From the NCBI GenBank assembly GCA_026988515.1, contig JALSLA010000069.1, positions 3,289-67,288 on the forward strand: a stretch of DNA of 64,000 nt, given 5' to 3'. Positions within the stretch are counted from its first letter, which is position 1; every line of letters starts with the position of its first letter. The DNA is from Helicobacteraceae bacterium. Lineage in GTDB: Bacteria; Campylobacterota; Campylobacteria; Campylobacterales; Sulfurimonadaceae. Both the position numbers and the translations under genes were made by a program. A model generated the notes under the pieces. It worked only from the letters and a program-made list of their open reading frames with translations, was not told the origin of the DNA and ran no database searches. Positions 1 to 64,000 of this stretch are shown piece after piece.

Positions 1-362
1 CCGTCGAGAATCATAATGATAAAGACAATGACCGGAAAGAGAATCCATGCACTGTCTTTGGCAAAAAGATCACGGTGGGGATTCATGCTGCGAGCAATAA
101 GAAAAACAACGCCTAAAACAAGCGTAATGTTAAACATAACGCTACCGACAACATTGGCAATTGCCATATCGGACTTACCATCGGCCGATGCCATAACCGA
201 AGCGGCCATCTCCGGTAAAGAGGTTCCAAATGCCACGAGCGTTGCCCCAATTACAAAATGTGAAATTTTAAAATGCAGCGCTATACGCTCGGACTCTTTA
301 ATAATAAAATCTGCACCATATACCAGCGCTGCCATTGCCACTATAAAAACAGCAAAATCCAT
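1..362 (-). CDS. Ca2+/Na+ antiporter family (CaCA/YrbG-like) membrane protein, N-terminal part, truncated by window edge
   Basis: My own reverse-complement translation from the ATG at 362-360 gives MDFAVFIVAMAALVYGADFIIKESERIALHFKISHFVIGATLVAFGTSLPEMAAS... The GxTxxAxGTSxPE alpha-repeat is typical of sodium/calcium exchangers. The start overlaps the ybeY stop (TAATG). It is absent from the ORF track because it runs off the window. Confidence 0.6.
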   Translation of the reverse strand, partial: MDFAVFIVAMAALVYGADFIIKESERIALHFKISHFVIGATLVAFGTSLPEMAASVMASADGKSDMAIANVVGSVMFNITLVLGVVFLIARSMNPHRDLFAKDSAWILFPVIVFIIMILD

Positions 363-784
363 TAATTCTCCTCGTTTCGTATAATCAAGCTGTCGGGTAA
401 CCCCAATTGTGTGATGAGTCGTGCTTCTTCACAACGCATCTCACCGTTATCGGTTTCGTGATCATAACCCATAAGATGCAATAGACCATGAATAAAAAGC
501 AGTTGCAGCTCATCGTTAAAAGTATGTCCCATTGCCTTACTGATACGATCAGCGGTATCGATAGAGATTACAATGCTTCCTAGGGGAGACATTGGCATTG
601 GCTCAAATGGAAAACTTAACACATCGGTTGCTTTGTCTATATTACGGTATTGTTTATTGAGTTCTTTGATTTCGGTATCGTCAGTAAGCACCAGCTCAAC
701 GCTTTTAATATGCAGATCTGTTGCAATGTGACGTAACGGGGTGATGTCTACATTTCGTTTGGTTCTGTTTTCAAAGTCAATCAT
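362..784 (-). CDS. ybeY: rRNA maturation endoribonuclease YbeY
   Basis: 140 aa with the HGLLHLMGYDHE zinc-binding motif (HxxxHxxxxxH) characteristic of YbeY/UPF0054. Confidence 0.9.
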   Translation of the reverse strand: MIDFENRTKRNVDITPLRHIATDLHIKSVELVLTDDTEIKELNKQYRNIDKATDVLSFPFEPMPMSPLGSIVISIDTADRISKAMGHTFNDELQLLFIHGLLHLMGYDHETDNGEMRCEEARLITQLGLPDSLIIRNEEN

Positions 785-849
785 AAAGCGTATTGTACCC
801 AGATATGATACAATATGAAGGTATAAAATGCTATTTTTGAGGGGCGGCA

Positions 850-1527
850 GTGGCAGAGAAACAGGCAGTATGTATTATGAGCGGTGGTATGGATTCGACA
901 CTTGCGGCATACCTGATGAAGGAAGATGGGTACGATATTATCGGGATACATTTTAGTTACGGACAACGAACGGAGTTTAAAGAGCATACGGCATTTCATG
1001 CGATTTGCGACCATTTACATGTCACGAAGCGTTATGTGCTTCCGTTGGAGTTTTTTAAAGATATAGGTGCTTCTTCTTTGACCGACACTACTGTTTCTGT
1101 GCCGACAGAAGGTATTGAACCGGGTGTTCCTACCACGTATGTTCCTTTTCGAAACGGTATTTTTCTAAGCATTGCCGCTGCTATTGCCGAAAAAGAAGGT
1201 GCCGAAGTGTTGAGTATCGGAGTGGTTGAAGAAGACAGTAGCGGCTATCCTGACTGTACGAAAGTATTTATTGAAAGCATGACACAAAGCATTAATTTAG
1301 GAACCAAAGCATCGACTAAACTACAGATTGCAATGCCGTTGGTTACACTTAAAAAAGAGGAGATTGTTGCAAAAGCACTTCAACTAGAGGTACCGCTTCA
1401 TTTAACATGGAGCTGCTATCAGAATGACACAGTGGCGTGCGGCGTGTGTGATAGTTGTCGTTTGCGACTCAAAGGCTTTGCATTAGCCAATATATTGGAT
1501 CCGATACCGTATGAAACGGCTACTTAA
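850..1527 (+). CDS. queC: 7-cyano-7-deazaguanine synthase QueC
   Basis: SGGMDS PP-loop near the N-terminus. C-terminal WSCY...CGVCDSCRLR zinc cluster. The 225 aa length fits QueC. Confidence 0.9.
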   Translation: MAEKQAVCIMSGGMDSTLAAYLMKEDGYDIIGIHFSYGQRTEFKEHTAFHAICDHLHVTKRYVLPLEFFKDIGASSLTDTTVSVPTEGIEPGVPTTYVPFRNGIFLSIAAAIAEKEGAEVLSIGVVEEDSSGYPDCTKVFIESMTQSINLGTKASTKLQIAMPLVTLKKEEIVAKALQLEVPLHLTWSCYQNDTVACGVCDSCRLRLKGFALANILDPIPYETAT

Positions 1528-2161
1528 ACATCCGCGCTTCCCTATTGTTTACCACTATAAACCGCGACAGAAACATACCTACATTGCTATAGAAAGCGAC
1601 GGTACGGTCTGTATTCGCACTCCTATCAGCAATATGGACTTTCTTGAAACGATAGTACGTGAAAAAGAGCATTGGATCATACAGCAACTCGAAAATATGG
1701 CACAACATGAACAGGCTGTTTTGGGTGAAACATTCTATTATTTGGGAGTACTGCACACTATGGACTCTCGTGTCGCAAAACCGCTTAAAGAAGCCATCTC
1801 CCGGTTACGATCTGTGGAGCCTAGGAAGTTGCAGCACTGTTATGATCTCTTTTACAAGCAGGCATGCGCATACTACATACCGCAGCGTATAGCTTATTTT
1901 TCAGATATGATGGGGCTCTACCCCAAAATGGTCAGCTATAGAAAAATGAAACGGCGCTGGGGAAGTTGTGATGCCAACAAACAGCTAACCTTTAACAGCG
2001 CTGTTATGAAGCTTTCAGTAGAGCAAATTGACTATATTGTCGTACATGAATTGGCACATATTAAACATATGAATCATTCTGCAGTATTTCACCGTCTGGT
2101 ACAGCAGTATTGCAGTGAGGCACGTTCAATCGAAGAGAGCCTTCGTCGATTACGTCCGTGA
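1511..2161 (+). CDS. YgjP-like (DUF45 / M48-related) metal-dependent hydrolase
   Basis: RWGSC motif followed by IDYIVVHELAHIKHMNHS (HExxH), as in the YgjP/DUF45 family. Confidence 0.8.
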   Translation: MKRLLKHPRFPIVYHYKPRQKHTYIAIESDGTVCIRTPISNMDFLETIVREKEHWIIQQLENMAQHEQAVLGETFYYLGVLHTMDSRVAKPLKEAISRLRSVEPRKLQHCYDLFYKQACAYYIPQRIAYFSDMMGLYPKMVSYRKMKRRWGSCDANKQLTFNSAVMKLSVEQIDYIVVHELAHIKHMNHSAVFHRLVQQYCSEARSIEESLRRLRP

Positions 2162-2950
2162 TACTTTTTTGGCTGCTTTGTTGGCATACATAAGTTTATC
2201 GGCTTTTTCAAGCACTGCTTTCAAGGTATCGCCTTTCTTGTAGGCTGCAATACCAAACGAGAATCCCATGGGTAAAATGTCGCCGTTGGTTGCTCGAATT
2301 TTCTTATGTGTCAGTGCATCACTGGCCTTCTCAAAAGTAGCGTTTAGGGCTTTAATGTCATGTGTTGAGGAAAAGACAATGAACTCATCTCCGGCAAAAC
2401 GTACCAACTCTGAGGACTCAAATGATCTTTCTAGAAAGTTGGCAATATAAATAAGGACTTTATCACCCACTGTATGACCGTAGGTGTCGTTGATAAATTT
2501 AAAACGATCCAGATCAATAAAGGTGAGGGCACCGTCTTCTTGAAAAGTTCCATCATCATCTAAAAAATGGTCGGAGATCCACTGACGATTGTATTTACCC
2601 GTAAGCGGGTCGGTATAGATACGTGCCTGAAGTTGTTTCATTTCATCTCTTAATTGCGCTACTTCATGGCTGACACGCTGTAACTTGTCACTGTCACCGT
2701 CACGAATGGCATCTTGCGCATCTTGTGTAGAACTCGACAGTTTGGCAATATGCGTGTGGGTGGAATCGAGTAGATCATTTGCTTTTTGAATCGTCTCTTC
2801 ACTGCTGTGCATAATAAAATCTGTATCTTCAAAATCAACATTATAGGCTTTTGCAAGTGTTTCAAACCGTTCTTTGTACAGTGAGGGCAGTACGACATCT
2901 CGTTTCATTAAATCAGAGATGGTAATATCGGTAAGTTCTTCCAGATTCAT
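2150..2950 (-). CDS. GGDEF-domain diguanylate cyclase-like protein with N-terminal coiled coil; active-site motif reads AGDEF
   Basis: C-terminal half has FIDLDRFKFINDTYGHTVGDKVL ... RFAGDEFIVF ... ADKLMYANK, the typical GGDEF domain layout. The N-terminal about 100 aa are helical. Confidence 0.8.
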   Translation of the reverse strand: MNLEELTDITISDLMKRDVVLPSLYKERFETLAKAYNVDFEDTDFIMHSSEETIQKANDLLDSTHTHIAKLSSSTQDAQDAIRDGDSDKLQRVSHEVAQLRDEMKQLQARIYTDPLTGKYNRQWISDHFLDDDGTFQEDGALTFIDLDRFKFINDTYGHTVGDKVLIYIANFLERSFESSELVRFAGDEFIVFSSTHDIKALNATFEKASDALTHKKIRATNGDILPMGFSFGIAAYKKGDTLKAVLEKADKLMYANKAAKKVSRT

Positions 2951-2996
2951 TAGTACTCACTTCCTAGTGATATTATAAATTATATAACAAATTGTA

Positions 2997-4130
2997 TTAA
3001 CGTATTTTTAAAAAGGTCTCAATACTGACACGACTCCATTGCTTGCTTTGAGTAAGATGGTTTTGCGCGGATAACAATACCTTGTTAAAATCACTGTTTT
3101 CTTGACGTAAATCATTGAAAACTGTTTTTAAGGATTTTTTTGCCGAAGTAATGACATCGTCGGGATACGTTGAAAGAATGACTCCGTAAGCGTCAAGTTT
3201 TTCCATGGTTTGCGCATTTTCATACTGAAACTCATAGGTCATTTCCGCATTCATTTGTGATGCTGCCATGGTAATAATTTCTTGATGTTCCGATGCAAGT
3301 TTTTCAAATGAACGCTTATTGAAGGTCAGCTCCAAAATTGAACCCGGTTCATGCCAACCGGAGTAATAATAGGGCGCTACTTTATAAAAACCCATCGTGA
3401 CATCGAGTGCCGGTCCGACCCATTCGGTTGCATCAATAACGCCACGTTCCAATGCGGTATAAATTTCGCCGGCGGGGAGCAGTACTGGATTGACACCAAG
3501 CTTGGCAAACACCTCTGCCGCCAATCCGGGAACACGCATTTTCAGCCCTTGCATATCGGCTAAAGAGTGAATCGGTTTTCGAAACCATCCGCCCATTTGG
3601 ATGTTGGTATTACCACCCAAAAAAGGGTAGAGGTTATATTTGGCATAGAGTTCACGCCACAGTTGCAGTCCGCCACCAAAAAGCATCCACGCATTGATCT
3701 CTTCGGCCGTAAAACCGAAAGGAAATCCGCTAAATAGTGAAAAGGCACTGTTTTTACCCTTCCAGTAGTACGGACCGGAATGAAACATGTCAATCTGACC
3801 GCTACTGGCGGCATCAAAGACAGCAAGAGCCGGAATGAGTGTATTTTTGGGATAGAGTTTGATCTCGAGTGAACCGCCGCTTGCATGGTTGACACGTTTA
3901 ACAAACCTTTCGACACCTGTACCCATAATGGGAAAGTGTGCCGGCCAGCTTGTCGCCAACTTGAGGGTTGTTTTTTTGTTTTTATTGATGAAGACCCTTT
4001 TAGGGTCACCATCATGATGTTTAGGATGTTTGGTGTAGTCGATGGCAACACGGTTGCTATCATTACAGCCGCTTAAGAGTAAGCTACCGCCTGCTATTGA
4101 TGTAGCAGTGATAAAAGTTCTTCGGTTCAT
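2997..4130 (-). CDS. TRAP transporter substrate-binding protein (DctP family) with Tat/lipoprotein-type signal
   Basis: MNRRTFITATSIAGGSLLLSGC twin-arginine plus lipobox-like leader. The body resembles DctP-type periplasmic binding proteins. I prefer the Met at 4130 over the track start at 4151. Confidence 0.75.
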   Translation of the reverse strand: MNRRTFITATSIAGGSLLLSGCNDSNRVAIDYTKHPKHHDGDPKRVFINKNKKTTLKLATSWPAHFPIMGTGVERFVKRVNHASGGSLEIKLYPKNTLIPALAVFDAASSGQIDMFHSGPYYWKGKNSAFSLFSGFPFGFTAEEINAWMLFGGGLQLWRELYAKYNLYPFLGGNTNIQMGGWFRKPIHSLADMQGLKMRVPGLAAEVFAKLGVNPVLLPAGEIYTALERGVIDATEWVGPALDVTMGFYKVAPYYYSGWHEPGSILELTFNKRSFEKLASEHQEIITMAASQMNAEMTYEFQYENAQTMEKLDAYGVILSTYPDDVITSAKKSLKTVFNDLRQENSDFNKVLLSAQNHLTQSKQWSRVSIETFLKIR

Positions 4131-4140
4131 GACAACTCCT

Positions 4141-5157
4141 TTAGATGGCAAATGTTAACTGTTTTGGATGCTTCTCATGTTCGAGCATCGCTTTTAACGA
4201 ATGGTGATGCAACAGTAGCACAAAATTGAATGCTAACGTCCGTAACTGTCCGATAAGCTCATGAGAGTTCTCGTAAGTTAGATAGACAACATTATCATAT
4301 TTTTTAATATTAATATGTGAAGGCGTAAGTACTATGATGGTTGCCCACGACGCTTTCGTCGTTAAAAACGTGAGTGCTTCATTAAACAACGTGTCATCAT
4401 TTTGAAAAATAATAACACGTTCCGTACTGCCAAAAGGTCGACACTGTAAGCTTCGGTTGACAAATAGCGGTTCGAAATGGTGCAGTGAAGAGAGTCTTTG
4501 TATGAGATACGGGATGCGCTCTCTTTTTAAAAAGTTAAGTACTTTTTCCAGATAGGGGAGTAGCCATGGTGCCATACGTATACGCTCGTAATAACGTCCG
4601 TCAAAAATAAAGCTGCTTTCAAATAAGGAGTTCTCTAATACGCTCAGTGCATGCAGTGTTGAAAATTGTAGTGATTTACATGCGGGAATGAGAGAGATTA
4701 TTTGCGTAAGTTTTGTATCGATTAGCAGCAGGGAGTGTTCCATGGCGCGGTTGATGACATGGATCATTGCATCTAAATGATTTGAATGCAGTGTGATCAG
4801 GGTATCGTTGTTGTGTAGTAATGCGATCAGATCCAAATAGATAGTGTCGCACGATCGTATGTTTACATGTAGATGCAGTAGCTGATGGCGTAATATTTTT
4901 TGAACGGCTTGATATACACTGTCGACGCGTATCCATGCAATCTCATGGTCGGTAATAAGCATGTCACTCTCATAGAGCAGGGCATAGGCTCCTTTGGAAA
5001 CGGCTTCGTCAATAGCGTGTATATTGTTATTGGTGACAATGAAAAGGTCGCCCCGCGTCACCTCATGCGCATGGCACGCAATATTGAAATACTCTTTAAC
5101 ACTGGGATTGTTCTCTAAGGTACCAAATGTGAGTGAAACAACATTGTCAATGAGCAT
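4141..5157 (-). CDS. hypothetical protein (weak resemblance of N-terminus to Mur-ligase/MurF domain 1, no P-loop)
   Basis: Long uninterrupted ORF packed between metG and the TRAP gene. N-terminus has ...EVTRGDLFIV...AIDEAVSKGAYALLY...WIRVDSVYQAVQKIL. No GxxGK[ST] motif is seen. Confidence 0.5.
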   Translation of the reverse strand: MLIDNVVSLTFGTLENNPSVKEYFNIACHAHEVTRGDLFIVTNNNIHAIDEAVSKGAYALLYESDMLITDHEIAWIRVDSVYQAVQKILRHQLLHLHVNIRSCDTIYLDLIALLHNNDTLITLHSNHLDAMIHVINRAMEHSLLLIDTKLTQIISLIPACKSLQFSTLHALSVLENSLFESSFIFDGRYYERIRMAPWLLPYLEKVLNFLKRERIPYLIQRLSSLHHFEPLFVNRSLQCRPFGSTERVIIFQNDDTLFNEALTFLTTKASWATIIVLTPSHINIKKYDNVVYLTYENSHELIGQLRTLAFNFVLLLHHHSLKAMLEHEKHPKQLTFAI

Positions 5158-5165
5158 TCAGTTCT

Positions 5166-7100
5166 CTAGCCAATCGGCGTGCCGGCGGCTTTTGGTTTTT
5201 CGGGGCGAATCAGAGCGAGTCCATCATTATCTTTGGCGGCAAGCAACATGCCTTCAGAAAGCATTCCCATCAGTTTGGCGGGTTTTAAGTTGGCGACAAC
5301 ACACACTTGGGTATTGAGCAGTGATTGGGCGCTGTAAAATTCTTTGATACCGGCAATAACTTGACGTGGCCGACTCTCTCCCACATCCACTTGAAGCTGT
5401 AGTAATTTTTTGCTTTTAGGGACTTCTTGTGCCTCAACAACTGTGCCGACTTTCAAAGAGGTTTGAAAGAACTGGTCGATTGTAATCAGGTTATCTGTTT
5501 CGGGCTCATTGTTTTTCTCTTCATGTTTGGTGTCCGCTTCTACCATCGCTTTGGGGGCTTCAGGCATTAACGGCTCGTCGATTCGCGGAAATAACGGCGG
5601 GACTTTTTTAATGACAAAAGGCTCCAGAAGTTGACACGCTTTAATAAGTCTCTCATAGGTTTGTGTTGTGATCTCAAACCCCAGTGCATCGGCAATAGTG
5701 GCGGTCGTTTTTGGCATGACCGCATGAAGCAATACCGAGGCTTTAGCTAAAATATTGGCAACCAAAGCCACGGTAGCCAATGCTTCATCGGTTTTTCCTT
5801 CTTTAATTTTTACCCAAGGCGCATGCTCTTCAATAGCACGGTTTCCAATAGTAAAAAGCTTCCATAACTCTTCTAAAAAGCGGTGAAACTGAATATTTTC
5901 AAGATGATTTTCAACCGTTTCCAAAATAGCATCAATTGCCTGAAGCTCTTTTGCATGGTACGTGCTAACATGAACACTTTCAATATGAAAGTCGGAATAT
6001 TTTCCACTCATCCCGATAATACGATTAAGAAGATTGCCCAAGTCATTGCTGAGATCGGAATTAATGCGGTCAATGAAGGCGCGTTGTGAAAAGTCACCGT
6101 CTTGTCCAAAAGGAACCTCACGCAGCATGAAGTAGCGAAAATTTTCCAGGCCGTAATGTTCTGCAACCTCTTTGGGAAAGACCACATTACCTTTGGATTT
6201 GCTCATTTTTTCACCGTCTCGCGTCCACCAGCCGTGCGCTCCAATATGTTTGGGCAGGGGCAGCTCCAAACTCATTAAAAAAGCCGGCCAGAAAATGGCA
6301 TGAAAACGTAAAATATCTTTACCGACAAGATGCATGGTAGCCGGCCAGTAGCGTTGCATCTTCTCATCGTGTTCACTGCCGTAACCCAATGCGGTAATGT
6401 AATTAAGCAGGGCATCAAGCCATACATACATCACATGTTTGTCATCATGAAGACTCTGCGGTAACGTAACACCCCATGTAAAACTTGTTCGTGTTACTGA
6501 GAGATCGTTAAGGCCGCTTTTGACAAAATTAACAACCTCATTCTTACGAGAGCGCGGTAAAATAAAGTCGTCATGAGCTTCATAGTACTCAAGAAGCCTT
6601 TGCTCATAGTTTGAGAGTCGAAAAAAGTAGCTCTCTTCTTTAACTATAGAGGTAGCACGACCGCAGTCGGGACAAAACTCACCGTCTACAAGTTGTGTTT
6701 CGGGGAAAAATGTTTCGCAACTAACGCAGTAGTGTCCTTCATAAAAATCTTTGTAGATGTCACCCTTGGCATACATGGTCTCAAAGGCTTTTTGTACCGA
6801 TTGCTGATGATTTGCATCTGTCGTGCGAATAAAGTAGTCATAGCTAATATCAAATTCGTCCCAGAGATTTTTGAATGTTGCACTGATCTCATCGGCAAAT
6901 TCTCTGGTTGATTTTCCATTGCGTTTGGCAGACTCTTCGATTTTTTGACCGTGTTCATCAGTGCCGGTTAGAAAGAAGGTATCGTTGCCGATAAGACGGT
7001 TGTAACGCGCCAGAGCATCAGCAATAAAAGTTGTGTAAGCGTGACCGATATGGGCTTCTCCGTTAACATAGTAGATGGGTGTGGTAATGTAATAACTCAT
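5166..7100 (-). CDS. metG: methionine--tRNA ligase with C-terminal tRNA-binding domain
   Basis: HIGHAYT (HIGH) and KMSKSKGN (KMSKS) motifs. CxxC...CxxC knuckle. C-terminal EMAP/Trbp111-like domain (VGTVVEAQEVPKSKKLLQLQVDVG). Confidence 0.95.
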   Translation of the reverse strand: MSYYITTPIYYVNGEAHIGHAYTTFIADALARYNRLIGNDTFFLTGTDEHGQKIEESAKRNGKSTREFADEISATFKNLWDEFDISYDYFIRTTDANHQQSVQKAFETMYAKGDIYKDFYEGHYCVSCETFFPETQLVDGEFCPDCGRATSIVKEESYFFRLSNYEQRLLEYYEAHDDFILPRSRKNEVVNFVKSGLNDLSVTRTSFTWGVTLPQSLHDDKHVMYVWLDALLNYITALGYGSEHDEKMQRYWPATMHLVGKDILRFHAIFWPAFLMSLELPLPKHIGAHGWWTRDGEKMSKSKGNVVFPKEVAEHYGLENFRYFMLREVPFGQDGDFSQRAFIDRINSDLSNDLGNLLNRIIGMSGKYSDFHIESVHVSTYHAKELQAIDAILETVENHLENIQFHRFLEELWKLFTIGNRAIEEHAPWVKIKEGKTDEALATVALVANILAKASVLLHAVMPKTTATIADALGFEITTQTYERLIKACQLLEPFVIKKVPPLFPRIDEPLMPEAPKAMVEADTKHEEKNNEPETDNLITIDQFFQTSLKVGTVVEAQEVPKSKKLLQLQVDVGESRPRQVIAGIKEFYSAQSLLNTQVCVVANLKPAKLMGMLSEGMLLAAKDNDGLALIRPEKPKAAGTPIG

Positions 7101-7122
7101 TTAGCGTACTTCCTCAATAATT

Positions 7123-7323
7123 TTAAAATTCAAATCCACCGGTGTCTCCTTTTGACATGCTCTCATATACAGTTTTGACATACTCTTTACGAAGCTCACA
7201 GACTAGATAGTGTTGGCATGCAGAACAGCTTGAAACGTGCTGTTCTTGCTGACAGCGCTGCAGTTTTTCCAAAGCGTTGTTGAGTTGAGTCTCAAAGTCA
7301 CTGCTTTGTTGTGTAGACATCAC
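7123..7323 (-). CDS. small Cys-containing conserved hypothetical protein
   Basis: 66-aa ORF between fbp and metG on the same strand, with CxxC ([12 protein letters not shown]). I recall a small ORF at the same position in Campylobacter (unchecked). It overlaps the fbp end by 26 nt. Confidence 0.45.
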
Positions 7324-8140
7324 GTACCCGTTCTATCTCATATTTGGAGCCGAAAAAACATGGGGATGTGTCATGGATATGGGCGACGCCGCGCTCGAGT
7401 AGTCGTTGTGTACCGTCAGTACCAAATCCACCGGCCTTTTCATAGATAAACGCAAAAGGGAATACTTCAAAAAGCAGTCGCAATTTTCCGTTGGGTTTAT
7501 CGGATGTGGCCGGATAGCTGAAGAGTCCGCCGCCTTTTAGCAGTATTTGATGCAAGTCCGGTACCATGCCGCCGGAATAACGCAGGCGATAGCCTTCGTT
7601 GAAAAGACCGTCAATAAGGCTTTTGTGGTACGGTTCCCAATGTTGTTGGGTTCCTCCGGGGGCATTGAGTTTTCCTTTTTCATTGAGACGAATCTCTTTG
7701 ACAAATTCCCAGTTTTTTTCTTGCAGCAGGTGCAACTTGGTTTTGTTATGCGAAAAGACCATTTCAACCCGAGGACCAAATACGACATAACACGCTGCTA
7801 CCAGATTGGCTCCCTCAAAACTTTTTTCGTAAATACCGTAGATAGATCCGACACTTAAGTTGACATCAACAAGCGAAGAGCCGTCAAGAGGATCATAGGC
7901 AATATAGTATTTGCCGTTCTCATGCAGTGTTATAGCGTGCTCTTTCTCTTCACTGGCAACGGTATGAACGGATGCCACACGAGAGAACTCCTCTTCAATA
8001 ATCATATCGCATTGAATATCAAGTTCAAGTTGCGTTTCTCCTGAACTGTTCTGTTCTTGGGAATAGCCGATATCTTTAACATCAATGGCCTTTTTAATAC
8101 GTACGGAACTGCGCTGAATGGCCTCAAAAATTTCTCTCAT
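7298..8140 (-). CDS. fbp: fructose-1,6-bisphosphatase, class I
   Basis: YDPLDGSS metal-binding motif and [18 protein letters not shown], typical of FBPase class 1. Confidence 0.9.
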
Positions 8141-8644
8141 TTATACTACCTTTGCATGGGTTAAAATCCAGGAGACAACGTCATGTGGATTGTTTAGGTC
8201 TAAAATAGTGACATTCTCAGGAAGTCGGTAATGACTCACATCAATGCTACTGTCAACAGCCAATGCATTCATGTAGGGAAAGTACTCGGTATCAATACGT
8301 TCTCTAAAAATGCTAATACGCGGTAACGGAAGATTCTTAAGTCCTTCAACCAGCAGCACATCGAAGCTTCCAAAAAGCCCAATAATCTCGTCAAGCTCTC
8401 TGTGGCGTTTTGAAAAGAGGGTAGTGCGTGTCGGCGAAGTAACGACAACTTCCGCCCCCGTATCGGAAAACCTGTAACTGTCTTTTCCCGGAACATCAAA
8501 GCGTGCCTTGTCTTTAGGGTCATTCTTTATAATGGCAACCTGAAGTCCGCGCTCATGAATTAAGAGACGTGCCACTTTGAGAATGAGTGTAGTTTTACCA
8601 CTGTTTGAGGGACCGGTAAATGCCACGGCAAGACGTTTTTTCAA
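8141..8644 (-). CDS. mobB: molybdopterin-guanine dinucleotide biosynthesis adapter protein MobB
   Basis: Walker A FTGPSNSGKTTL, 167 aa, MobB-like layout. The apparent start is TTG with AGGAA 6 nt upstream. Confidence 0.85.
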   Translation of the reverse strand: MKKRLAVAFTGPSNSGKTTLILKVARLLIHERGLQVAIIKNDPKDKARFDVPGKDSYRFSDTGAEVVVTSPTRTTLFSKRHRELDEIIGLFGSFDVLLVEGLKNLPLPRISIFRERIDTEYFPYMNALAVDSSIDVSHYRLPENVTILDLNNPHDVVSWILTHAKVV

Positions 8645-8653
8645 ATGAAAGTT

Positions 8654-8665
8654 CCTACATGTAAA
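8654..8665. repeat. copy of iterated palindrome (CCTACATGTAAA)
   Basis: Read directly. Lies in the mobB/lipoprotein divergent intergenic region and abuts the mobB Shine-Dalgarno (TACATGTAGGAA on the minus strand). Confidence 0.9.
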
Positions 8666-8724
8666 TTATTGAAGTGATTATATAAGAAGTATCATTAAAT
8701 AAATGTTTAAGTACAGCATTGCTA

Positions 8725-8733
8725 TGCTAAAAT
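8725..8733 (+). promoter_or_regulatory. putative extended -10 promoter element TGcTAAAAT
   Basis: TGnTAnAAT-type element 24 nt upstream of the ATG at 8757. The same TGnTAxxAT pattern recurs before several + strand genes in this window. Confidence 0.35.
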
Positions 8734-8756
8734 ATCATTAAAAATTAGGTTGCTAG

Positions 8757-9266
8757 ATGAAATCACTACTGTCTTTGGCACTGCTTGCCACACTGTTCTC
8801 AGGATGTTCTCAAACAACAGCATTTGACTTTTTTAAGATGGATGCCAACTATGAACGTGCCATTTCAAATTTACAAACCGGTACTATTGCCCGATCGTTT
8901 GAAACGGAAGTCATTCTCTCTAGTATCTATTTAAACAAAGTATACCCTCAGCAGTATCGTGACGGAGAGTACTTTTTTATTGCGCTTTATATAGCAGGCA
9001 AGCAAGACTTTTTTTTAAAATCCAAGCAACGTAACTCTGATTATAAACTGACACTTAACGGTATGGATTTTGTAAGTGCCAAAGAACTTAAAGAGAATGA
9101 TCCGTTGCGTTCGTTGATGCCAATTAATAATCAATGGAACCGCTACTATCTTATTCGGTTTGCAGTGCAACCCCGTGAAGATCTCCTGCTGCAACTTGAA
9201 GACAGAGATCTCAATACAATTAAGCTGCACTATAAAAAAGAGAATGCTGCAGTTACGACACCATAG
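8757..9266 (+). CDS. putative lipoprotein
   Basis: Signal peptide with lipobox LFSGC. No recognisable catalytic motif. Confidence 0.6.
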   Translation: MKSLLSLALLATLFSGCSQTTAFDFFKMDANYERAISNLQTGTIARSFETEVILSSIYLNKVYPQQYRDGEYFFIALYIAGKQDFFLKSKQRNSDYKLTLNGMDFVSAKELKENDPLRSLMPINNQWNRYYLIRFAVQPREDLLLQLEDRDLNTIKLHYKKENAAVTTP

Positions 9267-9534
9267 TATTGAGCATGCTGACAAAAATAATATCAATGAC
9301 CTGCAGGCCGATAATCAGTACCAGAGGTGTCAAATCAATGCCGTTAAAGGTAGTGGGAATATAGCGACGTACCAATTGGTACGCCGGCTCAGTGACTCGG
9401 TAGAGTATTTGAACAATAGGGTTACTCGGATCCGGACGTACCCAACTCAGTACGGCAGCAATAATGACGACCCAGATATAGGCATTGATCAGTGAGTGGA
9501 TCAATCCACCCAGCCCTAAAACAATTTCACTCAT
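9253..9534 (-). CDS. yggT: YggT family membrane protein
   Basis: 93 aa with two TM segments. The pattern ...W(V)[28 protein letters not shown]...GIDLTPLV matches the YggT family. Confidence 0.8.
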
Positions 9535-10829
9535 TTGACAACCTCCGCTAAATAATTTTTAAGATATTTATAGATATCTGAAATCTCAGGCCCGTGTTCG
9601 GCACCGGTTAAAAGCAGACGAAGTGATTTAAAGTAATCTTTTCCTTTCAGTCCGCTGTGCTGCATTGTATATTTTTGAAAATCGGCGTACTCTTCAAAAA
9701 ACGGAGCATTTTGAATGATGGGTTTTAGGATATTTGTACTCTCTTGATACTGTTGCGGAACTGTTTTTTCGGCAAAGATCGGCTCTATTTTGGCGCGTAA
9801 CTCATTAAGTGTTCCTGACTCTTCCAAATAAAGGTGCGCCAGTGCACCGATATCATCATCGGCAAATCCGACATAACGGGAAAGCTCTTTGGGATCGAGA
9901 GCTTTTAAGTGCTCCCGATTAATGAATTTCAGCTTGTCAATGTCAAATTTTGCCGGTGATTTTGAGATATTACTGAGTGAAAACCATTCCAATGCCTCGT
10001 TAAGTGTAAAAATTTCCTTGGGAACATTGTTACCGATAAGAATGAGATAGTTGGCAATAGCCTGCGGCAGATAGCCCTCTTTAAGTAGCCATTTGACACT
10101 TGACGCATCATCTCGCTTACTCATTTTTTTGCCGTCCCGATTTAAAATAATAGGCAAATGAGCATATTCAATGGTTTTGGTATAACCCAAGGCATCACGC
10201 ACTGCAATTTGTTTGGGCGTGTTACTCATGTGGTCTTCGCCGCGAATGACTAAAGAGATGTCGCTAATCATATCATCAACTGCGCAGGCAAAATTGTAGG
10301 TAGGGTATTTTTCTTGACGCATAATAATAAAACTGTCTACATCAAAAGCACTAAAAGTGATGCGGCCTTTGATGGCATCGACGACGGTAATGTCATCTTG
10401 GGGGCGACGCAGTCGAATGGTAAACGGATTTGTATTGTCAAGGGTCTCTTCTGCAGGCAGATGGCTGCATGTATCATCGTAACGAAATGGCTTTTTTGCT
10501 TTTTTGGCATGCTCACGCTTGGCATCGAGTTCGGCAGGTGTACAAAAACAGTTAAAAGCTTTTTTGTCATGCAAAAGCTGAATAGCCATAGCTCGGTGAT
10601 ATTTAAGTTGAGCGCTTTGATAAATGACCTCTTTGTATTCAATATTAAACAGTGCTAAGAGTTCTAAAATTTCGTGATCTTTTCCCTCAATATTACGCTC
10701 AATATCGGTATCTTCAATACGTATAACAAGCGGTTCATTTCGCTGTTTGGAGCAGATATAGTTACATAAGGCAACACGAAGATTTCCAATATGCATATCG
10801 CCGGTAGGGCTGGGTGCAAAACGTAGCAT
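9531..10829 (-). CDS. gltX: glutamate--tRNA ligase
   Basis: [16 protein letters not shown] (HIGH-type) and KMSKR motifs. At 432 aa it is the short form, possibly the GluRS2-type paralog known in epsilonproteobacteria (inference). Confidence 0.9.
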
Positions 10830-10904
10830 GAATATTCCTAAACTTTTTCATAATCATACCAAAGATTCAGGGTGAGTCTATTAAATATTTATTGGGTTAG
10901 AGTT

Positions 10905-10913
10905 TGTTATACT
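10905..10913 (+). promoter_or_regulatory. putative extended -10 promoter element TGtTATACT
   Basis: Located about 29 nt upstream of the galE ATG. Confidence 0.3.
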
Positions 10914-10941
10914 TTGAAAATTATAGTAAGGAAAAGAATAT

Positions 10942-11961
10942 ATGCATATTTTAGTAACCGGAGGAGCGGGGTATATTGGTTCGCATGTTGTCAAACAGCT
11001 TATTGAAACGACAACGCACCGTATTTCTATTTTAGACAATCTTTCAACCGGACACCGAAGTACTGTCGATACGCTTAATCAAATAGCACGTGATAAAGGA
11101 AGCCGTAAGGGTATCACCTTTTATCATGAAGATTTGAAGCATTTCGATACGATTAAAAAAATTTTTGAAACAGGCTCTTTTGATGCCGTTATGCATTTTG
11201 CTGCCAGCATTGTTGTTCCGGAGTCTGTTGAAAATCCGCTAAAATATTATATGAATAATACGGTCAATACAACGCATCTCATTCAGTTATGCACTGCTTA
11301 TAATGTCAAACATTTTATTTTTTCCTCGACCGCAGCAGTGTATGGAGAACCCAATGAGCCTCAGGTGACCGAAACCACACGTACGTTACCCATTAATCCC
11401 TACGGCAGAAGTAAGCTTATGAGCGAACAGGTTTTACAGGATGCAACCCAAGCTCATAAAGATTTTTCACATGTTATATTGCGCTATTTTAATGTAGCCG
11501 GAGCAGATATTCATAACCGTATCGGTCAAAGTTTTCCCAATGCCACACACCTTATCAAAGTCGCAGCTCAAACAGTCATAGGTTCTCGTGAGAACATGAT
11601 GATATTTGGTGATGACTATGCAACGCCCGACGGTACATGTATTCGTGACTATATTCATGTCGATGACCTGGCATCGGCACATTTGAGAGCACTGGAGTAT
11701 TTAGAGGAGGGGAGGGATTCTTCTGTTTTTAATGTCGGTTACGGACACGGTTACAGTGTCAAAGAAGTTGTGCTCACCATGAAAGAGGTCAGCAATACGG
11801 ACTTTAGTGTATTGATGGCACCGCGGCGTGCCGGTGATCCGGCAGTACTTATTTCCAATAACAGCAAAATCAAATCGGTACTGCGCTGGAGCGCACAATA
11901 TGATGATTTGGCACTTATTTGTCAAACGGCATTGGCATGGGAACGAACAGTACAGAACTAA
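10942..11961 (+). CDS. galE: UDP-glucose 4-epimerase
   Basis: TGGAGYIGSH Rossmann motif, YGRSK (YxxxK) catalytic motif, 339 aa. Confidence 0.9.
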   Translation: MHILVTGGAGYIGSHVVKQLIETTTHRISILDNLSTGHRSTVDTLNQIARDKGSRKGITFYHEDLKHFDTIKKIFETGSFDAVMHFAASIVVPESVENPLKYYMNNTVNTTHLIQLCTAYNVKHFIFSSTAAVYGEPNEPQVTETTRTLPINPYGRSKLMSEQVLQDATQAHKDFSHVILRYFNVAGADIHNRIGQSFPNATHLIKVAAQTVIGSRENMMIFGDDYATPDGTCIRDYIHVDDLASAHLRALEYLEEGRDSSVFNVGYGHGYSVKEVVLTMKEVSNTDFSVLMAPRRAGDPAVLISNNSKIKSVLRWSAQYDDLALICQTALAWERTVQN

Positions 11962-11977
11962 CTATTATGGTGCAGTG

Positions 11978-12052
11978 TGGTGACCCCACGGAGACTCGAA
12001 CTCCGGTAACATGGATGAAAACCATGGATCCTAACCGCTAGACGATGGGGCC
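11978..12052 (-). tRNA. tRNA-Glu (anticodon UUC)
   Basis: The reverse complement reads GGCCCCATCGTCTAGCGGTTAGGATCCATGGTTTTCATCCATGTTACCGGAGTTCGAGTCTCCGTGGGGTCACCA. It has a 7-bp acceptor stem, anticodon stem CATGG/CCATG with loop TTTTCAT (anticodon TTC), a GTTCGAGTC T-loop and an encoded CCA. Confidence 0.9.
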
Positions 12053-12160
12053 AAAATAAAAGGATATAAATGTTGAGACAGAATTATAATCATCACTATC
12101 TTAAAGAGATATAAAAACAATTTTTTTTAAAAAATTTAATCCATAAAAAAAGAGATAATT

Positions 12161-12964
12161 ATGAATACGGAAGCATTAGAAATAGAGATTAAAACGCTAA
12201 AAGAGAAAAATAAACTCCTTGAAGAACTTCTCGCTAAAGAACAAGAACGCTCTCTTGAAAAAGATCATCTGATCAATCAGAAATCTCGTTCCGCCTCTAT
12301 GGGAGAGATGATCGAAAACATTGCGCACCAATGGAGACAGCCGCTTAATATTCTTGCCTTGGTAATTCAAGACATCTATATCTCCGGACAGTTAGGCACG
12401 TTAGATGCCGACAAGCTTGAAGAGAACTACTCAAAAGCCAACAACGTACTGCAATACATGTCACAAACCATTGATGATTTTAGAAATTTTCTTAAAGAAT
12501 CTGACGGAATCGAAGTGTTTGCATTGCATGATATTTTTCAATCGGTTGAGCATATTATGGTGCCGTCTTTAAAAATTAACAATATCAGTATTACTCTTCC
12601 TCAGGTTGAAGAAGTGCATATTGAGGGTAACCGTAATGAATTTTTACAAGTTATACTCAATATTATTAAAAATGCCCAAGATGCCATTTTGTTAAACAAG
12701 ATTAAAAAAGGAGAAATTGTCATTGGTGTGACACAATCAGACTCGAAAATTGTTATCTCCATTGAAGATAACGCCGGCGGTATTCCACAAGAGTATATTG
12801 ATAAAGTTTTTGACCCTTATTTCACAACCAAGCATAAATCGCAAGGCACCGGCATTGGTTTGTATATGTCTAAGCAAATTATTGAGAAAAACAAAGATTC
12901 AAAACTTTATGTTACTAATACGAAAGAGGGCGCGAACTTCTGTATTGAAGTCCCCGCTAAATAG
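12161..12964 (+). CDS. cytoplasmic sensor histidine kinase (HQWRQPL-type H-box, HATPase_c)
   Basis: N-terminal coiled coil, H-box MIENIAHQWRQPLN, N-box ILNIIKNAQDA, G-boxes EDNAGGIP and GTGIGLYMS. No TM segment. Confidence 0.8.
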   Translation: MNTEALEIEIKTLKEKNKLLEELLAKEQERSLEKDHLINQKSRSASMGEMIENIAHQWRQPLNILALVIQDIYISGQLGTLDADKLEENYSKANNVLQYMSQTIDDFRNFLKESDGIEVFALHDIFQSVEHIMVPSLKINNISITLPQVEEVHIEGNRNEFLQVILNIIKNAQDAILLNKIKKGEIVIGVTQSDSKIVISIEDNAGGIPQEYIDKVFDPYFTTKHKSQGTGIGLYMSKQIIEKNKDSKLYVTNTKEGANFCIEVPAK

Positions 12965-12980
12965 TCAGCATTTCACGTTT

Positions 12981-13532
12981 CTATTTTTCGTTATAAAATG
13001 AACGAAGTGCGCGAATGATTACCGCATTTTTTGAGATACTTTCAGCCTTGGCATTGTCGTCTACTAGTTCGTAAAGATCTAACGGCAGTGAGATCGAGAA
13101 TGTTTTTGTCTCTATTTTCTTCTTTTTTGTGACGAGAGCTGTAACATTTCCCAATAGTTCAATGATCTTTTTGGTATCAATAGGTTTTTGTATAAAACTA
13201 TTGACGCCGATTTCAATAGATTCAGCAATTTTTTCAATATCATTACTGGCAGAGATTACAATAATGATTTGATTGGGATTAAGAAGTCTGAGTTTACGAG
13301 AGAGCTCTAAGCCGTCCATCCCGTCCATAACAATATCGACAAAAATAATGTCCGGTTGCAGCGTTTCATAAAGCTTCAGAGCTTCTTCACCGTTAAATGC
13401 CGATGTGACATCCGCAAAAAAGTTTTTAAATGTCGAGCTTAAAAGGGCATTGGCTTCGCCTTCATCCTCAACAACCATAGCCGTAAGTTTTTTTGTTTTT
13501 TCCGTAAGTTTTACTAAGTCTACTGTTCCCAT
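12981..13532 (-). CDS. response regulator: receiver domain fused to a C-terminal ribbon-helix-helix (CopG/Arc-like) domain
   Basis: REC motifs VVEDE...IIFVDIVMDGMDG...ISAS...QKP. The C-terminal 40 aa, KTFSISLPLDLYELVDDNAKAESISKNAVIIRALRSFY, follow the beta-helix-helix RHH pattern. Confidence 0.75.
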   Translation of the reverse strand: MGTVDLVKLTEKTKKLTAMVVEDEGEANALLSSTFKNFFADVTSAFNGEEALKLYETLQPDIIFVDIVMDGMDGLELSRKLRLLNPNQIIIVISASNDIEKIAESIEIGVNSFIQKPIDTKKIIELLGNVTALVTKKKKIETKTFSISLPLDLYELVDDNAKAESISKNAVIIRALRSFYNEK

Positions 13533-13578
13533 ATGTTAATCCTTATCTTTTGGTAGCAACTAAACAGTATTATAATAG

Positions 13579-13595
13579 ATCTATTTTAAATAGAT
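13579..13595. promoter_or_regulatory. inverted repeat ATCTATTT-t-AAATAGAT upstream of the REC-RHH gene (possible operator)
   Basis: Perfect 8-bp arms with a 1-nt spacer, about 50 nt upstream of the start at 13532 and next to an ATTATAAT -10-like box at 13569-13576. RHH proteins commonly autoregulate through such repeats (inference). Confidence 0.25.
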
Positions 13596-13862
13596 TATTA
13601 AATAACAAATTTAATTTCTGTAATAACAAGATTATCACAAGAATATTGCTTTTGCCACTATTCAGCTTCTATTTCAGTTGGAATTTTAGTCAATCTATAC
13701 TTATAAATAGTTTATATTATATTTTATTTATGCAACTACTTTTGCACAAACCATGATGTTTCATGACAAAACAATAGAAACTATTGGTGGTTTTCTTCTG
13801 GCATTGACAAGAAATAGGGGGTTTTGACACTTTTGTGACGTTCTTACAACAGTATGGTCTCT

Positions 13863-14069
13863 TTAATATTTTTTAAACTGTTCCAAATAGTCTATGTTTG
13901 ACGCGAGAGTGTTCTCTTTTTGATTGAGCAGATCGCTGATAATGGCCTTTAGCGATGCCTCATCCATACAATCGAGAACGTTGGCGTTAATGGCAGAGTC
14001 TTTCAAACCCTCGTAGCTGTTAAGAAGTTTTTCGATGTCTTTAATGAGTTGATATTTAGTTGTTTCCAT
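13863..14069 (-). CDS. small helical hypothetical protein
   Basis: 68-aa ORF isolated in an AT-rich region. No recognisable motif. Confidence 0.35.
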   Translation of the reverse strand: METTKYQLIKDIEKLLNSYEGLKDSAINANVLDCMDEASLKAIISDLLNQKENTLASNIDYLEQFKKY

Positions 14070-14164
14070 AACCGGTATTATTCCATGTCAATGCTTAAGG
14101 TAGATTCTATTTAGTTAACATAATATATATTCTCTTAAAAATACTATTCTTCCCGATGCGTATA

Positions 14165-14176
14165 TTTACATGTAAA
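14165..14176. repeat. perfect copy of iterated palindrome TTTACATGTAAA
   Basis: Read directly. Intergenic, upstream of the TetR operator cluster. Confidence 0.9.
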
Positions 14177-14212
14177 AATTGGTGAACAAACGTTCTTGTA
14201 ATACCTGCTTAA

Positions 14213-14230
14213 AGTGAACAATTGTTCACT
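14213..14230. promoter_or_regulatory. perfect 18-bp palindrome AGTGAACAATTGTTCACT, candidate TetR operator
   Basis: Read directly, about 75 nt upstream of the TetR gene. A related half-site GTGAACAAACGTTC lies at 14182-14195. Confidence 0.5.
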
Positions 14231-14245
14231 TTCCTGTAAGGATAA

Positions 14246-14294
14246 ATTAACAACTGTTCATATATACTGCCGTAGATATTAACAACTGTTCATA
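14246..14294 (+). promoter_or_regulatory. two direct copies of ATTAACAACTGTTCATA (14246-14262, 14278-14294), related to the TGAACA half-site
   Basis: Identical 17-mers 32 nt apart. The second ends 11 nt before the TetR ATG and overlaps its RBS region (TTCATAAGGAG). Confidence 0.45.
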
Positions 14295-14305
14295 AGGAGT
14301 GCGTA

Positions 14306-14908
14306 ATGCCTGTAAATAGGACTTCCAAGACCAAGACAGCCATTGTTAAATCTGCGATGGAACTGTTTGCTCTTCATGGATACAAAGGAACCTCTGTACG
14401 TAAAATAGCCTCTAAAGTAGGAATTCGTGAAAGCGCTTTATACAATCATTTTAAAAATAAAGAAGCTATTTTTCTAACGGTATGCTCCGATATTTTCACA
14501 ACGCCCTTTGCTCAAAAAAACATTCAAGACGATGCTAAAAAAGGTAAAAAATTTCTTGCGGGTTTTGTGGTCCAGTACAAGCTGGTGAGTTTTGATACCA
14601 AAAAGGAGAAGTTGTTTCGCATTATGATGATAGAGCTTTTACAAGATCCGGTGTTACGAAAAAATTTTTTAGATGAGTCTCATCACCGTAACATTGCCCT
14701 TCTTTCAGAAGCATTTTTTGTAATGATGCAGTCCGGCTTAATTCGTTCGTCAGATCCAATGTTTATGGCGAATGAGTTTTTAGCCCCCCTCTTCTATTAT
14801 CGTCTGCAAGTTACTCTGTTTCGTATTGACTCAGAACCGACGACGGCGCTTTCAACACTTTTTGAAAAGCATGTAGATTTTTTTTGGGAAAGTATTGCAA
14901 TACACTAA
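14306..14908 (+). CDS. TetR/AcrR family transcriptional regulator
   Basis: N-terminal HTH AMELFALHGYKGTSVRKIASKVGIRESALYNHFKNKEAIF. Confidence 0.85.
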   Translation: MPVNRTSKTKTAIVKSAMELFALHGYKGTSVRKIASKVGIRESALYNHFKNKEAIFLTVCSDIFTTPFAQKNIQDDAKKGKKFLAGFVVQYKLVSFDTKKEKLFRIMMIELLQDPVLRKNFLDESHHRNIALLSEAFFVMMQSGLIRSSDPMFMANEFLAPLFYYRLQVTLFRIDSEPTTALSTLFEKHVDFFWESIAIH

Positions 14909-14919
14909 AAGGAGATCGA

Positions 14920-15492
14920 ATGTTTCGTATCAGTAACTTTACAACACAACCCCTACTCCGGCCACGCTATATTCAACCGATGCGATTGCGCTATATACAA
15001 AACGGTGTTGACAGAACATGGGAAGCCGTAAAAAGCCATGACAGTGTGGCGGTACTGCTTTACCATACAGATCACAATGCATTTGTGTTGGTGAAACAAT
15101 TTCGCGCTCCTGTGTTTATGAACTATAAGGAGCATACCTGTACGTATGAACTTTGTGCCGGTATTATTGATAAGCCCTGCTCTGTCGAGCAGATTGTCAA
15201 AGAAGAGATTAATGAAGAGTGTGGGTATGATGTTCCTTTAGAAACAATAAAGCGCATTACCTCATTTTTTACCAACGTCGGTGTTTCCGGAAGTAAGCAG
15301 TATCTTTTTTATGCTGAAATTGACGACACCATGCAGGTGCATTGCGGTGGCGGTATTGAAAGTGAAGAGATAATTGTCGAATATCTGCCGCTTCAGGATG
15401 CCAAAGCGTTTATGTATGATGAGACAAAAGCAAAAACACCGGGTCTGTTGTTTGCTTTTGAGTGGTTTTTTGGAGAAAAAAGCTCTGTATAG
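14920..15492 (+). CDS. NUDIX hydrolase (ADP-sugar pyrophosphatase-like)
   Basis: Nudix box GIIDKPCSVEQIVKEEINEECGY (Gx5Ex7REUxEExGU-like). I prefer the ATG at 14920, preceded by AAGGAG, over the track start at 14884, which overlaps tetR. Confidence 0.8.
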   Translation: MFRISNFTTQPLLRPRYIQPMRLRYIQNGVDRTWEAVKSHDSVAVLLYHTDHNAFVLVKQFRAPVFMNYKEHTCTYELCAGIIDKPCSVEQIVKEEINEECGYDVPLETIKRITSFFTNVGVSGSKQYLFYAEIDDTMQVHCGGGIESEEIIVEYLPLQDAKAFMYDETKAKTPGLLFAFEWFFGEKSSV

Positions 15493-15567
15493 CTATGTTA
15501 TCATGTTTCTAACACATTTATGTACTATAATTTTTAATCTATAATTACAAATGAGGAAATTTTCTAA

Positions 15568-16464
15568 ATGACTCTTTTATTGGCACTAAGTTCTGCACTA
15601 TTGTTTGGTATTGCCATAGGACTCTATATACATGTAAAACGAATCAAACAAGAAAACCATACACTGACAACAAAAATAGCACAACTCGAAGAAAGAGATC
15701 AGGATTGTAATATTCAAGATGAAGAACTTTTCTATCAGTCACGATTGGCACAGATGGGAGAGATGATCAGTATGATTGCACATCAATGGCGTCAACCGCT
15801 GAGCGCCATATCGTTAACGGCTATAGGGTTGGAAACAAAAATACGCTTAAAAAAGTTTGATTTTTCAACTCCTGAACATATTCAAGAAGCGGAACAGTAC
15901 ATTTTAGGACGTACTGAGTTAATAGCGCAATATGTCAGCTCTATGACAACTACGATTGATGACTTTCGGATGTTTTATAAAAAAGATCGCCAAAAAGAGT
16001 TGGTTGCCATTGAAGATATTTTGGATCGAGCACTTAAAATTATCGGGGTTACTTTAGAGGCCCAAAACATCGAAATTCAGATGATATGCAACGCTCACCG
16101 TAACGTGTGGCTGTTTCCCAATGAATTGGTTCAGGTATTTTTAAATCTGTTACAAAATGCTCAAGATCAGTTTGTGACCAAGGGTATTTCACCGGCAAAA
16201 ATCACCATTCGTGCTCACGATACTGACGATGGTATTGAGGTAGCGTTTTGTGATAATGCCGGTGGAATTGACGCTGCAATTATTACAAAAATATTTCGTC
16301 CCTATTTCTCAACGAAAGAGAAACAAAACGGCACGGGATTAGGACTGTATATGAGTCAGATCATTATAGACGAGCACCATAAGGGGCGATTGCGTGCCTG
16401 TAATACCGATAATGGAGACGGTAGCTGCTTTAGTGTTTTTTTACCCACAGGATCTAAAGAGTAG
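15568..16464 (+). CDS. membrane-anchored sensor histidine kinase (HQWRQPL-type)
   Basis: One N-terminal TM, coiled coil, H-box MISMIAHQWRQPLS, N-box LLQNAQDQ, G-boxes CDNAGGID and GTGLGLYMS. Paralog of the 12161 kinase. Confidence 0.8.
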   Translation: MTLLLALSSALLFGIAIGLYIHVKRIKQENHTLTTKIAQLEERDQDCNIQDEELFYQSRLAQMGEMISMIAHQWRQPLSAISLTAIGLETKIRLKKFDFSTPEHIQEAEQYILGRTELIAQYVSSMTTTIDDFRMFYKKDRQKELVAIEDILDRALKIIGVTLEAQNIEIQMICNAHRNVWLFPNELVQVFLNLLQNAQDQFVTKGISPAKITIRAHDTDDGIEVAFCDNAGGIDAAIITKIFRPYFSTKEKQNGTGLGLYMSQIIIDEHHKGRLRACNTDNGDGSCFSVFLPTGSKE

Positions 16465-18528
16465 TTGATGGTTAATATTGACGAACTGTTACTCTATACA
16501 TCAGAATTAACCCTCTTGTATGTTGAAGATGATCCGATGATTCAAGAGCGTAATTGTGAAATCTTTTCGGATTTTTTCCACCAAGTGGATCTTGCTACCA
16601 ATGGCAAAGAAGGGTATGAGCGGTATGAGCACTATTACGAACATACCCATACGTTTTACGACCTGGTTATTACCGATATCCAGATGCCGACAATGGATGG
16701 TATTGCCATGAGTCAGTTAATTCAAAAACGGCATGCCCACCAGATGCTTATTGCGCTCTCTGCACATCAAGATGCCCACTATCTTTTTGAACTTATCAAT
16801 ATGGGAATTACCTACTTTTTACCTAAACCTGCATCTACGGAAGCACTTTACGACATACTCTTTAAAACGTCAAAAATTGTCTATGACCGCAAAGCTGCCG
16901 ATGCGTATTCCAAAAAGTTGATTCTACTCAACAGGAAACTTGAAGACAACGTCATTGAGCTGGAAAATGCCATGCATAAAGCCGAAGAAGCTGCAGCATT
17001 TAAGGATCGTTTTTTTGCCAATATGAGTCATGAAATACGCACGCCCATGAATGCCATACTCGGACTCAGTCATATCCTTCTGGCATCCCCGTTAAAAGAA
17101 AAAGAGCGACAAAATGTTTTAAAAATAGAAAATGCCGCCAATGTATTGCTTCAAATTATTAATAATATTTTAGATTTTTCAAAAATTGAGTCGGGAAAAC
17201 TTACGCTTGAATCAACAGAATTTACGCTGAGCTCGGTGATTGGTTATATTGCAACCATCGTTGATATTAAAGCTGCCCATAAAAATATCTCCATTGTCTA
17301 CAATATCGATCAGCAGATACCAAAATATCTCATTGGTGACCCTACCCGTTTAGGGCAGATACTTCTGAATCTTGTTGACAATGCCGTGAAGTTCACACAT
17401 GAAGGCAGTGTTATTTTACATGTAAATCAACTTGAAAAAGAGCGTGAACGCTGTGTACTGAAATTTGATGTCATTGATCACGGTATTGGCATAGAAGAAG
17501 AAAAAATTGAGACACTTTTTGACTCTTTTGTTCAGGCAGACAGTAGTACTACACGAGAATACGGCGGTTCCGGACTCGGTCTAAGCATCACAAAGTATTT
17601 AGTAGAAATGATGGGCGGAACGATTTCCATATGCAGTCATAAATCTCAAGGGAGTACCTTTAGTGTGGTGCTCCCTTTATCATATACCGACAAAAGCCAC
17701 CGGTCATCACATCACCCTGCCCGCAGCAATGCGGATATCTCCGGCATTGTACTGCAGGACAAAACAGTCTTGCTGGTAGAAGATAATGAGGTCAATCGCC
17801 ATGTCATTTTAGGATTACTGGAGCGAAGCGGGGCAAAAATTCTTATTGCGACCGACGGTGCCGAAGCGTTAGAGATAGCAGAAACAGAAAAAACGGATTT
17901 AATATTAATGGATATTAATATACCGATTATGGATGGCTATGAAGTGACTCGAGCCATTCGAAAGAACCTCAATACGGTGCCAATCATAGGTTTAAGTGCC
18001 AACACCATGCGTAAAGATATGACCAAAGCACTTGATGCGGGAATGAATGCATACCTGTACAAGCCTATGGATATACAACGGTTCTATCGACTCCTTTCAG
18101 AGTATATTGACGGTGCCGTGTTACATTTTAAGCAGGAGAAGGCAACATCTGTGTCTGTTATTGCCAACCACCCGTTCTGCACAATTTCCGGATTGGATGT
18201 TGCCGATGCTCTGGAGCGTATGGAGTATAATGTAGTACTTTATGAGCGTGTTGTACACTCCTTTTTTACAATGTTTGCCAATGCTGCCGAAACGCTACAG
18301 GAGTATATTGTTCATGAAAAATATGATGAAGCGTATCGACTTTGTCATGATATTCAGGGAAGTAGTGGTAATATTGGTGCAAAAGAACTCTATGCGGTTA
18401 CTAAAAATATGGAACAGATGCTTACATTGCATCAGCGAGATACGGCACTGCAACAGGTGCAGCGTTTTTCTCAAGCATTTGAGGAGCTTGCCCGCTTGGT
18501 TTCAGATACACTGAAGAAAGATGACTAA
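16465..18528 (+). CDS. hybrid histidine kinase: REC - HisKA - HATPase_c - REC - HPt
   Basis: N-terminal receiver (YVEDD...VITDIQMPTMDG...LPKP), H-box FFANMSHEIRTPMN, HATPase (NLVDNAVKFT, DHGIGI, GGSGLGLSI), second receiver (LVEDNEVN...ILMDINIPIMDG...YLYKP), HPt (CHDIQGSSGNIGA). The start could be the ATG at 16468. Confidence 0.9.
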   Translation: MMVNIDELLLYTSELTLLYVEDDPMIQERNCEIFSDFFHQVDLATNGKEGYERYEHYYEHTHTFYDLVITDIQMPTMDGIAMSQLIQKRHAHQMLIALSAHQDAHYLFELINMGITYFLPKPASTEALYDILFKTSKIVYDRKAADAYSKKLILLNRKLEDNVIELENAMHKAEEAAAFKDRFFANMSHEIRTPMNAILGLSHILLASPLKEKERQNVLKIENAANVLLQIINNILDFSKIESGKLTLESTEFTLSSVIGYIATIVDIKAAHKNISIVYNIDQQIPKYLIGDPTRLGQILLNLVDNAVKFTHEGSVILHVNQLEKERERCVLKFDVIDHGIGIEEEKIETLFDSFVQADSSTTREYGGSGLGLSITKYLVEMMGGTISICSHKSQGSTFSVVLPLSYTDKSHRSSHHPARSNADISGIVLQDKTVLLVEDNEVNRHVILGLLERSGAKILIATDGAEALEIAETEKTDLILMDINIPIMDGYEVTRAIRKNLNTVPIIGLSANTMRKDMTKALDAGMNAYLYKPMDIQRFYRLLSEYIDGAVLHFKQEKATSVSVIANHPFCTISGLDVADALERMEYNVVLYERVVHSFFTMFANAAETLQEYIVHEKYDEAYRLCHDIQGSSGNIGAKELYAVTKNMEQMLTLHQRDTALQQVQRFSQAFEELARLVSDTLKKDD

Positions 18529-18901
18529 AAGGTATTTAATGAAAAAAACAATAATTATTGCAGAAGACAACGAGCTTAATATTACTATTTTAGACGGTAT
18601 TTTAAAGGAGACGTACGACTTGATTATTGCGCGGAGTGCTGAAGAGGTCTATCAAATACTGCAAACGGAGACACCGGATCTTTTTTTACTCGATATTGTG
18701 ATGAGTAAAATTAGCGGTATCGATCTGTGCAAAACATTGCGAAGTGACACCAGGTTTGAAAATACTCCTGTTGTATTCATGACGGCAGTGCAAGATAAAA
18801 AAATCTATGACTCCGCTTTTCAAGTGGGTGCAAGTGCCTTTATTGCCAAACCTTTTAAGTCTTCCGATTTAAAAGATACCCTGTCAAAACTGTTAGCATA
18901 A
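18521..18901 (+). CDS. single-domain (CheY-like) response regulator
   Basis: IIIAEDNELN...LFLLDIVMSKISG...MTAV...AKP receiver motifs. The alternative start MKKTIII at 18539 is more likely. Confidence 0.8.
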   Translation: MTKRYLMKKTIIIAEDNELNITILDGILKETYDLIIARSAEEVYQILQTETPDLFLLDIVMSKISGIDLCKTLRSDTRFENTPVVFMTAVQDKKIYDSAFQVGASAFIAKPFKSSDLKDTLSKLLA

Positions 18902-18924
18902 CAACAAAACCATTGGTGACGGCG

Positions 18925-19437
18925 CTACCAAATGGTGCGCTTGGTAATACGCGTGAAGAGCTCCTCAACATTTTTATCTTCTTTGGCAGAGGTGTAAACA
19001 ATGCCGACACAGTTGCTGTATTTTTGTTGAAAAGCAGCTTCGTCAAGTGTCACGGTACTGCCCAGATCACTTTTGTTGATGGCAATAATAAAAGGAATGG
19101 CAACATCAAAATTATGAATGTACTCAAGATGCTGTTGTAAATTTTCTGCCGTCTGTGGGCGGGTGGCATCAATGACTACAATAAAAGCATTGCATCCTTT
19201 GGCATAATGCAACGGTACGTTTTGGTTTTTATTGGCACCCTCCACATCCCATAACATTAGGGCTACGGCAGCAACATTGCCCTGATCGTTCAATATAAGA
19301 TTTTTTTTCATAATATTAACGCCGATCGTGCTTAAATAGGCATCGCTGAACTTATTCTCAACATAGCGTGTTGCCAAACTTGTTTTTCCAACGCCGTGAT
19401 TGCCGATGAGAAGAATTTTTTTTATATATTTTTTCAT
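18925..19437 (-). CDS. Ras/Rab-like small GTPase (170 aa)
   Basis: G1 GNHGVGKTS, switch I YLSTIGV, G3 WDVEG, G4 NKSD, G5 TSAK. I prefer the start MKKYIKK at 19437, which lies 1 nt after the upstream stop. Confidence 0.8.
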   Translation of the reverse strand: MKKYIKKILLIGNHGVGKTSLATRYVENKFSDAYLSTIGVNIMKKNLILNDQGNVAAVALMLWDVEGANKNQNVPLHYAKGCNAFIVVIDATRPQTAENLQQHLEYIHNFDVAIPFIIAINKSDLGSTVTLDEAAFQQKYSNCVGIVYTSAKEDKNVEELFTRITKRTIW

Positions 19438-19438
19438 G

Positions 19439-21217
19439 TTATTCACTTTCTTGTACTGTATTATACCAATAAAATTTAACGCATTGTGATGCTGAATTGT
19501 TATTTTCATGAAACAGTGGCGGTTGTGCCATCCATCGGGTGGTAATACGTTGCGGAGAAACGCCTAAAGCAATGAGTGCATCGGTTACGTTTTGCGCCCT
19601 TTTTTTGGCAATGCGTCTGTTTTGTAACAGATTTTTAGATGGACTCGAATAGCCAATAACACCAAGATGCGTTTGCGGATATTGTTCGAGGTGTGCGGCA
19701 ATGCGTTCAAGCAGTGGTGCATGCTCTTTGTCTATAGCAGATGCCCCGTTTTTAAAATAGAGGCTGTGCTGACGGCTTTTGGTGTATGCAACATTAATAT
19801 AGAGATGTTTAATGGCATCAAGTTCTGTAATAATGTCGGCAGCTTGTTGCAGTCGTTGCGGTGATGTAGCCTCTCCTGTAATGGTAACTGTACCATTGGT
19901 CACATCATACGTGAGATTTGTATAGGGGTCACTATTGAGTACGGCAATTTGCTTGGCAATAAGACGCTTGCTTTTTGCATAATCTTCAAGGGGTTTGAGC
20001 ACTAACACCCTGTTGTCAATGTCATAGGGAAATTTTTTTGTCATGAGCGTATTAAAAAGTTCATCGTTGAGTTTTGCATTCGGAACTTTTCCCTCAATGA
20101 CTAACGTATTGTCCTGCCATGAGGTGCTAATAGCATAAAGTGCTAAATGCGGATTGTTTTGAATGCGCGTTGCGATCATTGCTTGAAAGTGCTCTTTTTT
20201 ATAGTGTGTGTAATAGGACCATGCACCCAAAGTGAGCAACAAGAAAGCAATAATAGCTAAAGGCCATTTGCTGGGAGGCTGATCTTTGGCGGGTTTATGC
20301 TGATTCAATGCAAATAAGGGCGTAAACAACGTTTCAATGTCGTGTGTAGGTATTGATGAGAGATCGCCGTCAAACTCTTGAATGTCAGTAGCATAATGAT
20401 CTAAAATAGCTGTGAGAACCTCATTGGTCGCTGTTACAACGTCTTGTGTGGTTTGTCCGTCGAGAAGAACGGCCAAATAAGAGTGCCCTGAAGATTCCAG
20501 ATAGATTTTAGATTCACCGTAGTTAATCTCATTGACATCACGAAACTGCTCTTGCTGATGAATCCAGTTGTTAATGAAATCTGTCAGTGCCGTTAACATG
20601 GAACCGACCATTTCGGGTTCATTAATGTGATTGCCTTTATCGACGCGATGCGCAATAATGGCTCCCATCGGCTTATGAATAAGCAGAACTGCTTTTACAT
20701 GTACGGGTAAGGACTCATAAAGCAATAGTTCCGCCTCATCAATTCCTTGTACTTTTGCCTGTATTTTTCGTTTAATATTTTGAATGCTTAAGCCGTGTTG
20801 TATTTTTGCATTAATATCATTCATCATATCTTGTAGCATTTGAGAAACATATTTGGAGATCATGCCGCCGACTACCGGATACAAAAGATCGGAAACATCC
20901 TCTTTGTGGGTGATTGTATAGTTGTGCAACTCTCGGTAAATGAGTGGGGATATTTTTTTAATGACCGGCTCATACGATGCTTTGGAACCATGTTCTACCA
21001 AAGTATTCAGGGCACAAACTACGGCATGTTCAAACGCTGCATGTTCTTGTGTTGATGCGTCAACAAGCATCTTGGAGAAATGCGGTGCAATATGTTCAAT
21101 AAGCCTCTCGGGATACTCCAAACGCTCTTGAAGCTGTTGAAGTTCTGCTTCTATATGTGCTACCGATCGGAGTTCATCTCCTAAAAGTAACTGCCTGAGC
21201 CGTTCAAGTTCACTCAT
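19439..21217 (-). CDS. multidomain envelope protein: cytoplasmic N-terminal region, one TM helix, two BON-like segments, C-terminal OmpA/MotB-like peptidoglycan-binding domain
   Basis: TM WPLAIIAFLLLTLGAWSYY. BON-like LVIEGKVPNAKLNDELF and VTITGEATSPQRLQQAADIITELDAIKHLYINV. OmpA-like LYFKNGASAIDKEH...GVIGYSSPSKNLLQNRRIAKKRAQNVTDALIALGVSPQRI. Confidence 0.75.
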   Translation of the reverse strand: MSELERLRQLLLGDELRSVAHIEAELQQLQERLEYPERLIEHIAPHFSKMLVDASTQEHAAFEHAVVCALNTLVEHGSKASYEPVIKKISPLIYRELHNYTITHKEDVSDLLYPVVGGMISKYVSQMLQDMMNDINAKIQHGLSIQNIKRKIQAKVQGIDEAELLLYESLPVHVKAVLLIHKPMGAIIAHRVDKGNHINEPEMVGSMLTALTDFINNWIHQQEQFRDVNEINYGESKIYLESSGHSYLAVLLDGQTTQDVVTATNEVLTAILDHYATDIQEFDGDLSSIPTHDIETLFTPLFALNQHKPAKDQPPSKWPLAIIAFLLLTLGAWSYYTHYKKEHFQAMIATRIQNNPHLALYAISTSWQDNTLVIEGKVPNAKLNDELFNTLMTKKFPYDIDNRVLVLKPLEDYAKSKRLIAKQIAVLNSDPYTNLTYDVTNGTVTITGEATSPQRLQQAADIITELDAIKHLYINVAYTKSRQHSLYFKNGASAIDKEHAPLLERIAAHLEQYPQTHLGVIGYSSPSKNLLQNRRIAKKRAQNVTDALIALGVSPQRITTRWMAQPPLFHENNNSASQCVKFYWYNTVQESE

Positions 21218-21777
21218 TGCTGCGAAGGTGTCTCTTGTATCTCAATGTCCAGGGGCACTCCTTTGAGTTGCAGTGCCGTATTCATCAGCAGTTCACTCAA
21301 CTTCTCTTTAGAGAGATGCTGCTCATTAATATCACTGTGTAATGCATTTAGCTGATCGGTCATCTCCTGATGGAGACGCTCCAAAGTAATTTTAAACGCA
21401 TCCATTTCCCGATGCGAGGCGACTTTTCCGGCTTCAATCGTGTCTTCAATTTCTTGAGAACGCACTTCAATAGCCGTTTGCATACGACGTTCAAGCTTTA
21501 GGGTTTGATCATGAATATCATTAATCTCTTCCTGACGTTGGGTATGAAATTGTTTTAAACGTTTTTGCAAAGCGTTAACATCTTCTTGCATGCGTTGATT
21601 TAACTCTTCTTTAATTAAAATCAGTGATGTCTCAACACTTTCTTGCAAACGATCAAAACGGTTGTTTAAATCATCAATGGCTGCCGTAATGCCGGCAAGT
21701 TGCGAACCAAAAAGGAGTTCACGAATTTGTTCAATATTTCCAAGGCTGTCTAAGCCGTTTTTTTGTGGGTTGTCCAT
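21214..21777 (-). CDS. coiled-coil protein, first gene of the GTPase operon
   Basis: 187 aa, heptad-rich and Glu/Gln/Leu-rich. ATGA overlap with the downstream gene. The N-terminal motif IEQIRELLFGSQL is shared with the downstream protein. Confidence 0.6.
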   Translation of the reverse strand: MDNPQKNGLDSLGNIEQIRELLFGSQLAGITAAIDDLNNRFDRLQESVETSLILIKEELNQRMQEDVNALQKRLKQFHTQRQEEINDIHDQTLKLERRMQTAIEVRSQEIEDTIEAGKVASHREMDAFKITLERLHQEMTDQLNALHSDINEQHLSKEKLSELLMNTALQLKGVPLDIEIQETPSQQ

Positions 21778-21889
21778 GATTGTTAGCCTCTATACACTTA
21801 AATGATGAGAGATTTTATCAAAAAGCATCTTAATATTTTCAGCAAATTTATACTAAAATAGCTATGCAAAACATTTTTGGAGCAGTTAT

Positions 21890-22621
21890 ATGTTTGATCC
21901 CATGGTGCTTTACAGAGAGTCTGCTCACTTAAGTATTCTAATTGTTGAAGATCACCTCTCTTTACGCACACGAATTGTCGAAATTCTTAGTGATCTGTTT
22001 GCTCAAGTTGATGAAGCGCAAAACGGCATTGATGCGCTGGAACAATATAAAGCGTATCGGAAACAACACGGAGTCTACTACGACTTGGTTCTTTCAGATA
22101 TTCAGATGCCGCAAATGAATGGTATTGATTTAACGGCAGAGCTCTATGCGCTGCATGAAGAGCAACCTATTATTATTTTATCGGCACATCAAGATGCCAA
22201 ATACCTTCTTGCGCTTATTAATTTCGGAGTAGCTCAGTTTATTACCAAGCCGATTGAGCAAGATCAAATGCTCGAGACGCTCTACAATGTCTGTAGAAAA
22301 ATCAACAAATCAACAGCAAAACAATCTGAAGACACGATTGTTCTGGGAGACAGGTGTATTTGGGATGCACGTACACAGGTGCTTAAAGTTGACAATGAAG
22401 TCGTTTCTCTAACCAAACATGAAATCTATTTTATGGAGTTGTTTGGCAGGCACCTCGATAAAATTTGCAGTATGGATGATATATTAAACTACTTTTTTCT
22501 TAATAATATAGATATTAGTGCCGAAAATGTACGGAGCTCTATTGCGCGACTTCGTAAAAAACTTCCCAAAAACAGTATTACGAGCGTGTATGGCTTGGGC
22601 TATAAGCTTTCAAGTTATTAA
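21890..22621 (+). CDS. OmpR/PhoB-type response regulator (REC + winged helix)
   Basis: REC: IVEDH...VLSDIQMPQMNG...LSAHQDA...TKP. C-terminal LTKHEIYFMELF...IARLRKKL...YGLGYKL. Confidence 0.85.
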   Translation: MFDPMVLYRESAHLSILIVEDHLSLRTRIVEILSDLFAQVDEAQNGIDALEQYKAYRKQHGVYYDLVLSDIQMPQMNGIDLTAELYALHEEQPIIILSAHQDAKYLLALINFGVAQFITKPIEQDQMLETLYNVCRKINKSTAKQSEDTIVLGDRCIWDARTQVLKVDNEVVSLTKHEIYFMELFGRHLDKICSMDDILNYFFLNNIDISAENVRSSIARLRKKLPKNSITSVYGLGYKLSSY

Positions 22622-23576
22622 CATAGGCTTGAATATTCTTCTGTAGTTCTTGTGAAACCTCTACATCCAAATCCATTAACGAAAGAGGCAGATTAAAGTC
22701 TGCAAGCTTTACGTAATCCTTGTAGGTAACCAGAAGTGATGCTGCGCCGCTCTCATGCAACATCTGCTCAAGCTCCTCTTTTTGAAAATAGTAATGGTCG
22801 GGAAAATAGCGGTGCCCGACAACCCCTTTGGGTAAATACGGCTGTAATCGTTCGGGACGGGCAATGGCGGTAACAAGCAACATGGCGGAAGTCAGGTTTT
22901 TGTAGGTTACGTTACGCTTAAAAGTACGTTCCTCCTGGGCAATATAAGCAGTTTTACCTCGCCAAAGTCGTTCACGAAACGGGCCTGCAGGCAGACAAAA
23001 CGTATTGGGAGTTGCTATGTCAATGAGAATATCATATTTTTTAATATTATGCTTGGAATAGCCATCATCCAAGAAGACAACCTCACAATGCATCTGCTGT
23101 GCCTTTGCGATGGCATCCATACGGTTTTCACTGACAATGACAACAGCTTTGGAAAGTTTTTGGGCATAAATCATCGCTTCGTCCCCGCTCTGTTTGACGT
23201 CACAGTGTATGCCTTGGGAATCTTTCACTACAAGAAGACCGCTGCTGTGTCTGCCGTATCCCCGCAAAATAATGCATGGAGCAGTAAAAGTGGAAGCCAG
23301 AGCAGAGACAAGCGGTGTTTTACCGCTACCGCCTACGGTAAGATTTCCAACGCTAATAATGGGGATACGGCAGTCTGTCTCTTTGGCTGCTTTATAACGT
23401 AACCAAACTGTGAAACAGTAGAGAAGACTGAGCGGGTAGAGGCAATAAGAGAGTAGACGATCTGCAACCGACGGCGCATAAAAGTAACGCTCTACCCACG
23501 ATACAACAGACTTTTTATACTCGATTTTTGTTGACTTCAAGAATGCTGTCACAGATGTATTTAATCTCTTTGTCAC
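22578..23576 (-). CDS. lpxK: tetraacyldisaccharide 4'-kinase
   Basis: VGNLTVGGSGKTP P-loop and LpxK-like N-terminus (W.ERYFY.P...LYPLSLLY). The start is uncertain: in-frame GTG at 23552 or TTG at 23540 would shorten the overlap with the upstream gene. Confidence 0.85.
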   Translation of the reverse strand: MTKRLNTSVTAFLKSTKIEYKKSVVSWVERYFYAPSVADRLLSYCLYPLSLLYCFTVWLRYKAAKETDCRIPIISVGNLTVGGSGKTPLVSALASTFTAPCIILRGYGRHSSGLLVVKDSQGIHCDVKQSGDEAMIYAQKLSKAVVIVSENRMDAIAKAQQMHCEVVFLDDGYSKHNIKKYDILIDIATPNTFCLPAGPFRERLWRGKTAYIAQEERTFKRNVTYKNLTSAMLLVTAIARPERLQPYLPKGVVGHRYFPDHYYFQKEELEQMLHESGAASLLVTYKDYVKLADFNLPLSLMDLDVEVSQELQKNIQAYVNNLKAYSPSHTRS

Positions 23577-24633
23577 TCAATGATGCATAAATGGGCAATG
23601 AAAGTACCTGCTGAAAGGTTCGTAGTGCGACAGGAAAGTCATTGACACGCAGCATGTATTTTGTTTTGTAATAACTCAGTAAATGCAATGGAATGTAGTG
23701 CAGTCCCGTCTCAATCCCTTTTTCATCCAATTCACGAGCAAAAGAGTCTCTGTTTTTATCGACCTTGATAATATAAAGTGAACAGGAGTGATCAGTACCT
23801 ATGATTGGGAGTTCGATATGTTTTGCTTCGGAGAGCTTGTCGCTGTAAATGGCGGCAATCTGTTTTTGACGTTCAATACTGCTGTCTTGCTTTTTTAACT
23901 GCTGAGAAATAAAAGCAGCATCCAAATCGCTCATGGTATATTTATTGCCGATATCTACAACATCGTAAATATATTCCAAGCCCTCATCGTCATGCGTCAT
24001 AGCATGGTTGCGAAGAAGTTTGGCACGTTCATAAATCTCCTCGTTTTCGGTAACTAGCATGCCACCGGCACAGACACTCTTTTTTAAATGTGTCGCAAAG
24101 CTAAAGCAGGTAATATCCGCACCGGTAGCACCGATTTTTTTACCTTTGTAAACTGCTCCCAGAGCATCTGAAGCATCTTCGACAATTTTGACACCGTAAA
24201 TTTTGGCAATATTGTAAAGGCGGTCCAGGTCAACAGGCTGTCCTGCAATATGTGAAACAATAACGGCTTTGAGTTTTTTAGTGGCACTGTCTTCTAAATA
24301 CGATTCGAGTTTATTCAGGTCGATACTGAAGTTTTCTTTGTCAATATCAATAAATATAGGTTCGGCATCGAAATGTCGTACAACTTCCGGAACAGCCGGA
24401 TAGGCATTAACAGAGCATAAAACCTTATCGCCGCGTTTGAGGTCAATAGCTAACATGGCCAAATGGAGTGCGGAGGTTCCATGAGAGGTTGAGAGTGCAT
24501 AAGTAGCACCGACATAGTCTGTAAACTCTTCTTCGAGTGCTTCGACGGCAGAGTAGACATTGCCGTCGAGGACATCGGTAATAGCCTGGTGCTCTTCCGT
24601 TCCGATTTGTGCTCTATAAAATGGTATATTCAT
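23515..24633 (-). CDS. DegT/DnrJ/EryC1/StrS family sugar aminotransferase
   Basis: 372 aa. N-terminal pattern ...EE...I..VL......G..V..LE.EF..Y.G...A...SHGTSALHLA and FSFATHLKKSVCAGG (PLP-lysine region) fit the family. Confidence 0.85.
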   Translation of the reverse strand: MNIPFYRAQIGTEEHQAITDVLDGNVYSAVEALEEEFTDYVGATYALSTSHGTSALHLAMLAIDLKRGDKVLCSVNAYPAVPEVVRHFDAEPIFIDIDKENFSIDLNKLESYLEDSATKKLKAVIVSHIAGQPVDLDRLYNIAKIYGVKIVEDASDALGAVYKGKKIGATGADITCFSFATHLKKSVCAGGMLVTENEEIYERAKLLRNHAMTHDDEGLEYIYDVVDIGNKYTMSDLDAAFISQQLKKQDSSIERQKQIAAIYSDKLSEAKHIELPIIGTDHSCSLYIIKVDKNRDSFARELDEKGIETGLHYIPLHLLSYYKTKYMLRVNDFPVALRTFQQVLSLPIYASLSDKEIKYICDSILEVNKNRV

Positions 24634-24644
24634 TAGGGTTTCCT

Positions 24645-25457
24645 TTACAGTGTAATATCTCTTGGATAGTTAAAATCATGATTAAGAGTACGCGAAGTCA
24701 CTTTTGCAATAATAGGCATTTTCCTTTTAAACTGATTCTTGTAGATTCTTGAAATTATCATATTTACCAGCTCTTTGTCAAATCCTTCTTGCAGCAGCTC
24801 TTCTTTTGATGAGCGTTCTTCAACATATTTTTTTAAGACAACATCCAGAATGTCATAGCTGTAGCCAATCTCTTCTTCATCACTTTGACCTTCCCAAAGA
24901 TCGGCACTTGGAGGTTTTTTAATAATAGTATCGGGAATGTTCAGATAGCGTGCAAATTCGAAAATCTCACTTTTGTAAAGATCGCCGATGGGATTAAGCG
25001 CTGAGGCAAGATCGCCGTACAGGGTCCCGTAACCCAGCATTAGTTCACTTTTGTTGCTCGTTCCAATAACCAGAGCATGCTCTTGCGCAGAGATGTCAAA
25101 AAGTAGTGCCATACGCATCCGAGCAGAGAAATTTCCTGTACGTAAACTGTTCATCTTTTCGGTTTTTTCATAAGCTCGCAACAGCGGCTCAATACTTTTG
25201 GTAACGGATCGTATCTGAAATTGTTGGCATAATAACGCAGCATCCTCAAGGGAACTTTTTGAAGAATAGTGCGAAGGCATTTTGACACATAAAAGCCGAT
25301 CTCCAAACGCCTGTTGCGCCAAAACGGCTACCACAGCAGAGTCTATACCGCCACTGAGTCCTACAACAACATGATTACAACCGGTCTTTTCAACCTCATT
25401 TTTCAAAAAGGCGACAAGGTAACGTGTTAAGAGTGCATATTTTTGCAACGGCATCAA
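24645..25457 (-). CDS. nadE: NH3-dependent NAD+ synthetase
   Basis: GLSGGIDSAV PP-loop and NadE-like length and motifs (GTSNKSELMLGYGTLYGD). Confidence 0.9.
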   Translation of the reverse strand: MMPLQKYALLTRYLVAFLKNEVEKTGCNHVVVGLSGGIDSAVVAVLAQQAFGDRLLCVKMPSHYSSKSSLEDAALLCQQFQIRSVTKSIEPLLRAYEKTEKMNSLRTGNFSARMRMALLFDISAQEHALVIGTSNKSELMLGYGTLYGDLASALNPIGDLYKSEIFEFARYLNIPDTIIKKPPSADLWEGQSDEEEIGYSYDILDVVLKKYVEERSSKEELLQEGFDKELVNMIISRIYKNQFKRKMPIIAKVTSRTLNHDFNYPRDITL

Positions 25458-25534
25458 TCCTGATTTCTGAAAATAAATTTAATAAAAAATATTATATCAA
25501 ACTTTCATTACAAATTGGTTTGCTTGAATTAATT

Positions 25535-25543
25535 TGTTACAAT
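25535..25543 (+). promoter_or_regulatory. putative extended -10 promoter element TGtTACAAT
   Basis: Lies inside the track ORF's N-terminal extension, which argues that the real start is the ATG at 25561. Confidence 0.35.
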
Positions 25544-25560
25544 TCTTTAAAAAAAGAGAT

Positions 25561-26157
25561 ATGATGAGAATACAAGCGGAACCTATGGGTGCCTATCAGA
25601 CCAACTGTTATATTGTGAGTACGAAAGGGAAAGATATTATTATTGATCCGGGTGTTGATGCGACGTCGTGGGTCATGCGTCATGTTACCAATCCGGTTGC
25701 CATTTTAAACACGCACGGACACTTTGATCATGTCTGGAGCAATCAAGAACTCAAAGAGAAACTCAATATTCCTCTGTATACGCCTAAAGATGATGTTTTT
25801 TTACTACAAAACAGTACTTTTATGCCTGATCTTCCTCATTCGTTTCCCGATGTGGAAGTTGATGGCGATGCCAACATGGATATTGAGGGAATCACTGTAG
25901 TATTTCGTCACTTTCCGGGCCACTGCCCCGGATGTTCAACAATTGAGATTGGAGATGCCATGTTTAGCGGTGACTTTATTTTTGAAAATTCCATCGGCAG
26001 GGTGGATTTTCCCTACTCCGATGTCAATGCCATGAAAGAGAGTCTCAAACGTTTTGCAACCATACCTTACGATAAAACGGTCTATCCCGGCCATGGCGGA
26101 ACGACAACTATTGCCAAAGAACAACGCAATGTACCCTATTGGCTACGTGCTATTTAG
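25561..26157 (+). CDS. MBL-fold metallo-hydrolase (glyoxalase II-like)
   Basis: NTHGHFDH metal-binding motif, plus later HFPGH and GH residues. Confidence 0.8.
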   Translation: MMRIQAEPMGAYQTNCYIVSTKGKDIIIDPGVDATSWVMRHVTNPVAILNTHGHFDHVWSNQELKEKLNIPLYTPKDDVFLLQNSTFMPDLPHSFPDVEVDGDANMDIEGITVVFRHFPGHCPGCSTIEIGDAMFSGDFIFENSIGRVDFPYSDVNAMKESLKRFATIPYDKTVYPGHGGTTTIAKEQRNVPYWLRAI

Positions 26158-26624
26158 TCGCTTAGCGCTTCAGAATTTTGCAGTAACGAAAGGTTTAAAA
26201 CGTGATGCTCTGTGATCACAGTTTTAAACTCTCCTTCAAATACTTTAATCTCCGAGCTGTAGCCTTTTACATGTACATTACGCTTGCGCCCCTCTTTGTG
26301 ACGTACTTGTGCTTCAAAGATGACGCTGTCTCCGACGCGAACCGGTGCTAAAAATTGGCAGGTGCTTGCAGCAAGAACAACATTTTTGTCATTGACGGCA
26401 CTCATAGCGGCAAAATCGGCGGCACTAAAAATAAAACCGCCGTGAACCAAACCGGCCTCGTCGGCCCGCATCTCTTCGGTAGTACTTAAAACAATCTTGG
26501 CATACCCTTTTTGCAGCACCTCAATGTCGCCGCTGAGTGCCTGATTGATTTTTAGGTGTGTTTGAAGCTGGATCTCTTCGTGTGCATTAGATGCTTCTGT
26601 ATGACTCTGTTCTTCATCGGACAC
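26154..26624 (-). CDS. hotdog-fold (PaaI/4HBT-like) thioesterase
   Basis: GLVHGGFIFSAADFAAMSAVN motif and about 150 aa size. Confidence 0.7.
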   Translation of the reverse strand: MSDEEQSHTEASNAHEEIQLQTHLKINQALSGDIEVLQKGYAKIVLSTTEEMRADEAGLVHGGFIFSAADFAAMSAVNDKNVVLAASTCQFLAPVRVGDSVIFEAQVRHKEGRKRNVHVKGYSSEIKVFEGEFKTVITEHHVLNLSLLQNSEALSD

Positions 26625-26633
26625 ATTAATTCC

Positions 26634-27524
26634 TTATTTGCTTAATTTAACATAGACACGCTTCGGTGCCGGGTAGCCTTCTATGGTTTTAGTAGTATCG
26701 TCAGGATCGAGAAAATTTTCAAGACTCTCCCCGTCAATCCACTCTGTTTTACGCTGTTCATCCGGTTGTGTGACGCTGGTATGCAGTAGATTAAATGTTT
26801 TAAAACCGGCGCGCAGACACCAGTTTTTCAGGGCGTTAACAGTAGGAATGAAATAGATGTTGGGGATTTTAGAATAGCTCCCTTTGGGTGTTAAACAGAC
26901 CTCATCATCGCCCTCAATCATAAACGTATCTAAAATGACGTCACCGTGAGTATCCAAACCTTTATAGAGTGCTTTGAGCATGCCGACAGGGTCGCTTCGA
27001 TGATAGAGTACTCCCAGACAAAAGATCAGGTCAAATTTTTTTTCGTAAAACGGCAGATGTTCCACGCCGAGCAGTTCATAAACAATATCGGTTTTGGCAA
27101 AACGGTTAATCAGTTCAAATTGCAGTTTGTACAGTGGAGACGGATCAAAACCAACAAGAAGCTTCGGTTGATCTTCGAGCATGCGAAACATATAGTAACC
27201 GTTATTGCAGCCAATATCGGCAACCCGTTTTCCATGCAGGTTGAAATGCGGACGGAGTATATTATATTTTATCTGACTTTGCCATTCACTGTCGATAAAC
27301 AGTGAAAAAATCTTAAACGGACCTTTGCGCCACGGCATCATCATTCTGGCCACACTCGTCACTGCTTCAAGATTGAGATCCTCATTACTTTCAAGCGTAA
27401 TGGTATCGGAAATAATCAGGCGTGCCTGAATTTCAGGAAGATTGTCAAGCGCATGCTGTATGGGAGCAATATTTTTCCAGCCCATCCATTTCTTACGCTC
27501 TTGTCGAATTGTATCTAAGTCCAC
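26634..27524 (-). CDS. cmoB: tRNA U34 carboxymethyltransferase CmoB
   Basis: MPWRKGPF...IDSEWQS, DIGCNNGYY SAM motif, C-terminal QRKTEWI...LENFLDP...TIEGYPAPKR closely parallel E. coli CmoB as I remember it. The start is probably the GTG at 27524. The longer track ORF overlaps the divergent gene. Confidence 0.85.
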   Translation of the reverse strand: MDLDTIRQERKKWMGWKNIAPIQHALDNLPEIQARLIISDTITLESNEDLNLEAVTSVARMMMPWRKGPFKIFSLFIDSEWQSQIKYNILRPHFNLHGKRVADIGCNNGYYMFRMLEDQPKLLVGFDPSPLYKLQFELINRFAKTDIVYELLGVEHLPFYEKKFDLIFCLGVLYHRSDPVGMLKALYKGLDTHGDVILDTFMIEGDDEVCLTPKGSYSKIPNIYFIPTVNALKNWCLRAGFKTFNLLHTSVTQPDEQRKTEWIDGESLENFLDPDDTTKTIEGYPAPKRVYVKLSK

Positions 27525-27552
27525 ATTGCCTCCAGTTTTGTTAAAATACCTT

Positions 27553-28521
27553 ATGAAGTATCTAATTATAATATTATTATGGCTCACATTGTATGCTGAT
27601 TCTAATATTTCCAATAAGATGCTTATTAATTATGACCGGTACCATCACGATATTACCGGATTCTTGCATCAGTATTCCGAGGCTATCGACCGGTTTCTTT
27701 CCGATACCAATAGCAGCCATCGCTACAAGGAGAGCACAAAAAAAACATCGCTGGAACTCTCTCCTTTTATGGTGTTCGAAGACAATCGTGATGCAGAGTA
27801 TCGTTTCAAGGTGCGTATAGCACTTAAATTGCCCCAAACCTCCAAAAAACTACAGCTCTCTTTTGAAGATTTTAGCAATAGCGATTCGGTTGATGACAGC
27901 GGAAATATTGCAGATCTTCCGATACAGAGTAACTATCTTTTAGGATTGGAGTATTTTTCATACGATAGAAAACTGGTCAATGCCAATATGACAACCGGTC
28001 TTAAGATTAATAATGCAAAGCTAGATCCTTATATAGGCCTCACCTTGCGAAAGCAACTTTATGTCAATACTTGGCATGTAACGTTCCTTAATCGTTTGAA
28101 ATACTTTCTTAATTTACATGTAGATAATCGCTTTGAGATTAACTTGGGGTATTTTATTAACGGAACAACAAAACTGCAGCTGCTCAATAGTTATCGCTAT
28201 CGCGACGAGGCGTATACCAATGAGCTCACCCATACGCTTCGTATTCATAAGTTGATATCCGAACGTAAAAACATCTATACCGATATCAGTCTGTATAAGT
28301 TAGAAAATTACCGGCAGGCATTTCATATTGCATATTACAAAGTGGGTTTTCACTACCACAATACTTTTTATAAACGATGGCTCTATTATGAAGCGGCTCC
28401 TTCATTAATGTTTCGTGCCGAAAATAATTACAAACCGACAGCACGAATTTTTTTAAGTCTGGGTCTCGTTTTTGGAGTGCATCACCGATATGACACCGAT
28501 AGATTTTACTCTAATTATTAA
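27553..28521 (+). CDS. putative outer-membrane beta-barrel protein
   Basis: Signal peptide MKYLIIILLWLTLYA at the internal Met. Tyr/Asn-rich alternating pattern and aromatic C-terminus (...RFYSNY). Confidence 0.5.
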   Translation: MKYLIIILLWLTLYADSNISNKMLINYDRYHHDITGFLHQYSEAIDRFLSDTNSSHRYKESTKKTSLELSPFMVFEDNRDAEYRFKVRIALKLPQTSKKLQLSFEDFSNSDSVDDSGNIADLPIQSNYLLGLEYFSYDRKLVNANMTTGLKINNAKLDPYIGLTLRKQLYVNTWHVTFLNRLKYFLNLHVDNRFEINLGYFINGTTKLQLLNSYRYRDEAYTNELTHTLRIHKLISERKNIYTDISLYKLENYRQAFHIAYYKVGFHYHNTFYKRWLYYEAAPSLMFRAENNYKPTARIFLSLGLVFGVHHRYDTDRFYSNY

Positions 28522-28557
28522 CATGCTAGAATGCGACAATTTGAGTAAAGGTATTGT

Positions 28558-29445
28558 ATGCGTTTAGAAAAAAAAGCAACCGTGGTCTCGATGGCAACTG
28601 CAACGGTGCTAGTGATGATGAAGATGATTGTCGGAATTATGAGCGGCTCGGTTGCCGTCCTTGCTTCGGCTATTGATTCACTGCTTGACCTTTCTGTTTC
28701 GATGTTTAACTTTTTTGCTCTGCATAACTCTGAGAAAGAGGCTGATGACAAATTCAATTTTGGACGCAGTAAAATTGAGCCGTTGGCTTCTGTTATTGAG
28801 GGCACGATTATTTCGTTATCGGGTCTCTTTATTTTGTATGAGGCCTTGGTGAAAATCATTCATGCCCGTGAAACAGAATATCTCAATACTTCCATAGTAG
28901 TGATGATCGTATCAATAGTCATTACAGCTGCTCTGGTTGCCTACCTAAACCATGTCGCTAAAAAAACTGACAATATGGTTATTCGTGCCGATGCCCTGCA
29001 CTACAAAACCGACCTTTTTACCAATGCCGCTATTTTACTTGCATTGGTTCTTATTTCAGTGACGTCGTTTGGCATTATTGACCCGATTCTTGGTATTGCT
29101 ATTGCATTTTACATGATCTATTCAGCCTACCCTATTATTAAAGAAGGGGTGCTTATGTTGCTTGATGTAGCATTAGAGAAGGAAGATGTCGAGAAAATCA
29201 AAACACTGCTTGAGCATGAAAAACGTATTACAGATTACCATTTTCTAAAAACACGAATATCGGGTTCGGATATTTTTATCTCGGTACATATTGTCTTTAA
29301 TGTCAGTATTTCACTCTACGATGCGCATTTGGTCAGTGATGATATTGAACGTCAGTTGAAAGAGCTGTTTCCGGACAAAGAGGTACACTCTATTATTCAT
29401 CTCGATCCCTATGATGATTCAGAGATTAATGAGGATGAACATTAA
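28558..29445 (+). CDS. cation diffusion facilitator (CDF) family metal efflux transporter
   Basis: Six TM segments, SAIDSLLD and HYKTDLF motifs, C-terminal cytoplasmic domain. Confidence 0.85.
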   Translation: MRLEKKATVVSMATATVLVMMKMIVGIMSGSVAVLASAIDSLLDLSVSMFNFFALHNSEKEADDKFNFGRSKIEPLASVIEGTIISLSGLFILYEALVKIIHARETEYLNTSIVVMIVSIVITAALVAYLNHVAKKTDNMVIRADALHYKTDLFTNAAILLALVLISVTSFGIIDPILGIAIAFYMIYSAYPIIKEGVLMLLDVALEKEDVEKIKTLLEHEKRITDYHFLKTRISGSDIFISVHIVFNVSISLYDAHLVSDDIERQLKELFPDKEVHSIIHLDPYDDSEINEDEH

Positions 29446-30377
29446 AAATGTTCAATAGAAAAAGCGACACGCTCGTGAACACTTAACGTATTCTCTTGCG
29501 TGTCAATCAGATCAAATCGGGGCAGCTCTCCTTCATCGTTGGCAATTTGTATGGCCAGTCCGGGACGTGCATTGAGTTCAAGAATGAGAGGTCCCAGTTT
29601 TTTGTCGAGTACAATATCAACCCCCAGATACCCCAAATGGGTAATATCATAACACGAGGCGGCCAGATGCAAAATCCGCTCCCAGTGAGGAACTCGTAAT
29701 GTTGAAAAGTCATGCTTGGTATCGGGGTGATGCATAACAGGTCGGTCATATTGCACGGCATTGAGCGCCCTACCGTCTTTCATGCTGATTCCTACTCCGA
29801 TGGCCCCCTGGTGCAAGTTGGCCTTACCGTCACTCATGGATGTTGAGCAGCGCAGCATTGCCATTGCCGGAAACCCTTTGTAAAGCACCACCCGAATATC
29901 GGGAACACCTTCAAAGCTGTAGTGCTCAAAAATGGGATCGAATTCTACCAGGCTTTCAATCATTGCCACGTCATTTTTCCCACCCAAAGAGTAGAGTCCG
30001 CTTAAAATATTGGAGATATGATGATGAATCTCTTCAAGGCTGAGATGCTCTCCGTTTGGTTTTTCAAAGTCATCGCCCTCCCGATGGACAATCACTAAAA
30101 TGCCTTTGCCTCCACTCCCCTGTGCCGGTTTCACCACAAAAGTACGTAATTGCTCCAAGCGCTCATGCAGCTTTTTGAGTTCAGACTGATTTTTGATTGT
30201 ATCTAAGAGTTTGGGTACGGCAATACCTGCCGCTTCTGCAATACGTTTGGTTTTGAGCTTGTTGTCAACCAAAGGAAAGTTTTTTCGATTATTGAGTTTG
30301 CCGATGTACTCAACATTCCGTCGATTCATTCCTAAAATACCGCGGCGCTTTAGAGCGAATGGACTGGCAAAAAACAT
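29442..30377 (-). CDS. alpha-L-glutamate ligase-like ATP-grasp protein (RimK-related)
   Basis: N-terminus GILGMNRRNVEYIGKLNNRKNFPLVDNKLKTK and ATP-grasp core (VVKPAQGSGGKGI ... LELNARPGL) match the RimK-related 'alpha-L-glutamate ligase-like' family. Confidence 0.8.
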   Translation of the reverse strand: MFFASPFALKRRGILGMNRRNVEYIGKLNNRKNFPLVDNKLKTKRIAEAAGIAVPKLLDTIKNQSELKKLHERLEQLRTFVVKPAQGSGGKGILVIVHREGDDFEKPNGEHLSLEEIHHHISNILSGLYSLGGKNDVAMIESLVEFDPIFEHYSFEGVPDIRVVLYKGFPAMAMLRCSTSMSDGKANLHQGAIGVGISMKDGRALNAVQYDRPVMHHPDTKHDFSTLRVPHWERILHLAASCYDITHLGYLGVDIVLDKKLGPLILELNARPGLAIQIANDEGELPRFDLIDTQENTLSVHERVAFSIEHF

Positions 30378-30378
30378 G

Positions 30379-31908
30379 TTAAACCATCGACTTAAAGCGC
30401 ATTAATTCACTTAAGCGGTAGCCGCTGTACGTTCCTAGCATAATAATAATAGCCAGTACCACAAAGAGCAGTTCCGGAAAATTAAATGTCAGGTGCCCTA
30501 CCAGAGTATTGCTCATTGCGAAATAGGCTAATGTAGCAACAAAGAGTGAACCGCCGCCTTGAATGAAAACTTCTTTAGCCCCCTCTTCTTCCCATAAGAT
30601 AGACATGCGCTCAATGGTCCACGCCAAAATGATCATAGGAAAAAAGGTAATGCTTAATACTTCGTCAAGTCCTAATTTGTAACTTAAAATACTCATTACG
30701 GACATAATGGCAATGACCACAATAACCACGGCTGATATTCGTGCGACCAAGAGTAGATTCATGTGGGACAAATAGGAGCGTATCAGCAAGCCGAATCCGA
30801 CAATAACCAAGAACATAATGAGTCCGACAATCAGCGAAGTCTGCATGAATGCCAATGCAATTAAAATGGGCATAAAGGTTCCCGATGTACGTAACCCGAC
30901 CAGTATGCGTAAAAAGACAACAACCAAGGCTCCTATGGGAATCAGCAAAATATGCTTAAAAGAGTTTTGCTGTGATACCGGCAGTGAAAAGAGCGAGAAG
31001 TTCAAAAGAGGCGCCTCTTTTAACATCTTTTCATGTTTGGCAATCTGACCGGCGGGTACCCGATGTTCACTGACCGAAAAAGTAATTTTGGACTCTTTGA
31101 CGCCGATGGCATCGAGCAGTGAGACTCCGCCTTTTTGCCAGACAAAAAAGTTTGCTGCACGAGGAATTTTACCCTCTTTTAAATCAAAAAGCTGCCAGCG
31201 TTCATTGCTATATACTTCGAGCATCGGTATTAGTGATTGATTGTGCTGAGTCTCTCCCAGGTAAAGTCCGCGAATTTTACGTACGGTAATGCCTTCATAA
31301 CGCAATAGTCGATAGAGCAGATTTAACATATCGTCACTGTTTTGCGTACGCAGCATTTTAACGGTTTGTGACGGAGCATCGGCATTAAAGTGCTGGATCA
31401 GCAGAGCAGTAAAAGAGTGTGCATCGGCAGAGTGATTGTGAATATCTTTTAAAAGTGTTTGTGCCGCATTGAGGACAGGCTTGGTATAATCAGAAAGAGT
31501 CTCTTCTTCCAGCTGCATGTCAAGAGTGTTTTCTTCTTCCTCTTTGGCATGTGAATCAATAATGGCATCAATAGAGTAAAAAAGACGCTGCTTGCCATCA
31601 ACCATACGTTTTGACCATTCAGCCCGCTTGCCGTTTGCTGTTTGGGCGGTTGTAAAACCGAAATCGGCCGATGTGGCATCGTAAGAGAGAATTCGTATGC
31701 CTTGTTGCTTGGGCGGTATGGCCATAGATATTAAAGCGCTTTCGTGCTGACCGATAAATGAAATCTCCGCGCCGATATTGTAAACCGAACGCTTGTCGTG
31801 CGGATAGATCGGAATACCCAATACATCTACCTTATACCATGTGATCGAGAAACCGATCAGAGCCAAAACCAGTGCAATAAGTCGTATTTGCAGACGGGAA
31901 GAGAGCAT
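30379..31908 (-). CDS. inactive-transglutaminase-like domain fused to 7 TM helices
   Basis: N-terminal TM, an about 300-aa extracytoplasmic domain, then a cluster of about 7 hydrophobic helices. It sits between the retropepsin-like and ATP-grasp genes, as in the published comparative-genomics prediction. Confidence 0.65.
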   Translation of the reverse strand: MLSSRLQIRLIALVLALIGFSITWYKVDVLGIPIYPHDKRSVYNIGAEISFIGQHESALISMAIPPKQQGIRILSYDATSADFGFTTAQTANGKRAEWSKRMVDGKQRLFYSIDAIIDSHAKEEEENTLDMQLEEETLSDYTKPVLNAAQTLLKDIHNHSADAHSFTALLIQHFNADAPSQTVKMLRTQNSDDMLNLLYRLLRYEGITVRKIRGLYLGETQHNQSLIPMLEVYSNERWQLFDLKEGKIPRAANFFVWQKGGVSLLDAIGVKESKITFSVSEHRVPAGQIAKHEKMLKEAPLLNFSLFSLPVSQQNSFKHILLIPIGALVVVFLRILVGLRTSGTFMPILIALAFMQTSLIVGLIMFLVIVGFGLLIRSYLSHMNLLLVARISAVVIVVIAIMSVMSILSYKLGLDEVLSITFFPMIILAWTIERMSILWEEEGAKEVFIQGGGSLFVATLAYFAMSNTLVGHLTFNFPELLFVVLAIIIMLGTYSGYRLSELMRFKSMV

Positions 31909-32726
31909 TATTTTCGATACTCTTTAGGTGTACAGGTCTGCTGTTTTGAGACATCGACTATATAGATGTTGCGTAAAAAATTGCGGCCGATGAGAACAGG
32001 GTTTTTGAACTTTCCGCGATCGGTTAATGTGACAGCAACCAGCTGATCATTGTCCCCAAGAACAATGCGTAATTTAATAACCGGCCGGCGTTGTGATTTT
32101 TCACCGTGACGTTTAATCCGCACCCACTTCCAAATAGGTCTCTCAATGGTTAGTGCATTCTCATCGTCGCTCAGAGCAAAACGCACATATTTTCGACCGT
32201 CTCGCTCAAAGGTCTGCATATTAACAGCATGCAATGAGGTGGTTTTTGCTCCCGTATCCACACGAGCCGATGCAATCATATTCCCCGGAATAATACGCAC
32301 CGTCTCAACCGAGCCGATAACAAGTTTGTCGTTGGATGAGGAGACGACTTTTTCTATTGTTGTCTTTTTGGCTATAGCCACGGGCTTTTTTTTAGATTTT
32401 TTGTGAGGATGCTTTCTTTTTACGGATGCAACCGCTTTGTTAACTTTTGATTTTTTTGTTGCCATTTTTTTAGGTTTGGATTTTTTGGTAAGCGTTTTCT
32501 TAGGAGCTGTTGCCTGTTTTGAATGGGTAGTTGTGTTGATATCACGAGGTGTCGATTTTGGCTCCAGAGCAACATTTTCCAAGGAAAACGGCTTGCTCTC
32601 TTCGATGACCCTGAGCGGTACGGGTGCATTGAAAACAGCGGGAGAATGCGGTTTTACAGGAGATTGTGTTGTAGCGCAACCCATTAAAAAAACGAAGCTC
32701 AATAGAAAAAAGCTTTGTTGTCGCAT
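31908..32726 (-). CDS. retropepsin-like 'ATP-dependent zinc protease' (DUF785/RimB-like) domain protein with lipoprotein signal and Lys-rich linker
   Basis: Lipobox FLMGC. Linker at 32364-32504 encodes KKTLTKKSKPKKMATKKSKVNK...KKSKKKP. C-terminal domain has ARVDTGAKTTSLHA (DTG-type) and LIGRNFL. Confidence 0.7.
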   Translation of the reverse strand: MRQQSFFLLSFVFLMGCATTQSPVKPHSPAVFNAPVPLRVIEESKPFSLENVALEPKSTPRDINTTTHSKQATAPKKTLTKKSKPKKMATKKSKVNKAVASVKRKHPHKKSKKKPVAIAKKTTIEKVVSSSNDKLVIGSVETVRIIPGNMIASARVDTGAKTTSLHAVNMQTFERDGRKYVRFALSDDENALTIERPIWKWVRIKRHGEKSQRRPVIKLRIVLGDNDQLVAVTLTDRGKFKNPVLIGRNFLRNIYIVDVSKQQTCTPKEYRK

Positions 32727-32818
32727 CAGTGTCCTTTTGTCAATTTGTCAATTAGGAAAGGGATTATACCTTGTAAAATATAATAGAACAAAAACAGCAT
32801 CCAATTGTTAAGAAAGTG

Positions 32819-34387
32819 TTAACGTGCAAATTCGGTGCTTCGGCTCTCTCGAATCACGTTCACTTTGATTTCTCCGGGATATTGTACTTTCTGCTCAATC
32901 TCTTTGGCAATCTCTTTGGCAAGAAGGGATGCGGCATCATCATTGATCACTTCCGCATTGACCATAACGCGCAGTTCTCGACCGGCATTAATAGCATATG
33001 CCTGTTTGACGCCATCGCGGCGTGAGGCAATCTCTTCAATCTCCGTAACCCGCTTTAAAAAACTTTCAAGTACCTCACGACGGGCACCCGGTCGCGCGGC
33101 AGAGAGGGCATCGGCGGCACAAACAGCAGCACATTCGACACTTTTTATCTCTTCAAATCCGTGATGGGCATAAATGGCATTAATAACAACGGCGTCTTCA
33201 TTGTAGCGGTTGCAGACTTCAACGCCAAGATCGACATGACTTCCCTCATGTTCATGGGTCAACGCTTTACCAATATCATGAAAAAGCCCGGCGCGTTTGG
33301 CAAGCTTCGCATCGCCACCCATTTCAGATGCCATCATACCGGCCAAGTGGGCTACTTCCAACGTATGCGCCAAAGCATTTTGTCCATAGCTTGCACGGTA
33401 GCGCAATTTGCCCAAAAGTTTAATAAGTTCAGGGTGAACGCCATGAATTCCAAGATCCAGAAGAATCTCTTCGCCTTCTGCTAAGATGCCTTCTTCAAAC
33501 TCATCACATACTTTGGTGTAAATTTCTTCAATACGTGCCGGTTGAATACGTCCGTCTTCAATGAGCAGCTCCAAGGTTTTGGTAGCAACAGAGCGTCGGT
33601 AGAGGTTAAAACTGCTGATGAGAATGGCATTGGGAGTTTCATCAATAATAATGTCAACGCCCAAAAGCATCTCAAGTGTTTTAATATTGCGCCCCTCTTT
33701 GCCGATAATGCGACCCTTAAGCTCATCGTCGCTTAAACGCACACTGTTAATGAGTCGTTCGGCCGCAAATTCACCGGCATAGCGTGATGTTGCCTGTGCC
33801 AAGATGTAATTGGCGTTTCGTTTTGCCTGCTCTTTCGCTTCATTTTCGCTGCGTCGTACAATGTGGGCAATCTCTGTTTTTGACTGCTCTTCCACTTTTT
33901 CAAGAAGAATTTTCTTGGCTTCGTTTCTGGTAAGTCCGGAGGCACCTTCAAGAACATGGATAACGTCATCCACTCTTTTTTGATAATCTGCTTTTAGAAT
34001 TTCAAGTGCTTTTTCATGACGTTCAAGCGAGAGCGTTTTACTTGTTGCGGCATTGTATTCGTTACGTATGCGCTCTTCTTCGCGCTCTTTAAAATTGTAG
34101 AAATCATGCTCTTTTTTAATCAGTTTGTTTTCGCGGTCGGCTAAATCTTTTTTAGCCGCATTGCTCGCCTCTTCATAACGTCTTTGTGCATCTGCTTCAA
34201 TTTCCTGAGCTTTGGCATTGGAGCGATGCAGTATTATTTCTGCTTCATTCTCAATAGCTTTAGCCTTGGCTTTGGCCTGCTCAATATAAACTTCGAAATT
34301 TGCATGAGTTATTTTTTTAGAAATGAAAAAGCCGATGACGCCGCTTAAAGTGGAAATTCCTCCCCCTAAGAGTATCTCGTTTAGCAT
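32819..34387 (-). CDS. rny: ribonuclease Y
   Basis: N-terminal TM, long coiled coil, KH domain (GRIIGKEGRNIK), HD domain (HSxEVAHLAG...HDIGK). Confidence 0.9.
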   Translation of the reverse strand: MLNEILLGGGISTLSGVIGFFISKKITHANFEVYIEQAKAKAKAIENEAEIILHRSNAKAQEIEADAQRRYEEASNAAKKDLADRENKLIKKEHDFYNFKEREEERIRNEYNAATSKTLSLERHEKALEILKADYQKRVDDVIHVLEGASGLTRNEAKKILLEKVEEQSKTEIAHIVRRSENEAKEQAKRNANYILAQATSRYAGEFAAERLINSVRLSDDELKGRIIGKEGRNIKTLEMLLGVDIIIDETPNAILISSFNLYRRSVATKTLELLIEDGRIQPARIEEIYTKVCDEFEEGILAEGEEILLDLGIHGVHPELIKLLGKLRYRASYGQNALAHTLEVAHLAGMMASEMGGDAKLAKRAGLFHDIGKALTHEHEGSHVDLGVEVCNRYNEDAVVINAIYAHHGFEEIKSVECAAVCAADALSAARPGARREVLESFLKRVTEIEEIASRRDGVKQAYAINAGRELRVMVNAEVINDDAASLLAKEIAKEIEQKVQYPGEIKVNVIRESRSTEFAR

Positions 34388-34937
34388 CTCGTATCCTCTT
34401 CATCGCAACGCACCGTCTGGGTGTCAGTAACAGATCGCACTCAATGTCAAACGCATCGCCTACAGCGTGTTTGCTATAGCACAGTTCGGATTGAATAAAA
34501 ATAGTAAAGGGTCTCTTTTTTAATGTGGGAAAGAAACGATCGTACATCCCTTTTCCAAAACCTATTCGTTTGCCATCGGCATCTACACCAATCGCAGGTA
34601 CAATTGCAATATCAATATTTTTTATAATTTTAGTTGTATTTCCACTCTCCAACAGACCAAAGGTCTTGCGCTTAAGCGGTAATCTAAATGGTACCATCTT
34701 GAAACTTTCACCCACCATAAACGGCAGGTAAACATGCATTTTTTTTCGTGAACGTTTCACGCTGGCACGTATGTCAGCCTCAAAAGGCAGCGGCCAGTAA
34801 AAGAGCGCAGAATTTACATGTAATTTTTTAAGAATGGCTGTTAAAGCGCTGTTAAGCCGGTAATCCCGATACCGCTTGTTGTGTGAGGGAAGTGTGCGAA
34901 GTTTTTTAAGACAATATTGTCGAAATTCTGCTTTCAT
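34317..34937 (-). CDS. 5-formyltetrahydrofolate cyclo-ligase
   Basis: Family pattern ...FYWPLPFEADIR...VYLPFM..., GFGKGMYDR motif. The start is probably MKAEFRQ. The 3' end overlaps the rny start by 71 nt. Confidence 0.7.
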   Translation of the reverse strand: MKAEFRQYCLKKLRTLPSHNKRYRDYRLNSALTAILKKLHVNSALFYWPLPFEADIRASVKRSRKKMHVYLPFMVGESFKMVPFRLPLKRKTFGLLESGNTTKIIKNIDIAIVPAIGVDADGKRIGFGKGMYDRFFPTLKKRPFTIFIQSELCYSKHAVGDAFDIECDLLLTPRRCVAMKRIRDAKRDTLRGRNFHFKRRHRLFHF

Positions 34938-34988
34938 CAAAATTCTTTCGATATAATTTCTCATATTTTATCGATTAAAAGGTTTTTT

Positions 34989-35558
34989 ATGCTTAAAAGA
35001 GCGCTACTATGCTCAGCACTGTCCCTTCTGTTTCTCAGTGGCTGTAGCGATACAAAAAAAGAAGCAGAGTCTGCAACACAAGAGGCCAATAGTATGGTTG
35101 CTCAGAGTAGTTTTGAGCTGCAAAGTCTTGATGGTGAAACCTTTACGGTGACGAAAGAGGCAAACAATTTTATATTGCAAGGAGCGGGAAGCAAAGTGGT
35201 ACTGTTTAATGTTTTTGGAACATGGTGTCCGCCGTGTCGTGCCGAAGCACCGCATTTAACGCGTCTGCAAAAAAAATATCACGATACCTTTAAAATTATA
35301 GCCGTTCCGGTTGATGAGAATCCGACTAATGCGATACTTCAAGAGTGGAAACAGACTTATGGGGCTGACTACAGTATTGTTAATTCCAAAGATAACAGAG
35401 CTTTGGCAAATGCTCTGGCTGCATCGGTAAACGCCGGTCAAGGGTTTCCTATTCCGCTGATGTTGATGTTTAAAGACAACAAATATGTGACCCATTATGT
35501 GGGTGCAATTCCCGAAGAGATGATAGAGAGTGACATTAAACATGCGTTAGGAATGTAA
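34989..35558 (+). CDS. TlpA-like thiol:disulfide oxidoreductase lipoprotein
   Basis: Lipobox FLSGC and thioredoxin motif WCPPC. I prefer the start at 34989 (MLKRALL). Confidence 0.8.
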   Translation: MLKRALLCSALSLLFLSGCSDTKKEAESATQEANSMVAQSSFELQSLDGETFTVTKEANNFILQGAGSKVVLFNVFGTWCPPCRAEAPHLTRLQKKYHDTFKIIAVPVDENPTNAILQEWKQTYGADYSIVNSKDNRALANALAASVNAGQGFPIPLMLMFKDNKYVTHYVGAIPEEMIESDIKHALGM

Positions 35559-36683
35559 ATGTTTGGTTTTATCAACAAAGGGCTTGGCAAAACCGCCGAG
35601 GCCATTAAACACATTGCACCGAAAAAAAAACTTAAAATTTCTAAAGATGAACTGGAAGACATTCTGCTTGAAACCGATGTGGAATATGAACTTGTCGAGA
35701 TTATTTTACGAGAGATCTATACGGACGAGGTAAGCCGTGAGCAGCTTGAATCCAAGCTCTTAACCACGCTCGCCTATTCAGACTACAAGGAACCCGAACA
35801 TATGGAGCTTCCGTGTGTCGACCTGATTATCGGCGTGAACGGTGCAGGTAAGACCACAACCATTGCCAAGTTGGCATCACGCTATAAGAATCAGGGTGAT
35901 CGGGTTATTTTGGGTGCTTCCGATACGTTTCGTGCCGCGGCAATTGAACAGCTGGATCAATGGGCCAAACGTCTGGATATTCCTATAGTCTCTTCCAGGC
36001 AGGGACACGACCCTTCAGCTGTTGCTTTTGATGCGATTGAGTCCGCAAAAGCGAAAGGGTTTGAGCATGTCATTATTGATACGGCAGGACGGTTACATAC
36101 ACAAACCAATCTTGCCAATGAACTCAAAAAAATTGTGCGTATTTGCAATAAGGCGCATAGCGGCGCACCGCATCGAAAAATTTTAGTGCTTGACGGAACT
36201 CAAGGCAGTTCGGCTATAGCTCAAGCCAAAGCATTTCATGAGATGATCGATATTGACGCCATTATTATTACCAAGCTTGACGGCACCGCACGAGGCGGTT
36301 CACTCTTTAGTATTGCTTATGAACTCAAAATACCGATTCTCTATATTGGTGTCGGTGAACAGCCTGAACATCTGTTGGTATTTGACAAATATGAATTTGT
36401 CTCCGGTCTGCTTGATATTATCTATTTTGATGATGATGAAGTCTCACCGCAGGTGACAGATCTCAGCGAAGACGATACGGTACACATCAGTTTTGAAGAG
36501 AAGATGAAACGGCTCAATAAGCGCATACACGATGATGGATTCGATCTGCTTTCAAAACATTTTGTTCGGGAACAGAGCACATGGAACGAATACCGTTTTG
36601 CCAAAAACGAGGCGACGGGACACTATGAGATTCTTGAGCGCGACGGCTCTATCGTGCGATCCTACAATATTGATGAACTGTAG
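35559..36683 (+). CDS. ftsY: signal recognition particle receptor FtsY with an unusual about 88-aa C-terminal extension
   Basis: NG domain: [31 protein letters not shown]. The sequence continues 88 aa beyond the usual end (...FVSGLLD). Confidence 0.85.
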
Positions 36684-36685
36684 CT

Positions 36686-38038
36686 ATGGCTAAAAAAAAA
36701 TCCTCTCTATTTGAGTGTCAGCATTGTGGATTTACCGCCTCTAAATGGATGGGGAAGTGTACTAACTGCGGGGCATGGGACTCTCTTGTCGAGCTTAGTG
36801 AAAGCGAGCAGGAGGTCTTAAAAGAGAGTGCGCTATCGACGCTGCACAGTCATACGAAAGCGCAACGTATTATTGATATTGACGAAGATGATATTACCCG
36901 TTTTTCAAGCAATGACGTTGAACTGGACTTAGTGCTCGGCGGTGGTGTTGTTCCGGGTTCTATGACACTGATCGGCGGAAGTCCGGGCGTAGGAAAGTCA
37001 ACGCTGTTATTAAAAATCGGTGCCAATATCGCACAGACAGGGCGCAAAGTACTGTATGTTACGGGTGAAGAGTCTAAAGGGCAGGTGAAACTGCGTGCCA
37101 ATCGTCTCCAGGCCAATGCCAAGGAACTCTACCTTCTAAGTGAAATCAAACTGCAGGAGGTAATGACCGCATTGCATCATGAAAATTATGAATGCCTCAT
37201 TATTGATTCCATTCAAACGCTCTATTCCGATGCAGTCAGTTCAGCCCCGGGATCGGTCACTCAAGTACGGCAGATTACATTTGAGTTAATGCGCATTGCC
37301 AAAGAGCGTCAAATTGCCGTCTTCATTATTGGTCATATTACCAAAGAAGGTGCGATTGCCGGACCTCGGGTTTTGGAGCATATGGTCGATACCGTCCTCT
37401 ATTTTGAGGGAGACAGCTCTCAGGAATTACGGGTGTTGCGCGGTTTTAAAAATCGCTTTGGGCCAACCAGTGAAATCGGTGTTTTTGAGATGAAAGAAGA
37501 GGGGCTGGTTTCGGCAAAAGATATTGCTTCGCGCTTTTTTGATAAAAGCAGAGCCCAAAGCGGCTCGGCGCTGAGTGTGGTGATGGAGGGGTCACGCCCA
37601 CTGATACTTGAGGTACAGGCACTGGTAAGTGAGTCGCATGCTTCAAACCCAAAGCGTTCGTCTACCGGATTCGATACCAATCGCTTAACCATGCTTTTAG
37701 CCCTTTTGGAGCGAAAGCTTGAACTGCCCTTAAATCATTACGACGTCTTTATTAACATTACCGGCGGCATTAAGATTAATGAGACTTCGGCAGACTTAGC
37801 GGTATTGGCGGCCATTATCAGCAGTTTTCGTGACCGTGCCGTCTCCAAAGAGACCGTATTTATCGGTGAAGTCTCTTTGGTGGGTGATGTCAGAGAGGTG
37901 TTCAGCTTGGATCAACGTCTTAAAGAGGCGTCACTTCAAGGGATCACCAAAGTACTCACCTCAAAAAAACCCAAAGAGCGCTATGGGTTAAAATGCTACA
38001 GTGTTGATGAAGTTACCAAGCTAATTGAGTGGATGTAA
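36686..38038 (+). CDS. radA: DNA repair protein RadA/Sms
   Basis: N-terminal CxxC...CxxC zinc finger, Walker A GGSPGVGKST, KNRFG motif, Lon-like C-terminal domain. Confidence 0.95.
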   Translation: MAKKKSSLFECQHCGFTASKWMGKCTNCGAWDSLVELSESEQEVLKESALSTLHSHTKAQRIIDIDEDDITRFSSNDVELDLVLGGGVVPGSMTLIGGSPGVGKSTLLLKIGANIAQTGRKVLYVTGEESKGQVKLRANRLQANAKELYLLSEIKLQEVMTALHHENYECLIIDSIQTLYSDAVSSAPGSVTQVRQITFELMRIAKERQIAVFIIGHITKEGAIAGPRVLEHMVDTVLYFEGDSSQELRVLRGFKNRFGPTSEIGVFEMKEEGLVSAKDIASRFFDKSRAQSGSALSVVMEGSRPLILEVQALVSESHASNPKRSSTGFDTNRLTMLLALLERKLELPLNHYDVFINITGGIKINETSADLAVLAAIISSFRDRAVSKETVFIGEVSLVGDVREVFSLDQRLKEASLQGITKVLTSKKPKERYGLKCYSVDEVTKLIEWM

Positions 38039-38053
38039 TCTCTTTGTAATTAA

Positions 38054-38065
38054 TTTACATGTAAA
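38054..38065. repeat. perfect copy of iterated palindrome TTTACATGTAAA
   Basis: Read directly. Lies 16 nt after the radA stop and 30 nt before the next ATG. Confidence 0.9.
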
Positions 38066-38094
38066 ATTTCATCAAAACAATATAAAGGGCATGT

Positions 38095-38367
38095 ATGTCT
38101 ATCTGTTCTATTGATGCAGAGTATCGTTCGGAAGAGCGCTATAGTAAACTCTCTTTGGCCTACGCTACAGACGAAGAGTATCAAAAAATTAACGATGTTG
38201 TCGAGGAGATGACTGCGTTATGTGATCTGACGCCACAAATGTATACCAGCAATATTGCCAACGGTAGAAAAGTGCTGGTCATTGAGTATCATGATGACAA
38301 CGATCGTGAAGCAGGCAAAGTATTTGATCAAATCATGAAAAAACTCAACATCACTTCATGTGATTAA
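38095..38367 (+). CDS. small hypothetical protein
   Basis: 90-aa ORF with AAGGGC 6 nt upstream. No known motif. Confidence 0.4.
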   Translation: MSICSIDAEYRSEERYSKLSLAYATDEEYQKINDVVEEMTALCDLTPQMYTSNIANGRKVLVIEYHDDNDREAGKVFDQIMKKLNITSCD

Positions 38368-38406
38368 AAAAGAGTCTTCCGAGAAAATCATTTTGTCTCT
38401 TTAGTG

Positions 38407-38415
38407 TGTTACAAT
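38407..38415 (+). promoter_or_regulatory. putative extended -10 promoter element TGtTACAAT
   Basis: 28 nt upstream of the ATG at 38443, inside the track ORF's extension. Confidence 0.35.
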
Positions 38416-38442
38416 AGTGCAATTTTAGCTATTGAGGTGACT

Positions 38443-39075
38443 ATGAAACTTGCTAAGTATGCCGAAGGCAATGCACTCTTCCAGCGTGCCTACTTTAAAA
38501 AACATGAAGAAGATCTGTTGAGTTTGGTTGAAAACGGGCAGCATCCTAAAGCGCTTTTTATCGGGTGTTCAGACTCTCGTGTCATTCCTGATCTCATGGT
38601 GCAAACCAAACCGGGAGATCTGTTTGTCATTCGTAATGTCGGTAACTTTGTGCCTCCTTATAAGCCTGATGAAGACTTTCATGCTACGGCTTCGGGCATT
38701 GAGTATGCAGTTTCCGTTTTGAAGGTTTCTGAAATCATCATTTGCGGTCACAGCCACTGTGGGGCGTGTAAAGCACTGTATGAACCCATTTCCGATCCAT
38801 CGCTTATACATACAAAAAAATGGCTGCAACTGGGTGAAAAAGCCAAATCAATGGCGCTGTTGACTCATGGTAAAGACGGTGACAAGGAAGCACTTCTGCG
38901 GGTTACGGAAAAGCTCTCTATTGTGTCACAGATAGACAACCTCCTCACCTACCCCTATATTAAAAAACGTCTGGATGATGAAACTATTTATATCCACGGA
39001 TGGTACTACAATATTGAGAACGGCAGTATTGAGTACTATGATCCGGAACATTATGAATTTAAGCCGTTGGCATAA
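38443..39075 (+). CDS. beta-class carbonic anhydrase
   Basis: CSDSR ... HSHCGAC zinc-ligand motifs. Start at MKLAKY, preceded by GAGGTG. Confidence 0.85.
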   Translation: MKLAKYAEGNALFQRAYFKKHEEDLLSLVENGQHPKALFIGCSDSRVIPDLMVQTKPGDLFVIRNVGNFVPPYKPDEDFHATASGIEYAVSVLKVSEIIICGHSHCGACKALYEPISDPSLIHTKKWLQLGEKAKSMALLTHGKDGDKEALLRVTEKLSIVSQIDNLLTYPYIKKRLDDETIYIHGWYYNIENGSIEYYDPEHYEFKPLA

Positions 39076-39080
39076 GTTGT

Positions 39081-39875
39081 TTAGTACCCTAGGTATAAAA
39101 ACAGAGCCGAGAGAAAATAGTTTGCTACAAACAGTGCAATAGCAGAATAGACAACCGCACTAATGGTTGCCTGCCCTACTCCTCTGGCCCCTCCGGATGA
39201 GTTGTAGCCGATATAGCTGCCGATGGTACTGACAATCAATCCGAATACTGCCGCTTTCACAACACCCGTACCGATATCGCTAAATTCACCCAAACGCATG
39301 ATGGTGTCTTGGTAGGCATGGGCATTAACACCCAATACCGAAGTAGAGACGAAGTACGCACTGCCAATAGCAACCACATCAAACCATAGTACCAAAATAG
39401 GCAATGAGATGGTTGTGGCAACTATGCGCGGCACAATGAGATACTGTTTTGAGTCAACGCCTAGAATGTCAATGGCATCAATCTGTTCGGTTACGCGCAT
39501 GGTTCCAAGCTCTGCTGCCATAGCACTGATGGAGCGTGAAATAAGCATTAATGTGGCAAAGACCGGTCCGAGTTCTTTGGTAATGGAGATAAAGACCGTA
39601 TAGCCAATAAAGGTCTCCACGCCAAAGTCATGAAAGCCGTTATAGAGCTGAATGGTTACCACCATACCGGTAAAGATTGCCGTTAACGTGACGACACCCA
39701 ATGTTCCGTAACCAATGGTTTCTAGTTGCACAATAAGCAATTTAAAACGTCTAAAAAACAGAAGAAGTTTTGGAAAAAGCTTTATTTGAAACAATAAATA
39801 GGCACCAAAACCCATGCTTTGGTTATATACTGAGACAAAAGGACGCCCAAAAAAACTTAAAATGCTCTCAATCAT
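39081..39875 (-). CDS. mlaE: MlaE-family ABC transporter permease
   Basis: 264 aa, multi-TM, with motifs ...ELGPVFATLMLISRSISAMAAELGTMRVTEQIDA..., typical of MlaE/Ttg2B. Confidence 0.85.
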   Translation of the reverse strand: MIESILSFFGRPFVSVYNQSMGFGAYLLFQIKLFPKLLLFFRRFKLLIVQLETIGYGTLGVVTLTAIFTGMVVTIQLYNGFHDFGVETFIGYTVFISITKELGPVFATLMLISRSISAMAAELGTMRVTEQIDAIDILGVDSKQYLIVPRIVATTISLPILVLWFDVVAIGSAYFVSTSVLGVNAHAYQDTIMRLGEFSDIGTGVVKAAVFGLIVSTIGSYIGYNSSGGARGVGQATISAVVYSAIALFVANYFLSALFLYLGY

Positions 39876-39956
39876 ATAATGAATTCCTTTGTATTGCCGA
39901 TATTATAGCAACTAAGCAGATAGTATCAACTGAAACCCTGTCTGCATAGATAAAAA

Positions 39957-39965
39957 TGCTAGAAT
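39957..39965 (+). promoter_or_regulatory. putative extended -10 promoter element TGcTAGAAT
   Basis: 31 nt upstream of the fliL ATG. Confidence 0.3.
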
Positions 39966-39995
39966 AACATTATTACATTAAAAGAAGGAAATATC

Positions 39996-40550
39996 ATGGC
40001 TGAAGAGACAGGCGAAGAGGTTCAAGAGAGCAGTACGCCGCAAAAGAAGTCATCGAGTTCATTGATGCTCATTATTGTGATTGTCATGCTCATTTTAGTT
40101 ATTTTGGTGGGTGCGGTAGCCTTTATTTTAATGAGTGGCGGCGATGATGAGAGTGCCGCGCAAAATGCTCCGGCAGCTCAAGAGAAACAGGTGAATCAGG
40201 CACAGCGCTCCTCAGGAGGGTCGGGAAACGTACGGCCTTTTACGGAAATTGGTCTGATGTTTCCGATGGATACGTTTACCGTCAATTTGCTTTCCGACAG
40301 CGGCAGACGCTATCTTAAAGTAGAGATGAATCTTGAAATCGACGGTGAAGAACTTGCTGCGGAACTCGACAATAAAAAAGCAGTCATACGCGATATTATT
40401 ATTCGTCTGCTCTCCTCGAAGTCTCTCGATGAGATCTCTACGGCCAAAGGCAAGGACAAACTCAAAGAGCAGATTACCGATCAGCTCAATTTACGTCTTC
40501 GTGACGGACGTATCAACAATGTCTATTTTACAGAGTTTGTGATTCAATAA
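39996..40550 (+). CDS. fliL: flagellar basal-body-associated protein FliL
   Basis: Charged N-terminus, single TM, then FTVNLLSDSGRRYLKVEMNLEI...IRDIII..L, the FliL family pattern. Confidence 0.7.
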   Translation: MAEETGEEVQESSTPQKKSSSSLMLIIVIVMLILVILVGAVAFILMSGGDDESAAQNAPAAQEKQVNQAQRSSGGSGNVRPFTEIGLMFPMDTFTVNLLSDSGRRYLKVEMNLEIDGEELAAELDNKKAVIRDIIIRLLSSKSLDEISTAKGKDKLKEQITDQLNLRLRDGRINNVYFTEFVIQ

Positions 40551-40565
40551 CGGCTCTAAAGTATT

Positions 40566-40826
40566 TTAATCTTCTTCAAGTGAGCGCATCTGCTCGAGCT
40601 CTTCAATGAGCTCCAGGCACTCCGATTCACTCATGTCGCCATTATTAATTTCTACGAGTGTCTCTTTAAACTCTTTTAAAATCATCTGCGCCTCTTTAAG
40701 ATCATCGGTATCTTCTTGCGTTGCTTTTTTTTTGGCAATGAGATCATAGAGGTAGTCAATATGGTCTTCGACATCGGCAATGACCTCCTCTTCGAGTAGT
40801 TTATAGAGTTGTTGTGCATGGGTCAT
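40566..40826 (-). CDS. small acidic hypothetical protein
   Basis: 86-aa helical, Glu/Asp-rich ORF with no motif. Confidence 0.4.
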   Translation of the reverse strand: MTHAQQLYKLLEEEVIADVEDHIDYLYDLIAKKKATQEDTDDLKEAQMILKEFKETLVEINNGDMSESECLELIEELEQMRSLEED

Positions 40827-40867
40827 AATATTCCTTTTGAGCCGTAATTTTACTATAATACTTTAAA

Positions 40868-40879
40868 ATTACATGTAAA
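40868..40879. repeat. copy of iterated palindrome (ATTACATGTAAA)
   Basis: Read directly. Lies in the divergent intergenic region, 13 nt before the ATG at 40892. Confidence 0.9.
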
Positions 40880-40891
40880 TCATGGATACCA

Positions 40892-41623
40892 ATGAATATT
40901 TATGCTGTTATTATCGGTACGGAAATTTTAAACGGAAGACGCGAAGATAAACATTTTAATTTTATGAAACATCTGTTGCAACAGTGGGGACATACGCTGT
41001 ATGCGTCATTCAGCATAAAAGATGATCCGGAACTTATTCGAAATATCTTTACTCTGGTTCGCTCCGATACAACATCGGTCATGTTCAGTTTTGGCGGTAT
41101 CGGTTCGACTCCCGATGATCTTACCCGTCAAATAGCCGCACACGTATTTACGCAGCAGCCTCTTGCAGAGCACCCGAAATTTGCTCATGACATTAAAGAA
41201 CGTTTTGGTGATGACGCATATCCGCACCGCATTCAGATGGCATATCTTCCCCAAGGTGCGCACTTGTTATACAATCCGATTAACAACATGTCAGGATTTG
41301 CCCTCCAAAGGCGTTTCTTCTTTGTTCCGGGATTTCCGGAAATGGCACACCCTATGGTTGAAGAAGCCGTTAAAAATTATCTTCCTCGGGCGAAAACAAC
41401 ATATCGTAAAACACTCATAGCCGATACCAGCGAAAATACCCTCATTACAACCATGCAAATGCTACCGGAGAGCATTGAACTCTCCTCACTGCCTATACTG
41501 CGTCAAGGATTGCCTCGTGTCGAACTCTCGTTATCGTCACGTGACGCGAATACTTTAAATCAGGTGTTTGAAGAGTTTCAGCGGGTATTGCAAGCAAAAA
41601 AGATTGCCTATGAAATACTTTAG
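40892..41623 (+). CDS. CinA-like molybdopterin-binding (MoCF_BD) domain protein
   Basis: N-terminus AVIIGTEILNGRREDKHFNF...GGIGSTPDDLT, typical of the CinA N-terminal / MoaB-MogA-like fold. Confidence 0.7.
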   Translation: MNIYAVIIGTEILNGRREDKHFNFMKHLLQQWGHTLYASFSIKDDPELIRNIFTLVRSDTTSVMFSFGGIGSTPDDLTRQIAAHVFTQQPLAEHPKFAHDIKERFGDDAYPHRIQMAYLPQGAHLLYNPINNMSGFALQRRFFFVPGFPEMAHPMVEEAVKNYLPRAKTTYRKTLIADTSENTLITTMQMLPESIELSSLPILRQGLPRVELSLSSRDANTLNQVFEEFQRVLQAKKIAYEIL

Positions 41624-42102
41624 GTATTTTCTTCATGCTCCAACAGGGCTAGCATGCTCTTTTTTTGCATTTTACGCGCAAAATCATAAGCACTGTAACC
41701 TCGGTTGTCAAGACGCTCCTTGTCGCCTCCTGCTTGTAAAATAAGCTCTAGCATTTTGACTCTACCGTAACAGGTCGCTGCCATTAGTGGCGTAAATCCA
41801 CTTTTTCGTTTGGTCTCGTTGACATTGATGCCTCGTGCAATCATGTACTCCACAAAGGCCAGGTTATTGTAGGTTATAGCACACTCAAAGACACTGACAC
41901 CTTCAGAGTCGCAGCCATCCACATCGGCACCATGCTCAACAAGAAGCTCAATAATGTCATTATCGCAGCGAAAACGTAGAGCACATGAGATGACATTCTC
42001 TTCCGATTCCGTACGCTCGTTAATGTCAGCACCCTCTTTGAGGTATTTTTTAATACCTACATAGTCGTTGTCTTGAAGCAGTGTTAGCCATTTTGCCGTC
42101 AT
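41620..42102 (-). CDS. ankyrin-repeat protein
   Basis: Three to four ANK repeats (e.g. GFTPLMAATCYGRVKMLELILQAGGD, ...LLVEHGADVD). No signal peptide. Confidence 0.8.
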   Translation of the reverse strand: MTAKWLTLLQDNDYVGIKKYLKEGADINERTESEENVISCALRFRCDNDIIELLVEHGADVDGCDSEGVSVFECAITYNNLAFVEYMIARGINVNETKRKSGFTPLMAATCYGRVKMLELILQAGGDKERLDNRGYSAYDFARKMQKKSMLALLEHEENT

Positions 42103-42208
42103 AAAATTGTCCCATACAGTCTATTCATATCATAGTATAACATGCCGGAGACGACTCCTGAAAGAGCGTATAAAATTTATTATTTAATTTAAGTAATTTC
42201 AAATGTTA

Positions 42209-42217
42209 TGCTAAAAT
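42209..42217 (+). promoter_or_regulatory. putative extended -10 promoter element TGcTAAAAT
   Basis: 28 nt upstream of the dapD ATG. Confidence 0.35.
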
Positions 42218-42244
42218 TCCAAAAAATTACCAGAGAGAGCACCC

Positions 42245-43441
42245 ATGAACATTATTGAAACTGCCGACGCATTTAAAGCCTGTGTTGAGACTATAACATC
42301 CAAACCTGCCTATAAAGATCCTTTGGCTTTTGGTATCTGCCGTATCGATTACGGACAGCTTAATGTCGACAAAGTCCTTCAGGCAACCTACCCTTTAATT
42401 AACTGGAATGAAAACTTCGGAAGTGCCGCTATTTTTATTGAAGCTTTACGTGAGCAAAATATACATGTAGATTGTAACGCCAATGAAGTGGTCTGTAATA
42501 TTAACCTTGAGTTCTTACAAAGCTGCCTTAATGCCTTTACTCCGTATGCCGACGAAGCCGTAGGCAATGCCCACAAAAATATTCAAGTGATTTCGGCACT
42601 CTATAATCAACTGAAACATGAAGGGTCCCGCGAAGGTGGATTTCGTGTCGTTTTTATCTTTAACGATGCCCCATGCGAGAGTGTTGAAGCAACCTATTTA
42701 AAACTTTATGCTATTTCTCAGGCAAAAGTAGCACTGCGCTCCATTAACCTTAACGGTGCTTTTGGAGCACTGCCCAATGTGGCATGGTCTTCAGGCGTAC
42801 CGATTGAACTCGATTGGTTACGAGAATTTGAGATTGAACTGAAACTTTCAAATACCTACCCGCACATTGATTTTGTCGATAAATTCCCCCGTTTTCTGCA
42901 ACATATTATTCCATCAGACAATACCCGAATTTTAGAGACATCCAAAGTACGCTTCGGTGCACAGCTTCATGCCGGTACAACGGTAATGCCCGGAGCAAGT
43001 TACATTAACTTCAATGCCGGTACTACCGGTGTGAGTATGGTTGAAGGAAGAATTTCCAGTTCTGCCATTGTGGGTGACGGCAGCGATGTCGGTGGCGGTG
43101 CTTCGATTCTCGGAGTGCTTAGCGGTACCGACGGCAACCCTATTTCAGTAGGTAAAAATTCACTTCTTGGCGCCAATTCGGTATGTGGCATTCCTTTAGG
43201 TGACGGCTGTATTATCGATGCCGGATTGGCCATATTGGAAGGAACCAAAGTCGGTATTTCTCCTGAAGAACTTCAAAAGATCAATAGCGCCAATCCCGGG
43301 GTAACACTTTCGGGTGAGATTTTCAAAGGTAAGGATCTGGCAGGACTTAACGGCTTGCACTTTCGTCAAGACTCCCGCACCGGCGAGATTGTTGCCAAAC
43401 GCTCTACGCGTGAAATCAAGCTCAACGCAGATCTGCACTAA
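42245..43441 (+). CDS. dapD: 2,3,4,5-tetrahydropyridine-2,6-dicarboxylate N-succinyltransferase (long form)
   Basis: Left-handed beta-helix hexapeptide repeats (VGDGSDVGGGASILGVLSG...GANSV). The about 400 aa size matches the Campylobacter-type DapD. Confidence 0.8.
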   Translation: MNIIETADAFKACVETITSKPAYKDPLAFGICRIDYGQLNVDKVLQATYPLINWNENFGSAAIFIEALREQNIHVDCNANEVVCNINLEFLQSCLNAFTPYADEAVGNAHKNIQVISALYNQLKHEGSREGGFRVVFIFNDAPCESVEATYLKLYAISQAKVALRSINLNGAFGALPNVAWSSGVPIELDWLREFEIELKLSNTYPHIDFVDKFPRFLQHIIPSDNTRILETSKVRFGAQLHAGTTVMPGASYINFNAGTTGVSMVEGRISSSAIVGDGSDVGGGASILGVLSGTDGNPISVGKNSLLGANSVCGIPLGDGCIIDAGLAILEGTKVGISPEELQKINSANPGVTLSGEIFKGKDLAGLNGLHFRQDSRTGEIVAKRSTREIKLNADLH

Positions 43442-43465
43442 CCGCTTTTTCGGGCAGGTCCCGAA

Positions 43466-43477
43466 ATTACATGTAAA
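43466..43477. repeat. copy of iterated palindrome (ATTACATGTAAA)
   Basis: Read directly. Lies 25 nt after the dapD stop. Confidence 0.9.
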
Positions 43478-43541
43478 TTCTAATGGATACATAAGAAAAA
43501 TTATTCTATAATATTTTTAAACCATAAGGAGTTGCATTTCA

Positions 43542-43847
43542 ATGATCGCTTCAAATCTCTCTTCTGTTATGGCACATCAATCCTATATGAATGCCAGTGC
43601 CGCTAATGTAGCCAATGTCAACAGTGACGGATTTTCTCCGGTGCAAACGACACTCAATTCAGGAAGTAACGGCGGTGTTCGCGCTACATTTTCTCAACAG
43701 AGCATCAATGCCTCGTTGCAGAGTCAAACAAACTTAGCTACTGAAATGACCGATCAAATGCGCATAGAATCCTCTGTGTCAAGCAATATTACCGCCATAA
43801 AAACGGATGACAAAATGTTTGGGACACTGTTGGATATTAAGGCGTAA
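43542..43847 (+). CDS. miniature flagellar rod-protein-like protein (101 aa)
   Basis: AAGGAG RBS. The N-terminal AANVANVNSDGF resembles the rod motif ANNIANVNTxGF (compare FlgG in this window). The C-terminal NLATEMTDQMRIESSVSSNITAIKTDDKMFGTLLDI resembles the FlgG C-terminus VELTDLITGQRAYDANSKVITTSDEMLQTV. Confidence 0.5.
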   Translation: MIASNLSSVMAHQSYMNASAANVANVNSDGFSPVQTTLNSGSNGGVRATFSQQSINASLQSQTNLATEMTDQMRIESSVSSNITAIKTDDKMFGTLLDIKA

Positions 43848-45147
43848 TTGTACGGGGCTCTTGTGTAATAATATTCATGCTCTCTAAATTTTTCAAATGG
43901 GCATACTGAGGATCATAGTCAGGTTGTTCTTTGCCAAGATCCAGCGTACTAATAACAGTTTTACCAATAATTTTTCTACCGGAAATACCATTATTGAGTG
44001 TACGAACTCCCCATGTATCGTGAAATACCATAATTTTCCCCTTGTAGACTCCCAAATAGAGCAACACGTGACCACGTCGATAAAGAATCGTTTCAAAAGG
44101 TACTCCCTCAGCAATAATACGCTCGCGTTTGCGGTGTTTATTGAGTCCTTTCAAGGAGATCACCCGCCCTATATTAGCCTGTTTTGATGAGTTGCGTGGT
44201 AACCATATGCCAAAAGAAGCAAAAAGATCCCGTAACGTCGAAGAGCAGTCGCGTTCTTCATAGAGACCGCCCCAGCCGTATTTTCTGCCAATAAGTTGGT
44301 TTAAAAGAAGTACCATATTTTCTCTGGTAAGACGCATTGTACCACAGTGGACTGAAGTACGCGGTATTACGCTATGGACCAAACTCTTTTCATGATAGAC
44401 CGAAACCGTAACGTGCGTACCATTCATATCATGGTAGGGCAGCATCATACCAATGCGCGCATACGTTAGAAAGGTACCGTTACTGTCATGAAGTGGAAAG
44501 TGCTCATGCGTTACATGTAAAAATTTATTGGCTTCATAAGATTGTGTTGCTTCTTGAGTCAGCAATGTTATGTTGTGGCGGCGAACCCAACCGCTGGCAT
44601 AGGAAGTAAAAACATAAACCCACGCACCGTCTTTAGAGTAGTGTGATACAAAAAGCGGCTCATTGGAATGAATACCCGAGTTTTGCATGTAATCAAAAGG
44701 AAAACCCTCCCCTGCTTTTAAAGGATTGCTAAAAAGTGGTTTATGAGTCGGAAATGCACGTAAGTGTGTAAAATGTCGTGTTATAGCGTAACGATTCACG
44801 CTCCCGAAGCTATCAAAATTAGCCTGCTGTGCCATTGTGGAAAACCATGAGGGATCAATAGGCAGCAGGTTTTCTCCATAGCTTTCTGAAGCCTTGTAAC
44901 GTCTGAATGCCCACATGGCTTCAAATTTTGCAACAGGAGGTTCACTCATGTGCCATGGAGTAAAGTAGGCTTTCTTGTAGTGCCGCTGCAGTGCTAAGAG
45001 CTCCTTTTTTGGCTGCATATTTTCTATGTAAACACGGCTTTCTTGGGCATAGTTAAGCAAGTCGGCAACAGGTGTGCTGCTTTTTTTACAAGAGCAGCCT
45101 CCGAATATAAGAATAAGAGAAAAAAAGACAAACAGCTGCTTTTTCAA
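43837..45147 (-). CDS. NlpC/P60 (C40) cell-wall peptidase lipoprotein with N-terminal SH3-like region
   Basis: Lipobox IFGGC. C-terminal YGWGGLYEERDCSSTLRDLF (catalytic Cys) and RGHVLLYLG (His). TTG start overlaps the upstream stop (TTGA). Confidence 0.75.
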   Translation of the reverse strand: MKKQLFVFFSLILIFGGCSCKKSSTPVADLLNYAQESRVYIENMQPKKELLALQRHYKKAYFTPWHMSEPPVAKFEAMWAFRRYKASESYGENLLPIDPSWFSTMAQQANFDSFGSVNRYAITRHFTHLRAFPTHKPLFSNPLKAGEGFPFDYMQNSGIHSNEPLFVSHYSKDGAWVYVFTSYASGWVRRHNITLLTQEATQSYEANKFLHVTHEHFPLHDSNGTFLTYARIGMMLPYHDMNGTHVTVSVYHEKSLVHSVIPRTSVHCGTMRLTRENMVLLLNQLIGRKYGWGGLYEERDCSSTLRDLFASFGIWLPRNSSKQANIGRVISLKGLNKHRKRERIIAEGVPFETILYRRGHVLLYLGVYKGKIMVFHDTWGVRTLNNGISGRKIIGKTVISTLDLGKEQPDYDPQYAHLKNLESMNIITQEPRTITP

Positions 45148-45803
45148 TCAATACCGCCAAATCGTCCTACAATACGACCGATAACTTCAATTTCTTCAGG
45201 ATAAACAGTCTGTATAGGATACTCTTTATTGTCAGAAATTATATCAATTTTTCCATCAATTCTTTTTTGAATACGCTTAATAAAAAGACCATGTTCGGTA
45301 TTAATGGTAAAAATACCGCCACGGGAGATGTCTTGTTTGGAGCGATTTAAAAAAACAATATCATGATAACTGAAGGTGGGTTCCATTGAATCACCCGAAA
45401 CATTGATAGCTTCAATATTTTTAAGCTCGCGCTCCCCTCCGAGTGTAATAACAAAGTTTTCCGACAACATAAGGGATTCATAATTTTCATTATCGGTATG
45501 ACCGCCGCCGCCGGCAGATGCATTTACATCACTGAAGTAGCGTATCATAAAGAACTTGTTGGTTGCTTCAATAAGACTTTCCGGCGCTTGATTGTAAAGC
45601 AACCAGTTAATAGCAATAGAGCGTTTTGCGCAAAAATCAAGCAGTTCGCGAAACGGTATTTTATTTCTTTTTTTCATGGTAGCAAAGTTCATTTGTGAAA
45701 TTCCCAGAAGATCAGCTACGTCTTTGTCAAAAACTTTTTTTCCTTTATAGTCAATGGAGATAATATCTTTAATCTCCTCGACAATATCTAAGAATGGCTT
45801 CAT
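45144..45803 (-). CDS. phage CI/LexA-like repressor: HTH + S24 self-cleaving peptidase domain
   Basis: N-terminal VADLLGISQMNFATMKKRNKIPFRELLDFCAKRSIAINWLLY (CI-repressor type HTH), candidate Ala-Gly cleavage site (NASAGGGG), Ser motif GDSMEPTF, Lys motif LFIKRIQ. Confidence 0.8.
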   Translation of the reverse strand: MKPFLDIVEEIKDIISIDYKGKKVFDKDVADLLGISQMNFATMKKRNKIPFRELLDFCAKRSIAINWLLYNQAPESLIEATNKFFMIRYFSDVNASAGGGGHTDNENYESLMLSENFVITLGGERELKNIEAINVSGDSMEPTFSYHDIVFLNRSKQDISRGGIFTINTEHGLFIKRIQKRIDGKIDIISDNKEYPIQTVYPEEIEVIGRIVGRFGGID

Positions 45804-45811
45804 TGCGCTCT

Positions 45812-45823
45812 CCTACATGTAAA
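45812..45823. repeat. copy of iterated palindrome (CCTACATGTAAA)
   Basis: Read directly. On the minus strand it abuts the repressor gene's Shine-Dalgarno: TTTTACATGTAGGAGAGCGCAATG. Confidence 0.9.
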
Positions 45824-46031
45824 ATAATGGAATAGCAGTATCATAAACATTTTGCGGAGTATTCCATAAAAATATGTCATTTTGCAATATTAATTTAATA
45901 ATTTTCATAAATACTCTAAAATTTTTCCAACGACACAAAAAGGAGTCAATGATGGCAACAATTATAAAACAGGCAGAAACACTCTTTGAGCGGTTTGAAC
46001 ATACGCTTGAAGTGCTTGCAGAAAAACTGCT

Positions 46032-46205
46032 TTAACGCTTTCGTGAATTATGTTGAGACTCAGGCGTTGTAGATTTTCGCTCTTTGTCTTTTTGTCGCTC
46101 TTCTTCTTCGCGTTGTATATATTTTTGGTGGTGATAGCCACGAAAAACAAAGATCATAAAGAGTACAAAAAGTACTAACATAATGGTATCGACAATGGGA
46201 TTCAC
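46032..46205 (-). CDS. possible 57-aa single-pass membrane protein (GTG start overlapping trmL stop)
   Basis: My own translation gives (M)NPIVDTIMLVLFVLFMIFVFRGYHHQKYIQREEEERQKDKERKSTTPESQHNSRKR. GTGA start/stop overlap with trmL. It is too short for the ORF track. Confidence 0.3.
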   Translation of the reverse strand: MNPIVDTIMLVLFVLFMIFVFRGYHHQKYIQREEEERQKDKERKSTTPESQHNSRKR

Positions 46206-46675
46206 ATGACATCCTTGCTGTAGGTATTGAAATTTTGTCTGATTGCCTCATAAAGAATAATACCGGTACTGATAGCAAGATTGAGACTGCGACCCTCTTT
46301 CCCCATAGGAATGGTCATGCATTGGGTTGCATAAGCATTGAGAAGAGAACTTTTTATACCGGAAGTCTCGCTGCCAAAAAAGAGAAAGTCTCCGGCTTTA
46401 AACTGCTGTTCGAAATAAGGTGTTTGTGTCTTTGTTGTAGCAAAAAAGAAGCGATCACTCTGAGGATTTGCCTCTAAAAACTCCTCAAAACTTTTCCAAA
46501 CCTTGAGCTTCAGCAGCTTCCAGTAGTCAAGCCCTGCCCGTCGTACAGCCTTTTCATCAAGTGAAAATCCAATGGGTTCAATAAGATGTAGCGTAGTGTC
46601 GGTATTGACACAAAGGCGCCCGATAGCTCCCGTATTGGTCGGAATTTGCGGATGTACCAATACGATGTGAAACAT
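46202..46675 (-). CDS. trmL: tRNA (cytidine/uridine-2'-O)-methyltransferase TrmL (SpoU/TrmH family)
   Basis: 157 aa with motifs IVLVHPQIPTNTGAIGRLC, FGSETSG, IPM...RSLNLAISTGIILYEA. Confidence 0.85.
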   Translation of the reverse strand: MFHIVLVHPQIPTNTGAIGRLCVNTDTTLHLIEPIGFSLDEKAVRRAGLDYWKLLKLKVWKSFEEFLEANPQSDRFFFATTKTQTPYFEQQFKAGDFLFFGSETSGIKSSLLNAYATQCMTIPMGKEGRSLNLAISTGIILYEAIRQNFNTYSKDVM

Positions 46676-47523
46676 TAAAAGATTACCGTCTTGTTGGCAT
46701 AAACAAAAATACGATCTTCGAGTGCCAGCTTCAGTGCGCGTGAGAGAACAATTTTCTCGACATCACGGCCGCTTCGTTGCATCTCTTTCCAATCGTAAGC
46801 ATGATTGACATGAATAACATCTTGAAAAATAATGGGGCCTTCGTCCAGGTTGTTGTTGACAAAATGTGCCGTTGCACCAATAATTTTAACCCCGCGTTCA
46901 TAGGCTTGTTTGTAAGGATTTGCTCCAATAAATGCCGGTAAAAAAGAGTGGTGGATATTGATAATTTTATTGGGATACATCGCAACAAATTGAGGCGTTA
47001 AAATGCGCATGTATTTTGCCAAGACAATGTAGTCAATAGATTCAAACTGTGCCAGTGTCTCTAAAATTTTAGATTCATGTTCAGCACGGCTTAAATCAAC
47101 ATGAGGGCAGTGAATAAACGGAATGTCAAACTTTTCAACAAGAGATTGCAATATATTGTAGTTGGAAACAACAGCTAAAATGTTGGCATCAAGCTCACCG
47201 TCATGAAAGCGCACCAAGATGTCTCCCAGCGCATGTGACTCTTTCGTTGCCATTAAAACAATGTTCTTCTTTTTGGGAGCAATCAGTTGTATGGCAGCAT
47301 CATCAGGAAGTGCTTCTTGGAGTTCTTTTTGCAATACGTCTGTATCTACATCTCCCGTAATGACGCTTCGCATAAAAAATTTGTTGTTAACTCTGTCGAC
47401 AAACTCATTGTTGGTTAAAATATTTAGATTGTATTTAAAGAAAATACTTGAAATTTTATAGACCAAGCCTTTTTCATCATGAGAGTCAATAAGTATTCTA
47501 TAGGTTTTCATGGTCAGCATCAC
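46675..47523 (-). CDS. purU: formyltetrahydrofolate deformylase
   Basis: N-terminal ACT domain plus formyltransferase core (IINIHHSFLPAF, GATAHFV...LDEGPII). The start may be MKTYRIL at 47511. Confidence 0.9.
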   Translation of the reverse strand: MMLTMKTYRILIDSHDEKGLVYKISSIFFKYNLNILTNNEFVDRVNNKFFMRSVITGDVDTDVLQKELQEALPDDAAIQLIAPKKKNIVLMATKESHALGDILVRFHDGELDANILAVVSNYNILQSLVEKFDIPFIHCPHVDLSRAEHESKILETLAQFESIDYIVLAKYMRILTPQFVAMYPNKIINIHHSFLPAFIGANPYKQAYERGVKIIGATAHFVNNNLDEGPIIFQDVIHVNHAYDWKEMQRSGRDVEKIVLSRALKLALEDRIFVYANKTVIF

Positions 47524-47812
47524 CTTTTATGCGTTCGAGACGGGTATCGATAGTAGCAAGTAGATACTCTAAAAAGTTTAATGACAAATCAATTTTTGCT
47601 TCAATTTGAACATTATTCGGTGATTGAAATCCCTCAAAAAGAACAAGAAGTCGCTCCCGAACACTCTCTAACCAGAGTTGCTCATCATGTTCTGCAAGAG
47701 GCGTTAGCTCTTCTTTGTTTTGCTGCGATACTGCAGTCTCTTCTTTGGAGACATCACTGTCGGCATCATCCATTTCTGCAAGCGTTGAGAGGATTACATC
47801 TTTTAGTTCCAT
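47498..47812 (-). CDS. acidic hypothetical protein
   Basis: Same-strand ORF wedged between the TPR gene and purU. No motif. Start chosen at MELKDV. Confidence 0.4.
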   Translation of the reverse strand: MELKDVILSTLAEMDDADSDVSKEETAVSQQNKEELTPLAEHDEQLWLESVRERLLVLFEGFQSPNNVQIEAKIDLSLNFLEYLLATIDTRLERIKGDADHENL

Positions 47813-48051
47813 AACTGCAATAACCACCTTTCAAATTCATTATATTCTACACGCTCGTCCATCGTAACAAAAAATTCCTTCATCTCTTCATTGACGCCCA
47901 GAAATTTCCGGCGAATACCGCTGAGCCGGCGAATAGCGATTTTGGCATCGGAGTTATTGGGATCGTGTCGTAAAATTTCTTTATAAATCTCCAAAGCCTC
48001 CGTTTTGAGCCCTTGGAGTTCATAGATATTGGCAAGCGTTAGTGTCTGCAT
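47803..48051 (-). CDS. small TPR-like protein
   Basis: LANIYELQGLKTEALEIYKEILRHDPNNSDAKIAIRRL fits one or two tetratricopeptide repeats. Confidence 0.5.
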   Translation of the reverse strand: MQTLTLANIYELQGLKTEALEIYKEILRHDPNNSDAKIAIRRLSGIRRKFLGVNEEMKEFFVTMDERVEYNEFERWLLQLWN

Positions 48052-48055
48052 GGTT

Positions 48056-49129
48056 CTATTTGCATTTCACCGCATAGTTGGCAATAATGGAACCTATCTC
48101 CGAAGTAGAGCAAACTTCTTTAGCGTCAAACTGTGCCAAGTCTTTGGTGCGATATCCCTCAGTCAGTGCCTGCTTGATTGCAGCATCGATTTTATCGGCA
48201 GTTGCTTGCTCACCCAAAGCATAACGTAACATCATGGAGGCGCTTGAGATGGTGGCAATAGGGTTGGCGATGCCCTGACCCGCAATATCGGGTGCAGAAC
48301 CGTGAATAGGCTCATACACACCGATTTTACTCCCTACAGAAGCAGAAGGCAGCAGTCCTATGGAGCCTGAAAGCATACTGGCTTCATCACTTAAAATATC
48401 GCCAAAAATATTCCCCGTAAGCATAACGTCGAATTGACGAGGATCACGAATAAGCTGCATGGCGGCATTGTCGACATACATATGCGTCAGGCTGACTTCA
48501 GGGTATTCAGAGGCAACTTCTTCGACCACTTCTCGCCATAACTGCGATACATCAAGCACATTCGCTTTGTCAATGGAGCAAACACGTTTATCACGCTCCA
48601 TGGCAATATCGAAAGCAACACGGGCAATACGAACAATTTCATCGCGACTGTAAACCATGGTATTGTATGCTTTATCGCCCTCTCTGCCTTTTGGCTCACC
48701 AAAGTAGATACCGCCGATCAGCTCGCGCACGACCATTAAATCAACCCCTTTAACCACTTCGGGTTTTAAAGAACTGGCATTGATGAGATCGTCATACACT
48801 ACCGCCGGTCTTAAATTGGCGAACACACCCAGCTCTTTACGGAAACGAAGCAGTCCGCTTTCAGGACGTTTTTCACGAGGGAGTGCATCCCATTTTTCAC
48901 CACCGATAGCACCAAAAAGTACCGCATCACTGTTCATGGCACTGGAAATAGTAGCTTGAGGAAGCGGGTCTCCGGTAATATCATAAGCACAGCCGCCCAT
49001 TAATGCCTCTTCATAGCTGAAGTCAAAATCTTCGCATGATGCAACCGCATCAAGCACTTTAACCGCTTCATCAATAATTTCAGGGCCGATACCGTCCCCT
49101 TTAATAAGACAAATTTTATATTTTTTCAT
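48056..49129 (-). CDS. leuB: 3-isopropylmalate dehydrogenase
   Basis: [15 protein letters not shown]-terminus, [25 protein letters not shown] signature. Confidence 0.95.
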
Positions 49130-49139
49130 TTATTCTCCT

Positions 49140-49634
49140 TTAAGAAGCAATTTCATCTTTCGCAAAACTCATGAGACCGCCGGCATGAAGCAGTTTTTGC
49201 ATAAACTCCGGAATAGGGGTAAATGAATAGACTTTTCCGTTGCTTTTATTGCTAATGGTTCCTTCTTGCATATCAATACTCACAACATCGCCCTCTTTGA
49301 TTTCTGCACTCTCTTTGAGTTCAAAGATCGGAAGCCCCATATTAAAGGCGTTTCTATAAAAAATTCGTGCAAAAGTCGGGGCAATAATAGCTGAAATTCC
49401 TGCTGCTTTAAGAGCAATAGGAGCATGTTCACGAGAGGAGCCGCATCCAAAATTCTCACCGGCAACAATTATATCACCCGGCGACATCTTTGTAACAAAA
49501 TCCGGATCGGCATCTTCCATAACATGTTTTGCCAATACTTCAGGTACTGAGGTATTAAGATACCGAGCGGCAATAATGAGGTCCGTATCAATATCTTTAC
49601 CAAAATTCCAGACGTTACCTTCTATTTTTTGCAT
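49140..49634 (-). CDS. leuD: 3-isopropylmalate dehydratase small subunit
   Basis: GENFGCGSSREHAP signature, 164 aa. Confidence 0.9.
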   Translation of the reverse strand: MQKIEGNVWNFGKDIDTDLIIAARYLNTSVPEVLAKHVMEDADPDFVTKMSPGDIIVAGENFGCGSSREHAPIALKAAGISAIIAPTFARIFYRNAFNMGLPIFELKESAEIKEGDVVSIDMQEGTISNKSNGKVYSFTPIPEFMQKLLHAGGLMSFAKDEIAS

Positions 49635-49722
49635 AGATTATCCTAAAAATAATTTTTGCGATTATAGCCAAGAGGAACTCTAAAGAGGCTGAAAGATGTC
49701 AATTAGATTATGAAACAGATAA

Positions 49723-49734
49723 TTTACATGTAAT
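49723..49734. repeat. copy of iterated palindrome (TTTACATGTAAT)
   Basis: Read directly. Intergenic between the leuD start and the flgG stop. Confidence 0.9.
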
Positions 49735-49777
49735 TTTTGACTCTAATATTAATTCATATTATAGTCATTTGAGTTTA

Positions 49778-50566
49778 TTATCGTTTTAAGTTATTCACAG
49801 TCTGGAGCATTTCGTCACTGGTAGTAATAACTTTGGAGTTGGCATCATAAGCACGCTGACCGGTAATAAGATCGGTCAGTTCAACGACCAGTTCGACATT
49901 GCTCAGCTCTACAAAGCCCTGACGCAGCGAACCGAGTCCGTCAATACCCGGTGTACCGTCAACCGGCTGACCGGAGCTGTCGGTTTCTAAAAAAAGGTTG
50001 TCCCCCATTCCGTGTAAACCGGCAGGGTTGATAAAGTTTGTTAAATTCACCTGTCCTATCTGTGTTGCCTGTGCCTGTCCGGGTTGAATTACCGTAACAA
50101 TACCGTCGGTGCCGATGGAGATATCGGTAGCATCTTCGGGAATCACAATTTCAGGAATAAGTTTGTAGCCGTCACTGTTCACCATAGCACCGTTGGCATC
50201 ACGTTTAAATGCGCCGTTTTTACTATACACTTCGGTACCGTCAGGAAGTTCAAGTTTAAAAAAGCCGCTACCGATAATGGCAAGGTCCAGATTGTTGTTG
50301 GTCTCTTTGAGTGAACCTTCCGTAAAAATTTTTCCAATGGCTGTAGAACGAACCCCCAAGCCTACTTCAATGCCTGTCGGTGATTTTGTTGTATCACTTG
50401 TAGCGGTACCCGCATATTCCATGACGCGGTACATCAAATCGGAAAATTCGGCACGCGACTGCTTAAAACCGATGGTGTTGACATTGGCAATATTATTGGC
50501 GGTTGTGTCAATTTGCGTCTGCATCGCCATCATGCCCGTAGCGCTGGTATAGAGTGATTGCATCAT
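49778..50566 (-). CDS. flgG: flagellar basal-body distal rod protein FlgG
   Basis: N-terminal TTANNIANVNTIGFK and conserved C-terminal SNVELVVELTDLITGQRAYDANSKVI. 262 aa. Confidence 0.9.
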   Translation of the reverse strand: MMQSLYTSATGMMAMQTQIDTTANNIANVNTIGFKQSRAEFSDLMYRVMEYAGTATSDTTKSPTGIEVGLGVRSTAIGKIFTEGSLKETNNNLDLAIIGSGFFKLELPDGTEVYSKNGAFKRDANGAMVNSDGYKLIPEIVIPEDATDISIGTDGIVTVIQPGQAQATQIGQVNLTNFINPAGLHGMGDNLFLETDSSGQPVDGTPGIDGLGSLRQGFVELSNVELVVELTDLITGQRAYDANSKVITTSDEMLQTVNNLKR

Positions 50567-50578
50567 CTGTTTATCCTT

Positions 50579-51406
50579 TTATCGTCGTGTAACCGCTAGT
50601 TTCTCAATAGCGTCACGGTTCATATCATTCATTTGGGAGTCCATGACCTTTTGATACATACCGACCAGACGGTTTGCCTCAATCATGGCAACCATCTCCG
50701 TCACAGGGTTGACATTGCTTTTTTCCAGGTAGCCTTGCAAAACACTACCGCTCTCATCAATCGGCTTCAACAGATCGGCACTATCGGGAATATAAAGCCC
50801 GCTTCCTTCTTGTTGCAGGTACTTTATGGTCTCAACGCGTGTAACAAAAAGCTTGCTCCCTTCAATACGTTGCGTAGATCCCGGAACCAAATTGTAAAAC
50901 TGTCCGTTTTTATCAACTTCAATAGTCGTATCTTCGGCATTAAAACGAATGGTTGCATCAGGGTCGTTTTGGTAGTTTTGCGGCAGCACTTTGTAGCCCT
51001 CTTTGGTGACGAGTACTCCGGCATCATTGAGGGAAAAAGAGCCGTCACGCGTTAAGCGCAGACCTTGAGGCGTCTCAACCGCAAAAAAAAGACCTTCGTC
51101 TGAGAGTGCTATATCAAAACGATTGCCGGTTTTTTCTAAAGATCCCAATGAGTGGTCTGTATAAGACTCTACAATATGAGGCACTTTACTCATGGCTCTG
51201 TTAATATAAGAAGCGCCTTCAAATGTCTGATTTTTAATGGGAAGTCTGTCGCGAGCCTCCTTGTAAAGTCGCGCAAAATCTCCGGTAATTAAGGACTCTT
51301 TTTTAAATCCTGTTGTATTTACATTGGCAAGATTGTTGGCAATGGTATCGAGACGATTAAATTGCGTTACCATACCGGCTGCCGATGCATAAAAACCCGT
51401 CTGCAT
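50579..51406 (-). CDS. flgF: flagellar rod protein FlgF/FlgG2-like
   Basis: DTIANNLANVNTTGFK N-terminal motif and VTEMVAMIEANRLVGMYQKV C-terminal motif. The start at 51406 (MQTGFY) is supported by GGAG and the sigma54 promoter just upstream. Confidence 0.8.
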   Translation of the reverse strand: MQTGFYASAAGMVTQFNRLDTIANNLANVNTTGFKKESLITGDFARLYKEARDRLPIKNQTFEGASYINRAMSKVPHIVESYTDHSLGSLEKTGNRFDIALSDEGLFFAVETPQGLRLTRDGSFSLNDAGVLVTKEGYKVLPQNYQNDPDATIRFNAEDTTIEVDKNGQFYNLVPGSTQRIEGSKLFVTRVETIKYLQQEGSGLYIPDSADLLKPIDESGSVLQGYLEKSNVNPVTEMVAMIEANRLVGMYQKVMDSQMNDMNRDAIEKLAVTRR

Positions 51407-51437
51407 TAGGGTACTCCATAAAGTGTTTGATGACCTG

Positions 51438-51454
51438 AAGCAAAGAGTGTTCCA
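51438..51454 (-). promoter_or_regulatory. sigma54 (-24/-12) promoter TGGAACactctTTGCTT for flgF-flgG
   Basis: The reverse complement of 51438-51454 reads TGGAACACTCTTTGCTT, that is GG-N10-GC with the TGGAAC/TTGCTT halves typical of Campylobacter/Helicobacter RpoN-dependent flagellar promoters. It lies about 30 nt upstream of the start codon. Confidence 0.7.
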
Positions 51455-51553
51455 CATTGTATTGTAGCAACTCGTAAAACACGTTTAAGTAACTTTTGGG
51501 TATAATCCCCCTAACTTTAAAAATACACACTCACCACACAGGGAGCTCTTTGC

Positions 51554-53413
51554 ATGACAGCTAAAGAACTAAACAACCTTTTAGAGACAACCTTTGCAGA
51601 ACATAAAAGCGATCACTGTATTACCTACGAGTCTCTTACTCAACTTTTTGAAAAACAGCCCACCGCCGCACAAGCAAAAAATATTTTAAAGCTTGCTAAA
51701 AAATACAATAAATGTCTGTATACGTCATCGGAGCATGCAAAATTTCTTAATGACAAAGAGGCCACCGAACGTCGTGATGCCCAACGAAAACTCCTTGAAG
51801 ACACTGACGGAGAAGATTTTGACATATTAAAAAAACATGAGCTTCTGGAGTGGTCGCGCTCGGATTCTCCGGTTCGAATGTATCTGCGTGAAATGGGGCA
51901 AATCCCCCTGTTAACCAAAGAAGAAGAGATCGAAATTTCCAAAAAGATCGAGGGCGGCGAGAGCATCATTATTGATGCTATCTGTTCCGTTCCCTATCTG
52001 ATTACCTTTATTTTAGACTATCGTGACCCGCTCATTAACCGTGAACGACGCGTTAAAGAACTTTTTAAAAGCTTTGAAGATGATGACAAAGAGTCTGATG
52101 ACAAAGAGTCTGATGAGACCATGTCGGCAGAGAGTGAAGAACGTGCGCTTACCGCAAAAGACAAGAAGCGTGTCGAAAAAGTTTTAGAGAGCTTTAAAGC
52201 GCTGGAAAAAGCAAAAAAGGACTGGATTAAAAGCGTCGAAAAAATGAACCTTAACCTTGAAACTACCGAGTTAAGCAATGAAGTCGTACACTATTTTTTA
52301 ACCGTCAGCTTTAAAAAGAAAATTCTAAAAGAAAAACTTCTCGATTTAGGTCCAACGTCAAAACTTATTAATGAGCTGGTCCGTTCTATGGAGACTGTTC
52401 TCAAAAGCGACGAAGGTTTTGACAAAGAACTCAAACGTCTTGAGTACAAACTACCGCTTTTTAATGACACGTTGCGAAGCAATCACCAAAAAATAATTGA
52501 CAATATCTGCAATCTCAACAAAGAAGATATTGCCAGTCGTGTTCCCGAAGCAACCATGGTCAGTACCTACATGGAGATTAAAAAACTCATTCAGACCAAA
52601 GAGGCCTCTAAGGGAAGTTTTGACATGGATCCTGAGAAGTTAGCTGAAATTTTAGAGCAGATCAAACGTGGTAAAGCAATTTCGGAAATTTCCAAAACAA
52701 AAATGGCAAAAAGCAATTTGCGTTTAGTCGTCTCCATCGCCAAGCGCTACACAAACCGCGGCTTACCGTTTCTTGACCTGATTCAAGAAGGCAATATCGG
52801 TCTTATGAAGGCGGTTGATAAATTTGAGTACCAAAAAGGCTATAAGTTTTCAACCTATGCAACCTGGTGGATTCGACAGGCTATTTCACGTGCTATTGCC
52901 GATCAGGCACGTACTATCCGCATTCCGATTCATATGATTGAGACCATTAACCGTATTAATAAGATTATGCGAAAATATTTACAAGAACACGGCAAAGAGC
53001 CCGATGTCGATACGATTGCTCAAGAGGTGGGACTCTCAGTGGAAAAAGTGAAAAATGTAATTAAAATCACGAAAGAACCTATTTCGCTTGAAGCGCCTAT
53101 CGGTAACGAAGAGGATGGTCGTTTTGGTGACTTCATTGAAGACAAAACATCACTTTCGCCTTCAGATGCCGTTTTAAAAGATGACCTAAAAGGTCAAATT
53201 GAAGGCGTGCTCGAGCAACTCAACGAGCGTGAAAAAGCCGTGATTAAAATGCGTTTTGGCATTATGGATGACGAGAGTGACCGTACTCTTGAAGAGATTG
53301 GTAAAGAACTCAGCGTCACACGTGAGCGTGTACGCCAGATTGAGTCCAGTGCCATCAAGAAGCTTAAGCACCCAAAAGTGGGACGCAAGCTAAAAAACTA
53401 CATTGAAGAATAA
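51554..53413 (+). CDS. rpoD: primary RNA polymerase sigma factor RpoD
   Basis: Regions 1.2 through 4.2 are recognisable ([10 protein letters not shown]; [36 protein letters not shown]; IRIPIHM; [20 protein letters not shown]). TATAAT at 51501-51506 upstream. Confidence 0.95.
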
Positions 53414-54099
53414 TGACTTTTGAGCAGCAGTGGATCGAAAATGATTTCAACCCGTTTATCTTATTCGATTCCGGCGGCAAAATTCTCTCTCTCAATACGG
53501 AGGCACAGTATCTTTTAGGTGCGACTACCAAAGAGACCATTTTTGAACTCGCTACAGCATACGCCGCTCCAACATTCGGATTTAAAACAACGTTTCTTGA
53601 TTTGGAATATGACAAGTATAAATTTTTCGGCATTAATGTCGGCTATATCAATGATAATGAGATCGGAATTTCACTCTACCGCATTCCCTGTTTCAAATTT
53701 CAAAAAAACAAGCCCAGCGGGAGTTTGGTCAATATATATACACTGATAGACTTGTGTATCAGCAGCCACTCTATTGGGTCAAGTACCGAATTTATTAAAG
53801 ACATTGACCCCAGTATTCCTGAAATTCGTCTCTACGAAAAGCTCTTTATTAAGCTGCTCAACAAGATCTATGCCGCACTCAAACATAACTCCCGTGTAAT
53901 TACGAAGCTTTACTTGTGCATTGGTGAACATATCCGCTTTGACAAGCAGAAGTACTCCATATTTTCCATTGAGATTCTTGCTAAAGAGATGGATATGAAT
54001 TTAGAACACGACATTATTAAACTGGCTGAAGAGAACAATCTCTTTGCCGAAGTAAAAACAACGGGTGTCAAAGTCAATATTCCTATGATTTTTGAATAA
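53413..54099 (+). CDS. hypothetical protein translationally coupled to rpoD (PAS-like N-terminus?)
   Basis: Its ATG overlaps the rpoD TAA (TAATG). The N-terminus FILFDSGGKILSLNTEAQYLLG resembles a PAS-fold start. There are no kinase motifs. Confidence 0.45.
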   Translation: MTFEQQWIENDFNPFILFDSGGKILSLNTEAQYLLGATTKETIFELATAYAAPTFGFKTTFLDLEYDKYKFFGINVGYINDNEIGISLYRIPCFKFQKNKPSGSLVNIYTLIDLCISSHSIGSSTEFIKDIDPSIPEIRLYEKLFIKLLNKIYAALKHNSRVITKLYLCIGEHIRFDKQKYSIFSIEILAKEMDMNLEHDIIKLAEENNLFAEVKTTGVKVNIPMIFE

Positions 54100-54607
54100 A
54101 CTGTTTGCCTATAAAATAGCCACCGACAATACCCAGCCCCAAACCGCTTAAGTAAGGAAGCAGTAAAAGCAGCCGGTTATTGTTGAGTGCTATAAATCCA
54201 AGTACTAAAAAGAGATACGGCACGATTCGGTACCATGAAACAAGTGCGCTCGAACCTGCTTTGAAGTTTTTAAATGTCTGGGGCTTAATACGTTTTTTCT
54301 CTTCTTTTATAATCTCTTTAAGCGCTTTGGTGTCATCATATGCAATCGGGTCACTGTAAAGATCATAGGGATCATCGATGCTCTCTACCACGTCATCTGA
54401 CAGTGGTGTTTCACCGGAATTAACACGCCGTTTGACCAGTTTGGCATAGCTGTACATGGAACCTAAAATAATTGACAATGCACTCAGAAAAGCAATTTCA
54501 ACATTAAGAAAAAAGGGAAAGGAGACAAACAGCAGTAACGCTATGGCTGCTTGCATCACGGTAAAAAGTTTAATAGAGGCGGTCATCATCCTCATCTTCA
54601 TCATCAA
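54083..54607 (-). CDS. hypothetical multi-pass membrane protein
   Basis: Four hydrophobic segments. Several candidate Met starts between 54607 and 54556. Confidence 0.45.
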   Translation of the reverse strand: MMMKMRMMTASIKLFTVMQAAIALLLFVSFPFFLNVEIAFLSALSIILGSMYSYAKLVKRRVNSGETPLSDDVVESIDDPYDLYSDPIAYDDTKALKEIIKEEKKRIKPQTFKNFKAGSSALVSWYRIVPYLFLVLGFIALNNNRLLLLLPYLSGLGLGIVGGYFIGKQFIQKS

Positions 54608-54899
54608 GTTGTTTTTTTATCTTGTAGCGTGGATCTTGTGAGAGTTTTTCAAACTCCTTGTATTGTTTAGAGTAGGCTTTAAAAACATTGAGTCCTGCTG
54701 CAGCAATACCGATAAACACGCCAACCCATAAGAGCCAGTCGATCTCAAAAAGTTTTTTAAGTCCCAATCCGATGGCCACACCGATAAGGACAGCAACAAC
54801 TATGGAGATACCCAATGAGAGCGACTCAGCACCTTCAATAACGGGTTTGAGTCGCTGTTTCTGCTCCTCTTCTTGCGGCGGTTTTTGCGCTTCACTCAT
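54570..54899 (-). CDS. AtpZ/AtpI-like small membrane protein
   Basis: Two TM helices ([40 protein letters not shown]) with a charged tail, resembling the AtpZ family layout. Confidence 0.5.
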
Positions 54900-56182
54900 G
54901 CGATACGCTCAAAAACCCGTTTCGATGCCTCTATAGTCTCTTCAATCATGGTATCGGTAATGGCACTACAGATAAAGCCGGTCTCAAATTGAGAGCAGGC
55001 AAAATAGAAACCTTCCTCAAGCATTCCTGCATGAAAAGCGGCAAACATCTCCAAGTCACTTGCGGCAGCATCACTAAAGTTATGTACCGGTGTCGTGTTA
55101 AAAAAGAAACCGAACATAGAACCTCTGACATCAGTTTGCAATACAATACCCTGCTCCATAGCAGCAGCCTTCATCCCTTCAACCAATCGGGTGGCACGCT
55201 TCTGTAAAACTGAAAAGAGCTTGCTGTGTTGTTTGAGTTTTTGCAGTGCAGCCAGTCCTGCCGCCATGGCCACGGGATTTCCGCTCAATGTACCGGCTTG
55301 GTACACCGGACCTTCGGGTGAGAGCTGCTGCATAATTTCCAGTCTTCCTCCAAAGGCGCCTACGGGCATGCCGCCGCCGATAACTTTGCCTAGCGTTACC
55401 AAATCAGGAGTAGTTCCCGTGATGCTCTCTGCACCGTATAATGTGGCACGAAAGCCGCTCATCACTTCATCGAAAATAAGCAATGCGCCATGCGCATCAC
55501 AGAGCTCTCGCAACTGAGCCAAGAACTCTTTATGTGCCGGTACAAGCCCCATATTTCCGGCAATAGGCTCTATAATAACACAGGCAATATCATGACTCTG
55601 CTCAAAACATTTTTTGACACTTTCAATATCGTTGTATGTGGCAAGCAGTGTATGCTTTGTAAAGTCTGCCGGCACTCCGGGAGAACTCGGATTACCAAAC
55701 GTTGCGGCACCCGATCCTGCTTGAACGAGCAGCGAATCGCTGTGTCCATGGTAGCATCCCTCAAATTTTATGATGTCATCACGACCGGTGTAGCCACGCG
55801 CTAAACGAATAGCACTCATCACCGCTTCGGTACCGCTGCTGACAAAACGCACCTTGTCAATAGAGTTGTAAATGGAAACTACCTCGTGTGCCAACTTTGT
55901 CTCGGCAAGCGTCGGTGCACCAAAACTCAAGCCATGTTTGACCGCGTCAATAACGGCAGCTTCAATGCTTTCGTCTTTATGTCCAAAAATAAGCGGTCCC
56001 CAGCTCTGGACATAATCAACATACCGGTTATTGTCAATATCTATGAGGTAGGCACCTTCTCCCTCTTTAATAAAACGCGGCGTCCCGCCGACACTGGCGA
56101 AAGCACGTACCGGAGAGTTAACACCGCCGGGTATGAGTTGTGATGCCGCCTCAAAGGCAGACAGTGATTTTGTAATATTCAT
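54896..56182 (-). CDS. hemL: glutamate-1-semialdehyde 2,1-aminomutase
   Basis: [11 protein letters not shown]-terminal motif, [24 protein letters not shown] (PLP Lys). Confidence 0.95.
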
Positions 56183-56234
56183 ATTTAATCCACTCTAATT
56201 TTTTAGCGATTATAGCGAATTGTTCATTATATAA

Positions 56235-57098
56235 ATGTATAATTTTTTATATATGAAACGTTCGCTCAGTGCTTTATTTCTCGCCATCATTGTACATGTA
56301 GTGTTACTACTGCTTTTTATTACCCTGCTCTTTTTGCTTCCTTCGGCACCTAAAACACTACCGCAAAAAGAGAAACGCATCAAAGTGTCACTCAAAGAGC
56401 GTCCTCAGGTCAAACATGATGCCCTTGTTAAGAACAACAAACCTGTCGTTAAGGCACCTGCACTTCCCAAAGGAAAGCAGCTTAAGAAGCTTATTGAAAA
56501 ACCGCTTATCCCTGTCAGCAACACTCTAACCAAGCCCGCAAAACGTCCCGAAACACCGCCTGAAAAAGTCGTTTCAAAACCGCCGAAACCAAAACCGCTA
56601 CCCTCGATTAAACCCTATATTACGGTACCGGAAAAATCGGATATTGCACCACCGAAGCCTTCAAGTTTGTACGATGTACTCTCCACACCCTCCATAACGC
56701 CGAAACCTAAAAAGAGTGTATCGCAACAGCATTACAGTCGCATCAACCAGGATATTCAAGAACTCTACGGCGATACGTTTGCCAAACTGAGCAAAGGAGA
56801 ACAAAAATATATTCTTGATAATCAGGAAATCATGCGGCGTATTACCCAAAAAGTACTCAACCGTGTCGGCAGCGTCAATCTAAAAAATAATTTACATGTA
56901 AATGCCGGCAATGTTGTCGAGTTCTATCTCTACCCCAACGGAGATATCAGCAATATACGCTTGATCCAAAAAAGCGGTTACTACATTTTAGACCGAACCA
57001 CCCAAGAGACCATTGAGTATGCTTACGCCAAGTATCCACGGCCGGAACAAAAGACACTCATTCGCTACAAAGTCGGCTACTATTTGAGAAGATACTAA
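56235..57098 (+). CDS. TonB-family energy transducer
   Basis: N-terminal TM, Pro/Lys-rich spacer (KPPKPKPLPSIKP), C-terminal TonB_C-like domain (GNVVEFYLYPNGDISNIRLIQKSG...LD). Confidence 0.7.
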   Translation: MYNFLYMKRSLSALFLAIIVHVVLLLLFITLLFLLPSAPKTLPQKEKRIKVSLKERPQVKHDALVKNNKPVVKAPALPKGKQLKKLIEKPLIPVSNTLTKPAKRPETPPEKVVSKPPKPKPLPSIKPYITVPEKSDIAPPKPSSLYDVLSTPSITPKPKKSVSQQHYSRINQDIQELYGDTFAKLSKGEQKYILDNQEIMRRITQKVLNRVGSVNLKNNLHVNAGNVVEFYLYPNGDISNIRLIQKSGYYILDRTTQETIEYAYAKYPRPEQKTLIRYKVGYYLRRY

Positions 57099-57101
57099 AA
57101 T

Positions 57102-57926
57102 ATGGACTTTTTTCAAACACTTCAAACCCTTCTGCTTGCGTCCACACCTCATGAAAAAATCAAAGGTTTCAACGCATTTTATACTTACTACTGCAACAGC
57201 AACGAAACAGTACGGCATTCGCATAAGCAACCCATCCGATTTACAGCACCTTCATATGCGTCGTATTGTCATATGGTACCGCCACAACAGGTACCGCGAC
57301 GCAAAAACCTTCAAAGTACCGAAGGACAAATTGCACTGGTGCATGCTGTTGCGCATATTGAATACAGCGCTATTGATTTAGCCCTTGATGCCGCCTACAG
57401 ATTTCAGAACCTGCCACAACGTTTTTATGACGACTGGCTTGAAGTAGCAGATGAGGAAATCCGCCACTTTCAAATGTTGGAGACCATTTTGCATGATCTT
57501 GGCAGCTACTACGGCGATCTTAGCGTTCACAATGCACTCTTTGAAGCACAAGAACGCACGGCACACTCTCTGTTACACCGTATGGCAGTCGTACCACGCT
57601 ATTTAGAAGCCAACGGTCTGGATGCAACCCCGCAGATTATTGAAAAACTGCAACGTCTTCCCCGGCATGATCGGCTCACACAGATTATAGAGGCACTGCG
57701 AGTTATTGTCGATGAGGAGATTGATCATGTCCGTAAGGGTGACTACTGGTTTGGTTATGCTTGTACACTTGAAGAGGTTAGCAAAGCGTGTTACTTCGAT
57801 ATTGTCAAGCTCTATTATCCCAATACATTTCAAAAGCCTCGACATATTAATGTCAACGGACGCAAAGCTTCGGGATTTACATGTAACGAACTTAAGCAAT
57901 TGACACAGCGACATATATGCGACTAA
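57102..57926 (+). CDS. DUF455 ferritin-like domain protein
   Basis: ALVHAVAHIEYSAIDLALDA ... DEEIRHF ... VVPRYLEANGLD ... DEEIDHV, a di-iron-like ExxH pattern typical of DUF455. Confidence 0.7.
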   Translation: MDFFQTLQTLLLASTPHEKIKGFNAFYTYYCNSNETVRHSHKQPIRFTAPSYASYCHMVPPQQVPRRKNLQSTEGQIALVHAVAHIEYSAIDLALDAAYRFQNLPQRFYDDWLEVADEEIRHFQMLETILHDLGSYYGDLSVHNALFEAQERTAHSLLHRMAVVPRYLEANGLDATPQIIEKLQRLPRHDRLTQIIEALRVIVDEEIDHVRKGDYWFGYACTLEEVSKACYFDIVKLYYPNTFQKPRHINVNGRKASGFTCNELKQLTQRHICD

Positions 57927-58057
57927 CACCGTGTTAACTTTCTACACCTTCCAGAGCACTTTTTACGTGTTTAAATATTATTTGTTTTTAAAAATGACCC
58001 CATAAGAAAAATTTTCCTATAATTGTAAAGAATCTAAAAAAGAAGGAGATTTTCCTC

Positions 58058-60238
58058 ATGAACGCTACCGTCAAAAAAGCGATGCTTTTGGTGAATCTGT
58101 TGGCATTTACCGCAATTGTCCCGCTCTATGCACAGATCAACACTGCTTCGGCGTCACCGACCTATGCATCGGGTGAAGTTCTTGTGAGCTTTAGCAATCG
58201 CTATGCTGCCAGCAGTACAGAGACTGCCAATGCACTCAATGCCGTGCTGGGAAAAAATCAATACACACAAGAAACATTTAATCATTTAAGTTCGGCGGTC
58301 ATCCGCTCTAATACCTATACCACCCCAGAGCTTCTGGAAAAATTTGCTTCGATTAACTCGGTGCGCGCCGTAGCACCAAATTATATTAACCGTTTTGCAA
58401 ATGATCGAAACGACACCTACTATAATGACCTTTGGGCACTACAAAATACGGGACAGGCCGCCGGAACACCCGATGCTGACATTGATGCCGATGAGGCATG
58501 GAAGCTTGAAGAAGGTTCACGTGACGTTGTTGTTGCCGTCATTGACTCGGGAATCGATTATACTCACGAAGATCTGCGAGAAAATATGTGGGACGGTACG
58601 GCTTTTGGACTGAAATATCATGGATATGATTTTGCATCTGATGCCGCCGGAGGTAATGATGACGACCCAATGCCGGTACTTCCCCACGGAACACATATTG
58701 CCGGAACGCTTGGTGCCGTTGCCAATAACATCGGCGTCGTCGGTGTTGCTCCAAAAGTCTCGCTGATGGCACTCAAAGTCTTTCGAGATGACGGTAATGC
58801 CTTTGACAGTGACATTCTTGAGGCCCTCAATTTTGTCTCCCAAAAAGTTGACGCCGGCGTCAATATTGTTGCCGTTAATGCCAGCTATACCAGTACCGGA
58901 CGCAGTGATGTCATCCGCAATGTTATTGAAGAATTAGGCAACAAAGGGGTACTGTTTTGTGCTGCAGCCGGTAATGATACCAGCGATAATGATCGCATAG
59001 CCCGCTATCCCGCCGGCTACAATTTAGATAATATCATCTCCGTAACGGCGACTGACAGAAATGACCGATTGGCATACTTTTCAAATTACGGTACAACGAG
59101 TGTCGATATTGCAGCTCCGGGTTTAAATATTGTCAGTACCGTTCCGCATAACAGCTACGATATCAGTAGCGGTACCTCAATGGCGGTACCCCTTGTAGCA
59201 GGCAGTATTGCCCTGTTGGCGGCATACGATGCCAACAGTACTGCGACACAGCGGAAGCGCTCGCTGCTTAACTCCGTAGACTCCCTTGCGTCACTACAGA
59301 ATAAAGTGAGCAGTGGCGGTCGGCTCAATGTCCACCGCGCGCTTTTAAATCTTAAGAAAAGTGCTGATGTCACGACATGGGCAACCGGTGTTTACGGCAA
59401 CTTTGAAGACCGTCGTCAACTGCTCTCTATCCCCGGTGCCAAGAGTTTACGTGTAACAATTACCGGTGAAACAGAGCCGTTTTATGACTTTATCTACATT
59501 TATGATGAAGCGGGCAATCAATTGATGCAGCTCGACGGAAGCATTAATAAAAGTATTATTGTCAAAGGGTCTTCTGTAACGGCACGACTCGTTAGTGACA
59601 ACTCGCAAAGTGCATCGGGTGTTACCGTGCGTATTGAAGCAGTAGAACATACTGCCGATACAAAGAATATCACAAGTTGGTCAACAGGGCCGTTTTCCAG
59701 CAATGAAAAGCGAAGCAAAAACCTTTTTATCCACGGAGCTAAAAAACTGGAGGTGACTGTCAGCGGATCCACCGAAGCGGGGCATGACTATCTCTATCTT
59801 TACGATCAAAACGGTACGCAGTTGGCACGGCTTGACGGTGACATCAACACTACAATAACCGTAGAAGGAGCGTCTGTTACCGCACGGCTTACAAGCGATG
59901 TTTCCGTTACGTCTACCGGTGTTACCATCAGCATTAAGGCTATTGCCGGCAAAGGAGACGTCACCGCATGGTCAACCGGAACATACCAAAATGATGAGGA
60001 TCGCTCTCAAAAACTCTCCATAAGCGGTGCAACCCGCCTGAAGGTTGTTGTTACGGGAGAGACGGAACTGTATTACGACCACTTTTTTATTTACGACGGG
60101 CATAACAATCCGGTTGCGCAACTTAACGGCATCATTAATAAAACGTTTATTGTGCAAGGTGACTCCATACGCGCACGGATTCTCAGTGACCATTACGATA
60201 CCGCATCGGGTGTCACTGTAAGTATTAGCTCATTGTAA
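58058..60238 (+). CDS. secreted subtilisin-family (S8) serine protease with three C-terminal repeat domains
   Basis: Signal peptide. Catalytic triad motifs VAVIDSGID (Asp), HGTHIAGT (His), SGTSMAVPLVAG (Ser). TATAAT at 58018-58023 upstream. Confidence 0.9.
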   Translation: MNATVKKAMLLVNLLAFTAIVPLYAQINTASASPTYASGEVLVSFSNRYAASSTETANALNAVLGKNQYTQETFNHLSSAVIRSNTYTTPELLEKFASINSVRAVAPNYINRFANDRNDTYYNDLWALQNTGQAAGTPDADIDADEAWKLEEGSRDVVVAVIDSGIDYTHEDLRENMWDGTAFGLKYHGYDFASDAAGGNDDDPMPVLPHGTHIAGTLGAVANNIGVVGVAPKVSLMALKVFRDDGNAFDSDILEALNFVSQKVDAGVNIVAVNASYTSTGRSDVIRNVIEELGNKGVLFCAAAGNDTSDNDRIARYPAGYNLDNIISVTATDRNDRLAYFSNYGTTSVDIAAPGLNIVSTVPHNSYDISSGTSMAVPLVAGSIALLAAYDANSTATQRKRSLLNSVDSLASLQNKVSSGGRLNVHRALLNLKKSADVTTWATGVYGNFEDRRQLLSIPGAKSLRVTITGETEPFYDFIYIYDEAGNQLMQLDGSINKSIIVKGSSVTARLVSDNSQSASGVTVRIEAVEHTADTKNITSWSTGPFSSNEKRSKNLFIHGAKKLEVTVSGSTEAGHDYLYLYDQNGTQLARLDGDINTTITVEGASVTARLTSDVSVTSTGVTISIKAIAGKGDVTAWSTGTYQNDEDRSQKLSISGATRLKVVVTGETELYYDHFFIYDGHNNPVAQLNGIINKTFIVQGDSIRARILSDHYDTASGVTVSISSL
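59366..60235 (+). repeat. three tandem, diverged, about 97-100-aa domain repeats inside the S8 protease gene
   Basis: Repeat starts at about 59366, 59669 and 59957. Shared pattern W(A/S)TG.(Y/F)...E.R...L.I.GA..L.V.(I/V).GETE..(Y/H)D...(I/L)YD..G......L(D/N)G.IN..(I/F).V.G.S(V/I).AR(L/I).SD.....(S/T)GVT(V/I).I. Confidence 0.85.
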
Positions 60239-60249
60239 TTACATGTAAA
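60238..60249. repeat. copy of iterated palindrome (ATTACATGTAAA)
   Basis: Read directly. It fills most of the 20-nt gap between the convergent S8 protease and tamB stops. Confidence 0.9.
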
Positions 60250-60258
60250 TACGTGTTC

Positions 60259-63084
60259 TTACGGTTTTTCAGTTATGCTATGTTGTCGAAAGGGATCACG
60301 AAGGTCTTTCACATAAATAAGATTGATCCCCTGCCCTGTCTCTTTAACATCCACGTCAAGGCGTAGCCAGCGGTTTAATTTGTACTGCATAACGGCACTG
60401 AACTTGGCGTCGTTTTTCAATAATATACGCAACTTTTCACTCACCTGAGTCCCCACTTCAAAACCCAATGCGCCACTCTCACTGCTTAGTATATTTAACG
60501 TATCAACATGAATACCGGTGGTATCGCCAATCATTTTTTTCAACCCCATCCCTAAAATGAGATTGGCGGCGCTGGCACCACTCAACTCCTCACCGCCCTC
60601 AAATGCCGAGTTTGCCGGCGTACCAAAAATGAGATAGCTCATAATATCATTTTGGCTCATAGAGGGTGTCGCACTAAAAAGAACAACCGGATCTTCCATG
60701 GTGTTGGTCACATAGATATGAATTTTTTTATAATCGATTTCGCGTAAAATATTGAGATCCAAATAGGGATTAATCGGTGTATCGCCACCAAAATAGACTT
60801 TACTCTGACTGATCTCATAACGTTTGTCGCTTAAGCGAGCTTCTCCGCTTTCAATGGTTGCCATACCCAGTATAACCAATGCCCCGTTGGGTTCTTTCCA
60901 TAACGTAATATCAGGAACTATCGTTGCATGAATATCGTGTGCATTGTAACGCAGTGGATGTTCTGCCGTTATGTGTACATTGATAAAAAGGTCTGAGCTT
61001 TGCGGCTCGCGTACATCTTGAATAATAATAATATCATCATCACGCATAAGGTAACTCTTGCTCGGATAGTAGGTGACCTCTCCTTCTAGAACGTTGACGC
61101 TGCCCTCCACGCTCAAATTTCCTGCTCCATCAGAGAGCAAAGCAATGTCTACGGCAGCGCGCAGATCTCCTTCGGGACCTTTATAGTGAAATGCTTTGCC
61201 GTAAAGGCGCATGTCCATATGACCGCTTTGGCTCTCATACAGACCGGTGAGCTGTAGCGTATCGTAGATCCACAATCTGTCTACATGTAAATTATGTGCT
61301 GCGTCGAGAAAAAATTTGGAATCACGGTTGGCATACACGCGGTGACCCAAAAGGCTCACATTGTACTCATCAAGTGTAATATAGCGGTTAAACAGACGTA
61401 CTTTCATCGTGGAGTTGTGCCCAAAGTTAATGGTTTGCGAATCTTGCTGTGCGACATACCATGGAATCTTAAGCTCACTTTCAACGCTTATATCATCATC
61501 AATGGTTACCGTCGTGCGTGCATCGAGTTCAGCATCGTAATACTCAAATTTATTATAATGCAGCGGCCTAATGGAGTTAATCAGCTCATAAAGTGATGCA
61601 ATATGGTTATTTACATGTAAAACCGTACGTGTCGTGTGATGTACCCCTTCAATATCGAAACGGCTGCTTTTGTAGCTTCCCCAGCCATTAAGACGCTCGG
61701 CACGCTTAAAAAGTGTGACATAGACCTCATGAGAGCGTAAGGCCAGCATCCCTTCATCGGCACGGTTATAGTGAGCAACAAAACTGATGGGAAAAATATT
61801 GTGTGTGCTGATACCGTTCCATTCTGCTGCATGATGGTCTGCATCAATACGCCCCTGTGCCAATAATTGGGCACCGTCGTACTCAAAAGTGCTTTGAAGC
61901 ATGCCTGTGTGATCCCCCAACGTCACTGTGCCGTGTGCTGTTACGGTTGTATTGATGCTTATATTGGCATCTATAGAGGCATTGATATCACGATGCTGCA
62001 GCAGTGGCGGCAGGGAATCGATAAAATCGCCTGAAACCTCTGTTGCTTGAGCATGAAGCACAAATGTTTGCATGTCGCTACTGCTTACGGTTGTGTGAAG
62101 CGCTTGCGTGTCTGAGTGTAGTTCAGCGTAAAGGCTACCCTCAGATGTCAATGCTATTGTCGCGTTATAATCCCTTTCCGGCAGTGTGTAGGGTGTCTGA
62201 TCTACATGTATTGCCATGGTAGATGTTAGATTCCCGTCGAAATCGATACGGAGCTGTTGCGCAACACTTATAGCGGTCTCTTTATGACGCAAGAGATAAC
62301 TGCCGTCTACATCGATGTATGGATTACTATAGTTATAATCAACATTCACAGCGGCATTGTAAATCGAGATGTTTCCTTCACCGTATTGAAGGTGTGGTAT
62401 AGTAGCAGTAGCCTGCAGTCGGGTTGATGAAGCATGTAAAATATTAAGGTTATAGTACAGCGGAATGGTCTGAAACGCTTCTAAATAGGGTTGAAAATAG
62501 CTTTTGTCTAATCTCGTACTGCTTGTACCGCTAAAGACGTTATGTTCCATACTGCCTTGCAGTACCGCTGTTGCATAGCGGGTGGCAATGGTGGCATCAA
62601 TATGCTCTGTATCGACAATACCGTTGTTGTAACGACTGTTTTTAAAGCTACCCTCAATACCTATTGTCTTACTGCCACTTATCAGGGTAATGTCTTGCAG
62701 CACCAGATGCTTTAAGGTAATTGAAGGCAGTGTCAAGGTGTTCGCATTATGTTCGTTTTGCTGTGGTAGCGCATTCAGATCAATCACGGCGTTACGTAAG
62801 CGTAACACATCAACATTGAGGCCGTGGCGCCACAGATGCCATAAATCGAAATTGAGTTCTGCTTCTTGGGCTTTAAAAAGATGTTTATAGCTGACATCGT
62901 CAATACGAAATCCGCTATAGAGTGTTCCTGAGAGTTTGCTGTAGCGGATGTCGCTGTCGTGGAGCGCATAATGCGCTATTGCAGGTAGAACCAAGGGATG
63001 AAAAAGCAACACCACAACAGCAAGCATTACGAGAATAAGAAGAACAAGAAGCGTACGGATCTCTAAGTATATATCGCGGATCAA
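60259..63084 (-). CDS. tamB: translocation and assembly module protein TamB (DUF490 family)
   Basis: N-terminal TM anchor, about 900 aa beta-rich body, C-terminal DUF490-like end (...SAVMQYKLNRWLRLDVDVKETGQGINLIYVKD). Overlaps the upstream Omp85-family gene by 4 nt. Confidence 0.8.
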   Translation of the reverse strand: MIRDIYLEIRTLLVLLILVMLAVVVLLFHPLVLPAIAHYALHDSDIRYSKLSGTLYSGFRIDDVSYKHLFKAQEAELNFDLWHLWRHGLNVDVLRLRNAVIDLNALPQQNEHNANTLTLPSITLKHLVLQDITLISGSKTIGIEGSFKNSRYNNGIVDTEHIDATIATRYATAVLQGSMEHNVFSGTSSTRLDKSYFQPYLEAFQTIPLYYNLNILHASSTRLQATATIPHLQYGEGNISIYNAAVNVDYNYSNPYIDVDGSYLLRHKETAISVAQQLRIDFDGNLTSTMAIHVDQTPYTLPERDYNATIALTSEGSLYAELHSDTQALHTTVSSSDMQTFVLHAQATEVSGDFIDSLPPLLQHRDINASIDANISINTTVTAHGTVTLGDHTGMLQSTFEYDGAQLLAQGRIDADHHAAEWNGISTHNIFPISFVAHYNRADEGMLALRSHEVYVTLFKRAERLNGWGSYKSSRFDIEGVHHTTRTVLHVNNHIASLYELINSIRPLHYNKFEYYDAELDARTTVTIDDDISVESELKIPWYVAQQDSQTINFGHNSTMKVRLFNRYITLDEYNVSLLGHRVYANRDSKFFLDAAHNLHVDRLWIYDTLQLTGLYESQSGHMDMRLYGKAFHYKGPEGDLRAAVDIALLSDGAGNLSVEGSVNVLEGEVTYYPSKSYLMRDDDIIIIQDVREPQSSDLFINVHITAEHPLRYNAHDIHATIVPDITLWKEPNGALVILGMATIESGEARLSDKRYEISQSKVYFGGDTPINPYLDLNILREIDYKKIHIYVTNTMEDPVVLFSATPSMSQNDIMSYLIFGTPANSAFEGGEELSGASAANLILGMGLKKMIGDTTGIHVDTLNILSSESGALGFEVGTQVSEKLRILLKNDAKFSAVMQYKLNRWLRLDVDVKETGQGINLIYVKDLRDPFRQHSITEKP

Positions 63085-64000
63085 AACAGTTCACCAATAT
63101 GAAAATGTACGGCATACTGATTGGTATCTGCCGTATCAATGCCAAAATCCAAAGCAATGGGACCAATAGGAGTGCTATAACGCAACCCCGCACCGACGCT
63201 GACATAAGTATTGTCATAGTTACTGCCCGTACTGTTGCCGATTAAGGTGGTATCACTAAAGAGAACGCCCCGAAAATTACCACTGATAGGAAAACGATAT
63301 TCTACGGTTCCTTCAGCCACACGAGAAAATCCGACAGGGTTATTATTAATATTTTTAGGGCCGAGCATGCGGTAGCTGTATGCCCGATTGCTGTTCATAC
63401 CACCGGCATAAAACCGGTAGGAAGCGGGTACAGCACCGTCAAAGACCTTAATAGAACCGTATTTGGCACGAAAAGCAAGAACAGAACTGCCCATATTGTG
63501 AATATAACCGCCGCTGAACTCATATTTTAAATAGGTTGCATCGGAGAGTAACGTATTGTGCGCTCCGGAGAGATCACTCTTAATAAAATAGCCGCGTGTC
63601 GGATCTAAAAACTTATCACGTACATCATAACGCCACCCTAATAGCAGTGAAAGCAGATAGAGATCACTGTTTTGAAAAGCAGCGACATCTTTAGAAGCAT
63701 ACGTGAGAGCATGATCGTATTTAATTCCCTCAAAAAAAGTATGTTCGCTGCGATATTGATTGAGATAGAGTGTTTCATAGGTACGGCGTTCTTTATAGCC
63801 TTCGAATCGTTCATCTACATAACCCACTTCAGCACCGAGAATATTACGATTGCGAAGCGGCATTGAAAACGTACCGGTAAGACTTTTTTTGACATCCGTA
63901 TAACGCCCTTTGAGAGAGAGTGTTTTAAGATTTGAGAGAAAATTACGATGTTTCATTCCCATAGAAAACGCAAATCCTTCATCACTGCTAAAGCCCAAAC
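63081..64000 (-). CDS. Omp85-family outer-membrane protein (TamA/BamA-like), C-terminal barrel part, truncated by window edge
   Basis: Barrel motifs YRFYAGGMNSNRAYSY and LRYSTPIGPIALDFG. C-terminal ...HFHIGELF ends in Phe. The ORF continues beyond position 64000. Confidence 0.8.
   Translation of the reverse strand, partial: LGFSSDEGFAFSMGMKHRNFLSNLKTLSLKGRYTDVKKSLTGTFSMPLRNRNILGAEVGYVDERFEGYKERRTYETLYLNQYRSEHTFFEGIKYDHALTYASKDVAAFQNSDLYLLSLLLGWRYDVRDKFLDPTRGYFIKSDLSGAHNTLLSDATYLKYEFSGGYIHNMGSSVLAFRAKYGSIKVFDGAVPASYRFYAGGMNSNRAYSYRMLGPKNINNNPVGFSRVAEGTVEYRFPISGNFRGVLFSDTTLIGNSTGSNYDNTYVSVGAGLRYSTPIGPIALDFGIDTADTNQYAVHFHIGELF

Follow-up and report, generated by a model that had tools for sequence, protein, structure and literature searches.

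An iterated, HIP1/USS-like octamer palindrome in an uncultured clade of Campylobacterota near Sulfurimonas

The classical DNA uptake sequences of Neisseriaceae (DUS) and Pasteurellaceae (USS) are sharp, short, non-palindromic words with AT-rich flanks and even spacing, found at 0.8-1 per kb in clade 'dialects' with abrupt boundaries; they are enriched between genes and beside terminator hairpins, and within genes they use the least costly frame, with residue changes at tolerant positions. The sites bound by Noc and SlmA, matS and parS, which are read by dimeric HTH proteins, are 12-16-bp palindromes, largely genic, degenerate and regionally biased, and number tens per genome. HIP1 (GCGATCGC) and the alternative HIPs are exact 8-bp palindromes with observed/expected ratios (O/E) in the tens and densities of 0.3-2.7 per kb (PMC4390886, PMC5861425); HIP1 has soft palindromic extensions and non-random spacing, lies in coding and non-coding DNA, and is conserved between genomes above background. 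In Campylobacter jejuni, a methylated palindrome, RAATTY (CtsM), marks the cell's own DNA and gates natural transformation (PMC10046745; discussed in 10.1101/2024.09.10.611283).

Here we describe a 64-kb stretch of core housekeeping DNA (the window) from a genus-level clade of uncultured bacteria close to Sulfurimonas (Campylobacterota; Sulfurimonadaceae), in which the 8-bp palindrome TACATGTA occurs 24 times and represents a HIP1/USS-like element new for the phylum. All the properties of HIP1 named above are shared by TACATGTA; unlike HIP1, it is AT-rich with a CATG rather than a GATC/CGATCG core, belongs to another phylum, is confined to one genus-level clade instead of being phylum-wide, is strongly enriched between genes, and has no cognate methyltransferase in the 81.5 kb examined (the window plus 17.5 kb more of the same genome). 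With DUS and USS it shares the sharp short word, the roughly kilobase density, the even spacing, the dialect-like boundary, the intergenic and hairpin-adjacent placement, the choice of frame and residue and the AT-rich flanks, whereas it is palindromic rather than asymmetric and has about half their density; we know of no ComP-like receptor in Campylobacterota. RAATTY, from the same phylum, is a degenerate 6-mer met about every 60 bp without enrichment, whereas the 8-mer had to accumulate. In contrast to the Noc, SlmA, matS and parS sites, TACATGTA is exact and, by extrapolation, present in hundreds of copies.

Abundance and limits of the palindrome

ACATGT occurs 32 times in the window, and 24 of these sites are TACATGTA, which starts one base before its ACATGT core; 12 have the 10-mer TTACATGTAA, five the 12-mer TTTACATGTAAA (at 14165, 17415, 38054, 56891 and 61610), and a single one (56893..56900) the 14-mer form ATTTACATGTAAAT. 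The counts of the 6-, 8-, 10- and 12-mers and the positions given in the initial annotation proved exact on recount. Just eight ACATGT sites lack the T..A flanks, and the unit is thus the 8-mer, not ACATGT. The window has a G+C content of 42.0%, and dinucleotide-preserving shuffles (n = 100) gave an expectation of 0.89 for TACATGTA (maximum 4), 0.15 for TTACATGTAA and 0.01 for TTTACATGTAAA, with none of the 100 shuffles matching the observed 8-, 10- or 12-mer counts. O/E for TACATGTA was ~25 in the window and 16-25 under Markov models of order 1-4, and the original description of a highly iterated palindrome of HIP1 or USS/DUS type withstood these models; at order 5-6 the ratio is near 1 because the 6- and 7-mer counts of a 64-kb sample are the motif copies themselves. 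No other 8-mer of the window is as frequent as TACATGTA, poly-A/T words included, and 29 sites are found in the 81.5 kb.

The consensus has a sharp edge, as the 24 possible one-mismatch variants of TACATGTA total 14 copies, which is background, and the sites are surrounded by soft palindromic flanks (aTT-TACATGTA-AAt). When the window sites were compared, no conserved bases extended beyond ~3 on either side, and a repeat search of the window found no family around them whose real identity exceeds 18 nt, in agreement with the proposal that they are not MITE or IS ends. O/E near 1 and copies lying inside a mobile element, the two findings that the initial annotation held to speak against it, were both looked for and neither was found. 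TATATGTA and TACATATA are not elevated and a C-to-T deamination halo is missing, which argues against m5C on the core C and leaves m6A or m4C as candidate marks. Dyad symmetry, sharp consensus edge and AT-rich flanks together suggest recognition as duplex DNA, either by a protein that would be symmetric (dimeric) or enzyme-like (methyltransferase, restriction-fold) or by an uptake receptor. The core consists entirely of pyrimidine-purine steps and is highly deformable, with AT-rich DNA on both sides. A full-text search for TACATGTA yielded no bacterial report among the matches listed, consistently with the view that the motif was undescribed for this lineage.

Distribution and conservation among relatives

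With clade membership defined as RpoD at least 90% identical, TACATGTA was over-represented in all five clade species sampled (O/E 14-36; G+C 36 to 43%). The nearest relatives (L093, L094 and L223, RpoD 85%), which mostly share the clade's gene order around rpoD, had 0 copies in 50.7 kb; 14 other Campylobacterota loci had 0-1 each and 66 distant loci about 0. The clade belongs to the sulfur-oxidising Campylobacterota.

Conservation in sister genomes had been suggested as a check, and sites were indeed kept well above background 8-mers. In four between-species comparisons, 9/12, 5/12, 6/9 and 2/4 sites were retained, against background 8-mer rates of 0.17, 0.14, 0.09 and 0.11 (p = 1e-5, 0.017, 3e-5 and 0.06, respectively), so that TACATGTA positions were kept 3-7x above other 8-mers. 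Within the species, conservation was not above background (9/12 vs 0.83; small n). Where [LIV]-H-V was kept, the motif codons were kept too in 11 of 13 cases (manual count).

Placement between and within genes

Nine of the 24 sites are intergenic by the gene map (copies between genes had been reported before, as eight), although intergenic DNA makes up roughly 8% of the window, and eight of these nine are upstream of a gene. O/E was 41-76 in intergenic vs 11-20 in coding DNA, and density was about 7-fold greater between genes than within them. Overall, TACATGTA recurs ~1 per 2.7 kb (~0.36 per kb), with spacing more even than that of random placement (CV 0.67 vs 0.95 ± 0.16, P = 0.018).

The intergenic site at 8656..8663 separates divergent genes, 12 nt upstream of a MobB-like start (8644, minus) and 94 nt upstream of a plus-strand gene at 8757, and abuts a GGAA Shine-Dalgarno-like box. 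The 12-mer site at 14167..14174 is 132 nt upstream of a TetR-family gene at 14306, and that at 38056..38063 lies 18 nt past the radA stop, with the next gene starting 32 nt further on. Of the 10-mer sites, 34815..34822 falls in a 601-bp divergent region between RNase Y (start 34387, minus) and redoxin (start 34989, plus), 40870..40877 separates divergent genes and precedes the MoCF-biosynthesis start at 40892 by 15 nt, and 49725..49732, between an aconitase_C-family gene and flgG, is kept in 4/6 genomes including the most distant, L090 and L092. Another, 43468..43475, is 27 nt past the dapD stop, present in 4/4 aligned genomes, and comes immediately after a terminator-like, GC-rich hairpin (TTTCGGG-caggt-CCCGAAA, 43448-43466). 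The 10-mer site at 60240..60247 sits between the convergent stops of peptidase S8 (60238) and TamB (60259); L087 retains it, and strain L005 reads TACATGCA there. The ninth, 45814..45821, lies in the leader of an S24/LexA-like gene (45144-45803, minus), where it abuts GGAG 11 nt before the start; it is kept in four genomes and missing from L090 and L092. Distances from start codon to TACATGTA range from 11 to 174 nt in no register, and inspection of the flanks gave no consistent -10 or -35 partner.

The other 15 sites lie inside genes, 13 of them in a single frame, xTA-CAT-GTA (Leu/Ile/Val-His-Val), a frame usage of 13:0:2 vs about 0.26:0.27:0.17 expected. Leu-His-Val is encoded at 4864..4871 (338-aa CDS with no Pfam match, 4141-5157, minus), 17417..17424 (12-mer; hybrid histidine kinase, 16465-18528, plus), 28115..28122 (322-aa CDS, 27553-28521, plus), 44512..44519 (NlpC/P60, 43837-45147, minus; kept in 5/6 clade genomes), 56893..56900 (12-mer; TonB_C-like CDS, 56235-57098, plus) and, in TamB (60259-63027, minus), 61282..61289 and the 12-mer 61612..61619, each kept in 4/5 genomes. 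Val-His-Val is found at 20696..20703 (OmpA-domain protein, 19439-21217, minus), 26268..26275 (4HBT thioesterase, 26154-26624, minus) and 56293..56300 (in the same TonB_C-like CDS; kept in 5/5 aligned clade genomes), and Ile-His-Val at 15629..15636 (histidine-kinase-like CDS, 15568-16464, plus), 42462..42469 (dapD, 42245-43441, plus) and 62203..62210 (TamB; this strain only). The minority frame, ACA-TGT (Thr-Cys), is used at 11634..11641 (epimerase, 10942-11961, plus) and 57878..57885 (DUF455, 57102-57926, plus; kept in 4/5 genomes).

Thirteen of 20 [LIV]-H-V tripeptides are spelled xTA-CAT-GTA, in minority codons, where about 3% would be expected (estimated from codon frequencies), and the His-Val dipeptide itself shows no enrichment (39 observed against 34 expected). 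Cross-species alignment showed the motif His to be derived at several sites. At 56893..56900, the reading in L090 and the outgroups is Leu-Arg-Val (CGT/CGG/CGC), and an Arg-to-His replacement therefore created the motif. The dapD gain is limited to this species, relatives having I-D-I, I-T-V, V-E-V or V-N-V; outgroups read I-Y-I, L-H-I or L-F-V at 44512..44519, and V-H-I or F-H-L at 56293..56300. At 62203..62210 the conspecific strain L005 reads ATA-CAT-GTG, a single synonymous change from the site, and other species L-N-I, I-E-I or I-T-L, while at 61612..61619 L087 retains L-H-V, spelled TTG-CAT-GTC. Coding copies arise by substitution, with no indels. The clade accumulates and retains TACATGTA, with its soft aTT..AAt flanks, through a force on the DNA itself, whose target is neither protein nor RNA nor a mobile element. 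The single frame, the residue changes, the ~7-fold intergenic enrichment and the sharp boundary of the genus-level clade go beyond the initial annotation.

Candidate roles of TACATGTA

The initial annotation had named three candidate roles, in uptake, in binding by a very abundant protein and in methylation. The data establish this DNA-level force, not its purpose, and selection on a function linked to a methyltransferase or to protein binding would also produce all the features listed. Our leading guess, a tentative one, is that TACATGTA might label DNA as self in natural transformation, and the label may be read by way of methylation. Fragments bearing TACATGTA would be favoured in binding, uptake or recombination, and the mark would be read either directly, as DUS and USS are, or after an orphan methyltransferase has methylated the CATG/ACATGT core, as happens to RA(m6A)TTY in C. 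jejuni. When such favoured DNA replaced its homologous counterpart, new copies would be fixed where they are tolerated (intergenic DNA, synonymous Leu/Ile/Val-His-Val positions, replaceable residues between aliphatic ones), and existing copies would be held in place in the same way. Precedents are the palindrome RAATTY, which when methylated gates the uptake of DNA by C. jejuni (PMC10046745), and HIP1, whose methylation makes transformation of a cyanobacterium more efficient (10.1101/2024.09.10.611283). Several points count against the tag: DUS and USS are not palindromic and are about twice as dense as TACATGTA, sites are no better conserved than background within the species (small n), and, radA aside, the 81.5 kb examined have neither a receptor nor a competence gene cluster nor a DNA methyltransferase.

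A possible but rather unlikely alternative to the uptake tag is a HIP1-type element with no uptake role, in which an orphan methyltransferase or a nicking/repair enzyme, acquired at the base of the genus, would recognise the core, and the sites would be made and maintained either by a bias in repair or by selection in favour of methylated marks at regular intervals, as in Elhai's model for HIP1; such marks could serve strand discrimination or the timing of replication or repair. The exact 8-bp palindrome, sharp consensus, even spacing, O/E of 14-36 and density are in its favour, as TACATGTA falls within the HIP range (300-2700 per Mb, O/E 55-228 or lower; PMC4390886) and is conserved within and between ORFs as HIP1 is (PMC5861425). 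The abrupt genus-level appearance fits the gain of one gene, yet the 81.5 kb examined hold no methyltransferase gene, and the deamination halo is absent. Moreover, neutral repair bias alone would hit all DNA alike and predicts no such positional conservation, an argument that Xu et al. reportedly made for HIP1; to our knowledge, Campylobacterota have no established methyl-directed mismatch repair, which also counts against this reading, and H. pylori is without MutS1 and MutL.

It is doubtful that the sites form a binding array for an abundant dimeric chromosome-organising protein, nucleoid-associated or ParB/Noc/SlmA-like. The palindrome with its AT-rich flanks and deformable pyrimidine-purine core, the even spacing, the conservation between species, the ~7-fold intergenic enrichment and the presence of sites both within and between genes, as for NBS, SBS and matS, would all suit such a protein, and the half-site ATTTACA presumably resembles parS and the Noc-binding site in its TTT-NNN|NNN-AAA geometry. 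Known Noc, SlmA and MatP arrays, however, are 10-30x smaller than the roughly 700-900 sites per genome extrapolated here, and real arrays are usually degenerate, whereas one-mismatch variants of TACATGTA stay at background.

An operator or promoter of a global transcription factor, such as the neighbouring LexA-like S24 repressor, with coding copies being incidental, is already disfavoured and most improbable. The intergenic share of the sites, their position upstream of genes and the copy before the S24 gene would agree with it, and TTAC..GTAA presumably resembles some LexA boxes, but the 15 genic sites, at 11-20x expectation, are conserved and made by codon and residue changes, start-codon distances lack register, no consistent -10/-35 accompanies them, L090 and L092 have no TACATGTA at the S24 gene, and this gene retains another, conserved inverted repeat (TATTGCA-N17-TGCAATA) in every species, also in those that lack the motif.

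Remnants or targets of a tiny mobile element, or a compositional or codon-usage artefact, for which an identical 18-mer (AATTTACATGTAATTTTT) common to two intergenic copies could be cited, are refuted by flanks conserved over no more than ~3 nt, by coding copies made by substitution without indels, by O/E of 16-25 under Markov orders 1-4, by outgroups and other AT-rich Campylobacterota that lack the motif, and by its presence in independent NCBI, ENA, JGI and Logan assemblies.

Abundance, shape and setting of the octamer

A recount of the palindromic octamer TACATGTA and its 10-mer and 12-mer extensions in the window (64 kb, 42.0% G+C) reproduced exactly the counts and coordinates of the initial annotation, with 32 ACATGT, 24 TACATGTA, 12 TTACATGTAA and 5 TTTACATGTAAA. 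At 24 copies per 64 kb (375 per Mb), TACATGTA was the top-ranking 8-mer by count in the window, above the poly-A/T words, and dinucleotide-preserving shuffles gave expected copy numbers of 0.89 for the 8-mer (maximum 4), 0.15 for the 10-mer and 0.01 for the 12-mer. The excess, which had originally been gauged against base composition alone, outlasted Markov correction, with an observed/expected ratio (O/E) of 16-25 at orders 1-4; the ratio moved towards 1 at orders 5-6 only because a sample of this size draws its 6- and 7-mer counts from the motif copies themselves.

Only eight ACATGT in the window lacked the T..A flanks, and the unit is therefore the octamer; its 24 possible single-mismatch variants amounted to 14 copies altogether, which is the background level. 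Avoidance of the bare hexamer was considered and rejected, eight unflanked ACATGT per 64 kb being close to the low frequency in most outgroups (1-5 per 16-22 kb; the outgroup L223 had 6 in 12.5 kb). Outside the octamer the preference was softer and again palindromic (a-T-T before TACATGTA, A-A-t after it), and no conservation was seen beyond about 3 nt when the flanks of the window sites were compared. TACATGTA is a perfect palindrome whose core consists entirely of pyrimidine-purine steps (TA-CA-TG-TA), and this core with its AT-rich flanks is highly deformable. The longest context common to any pair of sites was an identical 18-mer, AATTTACATGTAATTTTT, found at two intergenic sites (34811-34828 and 49721-49738); this AT-rich stretch may simply mirror the flank preference.

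Nine sites were intergenic, in about 8% of the window (binomial P = 6e-5), with an O/E of 41-76 compared with 11-20 in coding sequence, and no intergenic spacer held more than one. Over the 81.5 kb of source genome covered, 29 sites (0.36 per kb) were spaced more evenly than under random placement (CV 0.67 vs 0.95 ± 0.16, P = 0.018), with a minimum gap of 330 bp, and no paired copies of TACATGTA were found. Seven nucleotides past the dapD stop, at 43448-43466, lies a GC-rich hairpin (TTTCGGG-caggt-CCCGAAA), followed at once by a TTACATGTAA site with no T-run; this terminator-like arrangement recalls the DUS/USS sites that lie beside terminators, and the site at 43468 was the only one adjoining a hairpin.

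The window is ordinary core chromosome (metG, a gltX-like gene, radA, RNase Y, rpoD, flgG, dapD, leuB, bamA/tamB), also carrying genes of two-component systems and a single tRNA-Glu. It contained no mobile element and no restriction-modification system, and neither the window nor the 81.5 kb of source genome had a DNA methyltransferase. RpoD, 83-85% identical to that of named species, placed the genome in Campylobacterota beside Sulfurimonas and Thiomicrolovo, within an uncultured clade (90-99%) represented solely by metagenome-assembled genomes (MAGs). Separately, positions 30379-32726 (minus strand) and their neighbours form a conserved three-gene cluster of a RimB-like peptidase, a 7TM inactive transglutaminase (RloB-like, NF052267) and an ATP-grasp protein, an osmotic-stress-type module that is unrelated to TACATGTA.

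Range among relatives and turnover of sites

We compared the rpoD neighbourhood of relatives, in which gene order is largely the same, using about 20 kb per relative. Within the species (RpoD 99-100%, G+C 43%), TACATGTA occurred 9-12 times per 21.8 kb, with an O/E of about 25. Four other species of the clade (RpoD 96, 95, 91 and 90%; G+C 36-42%) carried 9, 5 and 7 copies per ~21 kb and 4 per 11.8 kb, respectively, corresponding to O/E values of 14-36, and TACATGTA was the top palindromic octamer of the locus in all but one of the five clade species. The three nearest outgroups (L093, L094 and L223; RpoD 85%, G+C 49-51%) had none in 50.7 kb, 14 other Campylobacterota loci (RpoD 64-91%, G+C 28-52%) had 0-1 each, and 66 distant loci of lower RpoD identity and various G+C had about 0. 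TACATGTA is thus present at RpoD identities of at least 90% and gone at 85%; it is an innovation at the level of the genus, sharply bounded and independent of base composition.

Other over-represented words did not share this behaviour. Candidate "dialects" in sister lineages (CGATATCG in the locus L008, and other palindromes) were without strong over-representation after Markov correction. The runner-up palindromic octamer of the window, ATGCGCAT, had seven copies (1864, 5065, 29321, 37289, 43758, 47003 and 55490) at an O/E of about 5, all within CDS, in mixed frames and with no enrichment in relatives; chance or a minor effect is the probable cause of its excess. The non-palindromic words CAAAGAG(C) and ATTTTAGA/TCTAAAAT were over-represented (O/E 5-9) in the window, in the clade loci L087, L088, L090 and L092, and in L093 and L094; both were discarded as DNA motifs, since they occur in a single frame and in sense orientation, as codon effects of xxC-AAA-GAG (Lys-Glu) and ATT-TTA-GAx (Ile-Leu-Asp/Glu), respectively.

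When six clade loci were aligned with MAFFT (between-species nucleotide identities to the window, 0.68-0.78), many TACATGTA sites occupied the same column in 4-5 genomes, and the intergenic sites 43468, 45814 and 49725 were common to four. Conserved sites numbered 9/12, 5/12, 6/9 and 2/4, against background 8-mer conservation of 0.17, 0.14, 0.09 and 0.11 (binomial p = 1e-5, 0.017, 3e-5 and 0.06, in the same order); conservation thus exceeded background within and between ORFs, as the criterion for HIP words has it. Sites also turn over. Lineage-specific gains were seen at 42462 and 62203 (window species), 62608 (L090), and 42360 and 46807 (L092), and the conspecific strain L005 (97.4% identical, one divergent strain only) lacked 3 of 12 sites, replaced for example by TACATGCA and CACATGTA, and had no extra ones.

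The word is a young example of its kind, being found in every sampled clade member and absent from the three sister genomes that have most local gene order in common with them. Since those genomes lack TACATGTA despite the shared gene order, the cognate gene should be findable by presence/absence comparison. In practice, genetic tools for sulfur-oxidising Campylobacterota could benefit from TACATGTA, and as a signature it could help to bin, or assign to a host, the MAGs and mobile elements of the clade.

Imprint on codons and residues

Fifteen of the 24 sites (63%) lie in CDS, 13 of them read as xTA-CAT-GTA (Leu/Ile/Val-His-Val), two as ACA-TGT (Thr-Cys) and none as TAC-ATG-TAy, compared with a codon-frequency expectation of 0.26 : 0.17 : 0.27. 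The motif spelling was used by 13 of 20 [LIV]-His-Val tripeptides, with the minority codons TTA, CTA, ATA and GTA, whereas we estimate from codon frequencies that chance would produce it in about 3%. The His-Val dipeptide was found 39 times against 34.4 expected, 15 of these being CAT-GTA; given this lack of enrichment, protein-level selection for Leu-His-Val, or a protein motif, was ruled out.

Comparisons between species pointed in the same direction. By our count, where [LIV]-H-V was kept, the motif spelling was kept as well in 11 of 13 cases. DapD has I-H-V in the window species where relatives have I-D-I, I-T-V, V-E-V or V-N-V, and in TamB I-H-V stands in place of L-N-I or I-E-I. A TonB-like gene encodes L-H-V in motif-bearing species and L-R-V (CGT/CGG/CGC) in L090 and the outgroups, and, judging from such alignments, Arg-to-His replacements created motif sites. 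The birth of sites can be observed, both in these replacements and in tamB of the conspecific strain, which reads ATA-CAT-GTG, one synonymous step short of the motif. An exact 8-bp word with dyad symmetry is made and kept, wherever it costs little, by a positive force at the DNA level, and in Campylobacterota such a force can alter housekeeping proteins (dapD, tamB) in both codons and residues.

Known hyper-abundant words and candidate functions

Hyper-abundant words are rare, and the well-studied ones (HIP1, DUS and USS) have a long history and a wide distribution within their lineages, which makes their origin, and for HIP1 the function as well, hard to get at. For HIP1, the question of how such words are born has been standing for thirty years. 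The initial annotation had likened the sites to all three. HIP-class words are exact palindromic octamers that exceed expectation tens of times, occur hundreds of times per Mb, are conserved between genomes and have soft palindromic extensions (PMC4390886, PMC5861425), and TACATGTA shares each of these features. The class is further marked by a cognate, orphan DNA methyltransferase that recognises the core; the 81.5 kb of source genome contained none. TACATGTA differs from HIP1 proper, which is the cyanobacterial GCGATCGC, in its sequence, in its phylum (Campylobacterota) and in its range, and the window's list of over-represented 8-mers does not include GCGATCGC. With DUS/USS it has in common that it is an abundant, evenly spaced, clade-specific short word with the same population-genetic footprint; however, DUS/USS are asymmetric and often form inverted pairs as terminators, whereas TACATGTA is palindromic and unpaired. 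DUS/USS also bias DNA uptake or transformation and have a specific receptor. TACATGTA thus belongs to the HIP-type phenomenon but is not HIP1, and it lacks the asymmetry of DUS/USS. The best-ranked literature matches contained no report of TACATGTA as a bacterial genomic motif, and those listed for competence or uptake sequences in Sulfurimonas and for ACATGT methylation held nothing relevant.

Because the symmetry is exact and the consensus sharp, we infer that TACATGTA is read on duplex DNA by a symmetric or enzyme-like protein. Our leading reading, offered tentatively, is that the word may be a self-DNA tag for natural transformation: fragments carrying it would be preferentially taken up or recombined, and TACATGTA would accumulate. 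Such a tag would account for the boundary at the clade, for sites spaced evenly on the kilobase scale and placed where they cost least, for the imprint on the proteome, and for conservation together with turnover. Classical DUS and USS, which are asymmetric and denser than TACATGTA, speak against it. Campylobacterota are noted for natural transformation and for methylated palindromes that mark their own DNA. C. jejuni offers a precedent within the phylum, taking in only DNA with methylated palindromic RAATTY (PMC10046745); in this type of gating an orphan methyltransferase modifies the palindrome. In Synechococcus PCC 7002, methylated HIP1 raises transformation (10.1101/2024.09.10.611283).

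Taken further, and with considerable doubt, TACATGTA could be a HIP/USS-type element of independent and recent origin, born at the root of a single genus in a lineage other than cyanobacteria, Neisseriaceae and Pasteurellaceae. It would then be the first sequence-specific self-DNA transformation tag in Campylobacterota to combine a palindromic form with hyper-accumulation. If that is true, the cognate reader or writer would give a handle on the birth of such words.

A methyltransferase-linked repair or marking process of HIP type (PMC4390886) is a somewhat unlikely alternative to the uptake tag. We consider it a little less likely again that the sites are an array bound by a nucleoid protein or by one resembling ParB/Noc; the half-site geometry of TACATGTA is like that of parS and NBS. 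No excess of TATATGTA or TACATATA was found, which argues against m5C at the core C. That a global regulator binds them is improbable: 63% of sites lie in CDS, and distances to start codons range over 11-174 nt with no fixed register, unlike a transcription-factor regulon. A mobile element or artefact can be dismissed, the same sequence being present in independent assemblies (NCBI MAGs, ENA, JGI, Logan), so that the window is not an assembly artefact, and the possibility raised initially of copies embedded in a longer mobile element (MITE, REP or small repeat), which would share a unit of at least 20-30 nt with terminal repeats and lie mostly outside genes, giving way before flanks that are random past ~3 nt, real identity around the sites that exceeds 18 nt in no repeat family, and 15 of 24 copies in-frame within genes without indels.

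Several narrower identities were rejected as well. A promoter element, with TTTACA as -35 or TGTAAA as extended -10, had no consistent partner hexamer or register in the flanks; a Chi/KOPS-type polar word is incompatible with a palindrome, which cannot be strand-polar; and an RNA motif is contradicted by a palindrome that is the same on either strand and by sites that occur in genes of both orientations as well as between convergent ones. An operator of the LexA-like S24 repressor was excluded, since TACATGTA is absent there in L090 and L092 and a different inverted repeat is conserved. This repeat, TATTGCA-N17-TGCAATA, precedes the S24/LexA-like gene (45144-45803, minus strand) at ~45850-45885, overlaps a TTGACA/ATGACA-like box, and is kept in all species, including outgroups without TACATGTA, at the same position in L087, L088, L090, L092, L093 and L094. 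It probably acts as the repressor's operator and promoter; we know of no binding motif described for a LexA-like repressor in Campylobacterota.

Searching viral contigs with ATTTACATGTAAAT gave at least 120 matches, those listed being chance-like single hits, and none of the contigs listed reached host-like density. The unrelated viral contig L148 (IMGVR_UViG_3300025301_001295, 52% G+C) carried at 10583-10830 five TACATGTA, four of them with TTTACATGTAA-like flanks, and many further ACATG repeats, in a non-coding stretch of ~250 bp next to terminase genes. The array looks like a cos/pac or operator-type array, and the palindrome would evidently be read by some phage protein.

Follow-up and report, generated by a model that had tools for sequence, protein, structure and literature searches.

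A probable Group 1 Rup system in reduced form, with a putative longin/Roadblock-type GTPase platform in its membrane protein

Three tightly coupled minus-strand genes in the window (the whole 64-kb stretch of DNA that was analysed) encode a 187-aa coiled-coil protein (DUFY), a 592-aa membrane protein (DUFX:BON:BON:OmpA, hereafter DUFX) and a 170-aa Rab-like small GTPase, and by pairwise homology and synteny they very probably constitute a Group 1 Rup system. A GTPase switch that spans the membrane and feeds two-component signalling is their likeliest function, of which we infer the interactions, the direction of the signal and the output. Identity and mechanism taken together as the best overall explanation appear rather probable, while the mechanism in the form proposed below stands at about an even chance. 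The new element is DUFX, which seems, judging from predicted models, to contain a hidden longin/Roadblock-type GTPase-docking domain.

Identity and conservation of the locus

By computational analysis, Wuichet and Søgaard-Andersen (2014, PMC4316618) described a DUFY > DUFX:OmpA > Rup neighbourhood, termed "Group 1 Rup"; the roughly 35 genomes for which they list it include that of the epsilonproteobacterium Sulfurovum NBC37-1. The neighbourhood comprises a coiled-coil protein, a protein with an unknown domain, a TM segment and OmpA, the Rup GTPase and a fourth signalling gene (PMC4316618, Table S2). In that account, Rup is defined as a clade not coupled to MglB homologues, DUFX is a domain of unknown function, and the Gln missing from the GTPase is proposed to be provided in trans (PMC4316618). 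The sequence-only reading of this DNA had known of no characterised module with such an envelope-anchored architecture, yet the exact neighbourhood stands in the very paper that it cited, so the interest it claimed for novelty was overstated. No follow-up paper or experiment on any Group 1 Rup member was found in the literature searched.

All three proteins are homologous to those of the Sulfurovum NBC37-1 locus (L082), in which a GGDEF gene follows the GTPase: the GTPase matches at E = 2e-35 with 38% identity, DUFY at E = 1e-10, and DUFX at E = 3e-43 against P0081, the DUFX:OmpA protein of this published Group 1 locus. The window has the DUFY > DUFX > Rup order, with a TM helix and OmpA in DUFX as is often the case, and its GTPase lacks the G3 Gln (WDVEGA against WDTAGQ in Sec4). 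ORF coordinates place the start and stop of DUFY and DUFX in an ATGA overlap at 21214-21217, and the sequence itself gives a 1-nt gap between DUFX and the GTPase at 19438 ('...gaa agt gaa TAA c ATG aaa aaa'), both in agreement with the coupling described earlier. Of 80 related loci, drawn from Campylobacterota and filamentous cyanobacteria, 68 have homologues of the three genes in the same order and strand, and 10 of the 12 others are cut by contig ends. Given this conservation across phyla, the absence of which had been named as grounds for refutation, the arrangement is not a product of chance.

The Rup GTPase

The Group 1 Rup GTPase gene occupies 18925..19437 (minus strand) and begins 1 nt past the DUFX stop. 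A longer version of 194 aa from a start at 19509 finds no support in the N-termini of homologues or in a genome 98% identical, which has a 170-aa gene call. The protein matches Pfam Ras over residues 7-167, equal to model positions 1-159 of 162 (E = 4.4e-28, 98.3 bits, cut-off 21.6), as well as Roc (4.8e-25) and TIGR00231 (63.1 bits, cut-off 42.5), and as a single, full-length G domain above the curated cut-offs of PF00071 and TIGR00231 it falls within the Ras superfamily. The motifs of that superfamily (G1 GxxxxGK[ST], switch I Thr, G3 DxxG, G4 NKxD and G5 SAK) are all found, as GNHGVGKTS, YLSTIGV, WDVEG, NKSD and TSAK. The nearest solved structures are Sec4, Rab35, Rab7 and Rab1, at E of about 1e-21 and with Rab7/Ypt7 among the best; the Ras match and these Rab-like structures bear out the eukaryote-like (Ras/Rab) character first read from the motifs. 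In the alignment to Sec4, 'wdveGAn' lies beneath 'wdtaGQe', so that Ala occupies the position of the catalytic Gln (Ras Gln61), as had been proposed, and His stands at the position of Ras Gly12. Across the family, G3 reads WDxEG and is followed by A, T, S, H, K, R or, in one sequence, Q, while the residue equivalent to Gly12 is F or H.

A housekeeping TRAFAC GTPase that adjoins an OmpA-family gene by accident might be suggested by weak partial matches to models of Era, Der and HflX (E about 1e-6). However, these matches span only the G4-G5 half, at about 27 bits against cut-offs of 217-307, and with Obg included the housekeeping models match no better than partially and at E = 2.6e-6, all far below their cut-offs. 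The profiles, named beforehand as a possible refutation of the Ras-like assignment, thus speak against a housekeeping family, and this reading is refuted by the Ras match (4e-28) and the cross-phyla synteny, its probability being close to nil.

DUFY and the question of a defence system

DUFY, the first gene of the operon (ORF at 21214..21777, minus strand), encodes a cytoplasmic coiled-coil protein, and no family was matched in its Pfam scan. An N-terminal motif, LGNIEQIRELLFGSQ, and a C-terminal motif, LSKEKLSELLMNTALQLKG, are conserved in at least 85% of the sequences, and DUFY homologues lie upstream of DUFX in 68 of the 80 loci.

A coiled-coil tail, a MotB-like anchor and an NTPase switch might also compose an anti-phage or other conflict system, for example a Zorya-like one, and the coiled-coil protein does weakly match ZorA tails and DruG in PADLOC (E 1e-4 to 1e-2). 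These matches are confined to coiled-coil regions, and neither the GTPase nor DUFX matched the PADLOC defence families better than E = 1e-3. The operon has no MotA/ExbB (ZorA-type) channel domain, no defence-family profile match beyond those coiled-coil ones (E >= 1e-4), and no nuclease or other effector. Its surroundings are housekeeping genes of even GC content, and the proteins of one taxonomic lineage are usually monophyletic, from which vertical inheritance was inferred (PMC4316618). All of this makes a defence role very improbable.

The fourth gene and the adjacent two-component genes

In the published account, the fourth gene of Group 1 encodes a GGDEF/EAL protein or a histidine kinase whose N-terminal region carries invariant Gln (PMC4316618). 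An HMM of this N-terminal domain finds the gene in 68 of the 80 related loci, in the architectures N-domain + PAS + GGDEF or N-domain (with or without PAS) + HisKA + HATPase, and the domain has D46, R48, PELxGxE, Q122, Q126 and N129 as conserved positions. The same HMM has no match in six frames of the 64-kb window (E <= 0.01), nor in the related loci L001-L003. The window carries the core three genes and is a reduced variant of the four-gene Group 1 Rup system.

Two-component genes stand on both sides of the operon instead. An OmpR-type response regulator (REC + Trans_reg_C in Pfam; 21890..22621, plus strand) diverges from the operon across an intergenic region of 112 bp and is its probable associated regulator; orthologs lie directly upstream and divergent in L001-L005, and occur together with a kinase in L008, L012, L024 and L049. 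Converging on the operon from the other side, at 15568..18901 (plus strand), Pfam identifies three genes: a TM-anchored histidine kinase (15568-16464), a hybrid kinase of REC-HisKA-HATPase-REC-Hpt architecture (16465-18528) and a single-domain REC (18521-18901). Kinase, hybrid kinase and REC also flank the operon in L001, L002 and L081, whereas L003 has kinase, hybrid kinase and divergent response regulator all on the upstream side of the operon, with no single-domain REC detected, so the linkage has been kept through a rearrangement. The convergent genes are candidate signalling partners in the window's clade, a role proposed from conserved linkage only. No two-component genes lie upstream of the operon in L006 and L007, and, with such genes so frequent in these genomes, some of the linkage could be coincidence.

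Architecture of DUFX

DUFX (19439..21217, minus strand) is predicted to be a bitopic inner-membrane protein of 592 aa with a cytoplasmic N-terminus; its N-terminal region has no Pfam match and no signal-peptide-like start. Residues 1-139 (20801..21217) form a helical cytoplasmic region, with long helices in the AlphaFold model and pLDDT <50 at residues 112-143, and this region holds the most conserved stretch of the family, with invariant columns at D110, Y113, P114, G117 and N136. Residues 140-305 (20303..20800) form an alpha/beta domain that is treated below. A probable single TM helix at residues about 319-338, WPLAIIAFLLLTLGAWSYY (20204..20263), corresponds to the single hydrophobic peak, the Kyte-Doolittle 19-residue mean of which is 1.5, slightly below the usual 1.6, and it sits between cytoplasm-type and periplasm-type domains. 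Two periplasmic BON-like repeats follow (residues 362-409 and 425-481; 19775..20134). BON (PF04972) scores above the gathering threshold at residues 425-473 (E = 8.5e-7, 29.6 bits, cut-off 27), and the other copy, 362-409, matches 434-481 as an internal repeat in hhalign (probability 95%, E = 4e-8). An OmpA-like domain of the peptidoglycan-binding type closes the protein (PF00691 above the gathering score at residues 487-574, 19496..19759; E = 4e-12, 46.7 bits, cut-off 27.2). Pfam, hydrophobicity and hhalign thereby sustain the earlier proposal of a cytoplasmic region, one TM helix, two BON-like segments and an OmpA-like domain.

In the structures of A. baumannii OmpA and Pal, the diaminopimelate of peptidoglycan is held by a conserved Asp and a conserved Arg. 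Judged against the motif G-x-[ST]-D-x-x-G...N-x-x-L-[SA]-x-x-R-A, the OmpA-like domain of DUFX keeps the Arg (Arg540). The window and relatives at least 38% identical have another residue where the canonical Asp should stand (GYSSPSK), while more distant family members retain the Asp. Cell-wall coupling through DUFX would be less secure in the window's clade, because the canonical Asp is absent.

This periplasmic part also admits an inside-out form of envelope control, in which the nucleotide state of Rup alters the grip of DUFX on the wall or outer membrane, and DUFX acts as a tether or remodelling factor and not as a sensor. The BON-BON-OmpA order resembles that of envelope-stabilising proteins, and the core three genes are conserved also in loci without the signalling fourth gene, such as those of the window's clade. 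Moreover, DUFX occurs without OmpA in Bacteroidetes and Chloroflexi (PMC4316618 Table S2), and the periplasmic part would therefore be an exchangeable, effector-like module. The near-universal kinase/GGDEF partner (68 of 80 loci) nevertheless speaks for a signalling output, and the OmpA-like domain of the window's clade lacks its key Asp; such inside-out control is considered unlikely.

A longin/Roadblock-like domain in DUFX

The AlphaFold model of residues 140-305 (pLDDT 81.8, pTM 0.74) has the secondary structure order a-a-b-b-a-b-b-b-a and carries the invariant residues R150 and K151. Searched against the PDB with Foldseek, it returned members of the longin/Roadblock superfamily as all 50 of the 50 best matches listed (E 4e-5 to 4e-3), among them AP sigma subunits, Mon1-Ccz1, Sec22b/VAMP7, MglB and LAMTOR, and a 316-residue DUFX model gave an agreeing outcome. 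The best-fitting matches (9ddt_B, 6owt_S, 6owo_S, 9c58_M, 1ifq and 2nut_C) reach TM-scores of 0.50-0.70 with an rmsd of 3.3-4.2 Å, and others score lower, for example Mon1-Ccz1 with a TM-score of 0.43. When superposed on solved members, the predicted domain shows the alpha/beta sandwich of the superfamily, a five-stranded antiparallel sheet with flanking helices, in a model that fits longin and Roadblock topology alike. What had been a guess at a Roadblock/longin fold is now backed by two AlphaFold models.

The likeness appears in predicted models with modest Foldseek E values (1e-5 to 1e-3), and not in sequence profiles. Robl_LC7 (PF03259) is outside the 25 Pfam families matched by most of the 68 DUFX members (E <= 10), the cytoplasmic region of the window's DUFX (member 1) has no Pfam match whatever, and a PDB profile search with DUFX returned no Roadblock protein.

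The presence of MglB structures among the fold matches raises a switch of the MglA/MglB kind. Rup and its Roadblock-like partner would then mark a cell pole or motility machinery, with the OmpA-like domain as a stator-type wall anchor (compare MotB and AglS) and DUFY as a polar scaffold. Many host lineages glide, namely filamentous cyanobacteria as well as Flavobacteria, Chloroflexus and Sorangium, the last three being listed as hosts in PMC4316618 Table S2. The helical region of DUFX also matches the gliding-motor protein GldL, though weakly and not significantly (E = 0.1). On the other hand, Alteromonas, Marinomonas, Mesorhizobium, Nitrospira and Sulfurovum either swim with flagella or have no known gliding motility. 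These genera host Rup as well (PMC4316618 Table S2), the conserved fourth gene encodes a kinase or diguanylate cyclase and no motor part, the immediate neighbourhood is without motility genes, and the GTPase is Rab-like and not MglA-like. A role in polarity or motility accordingly seems improbable.

Proposed mechanism

In the preferred reading, a transmembrane switch wired to two-component signalling, DUFX would be a bitopic inner-membrane receptor or scaffold whose periplasmic BON-BON-OmpA-like part either monitors the cell wall or envelope or binds to it. Longin/Roadblock-type domains usually dimerise, and that of DUFX probably does so too. Together with the conserved helical region and DUFY, it would form a docking platform for Rup and, acting as GAP, GEF or anchor, set its nucleotide state. 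Rup alone would not hydrolyse GTP efficiently, because Ala takes the place of Gln61 and a bulky His that of Gly12, and a partner would therefore have to provide catalytic residues. In most lineages, GTP-bound Rup would control the kinase or diguanylate cyclase encoded immediately downstream, a protein whose dedicated N-terminal domain has nearly invariant Gln residues. In the window's clade, where the fourth gene is missing, the output would more probably run through the neighbouring set of kinase, hybrid kinase, REC and OmpR-type regulator; alternatively, these two-component genes may control transcription of the operon.

That DUFX is a cryptic longin/Roadblock platform which directly binds and regulates the Rab-like Rup is a tentative, model-based proposal, to which we give somewhat less than an even chance. 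If true, Rup, defined in 2014 as not coupled to MglB/Roadblock, would be one more GTPase paired with a platform, as are those of MglA, the conservon, Rag-Ragulator and Rab-Mon1/Ccz1, and a membrane-anchored pair of Rab-like and longin-like proteins would exist in thousands of bacterial lineages, wired to kinases and c-di-GMP enzymes. In the window's clade, where the proposed trans-Gln donor is missing, DUFX (through the invariant R150/K151) or a conserved Gln/Arg motif in the DUFY N-terminus would then have to lend the catalytic help.

Comparison with known systems

The closest known system is the published Group 1 Rup system (PMC4316618), which has the same three proteins in the same order and strand, a GTPase without the G3 Gln, and DUFX followed by a TM helix and OmpA. 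The window and its closest relatives differ in having unrelated two-component genes nearby in place of a fourth gene, the OmpA-like domain of the window lacks the canonical Asp, and DUFX, in contrast to the 2014 account, is modelled here as a longin/Roadblock fold.

MglA-MglB of Myxococcus and Thermus, a Ras-like GTPase with a Roadblock-fold GAP, likewise places a small GTPase gene beside the gene for a Roadblock-type alpha/beta platform, and the MglB structures matched by DUFX are 3t12, 3t1r, 1j3w, 6hjm and 6izw. MglA has its own catalytic Gln and Arg, whereas the window GTPase is Rab-like, not MglA-like, and without the Gln. MglB is a free protein of about 130-160 aa, whereas the platform here would lie inside a membrane protein of 592 aa. 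The top Pfam families of the 68 DUFX proteins do not include Robl_LC7.

The actinobacterial conservon (CvnA kinase, CvnB Roadblock, CvnC DUF742, CvnD GTPase) similarly brings a histidine kinase together with a Roadblock-type protein and a small GTPase in a membrane-associated signalling complex, an analogy already drawn for the Rup system by the 2014 authors (PMC4316618). The present locus is nevertheless not a conservon: its GTPase is Rup and not MglA Group 2, its kinase is of a different type, its Roadblock-like domain shares one polypeptide with a TM helix and a periplasmic BON/OmpA module, and DUF742 (CvnC) had no Pfam match in the operon or the scanned flanking genes.

The best structural matches to the DUFX domain are eukaryotic longin/Roadblock platforms, namely Mon1-Ccz1 for Rab7, TRAPP, Ragulator-Rag and the AP/COPI small subunits with Arf1 (9ddt_B, 5ldd_B, 6owt_S, 1ifq, 3cue and 6ehr_B/5y39_G), at 6-19% sequence identity and as a fold-level likeness from a predicted model. 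The GTPase that DUFX would partner is Rab-like, with Rab7/Ypt7 among its best matches, but the DUFX domain is bacterial and membrane-anchored.

Operon structure and membership of a published system

Three ORFs on the minus strand make up the operon: DUFY, encoding a 187-aa coiled-coil protein (21214-21777); DUFX, encoding a 592-aa membrane protein (19439-21217); and rup, encoding a 170-aa Rab-like small GTPase (18925-19437). DUFY and DUFX share an ATGA overlap, and the DUFX-rup junction, read directly on the minus strand as '...gaa agt gaa TAA c ATG aaa aaa tat...', leaves a 1-nt gap at 19438, so that the arrangement described in an earlier sequence-only reading is present in full. A longer, 194-aa reading of rup is possible from the sequence, but it is disfavoured by the N-termini of 74 homologues and by a near-identical genome (GCA_054022895.1, 98%), in which the gene is called at 170 aa. 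GC content is even across the operon region, the neighbours are housekeeping genes (LpxK and a DegT-type aminotransferase), and scans for promoters and terminators gave counts not above shuffled expectation. As ORFs, the response-regulator gene at 21890-22621 (plus strand) and the convergent LpxK gene at 22578-23576 (minus strand) have 44 nt in common at the 3' end of each (22578-22621); LpxK is called at 324 aa in the near-identical genome.

This module belongs to a system already known from computational work, and its architecture is not new. Both the Rup family and its Group 1 date from a 2014 study by Wuichet and Søgaard-Andersen (PMC4316618). Table S2 of that study gives about 35 genomes with the arrangement 'DUFY>DUFX:OmpA>Rup', and Bacteroidetes, Chloroflexi, Nitrospirae and Proteobacteria are among the groups it covers. 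The hosts include Nostoc, Anabaena, Alteromonas, Sorangium, Nitrospira, Flavobacteria (without OmpA), Chloroflexus and, among the epsilonproteobacteria, Sulfurovum NBC37-1 (SUN_0835) (PMC4316618). All three window proteins are homologous to those of the Sulfurovum locus (Rup, 2e-35 with 38% identity; DUFY, 1e-10; DUFX, 3e-43), where the GTPase gene is followed by a GGDEF gene. The sequence-only reading had held that no such envelope-anchored module was known, and this was mistaken, since Table S2 lists the arrangement and the Sulfurovum proteins match those of the window. Searches by names, locus tags and domain combinations found no paper on the Rup system later than 2014, and no experimental work on any Group 1 member, in the searchable literature outside subscription-only sources. 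A 2020 paper on conflict systems, retrieved by the same searches, does not concern the Rup system.

Distribution and conservation of the operon

Relatives of DUFX numbered 23 in a word-indexed search and 198 with a profile of the cytoplasmic region. An exhaustive search with the cytoplasmic domain gave 4,800 cluster representatives at E <= 0.001, and 3,106 of them at the stricter threshold of E <= 1e-10. Scanning a single genome from each species gave more than 563 encoding loci, mostly in filamentous cyanobacteria (Microcoleus, Oscillatoria, Coleofasciculus, Arthrospira, Calothrix), the remainder belonging mainly to Sulfurimonas, Aliarcobacter and other Campylobacterota.

Neighbourhood conservation had been put forward as a check on the operon, and the three genes are indeed co-conserved. 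DUFY, DUFX and rup stand in one order and on one strand in 68 of the 80 loci kept, and in 10 of the other 12 the contig ends exactly where the absent gene would be expected; the module is therefore a conserved operon. In Arthrospira platensis PCC 7345 (locus L066, 3249-5276), the DUFX gene lies in two adjacent ORFs with no DUFY detected upstream, and this split may reflect a pseudogene or an assembly frameshift. In one Microcoleus locus (L027, 8712-9986), a 425-aa ORF stands between the rup and kinase genes; with the segment 'KPMNPVHPSHARKLL' in its N-terminal part and a Cys motif of HNH type, it looks like a mobile IscB/HNH-type nuclease. A second Microcoleus locus (L052, 4815-6089) was assigned the same ORF by matching length alone.

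The Rab-like GTPase

Rup matches the Pfam Ras model over its full length (4.4e-28) and the Roc model at 4.8e-25. The Era, Der, HflX and Obg models match the C-terminal half only, far under their cut-offs, and a housekeeping identity is effectively ruled out by these scores together with the Ras and Roc matches. Its nearest solved relatives are the eukaryotic Rabs Sec4, Rab35, Rab7 and Rab1 (E about 1e-21), which bears out the initial description of a eukaryote-like GTPase distinct from the Era/Der/Obg type. In the Sec4 alignment, 'WDVEGAN' of Rup lies under 'WDTAGQE', which places Ala at the position of the catalytic Gln, equivalent to Ras Gln61, as had been proposed. The equivalent of Ras Gly12 is His in the window protein and Phe in most relatives.

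Domain architecture of DUFX and DUFY

The make-up first proposed for DUFX, a cytoplasmic region followed by one TM helix, two BON-like segments and an OmpA-like domain, is upheld by Pfam, hhalign and hydrophobicity. Pfam BON covers residues 425-473 and Pfam OmpA residues 487-574, a second BON-like repeat at 362-409 matches the Pfam BON copy with an hhalign probability of 95%, and the single hydrophobic peak falls at residues about 319-338. The 316 N-terminal residues gave no match in Pfam or NCBIfam.

An AlphaFold model of residues 1-316, built on a 68-sequence alignment, shows helices to about residue 170, followed by a beta-beta-alpha-beta-beta-beta-alpha unit (pLDDT 75-94); residues 140-305 modelled alone reach a pLDDT of 81.8 and a pTM of 0.74. 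For both models, all matches among the best 50 listed by Foldseek against the PDB belong to the longin/Roadblock superfamily. The matches listed include the sigma and mu N-terminal domains of AP-1/2/3, zeta-COP, Mon1-Ccz1 with Ypt7, the longin domains of VAMP7 and Sec22b, TRAPP subunits, CPLANE, LAMTOR/Ragulator, MglB of Thermus and Myxococcus, and one Streptomyces Roadblock protein. E-values range from 4e-5 to 4e-3, and the best-fitting matches have TM-scores of 0.50-0.70 and rmsd of 3.3-4.2 Å; some top-ranked matches fit worse, such as Mon1-Ccz1 (TM 0.43, rmsd about 7.6 Å).

Sequence profiles gave a different picture. Of the 25 Pfam families with matches in the most DUFX members (n=68, E <= 10), none is Robl_LC7; the cytoplasmic region of the window protein has no Pfam match, and a profile search of PDB sequences with DUFX returned neither MglB nor any other Roadblock protein. 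The predicted likeness is thus visible at the fold level only, and the earlier guess of a Roadblock/longin-like partner fold stands for predicted structures but not for profiles. Resting on these structures, residues 140-305 would form a cryptic longin/Roadblock-like domain, for which the models cannot tell longin from Roadblock topology.

The stretch most conserved in the family lies just ahead of this domain, at DUFX residues about 110-136 (window 20810-20890; D110, Y113, P114, G117, MISKYV, N136), and has a pLDDT below 50; it may be an interface that becomes ordered only in complex or at the membrane. A match of the DUFX profile to GldL was not significant (E = 0.1). Seven long DUFX proteins of 1,211-1,617 aa contain only BON and OmpA plus N-terminal extensions without an assigned domain, and offer no Rosetta-stone fusion support. 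Long N-terminal extensions without a Pfam domain, giving totals of 900-1,600 aa, are seen in cyanobacterial DUFX (for example locus L010, 5206-7923, and proteins P0021, P0208 and P0220); those of P0021 and P0022 are rich in Glu, Pro and Ser.

The canonical Asp of OmpA-like domains contacts diaminopimelate. The canonical motif G-x-[ST]-D-x-x-G...R-A is intact in distant DUFX relatives. In the window protein and all relatives above about 38% identity, the Asp position is occupied by Ser or Asn and the Arg is retained. In the window, the domain spans 19496-19759, with GYSSPSK at DUFX residues 522-528 and Ser525 at the Asp position. Peptidoglycan binding is uncertain in the window clade because the canonical Asp is absent, and it may have been lost or altered there.

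DUFY found no family match and is rich in Leu, Glu and Gln. An N-terminal motif, LGN[IV][DE]QIR..FG.Q, with near-invariant Gln and Arg residues, and a C-terminal motif, K.S[RK]D.MAE.L...M.LKG, are kept from Campylobacterota to cyanobacteria, and DUFY, judged by these motifs, is more than a generic coiled coil. A similar helical motif opens DUFY (21680-21740) and DUFX (21160-21214), namely IEQIRELLFGSQL and LERLRQLLLGDEL. The hhalign match between DUFY and the DUFX N-terminus (E = 0.013, probability 3%, 34 columns) is too weak for a claim of paralogy.

The fourth component and two-component genes

In Group 1, the product of the fourth gene is either a histidine kinase or a GGDEF/EAL protein, with an invariant Gln in its N-terminal region (PMC4316618). 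An HMM built from this N-terminal domain, with conserved positions D46, R48, PELxGxE, Y88, D90, Q122, Q126 and N129, has a match immediately downstream of the GTPase in 68 of 80 loci. The domain stands ahead of PAS-HisKA-HATPase in cyanobacteria, directly ahead of HisKA-HATPase in a Helicobacteraceae MAG (L006), and ahead of PAS-GGDEF in Sulfurimonas (L008, L024, L049). None of the six frames of the 64-kb window matches the HMM, and the complete loci most closely related to it (L001-L003) have no match either; the window locus is a reduced variant without the canonical fourth component.

In place of the fourth gene, the window clade retains two-component genes beside the operon. An OmpR-type regulator (21890-22621) is divergent from it across a 112-bp intergenic region (21778-21889), and a TM-anchored kinase of 298 aa (15568-16464), a hybrid kinase (16465-18528) and a single REC protein (18521-18901) are convergent with it. 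The same genes flank the operon in three related loci (L001, L002, L081); in L003 the kinase, hybrid kinase and response regulator all lie upstream, and an upstream kinase-regulator pair also occurs in L008, L012, L024 and L049. Because the linkage survives rearrangement, it suggests a functional tie to the operon, with the qualification that L006 and L007 lack the linkage and that such genes are common. The H-box IAHQWRQP is common to the kinases of the window (15568-16464), L003 (3253-4515) and L006 (5752-6771), and their N-termini differ, being a TM helix, a PAS-type region by eye and the Rup-associated N-domain, respectively. This pattern suggests sensor-domain swapping on one kinase core.

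Proposed mechanism

The reading with the best support follows the 2014 authors and is refined by the predicted DUFX fold. DUFX would be a bitopic membrane protein that uses its periplasmic BON/OmpA part to sense or hold the envelope. Its cytoplasmic longin/Roadblock-like domain, the conserved helical segment and DUFY would dock Rup and set its nucleotide state; Rup-GTP would then act on a kinase or diguanylate cyclase. Rup hydrolysis should depend on a partner, because it has no Gln61 equivalent and carries a bulky residue at the Gly12 position. The 2014 authors noted that the G3 Gln is missing from Rup and proposed its supply in trans (PMC4316618). There are three candidate sources of the catalytic residue: in loci that have the fourth gene, the near-invariant Gln residues in the N-domain of its product; in DUFX, R150 and K151, which are invariant; and in DUFY, the Gln/Arg conserved in its N-terminal motif.

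Rival readings of the same components are a polarity or motility switch and an inside-out control of an envelope tether. A defence system is effectively excluded, as a PADLOC scan gave matches at the coiled-coil level only.

Comparison with known systems

The gene-level interpretation first offered from the sequence was largely correct, and the result for the window is mainly corrective: the module is of a known type in reduced form, and the finding mostly rediscovers published work. Some novelty lies in the predicted cryptic longin/Roadblock fold of DUFX, the lost fourth component and the lost OmpA Asp in this Campylobacterota clade. The Group 1 Rup system is widespread, and few other bacterial systems are organized around a eukaryote-like switch of the Rab/Ras type. 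A longin/Roadblock platform in DUFX, if true, would provide a concrete and testable partner and interface for the Rup GTPase. The fold also bears on classification, as Rup had been defined as a clade "not coupled to MglB homologs" (PMC4316618); if the platform is real, the presumed division of prokaryotic small GTPases into "MglB-coupled" and "uncoupled" types would disappear.
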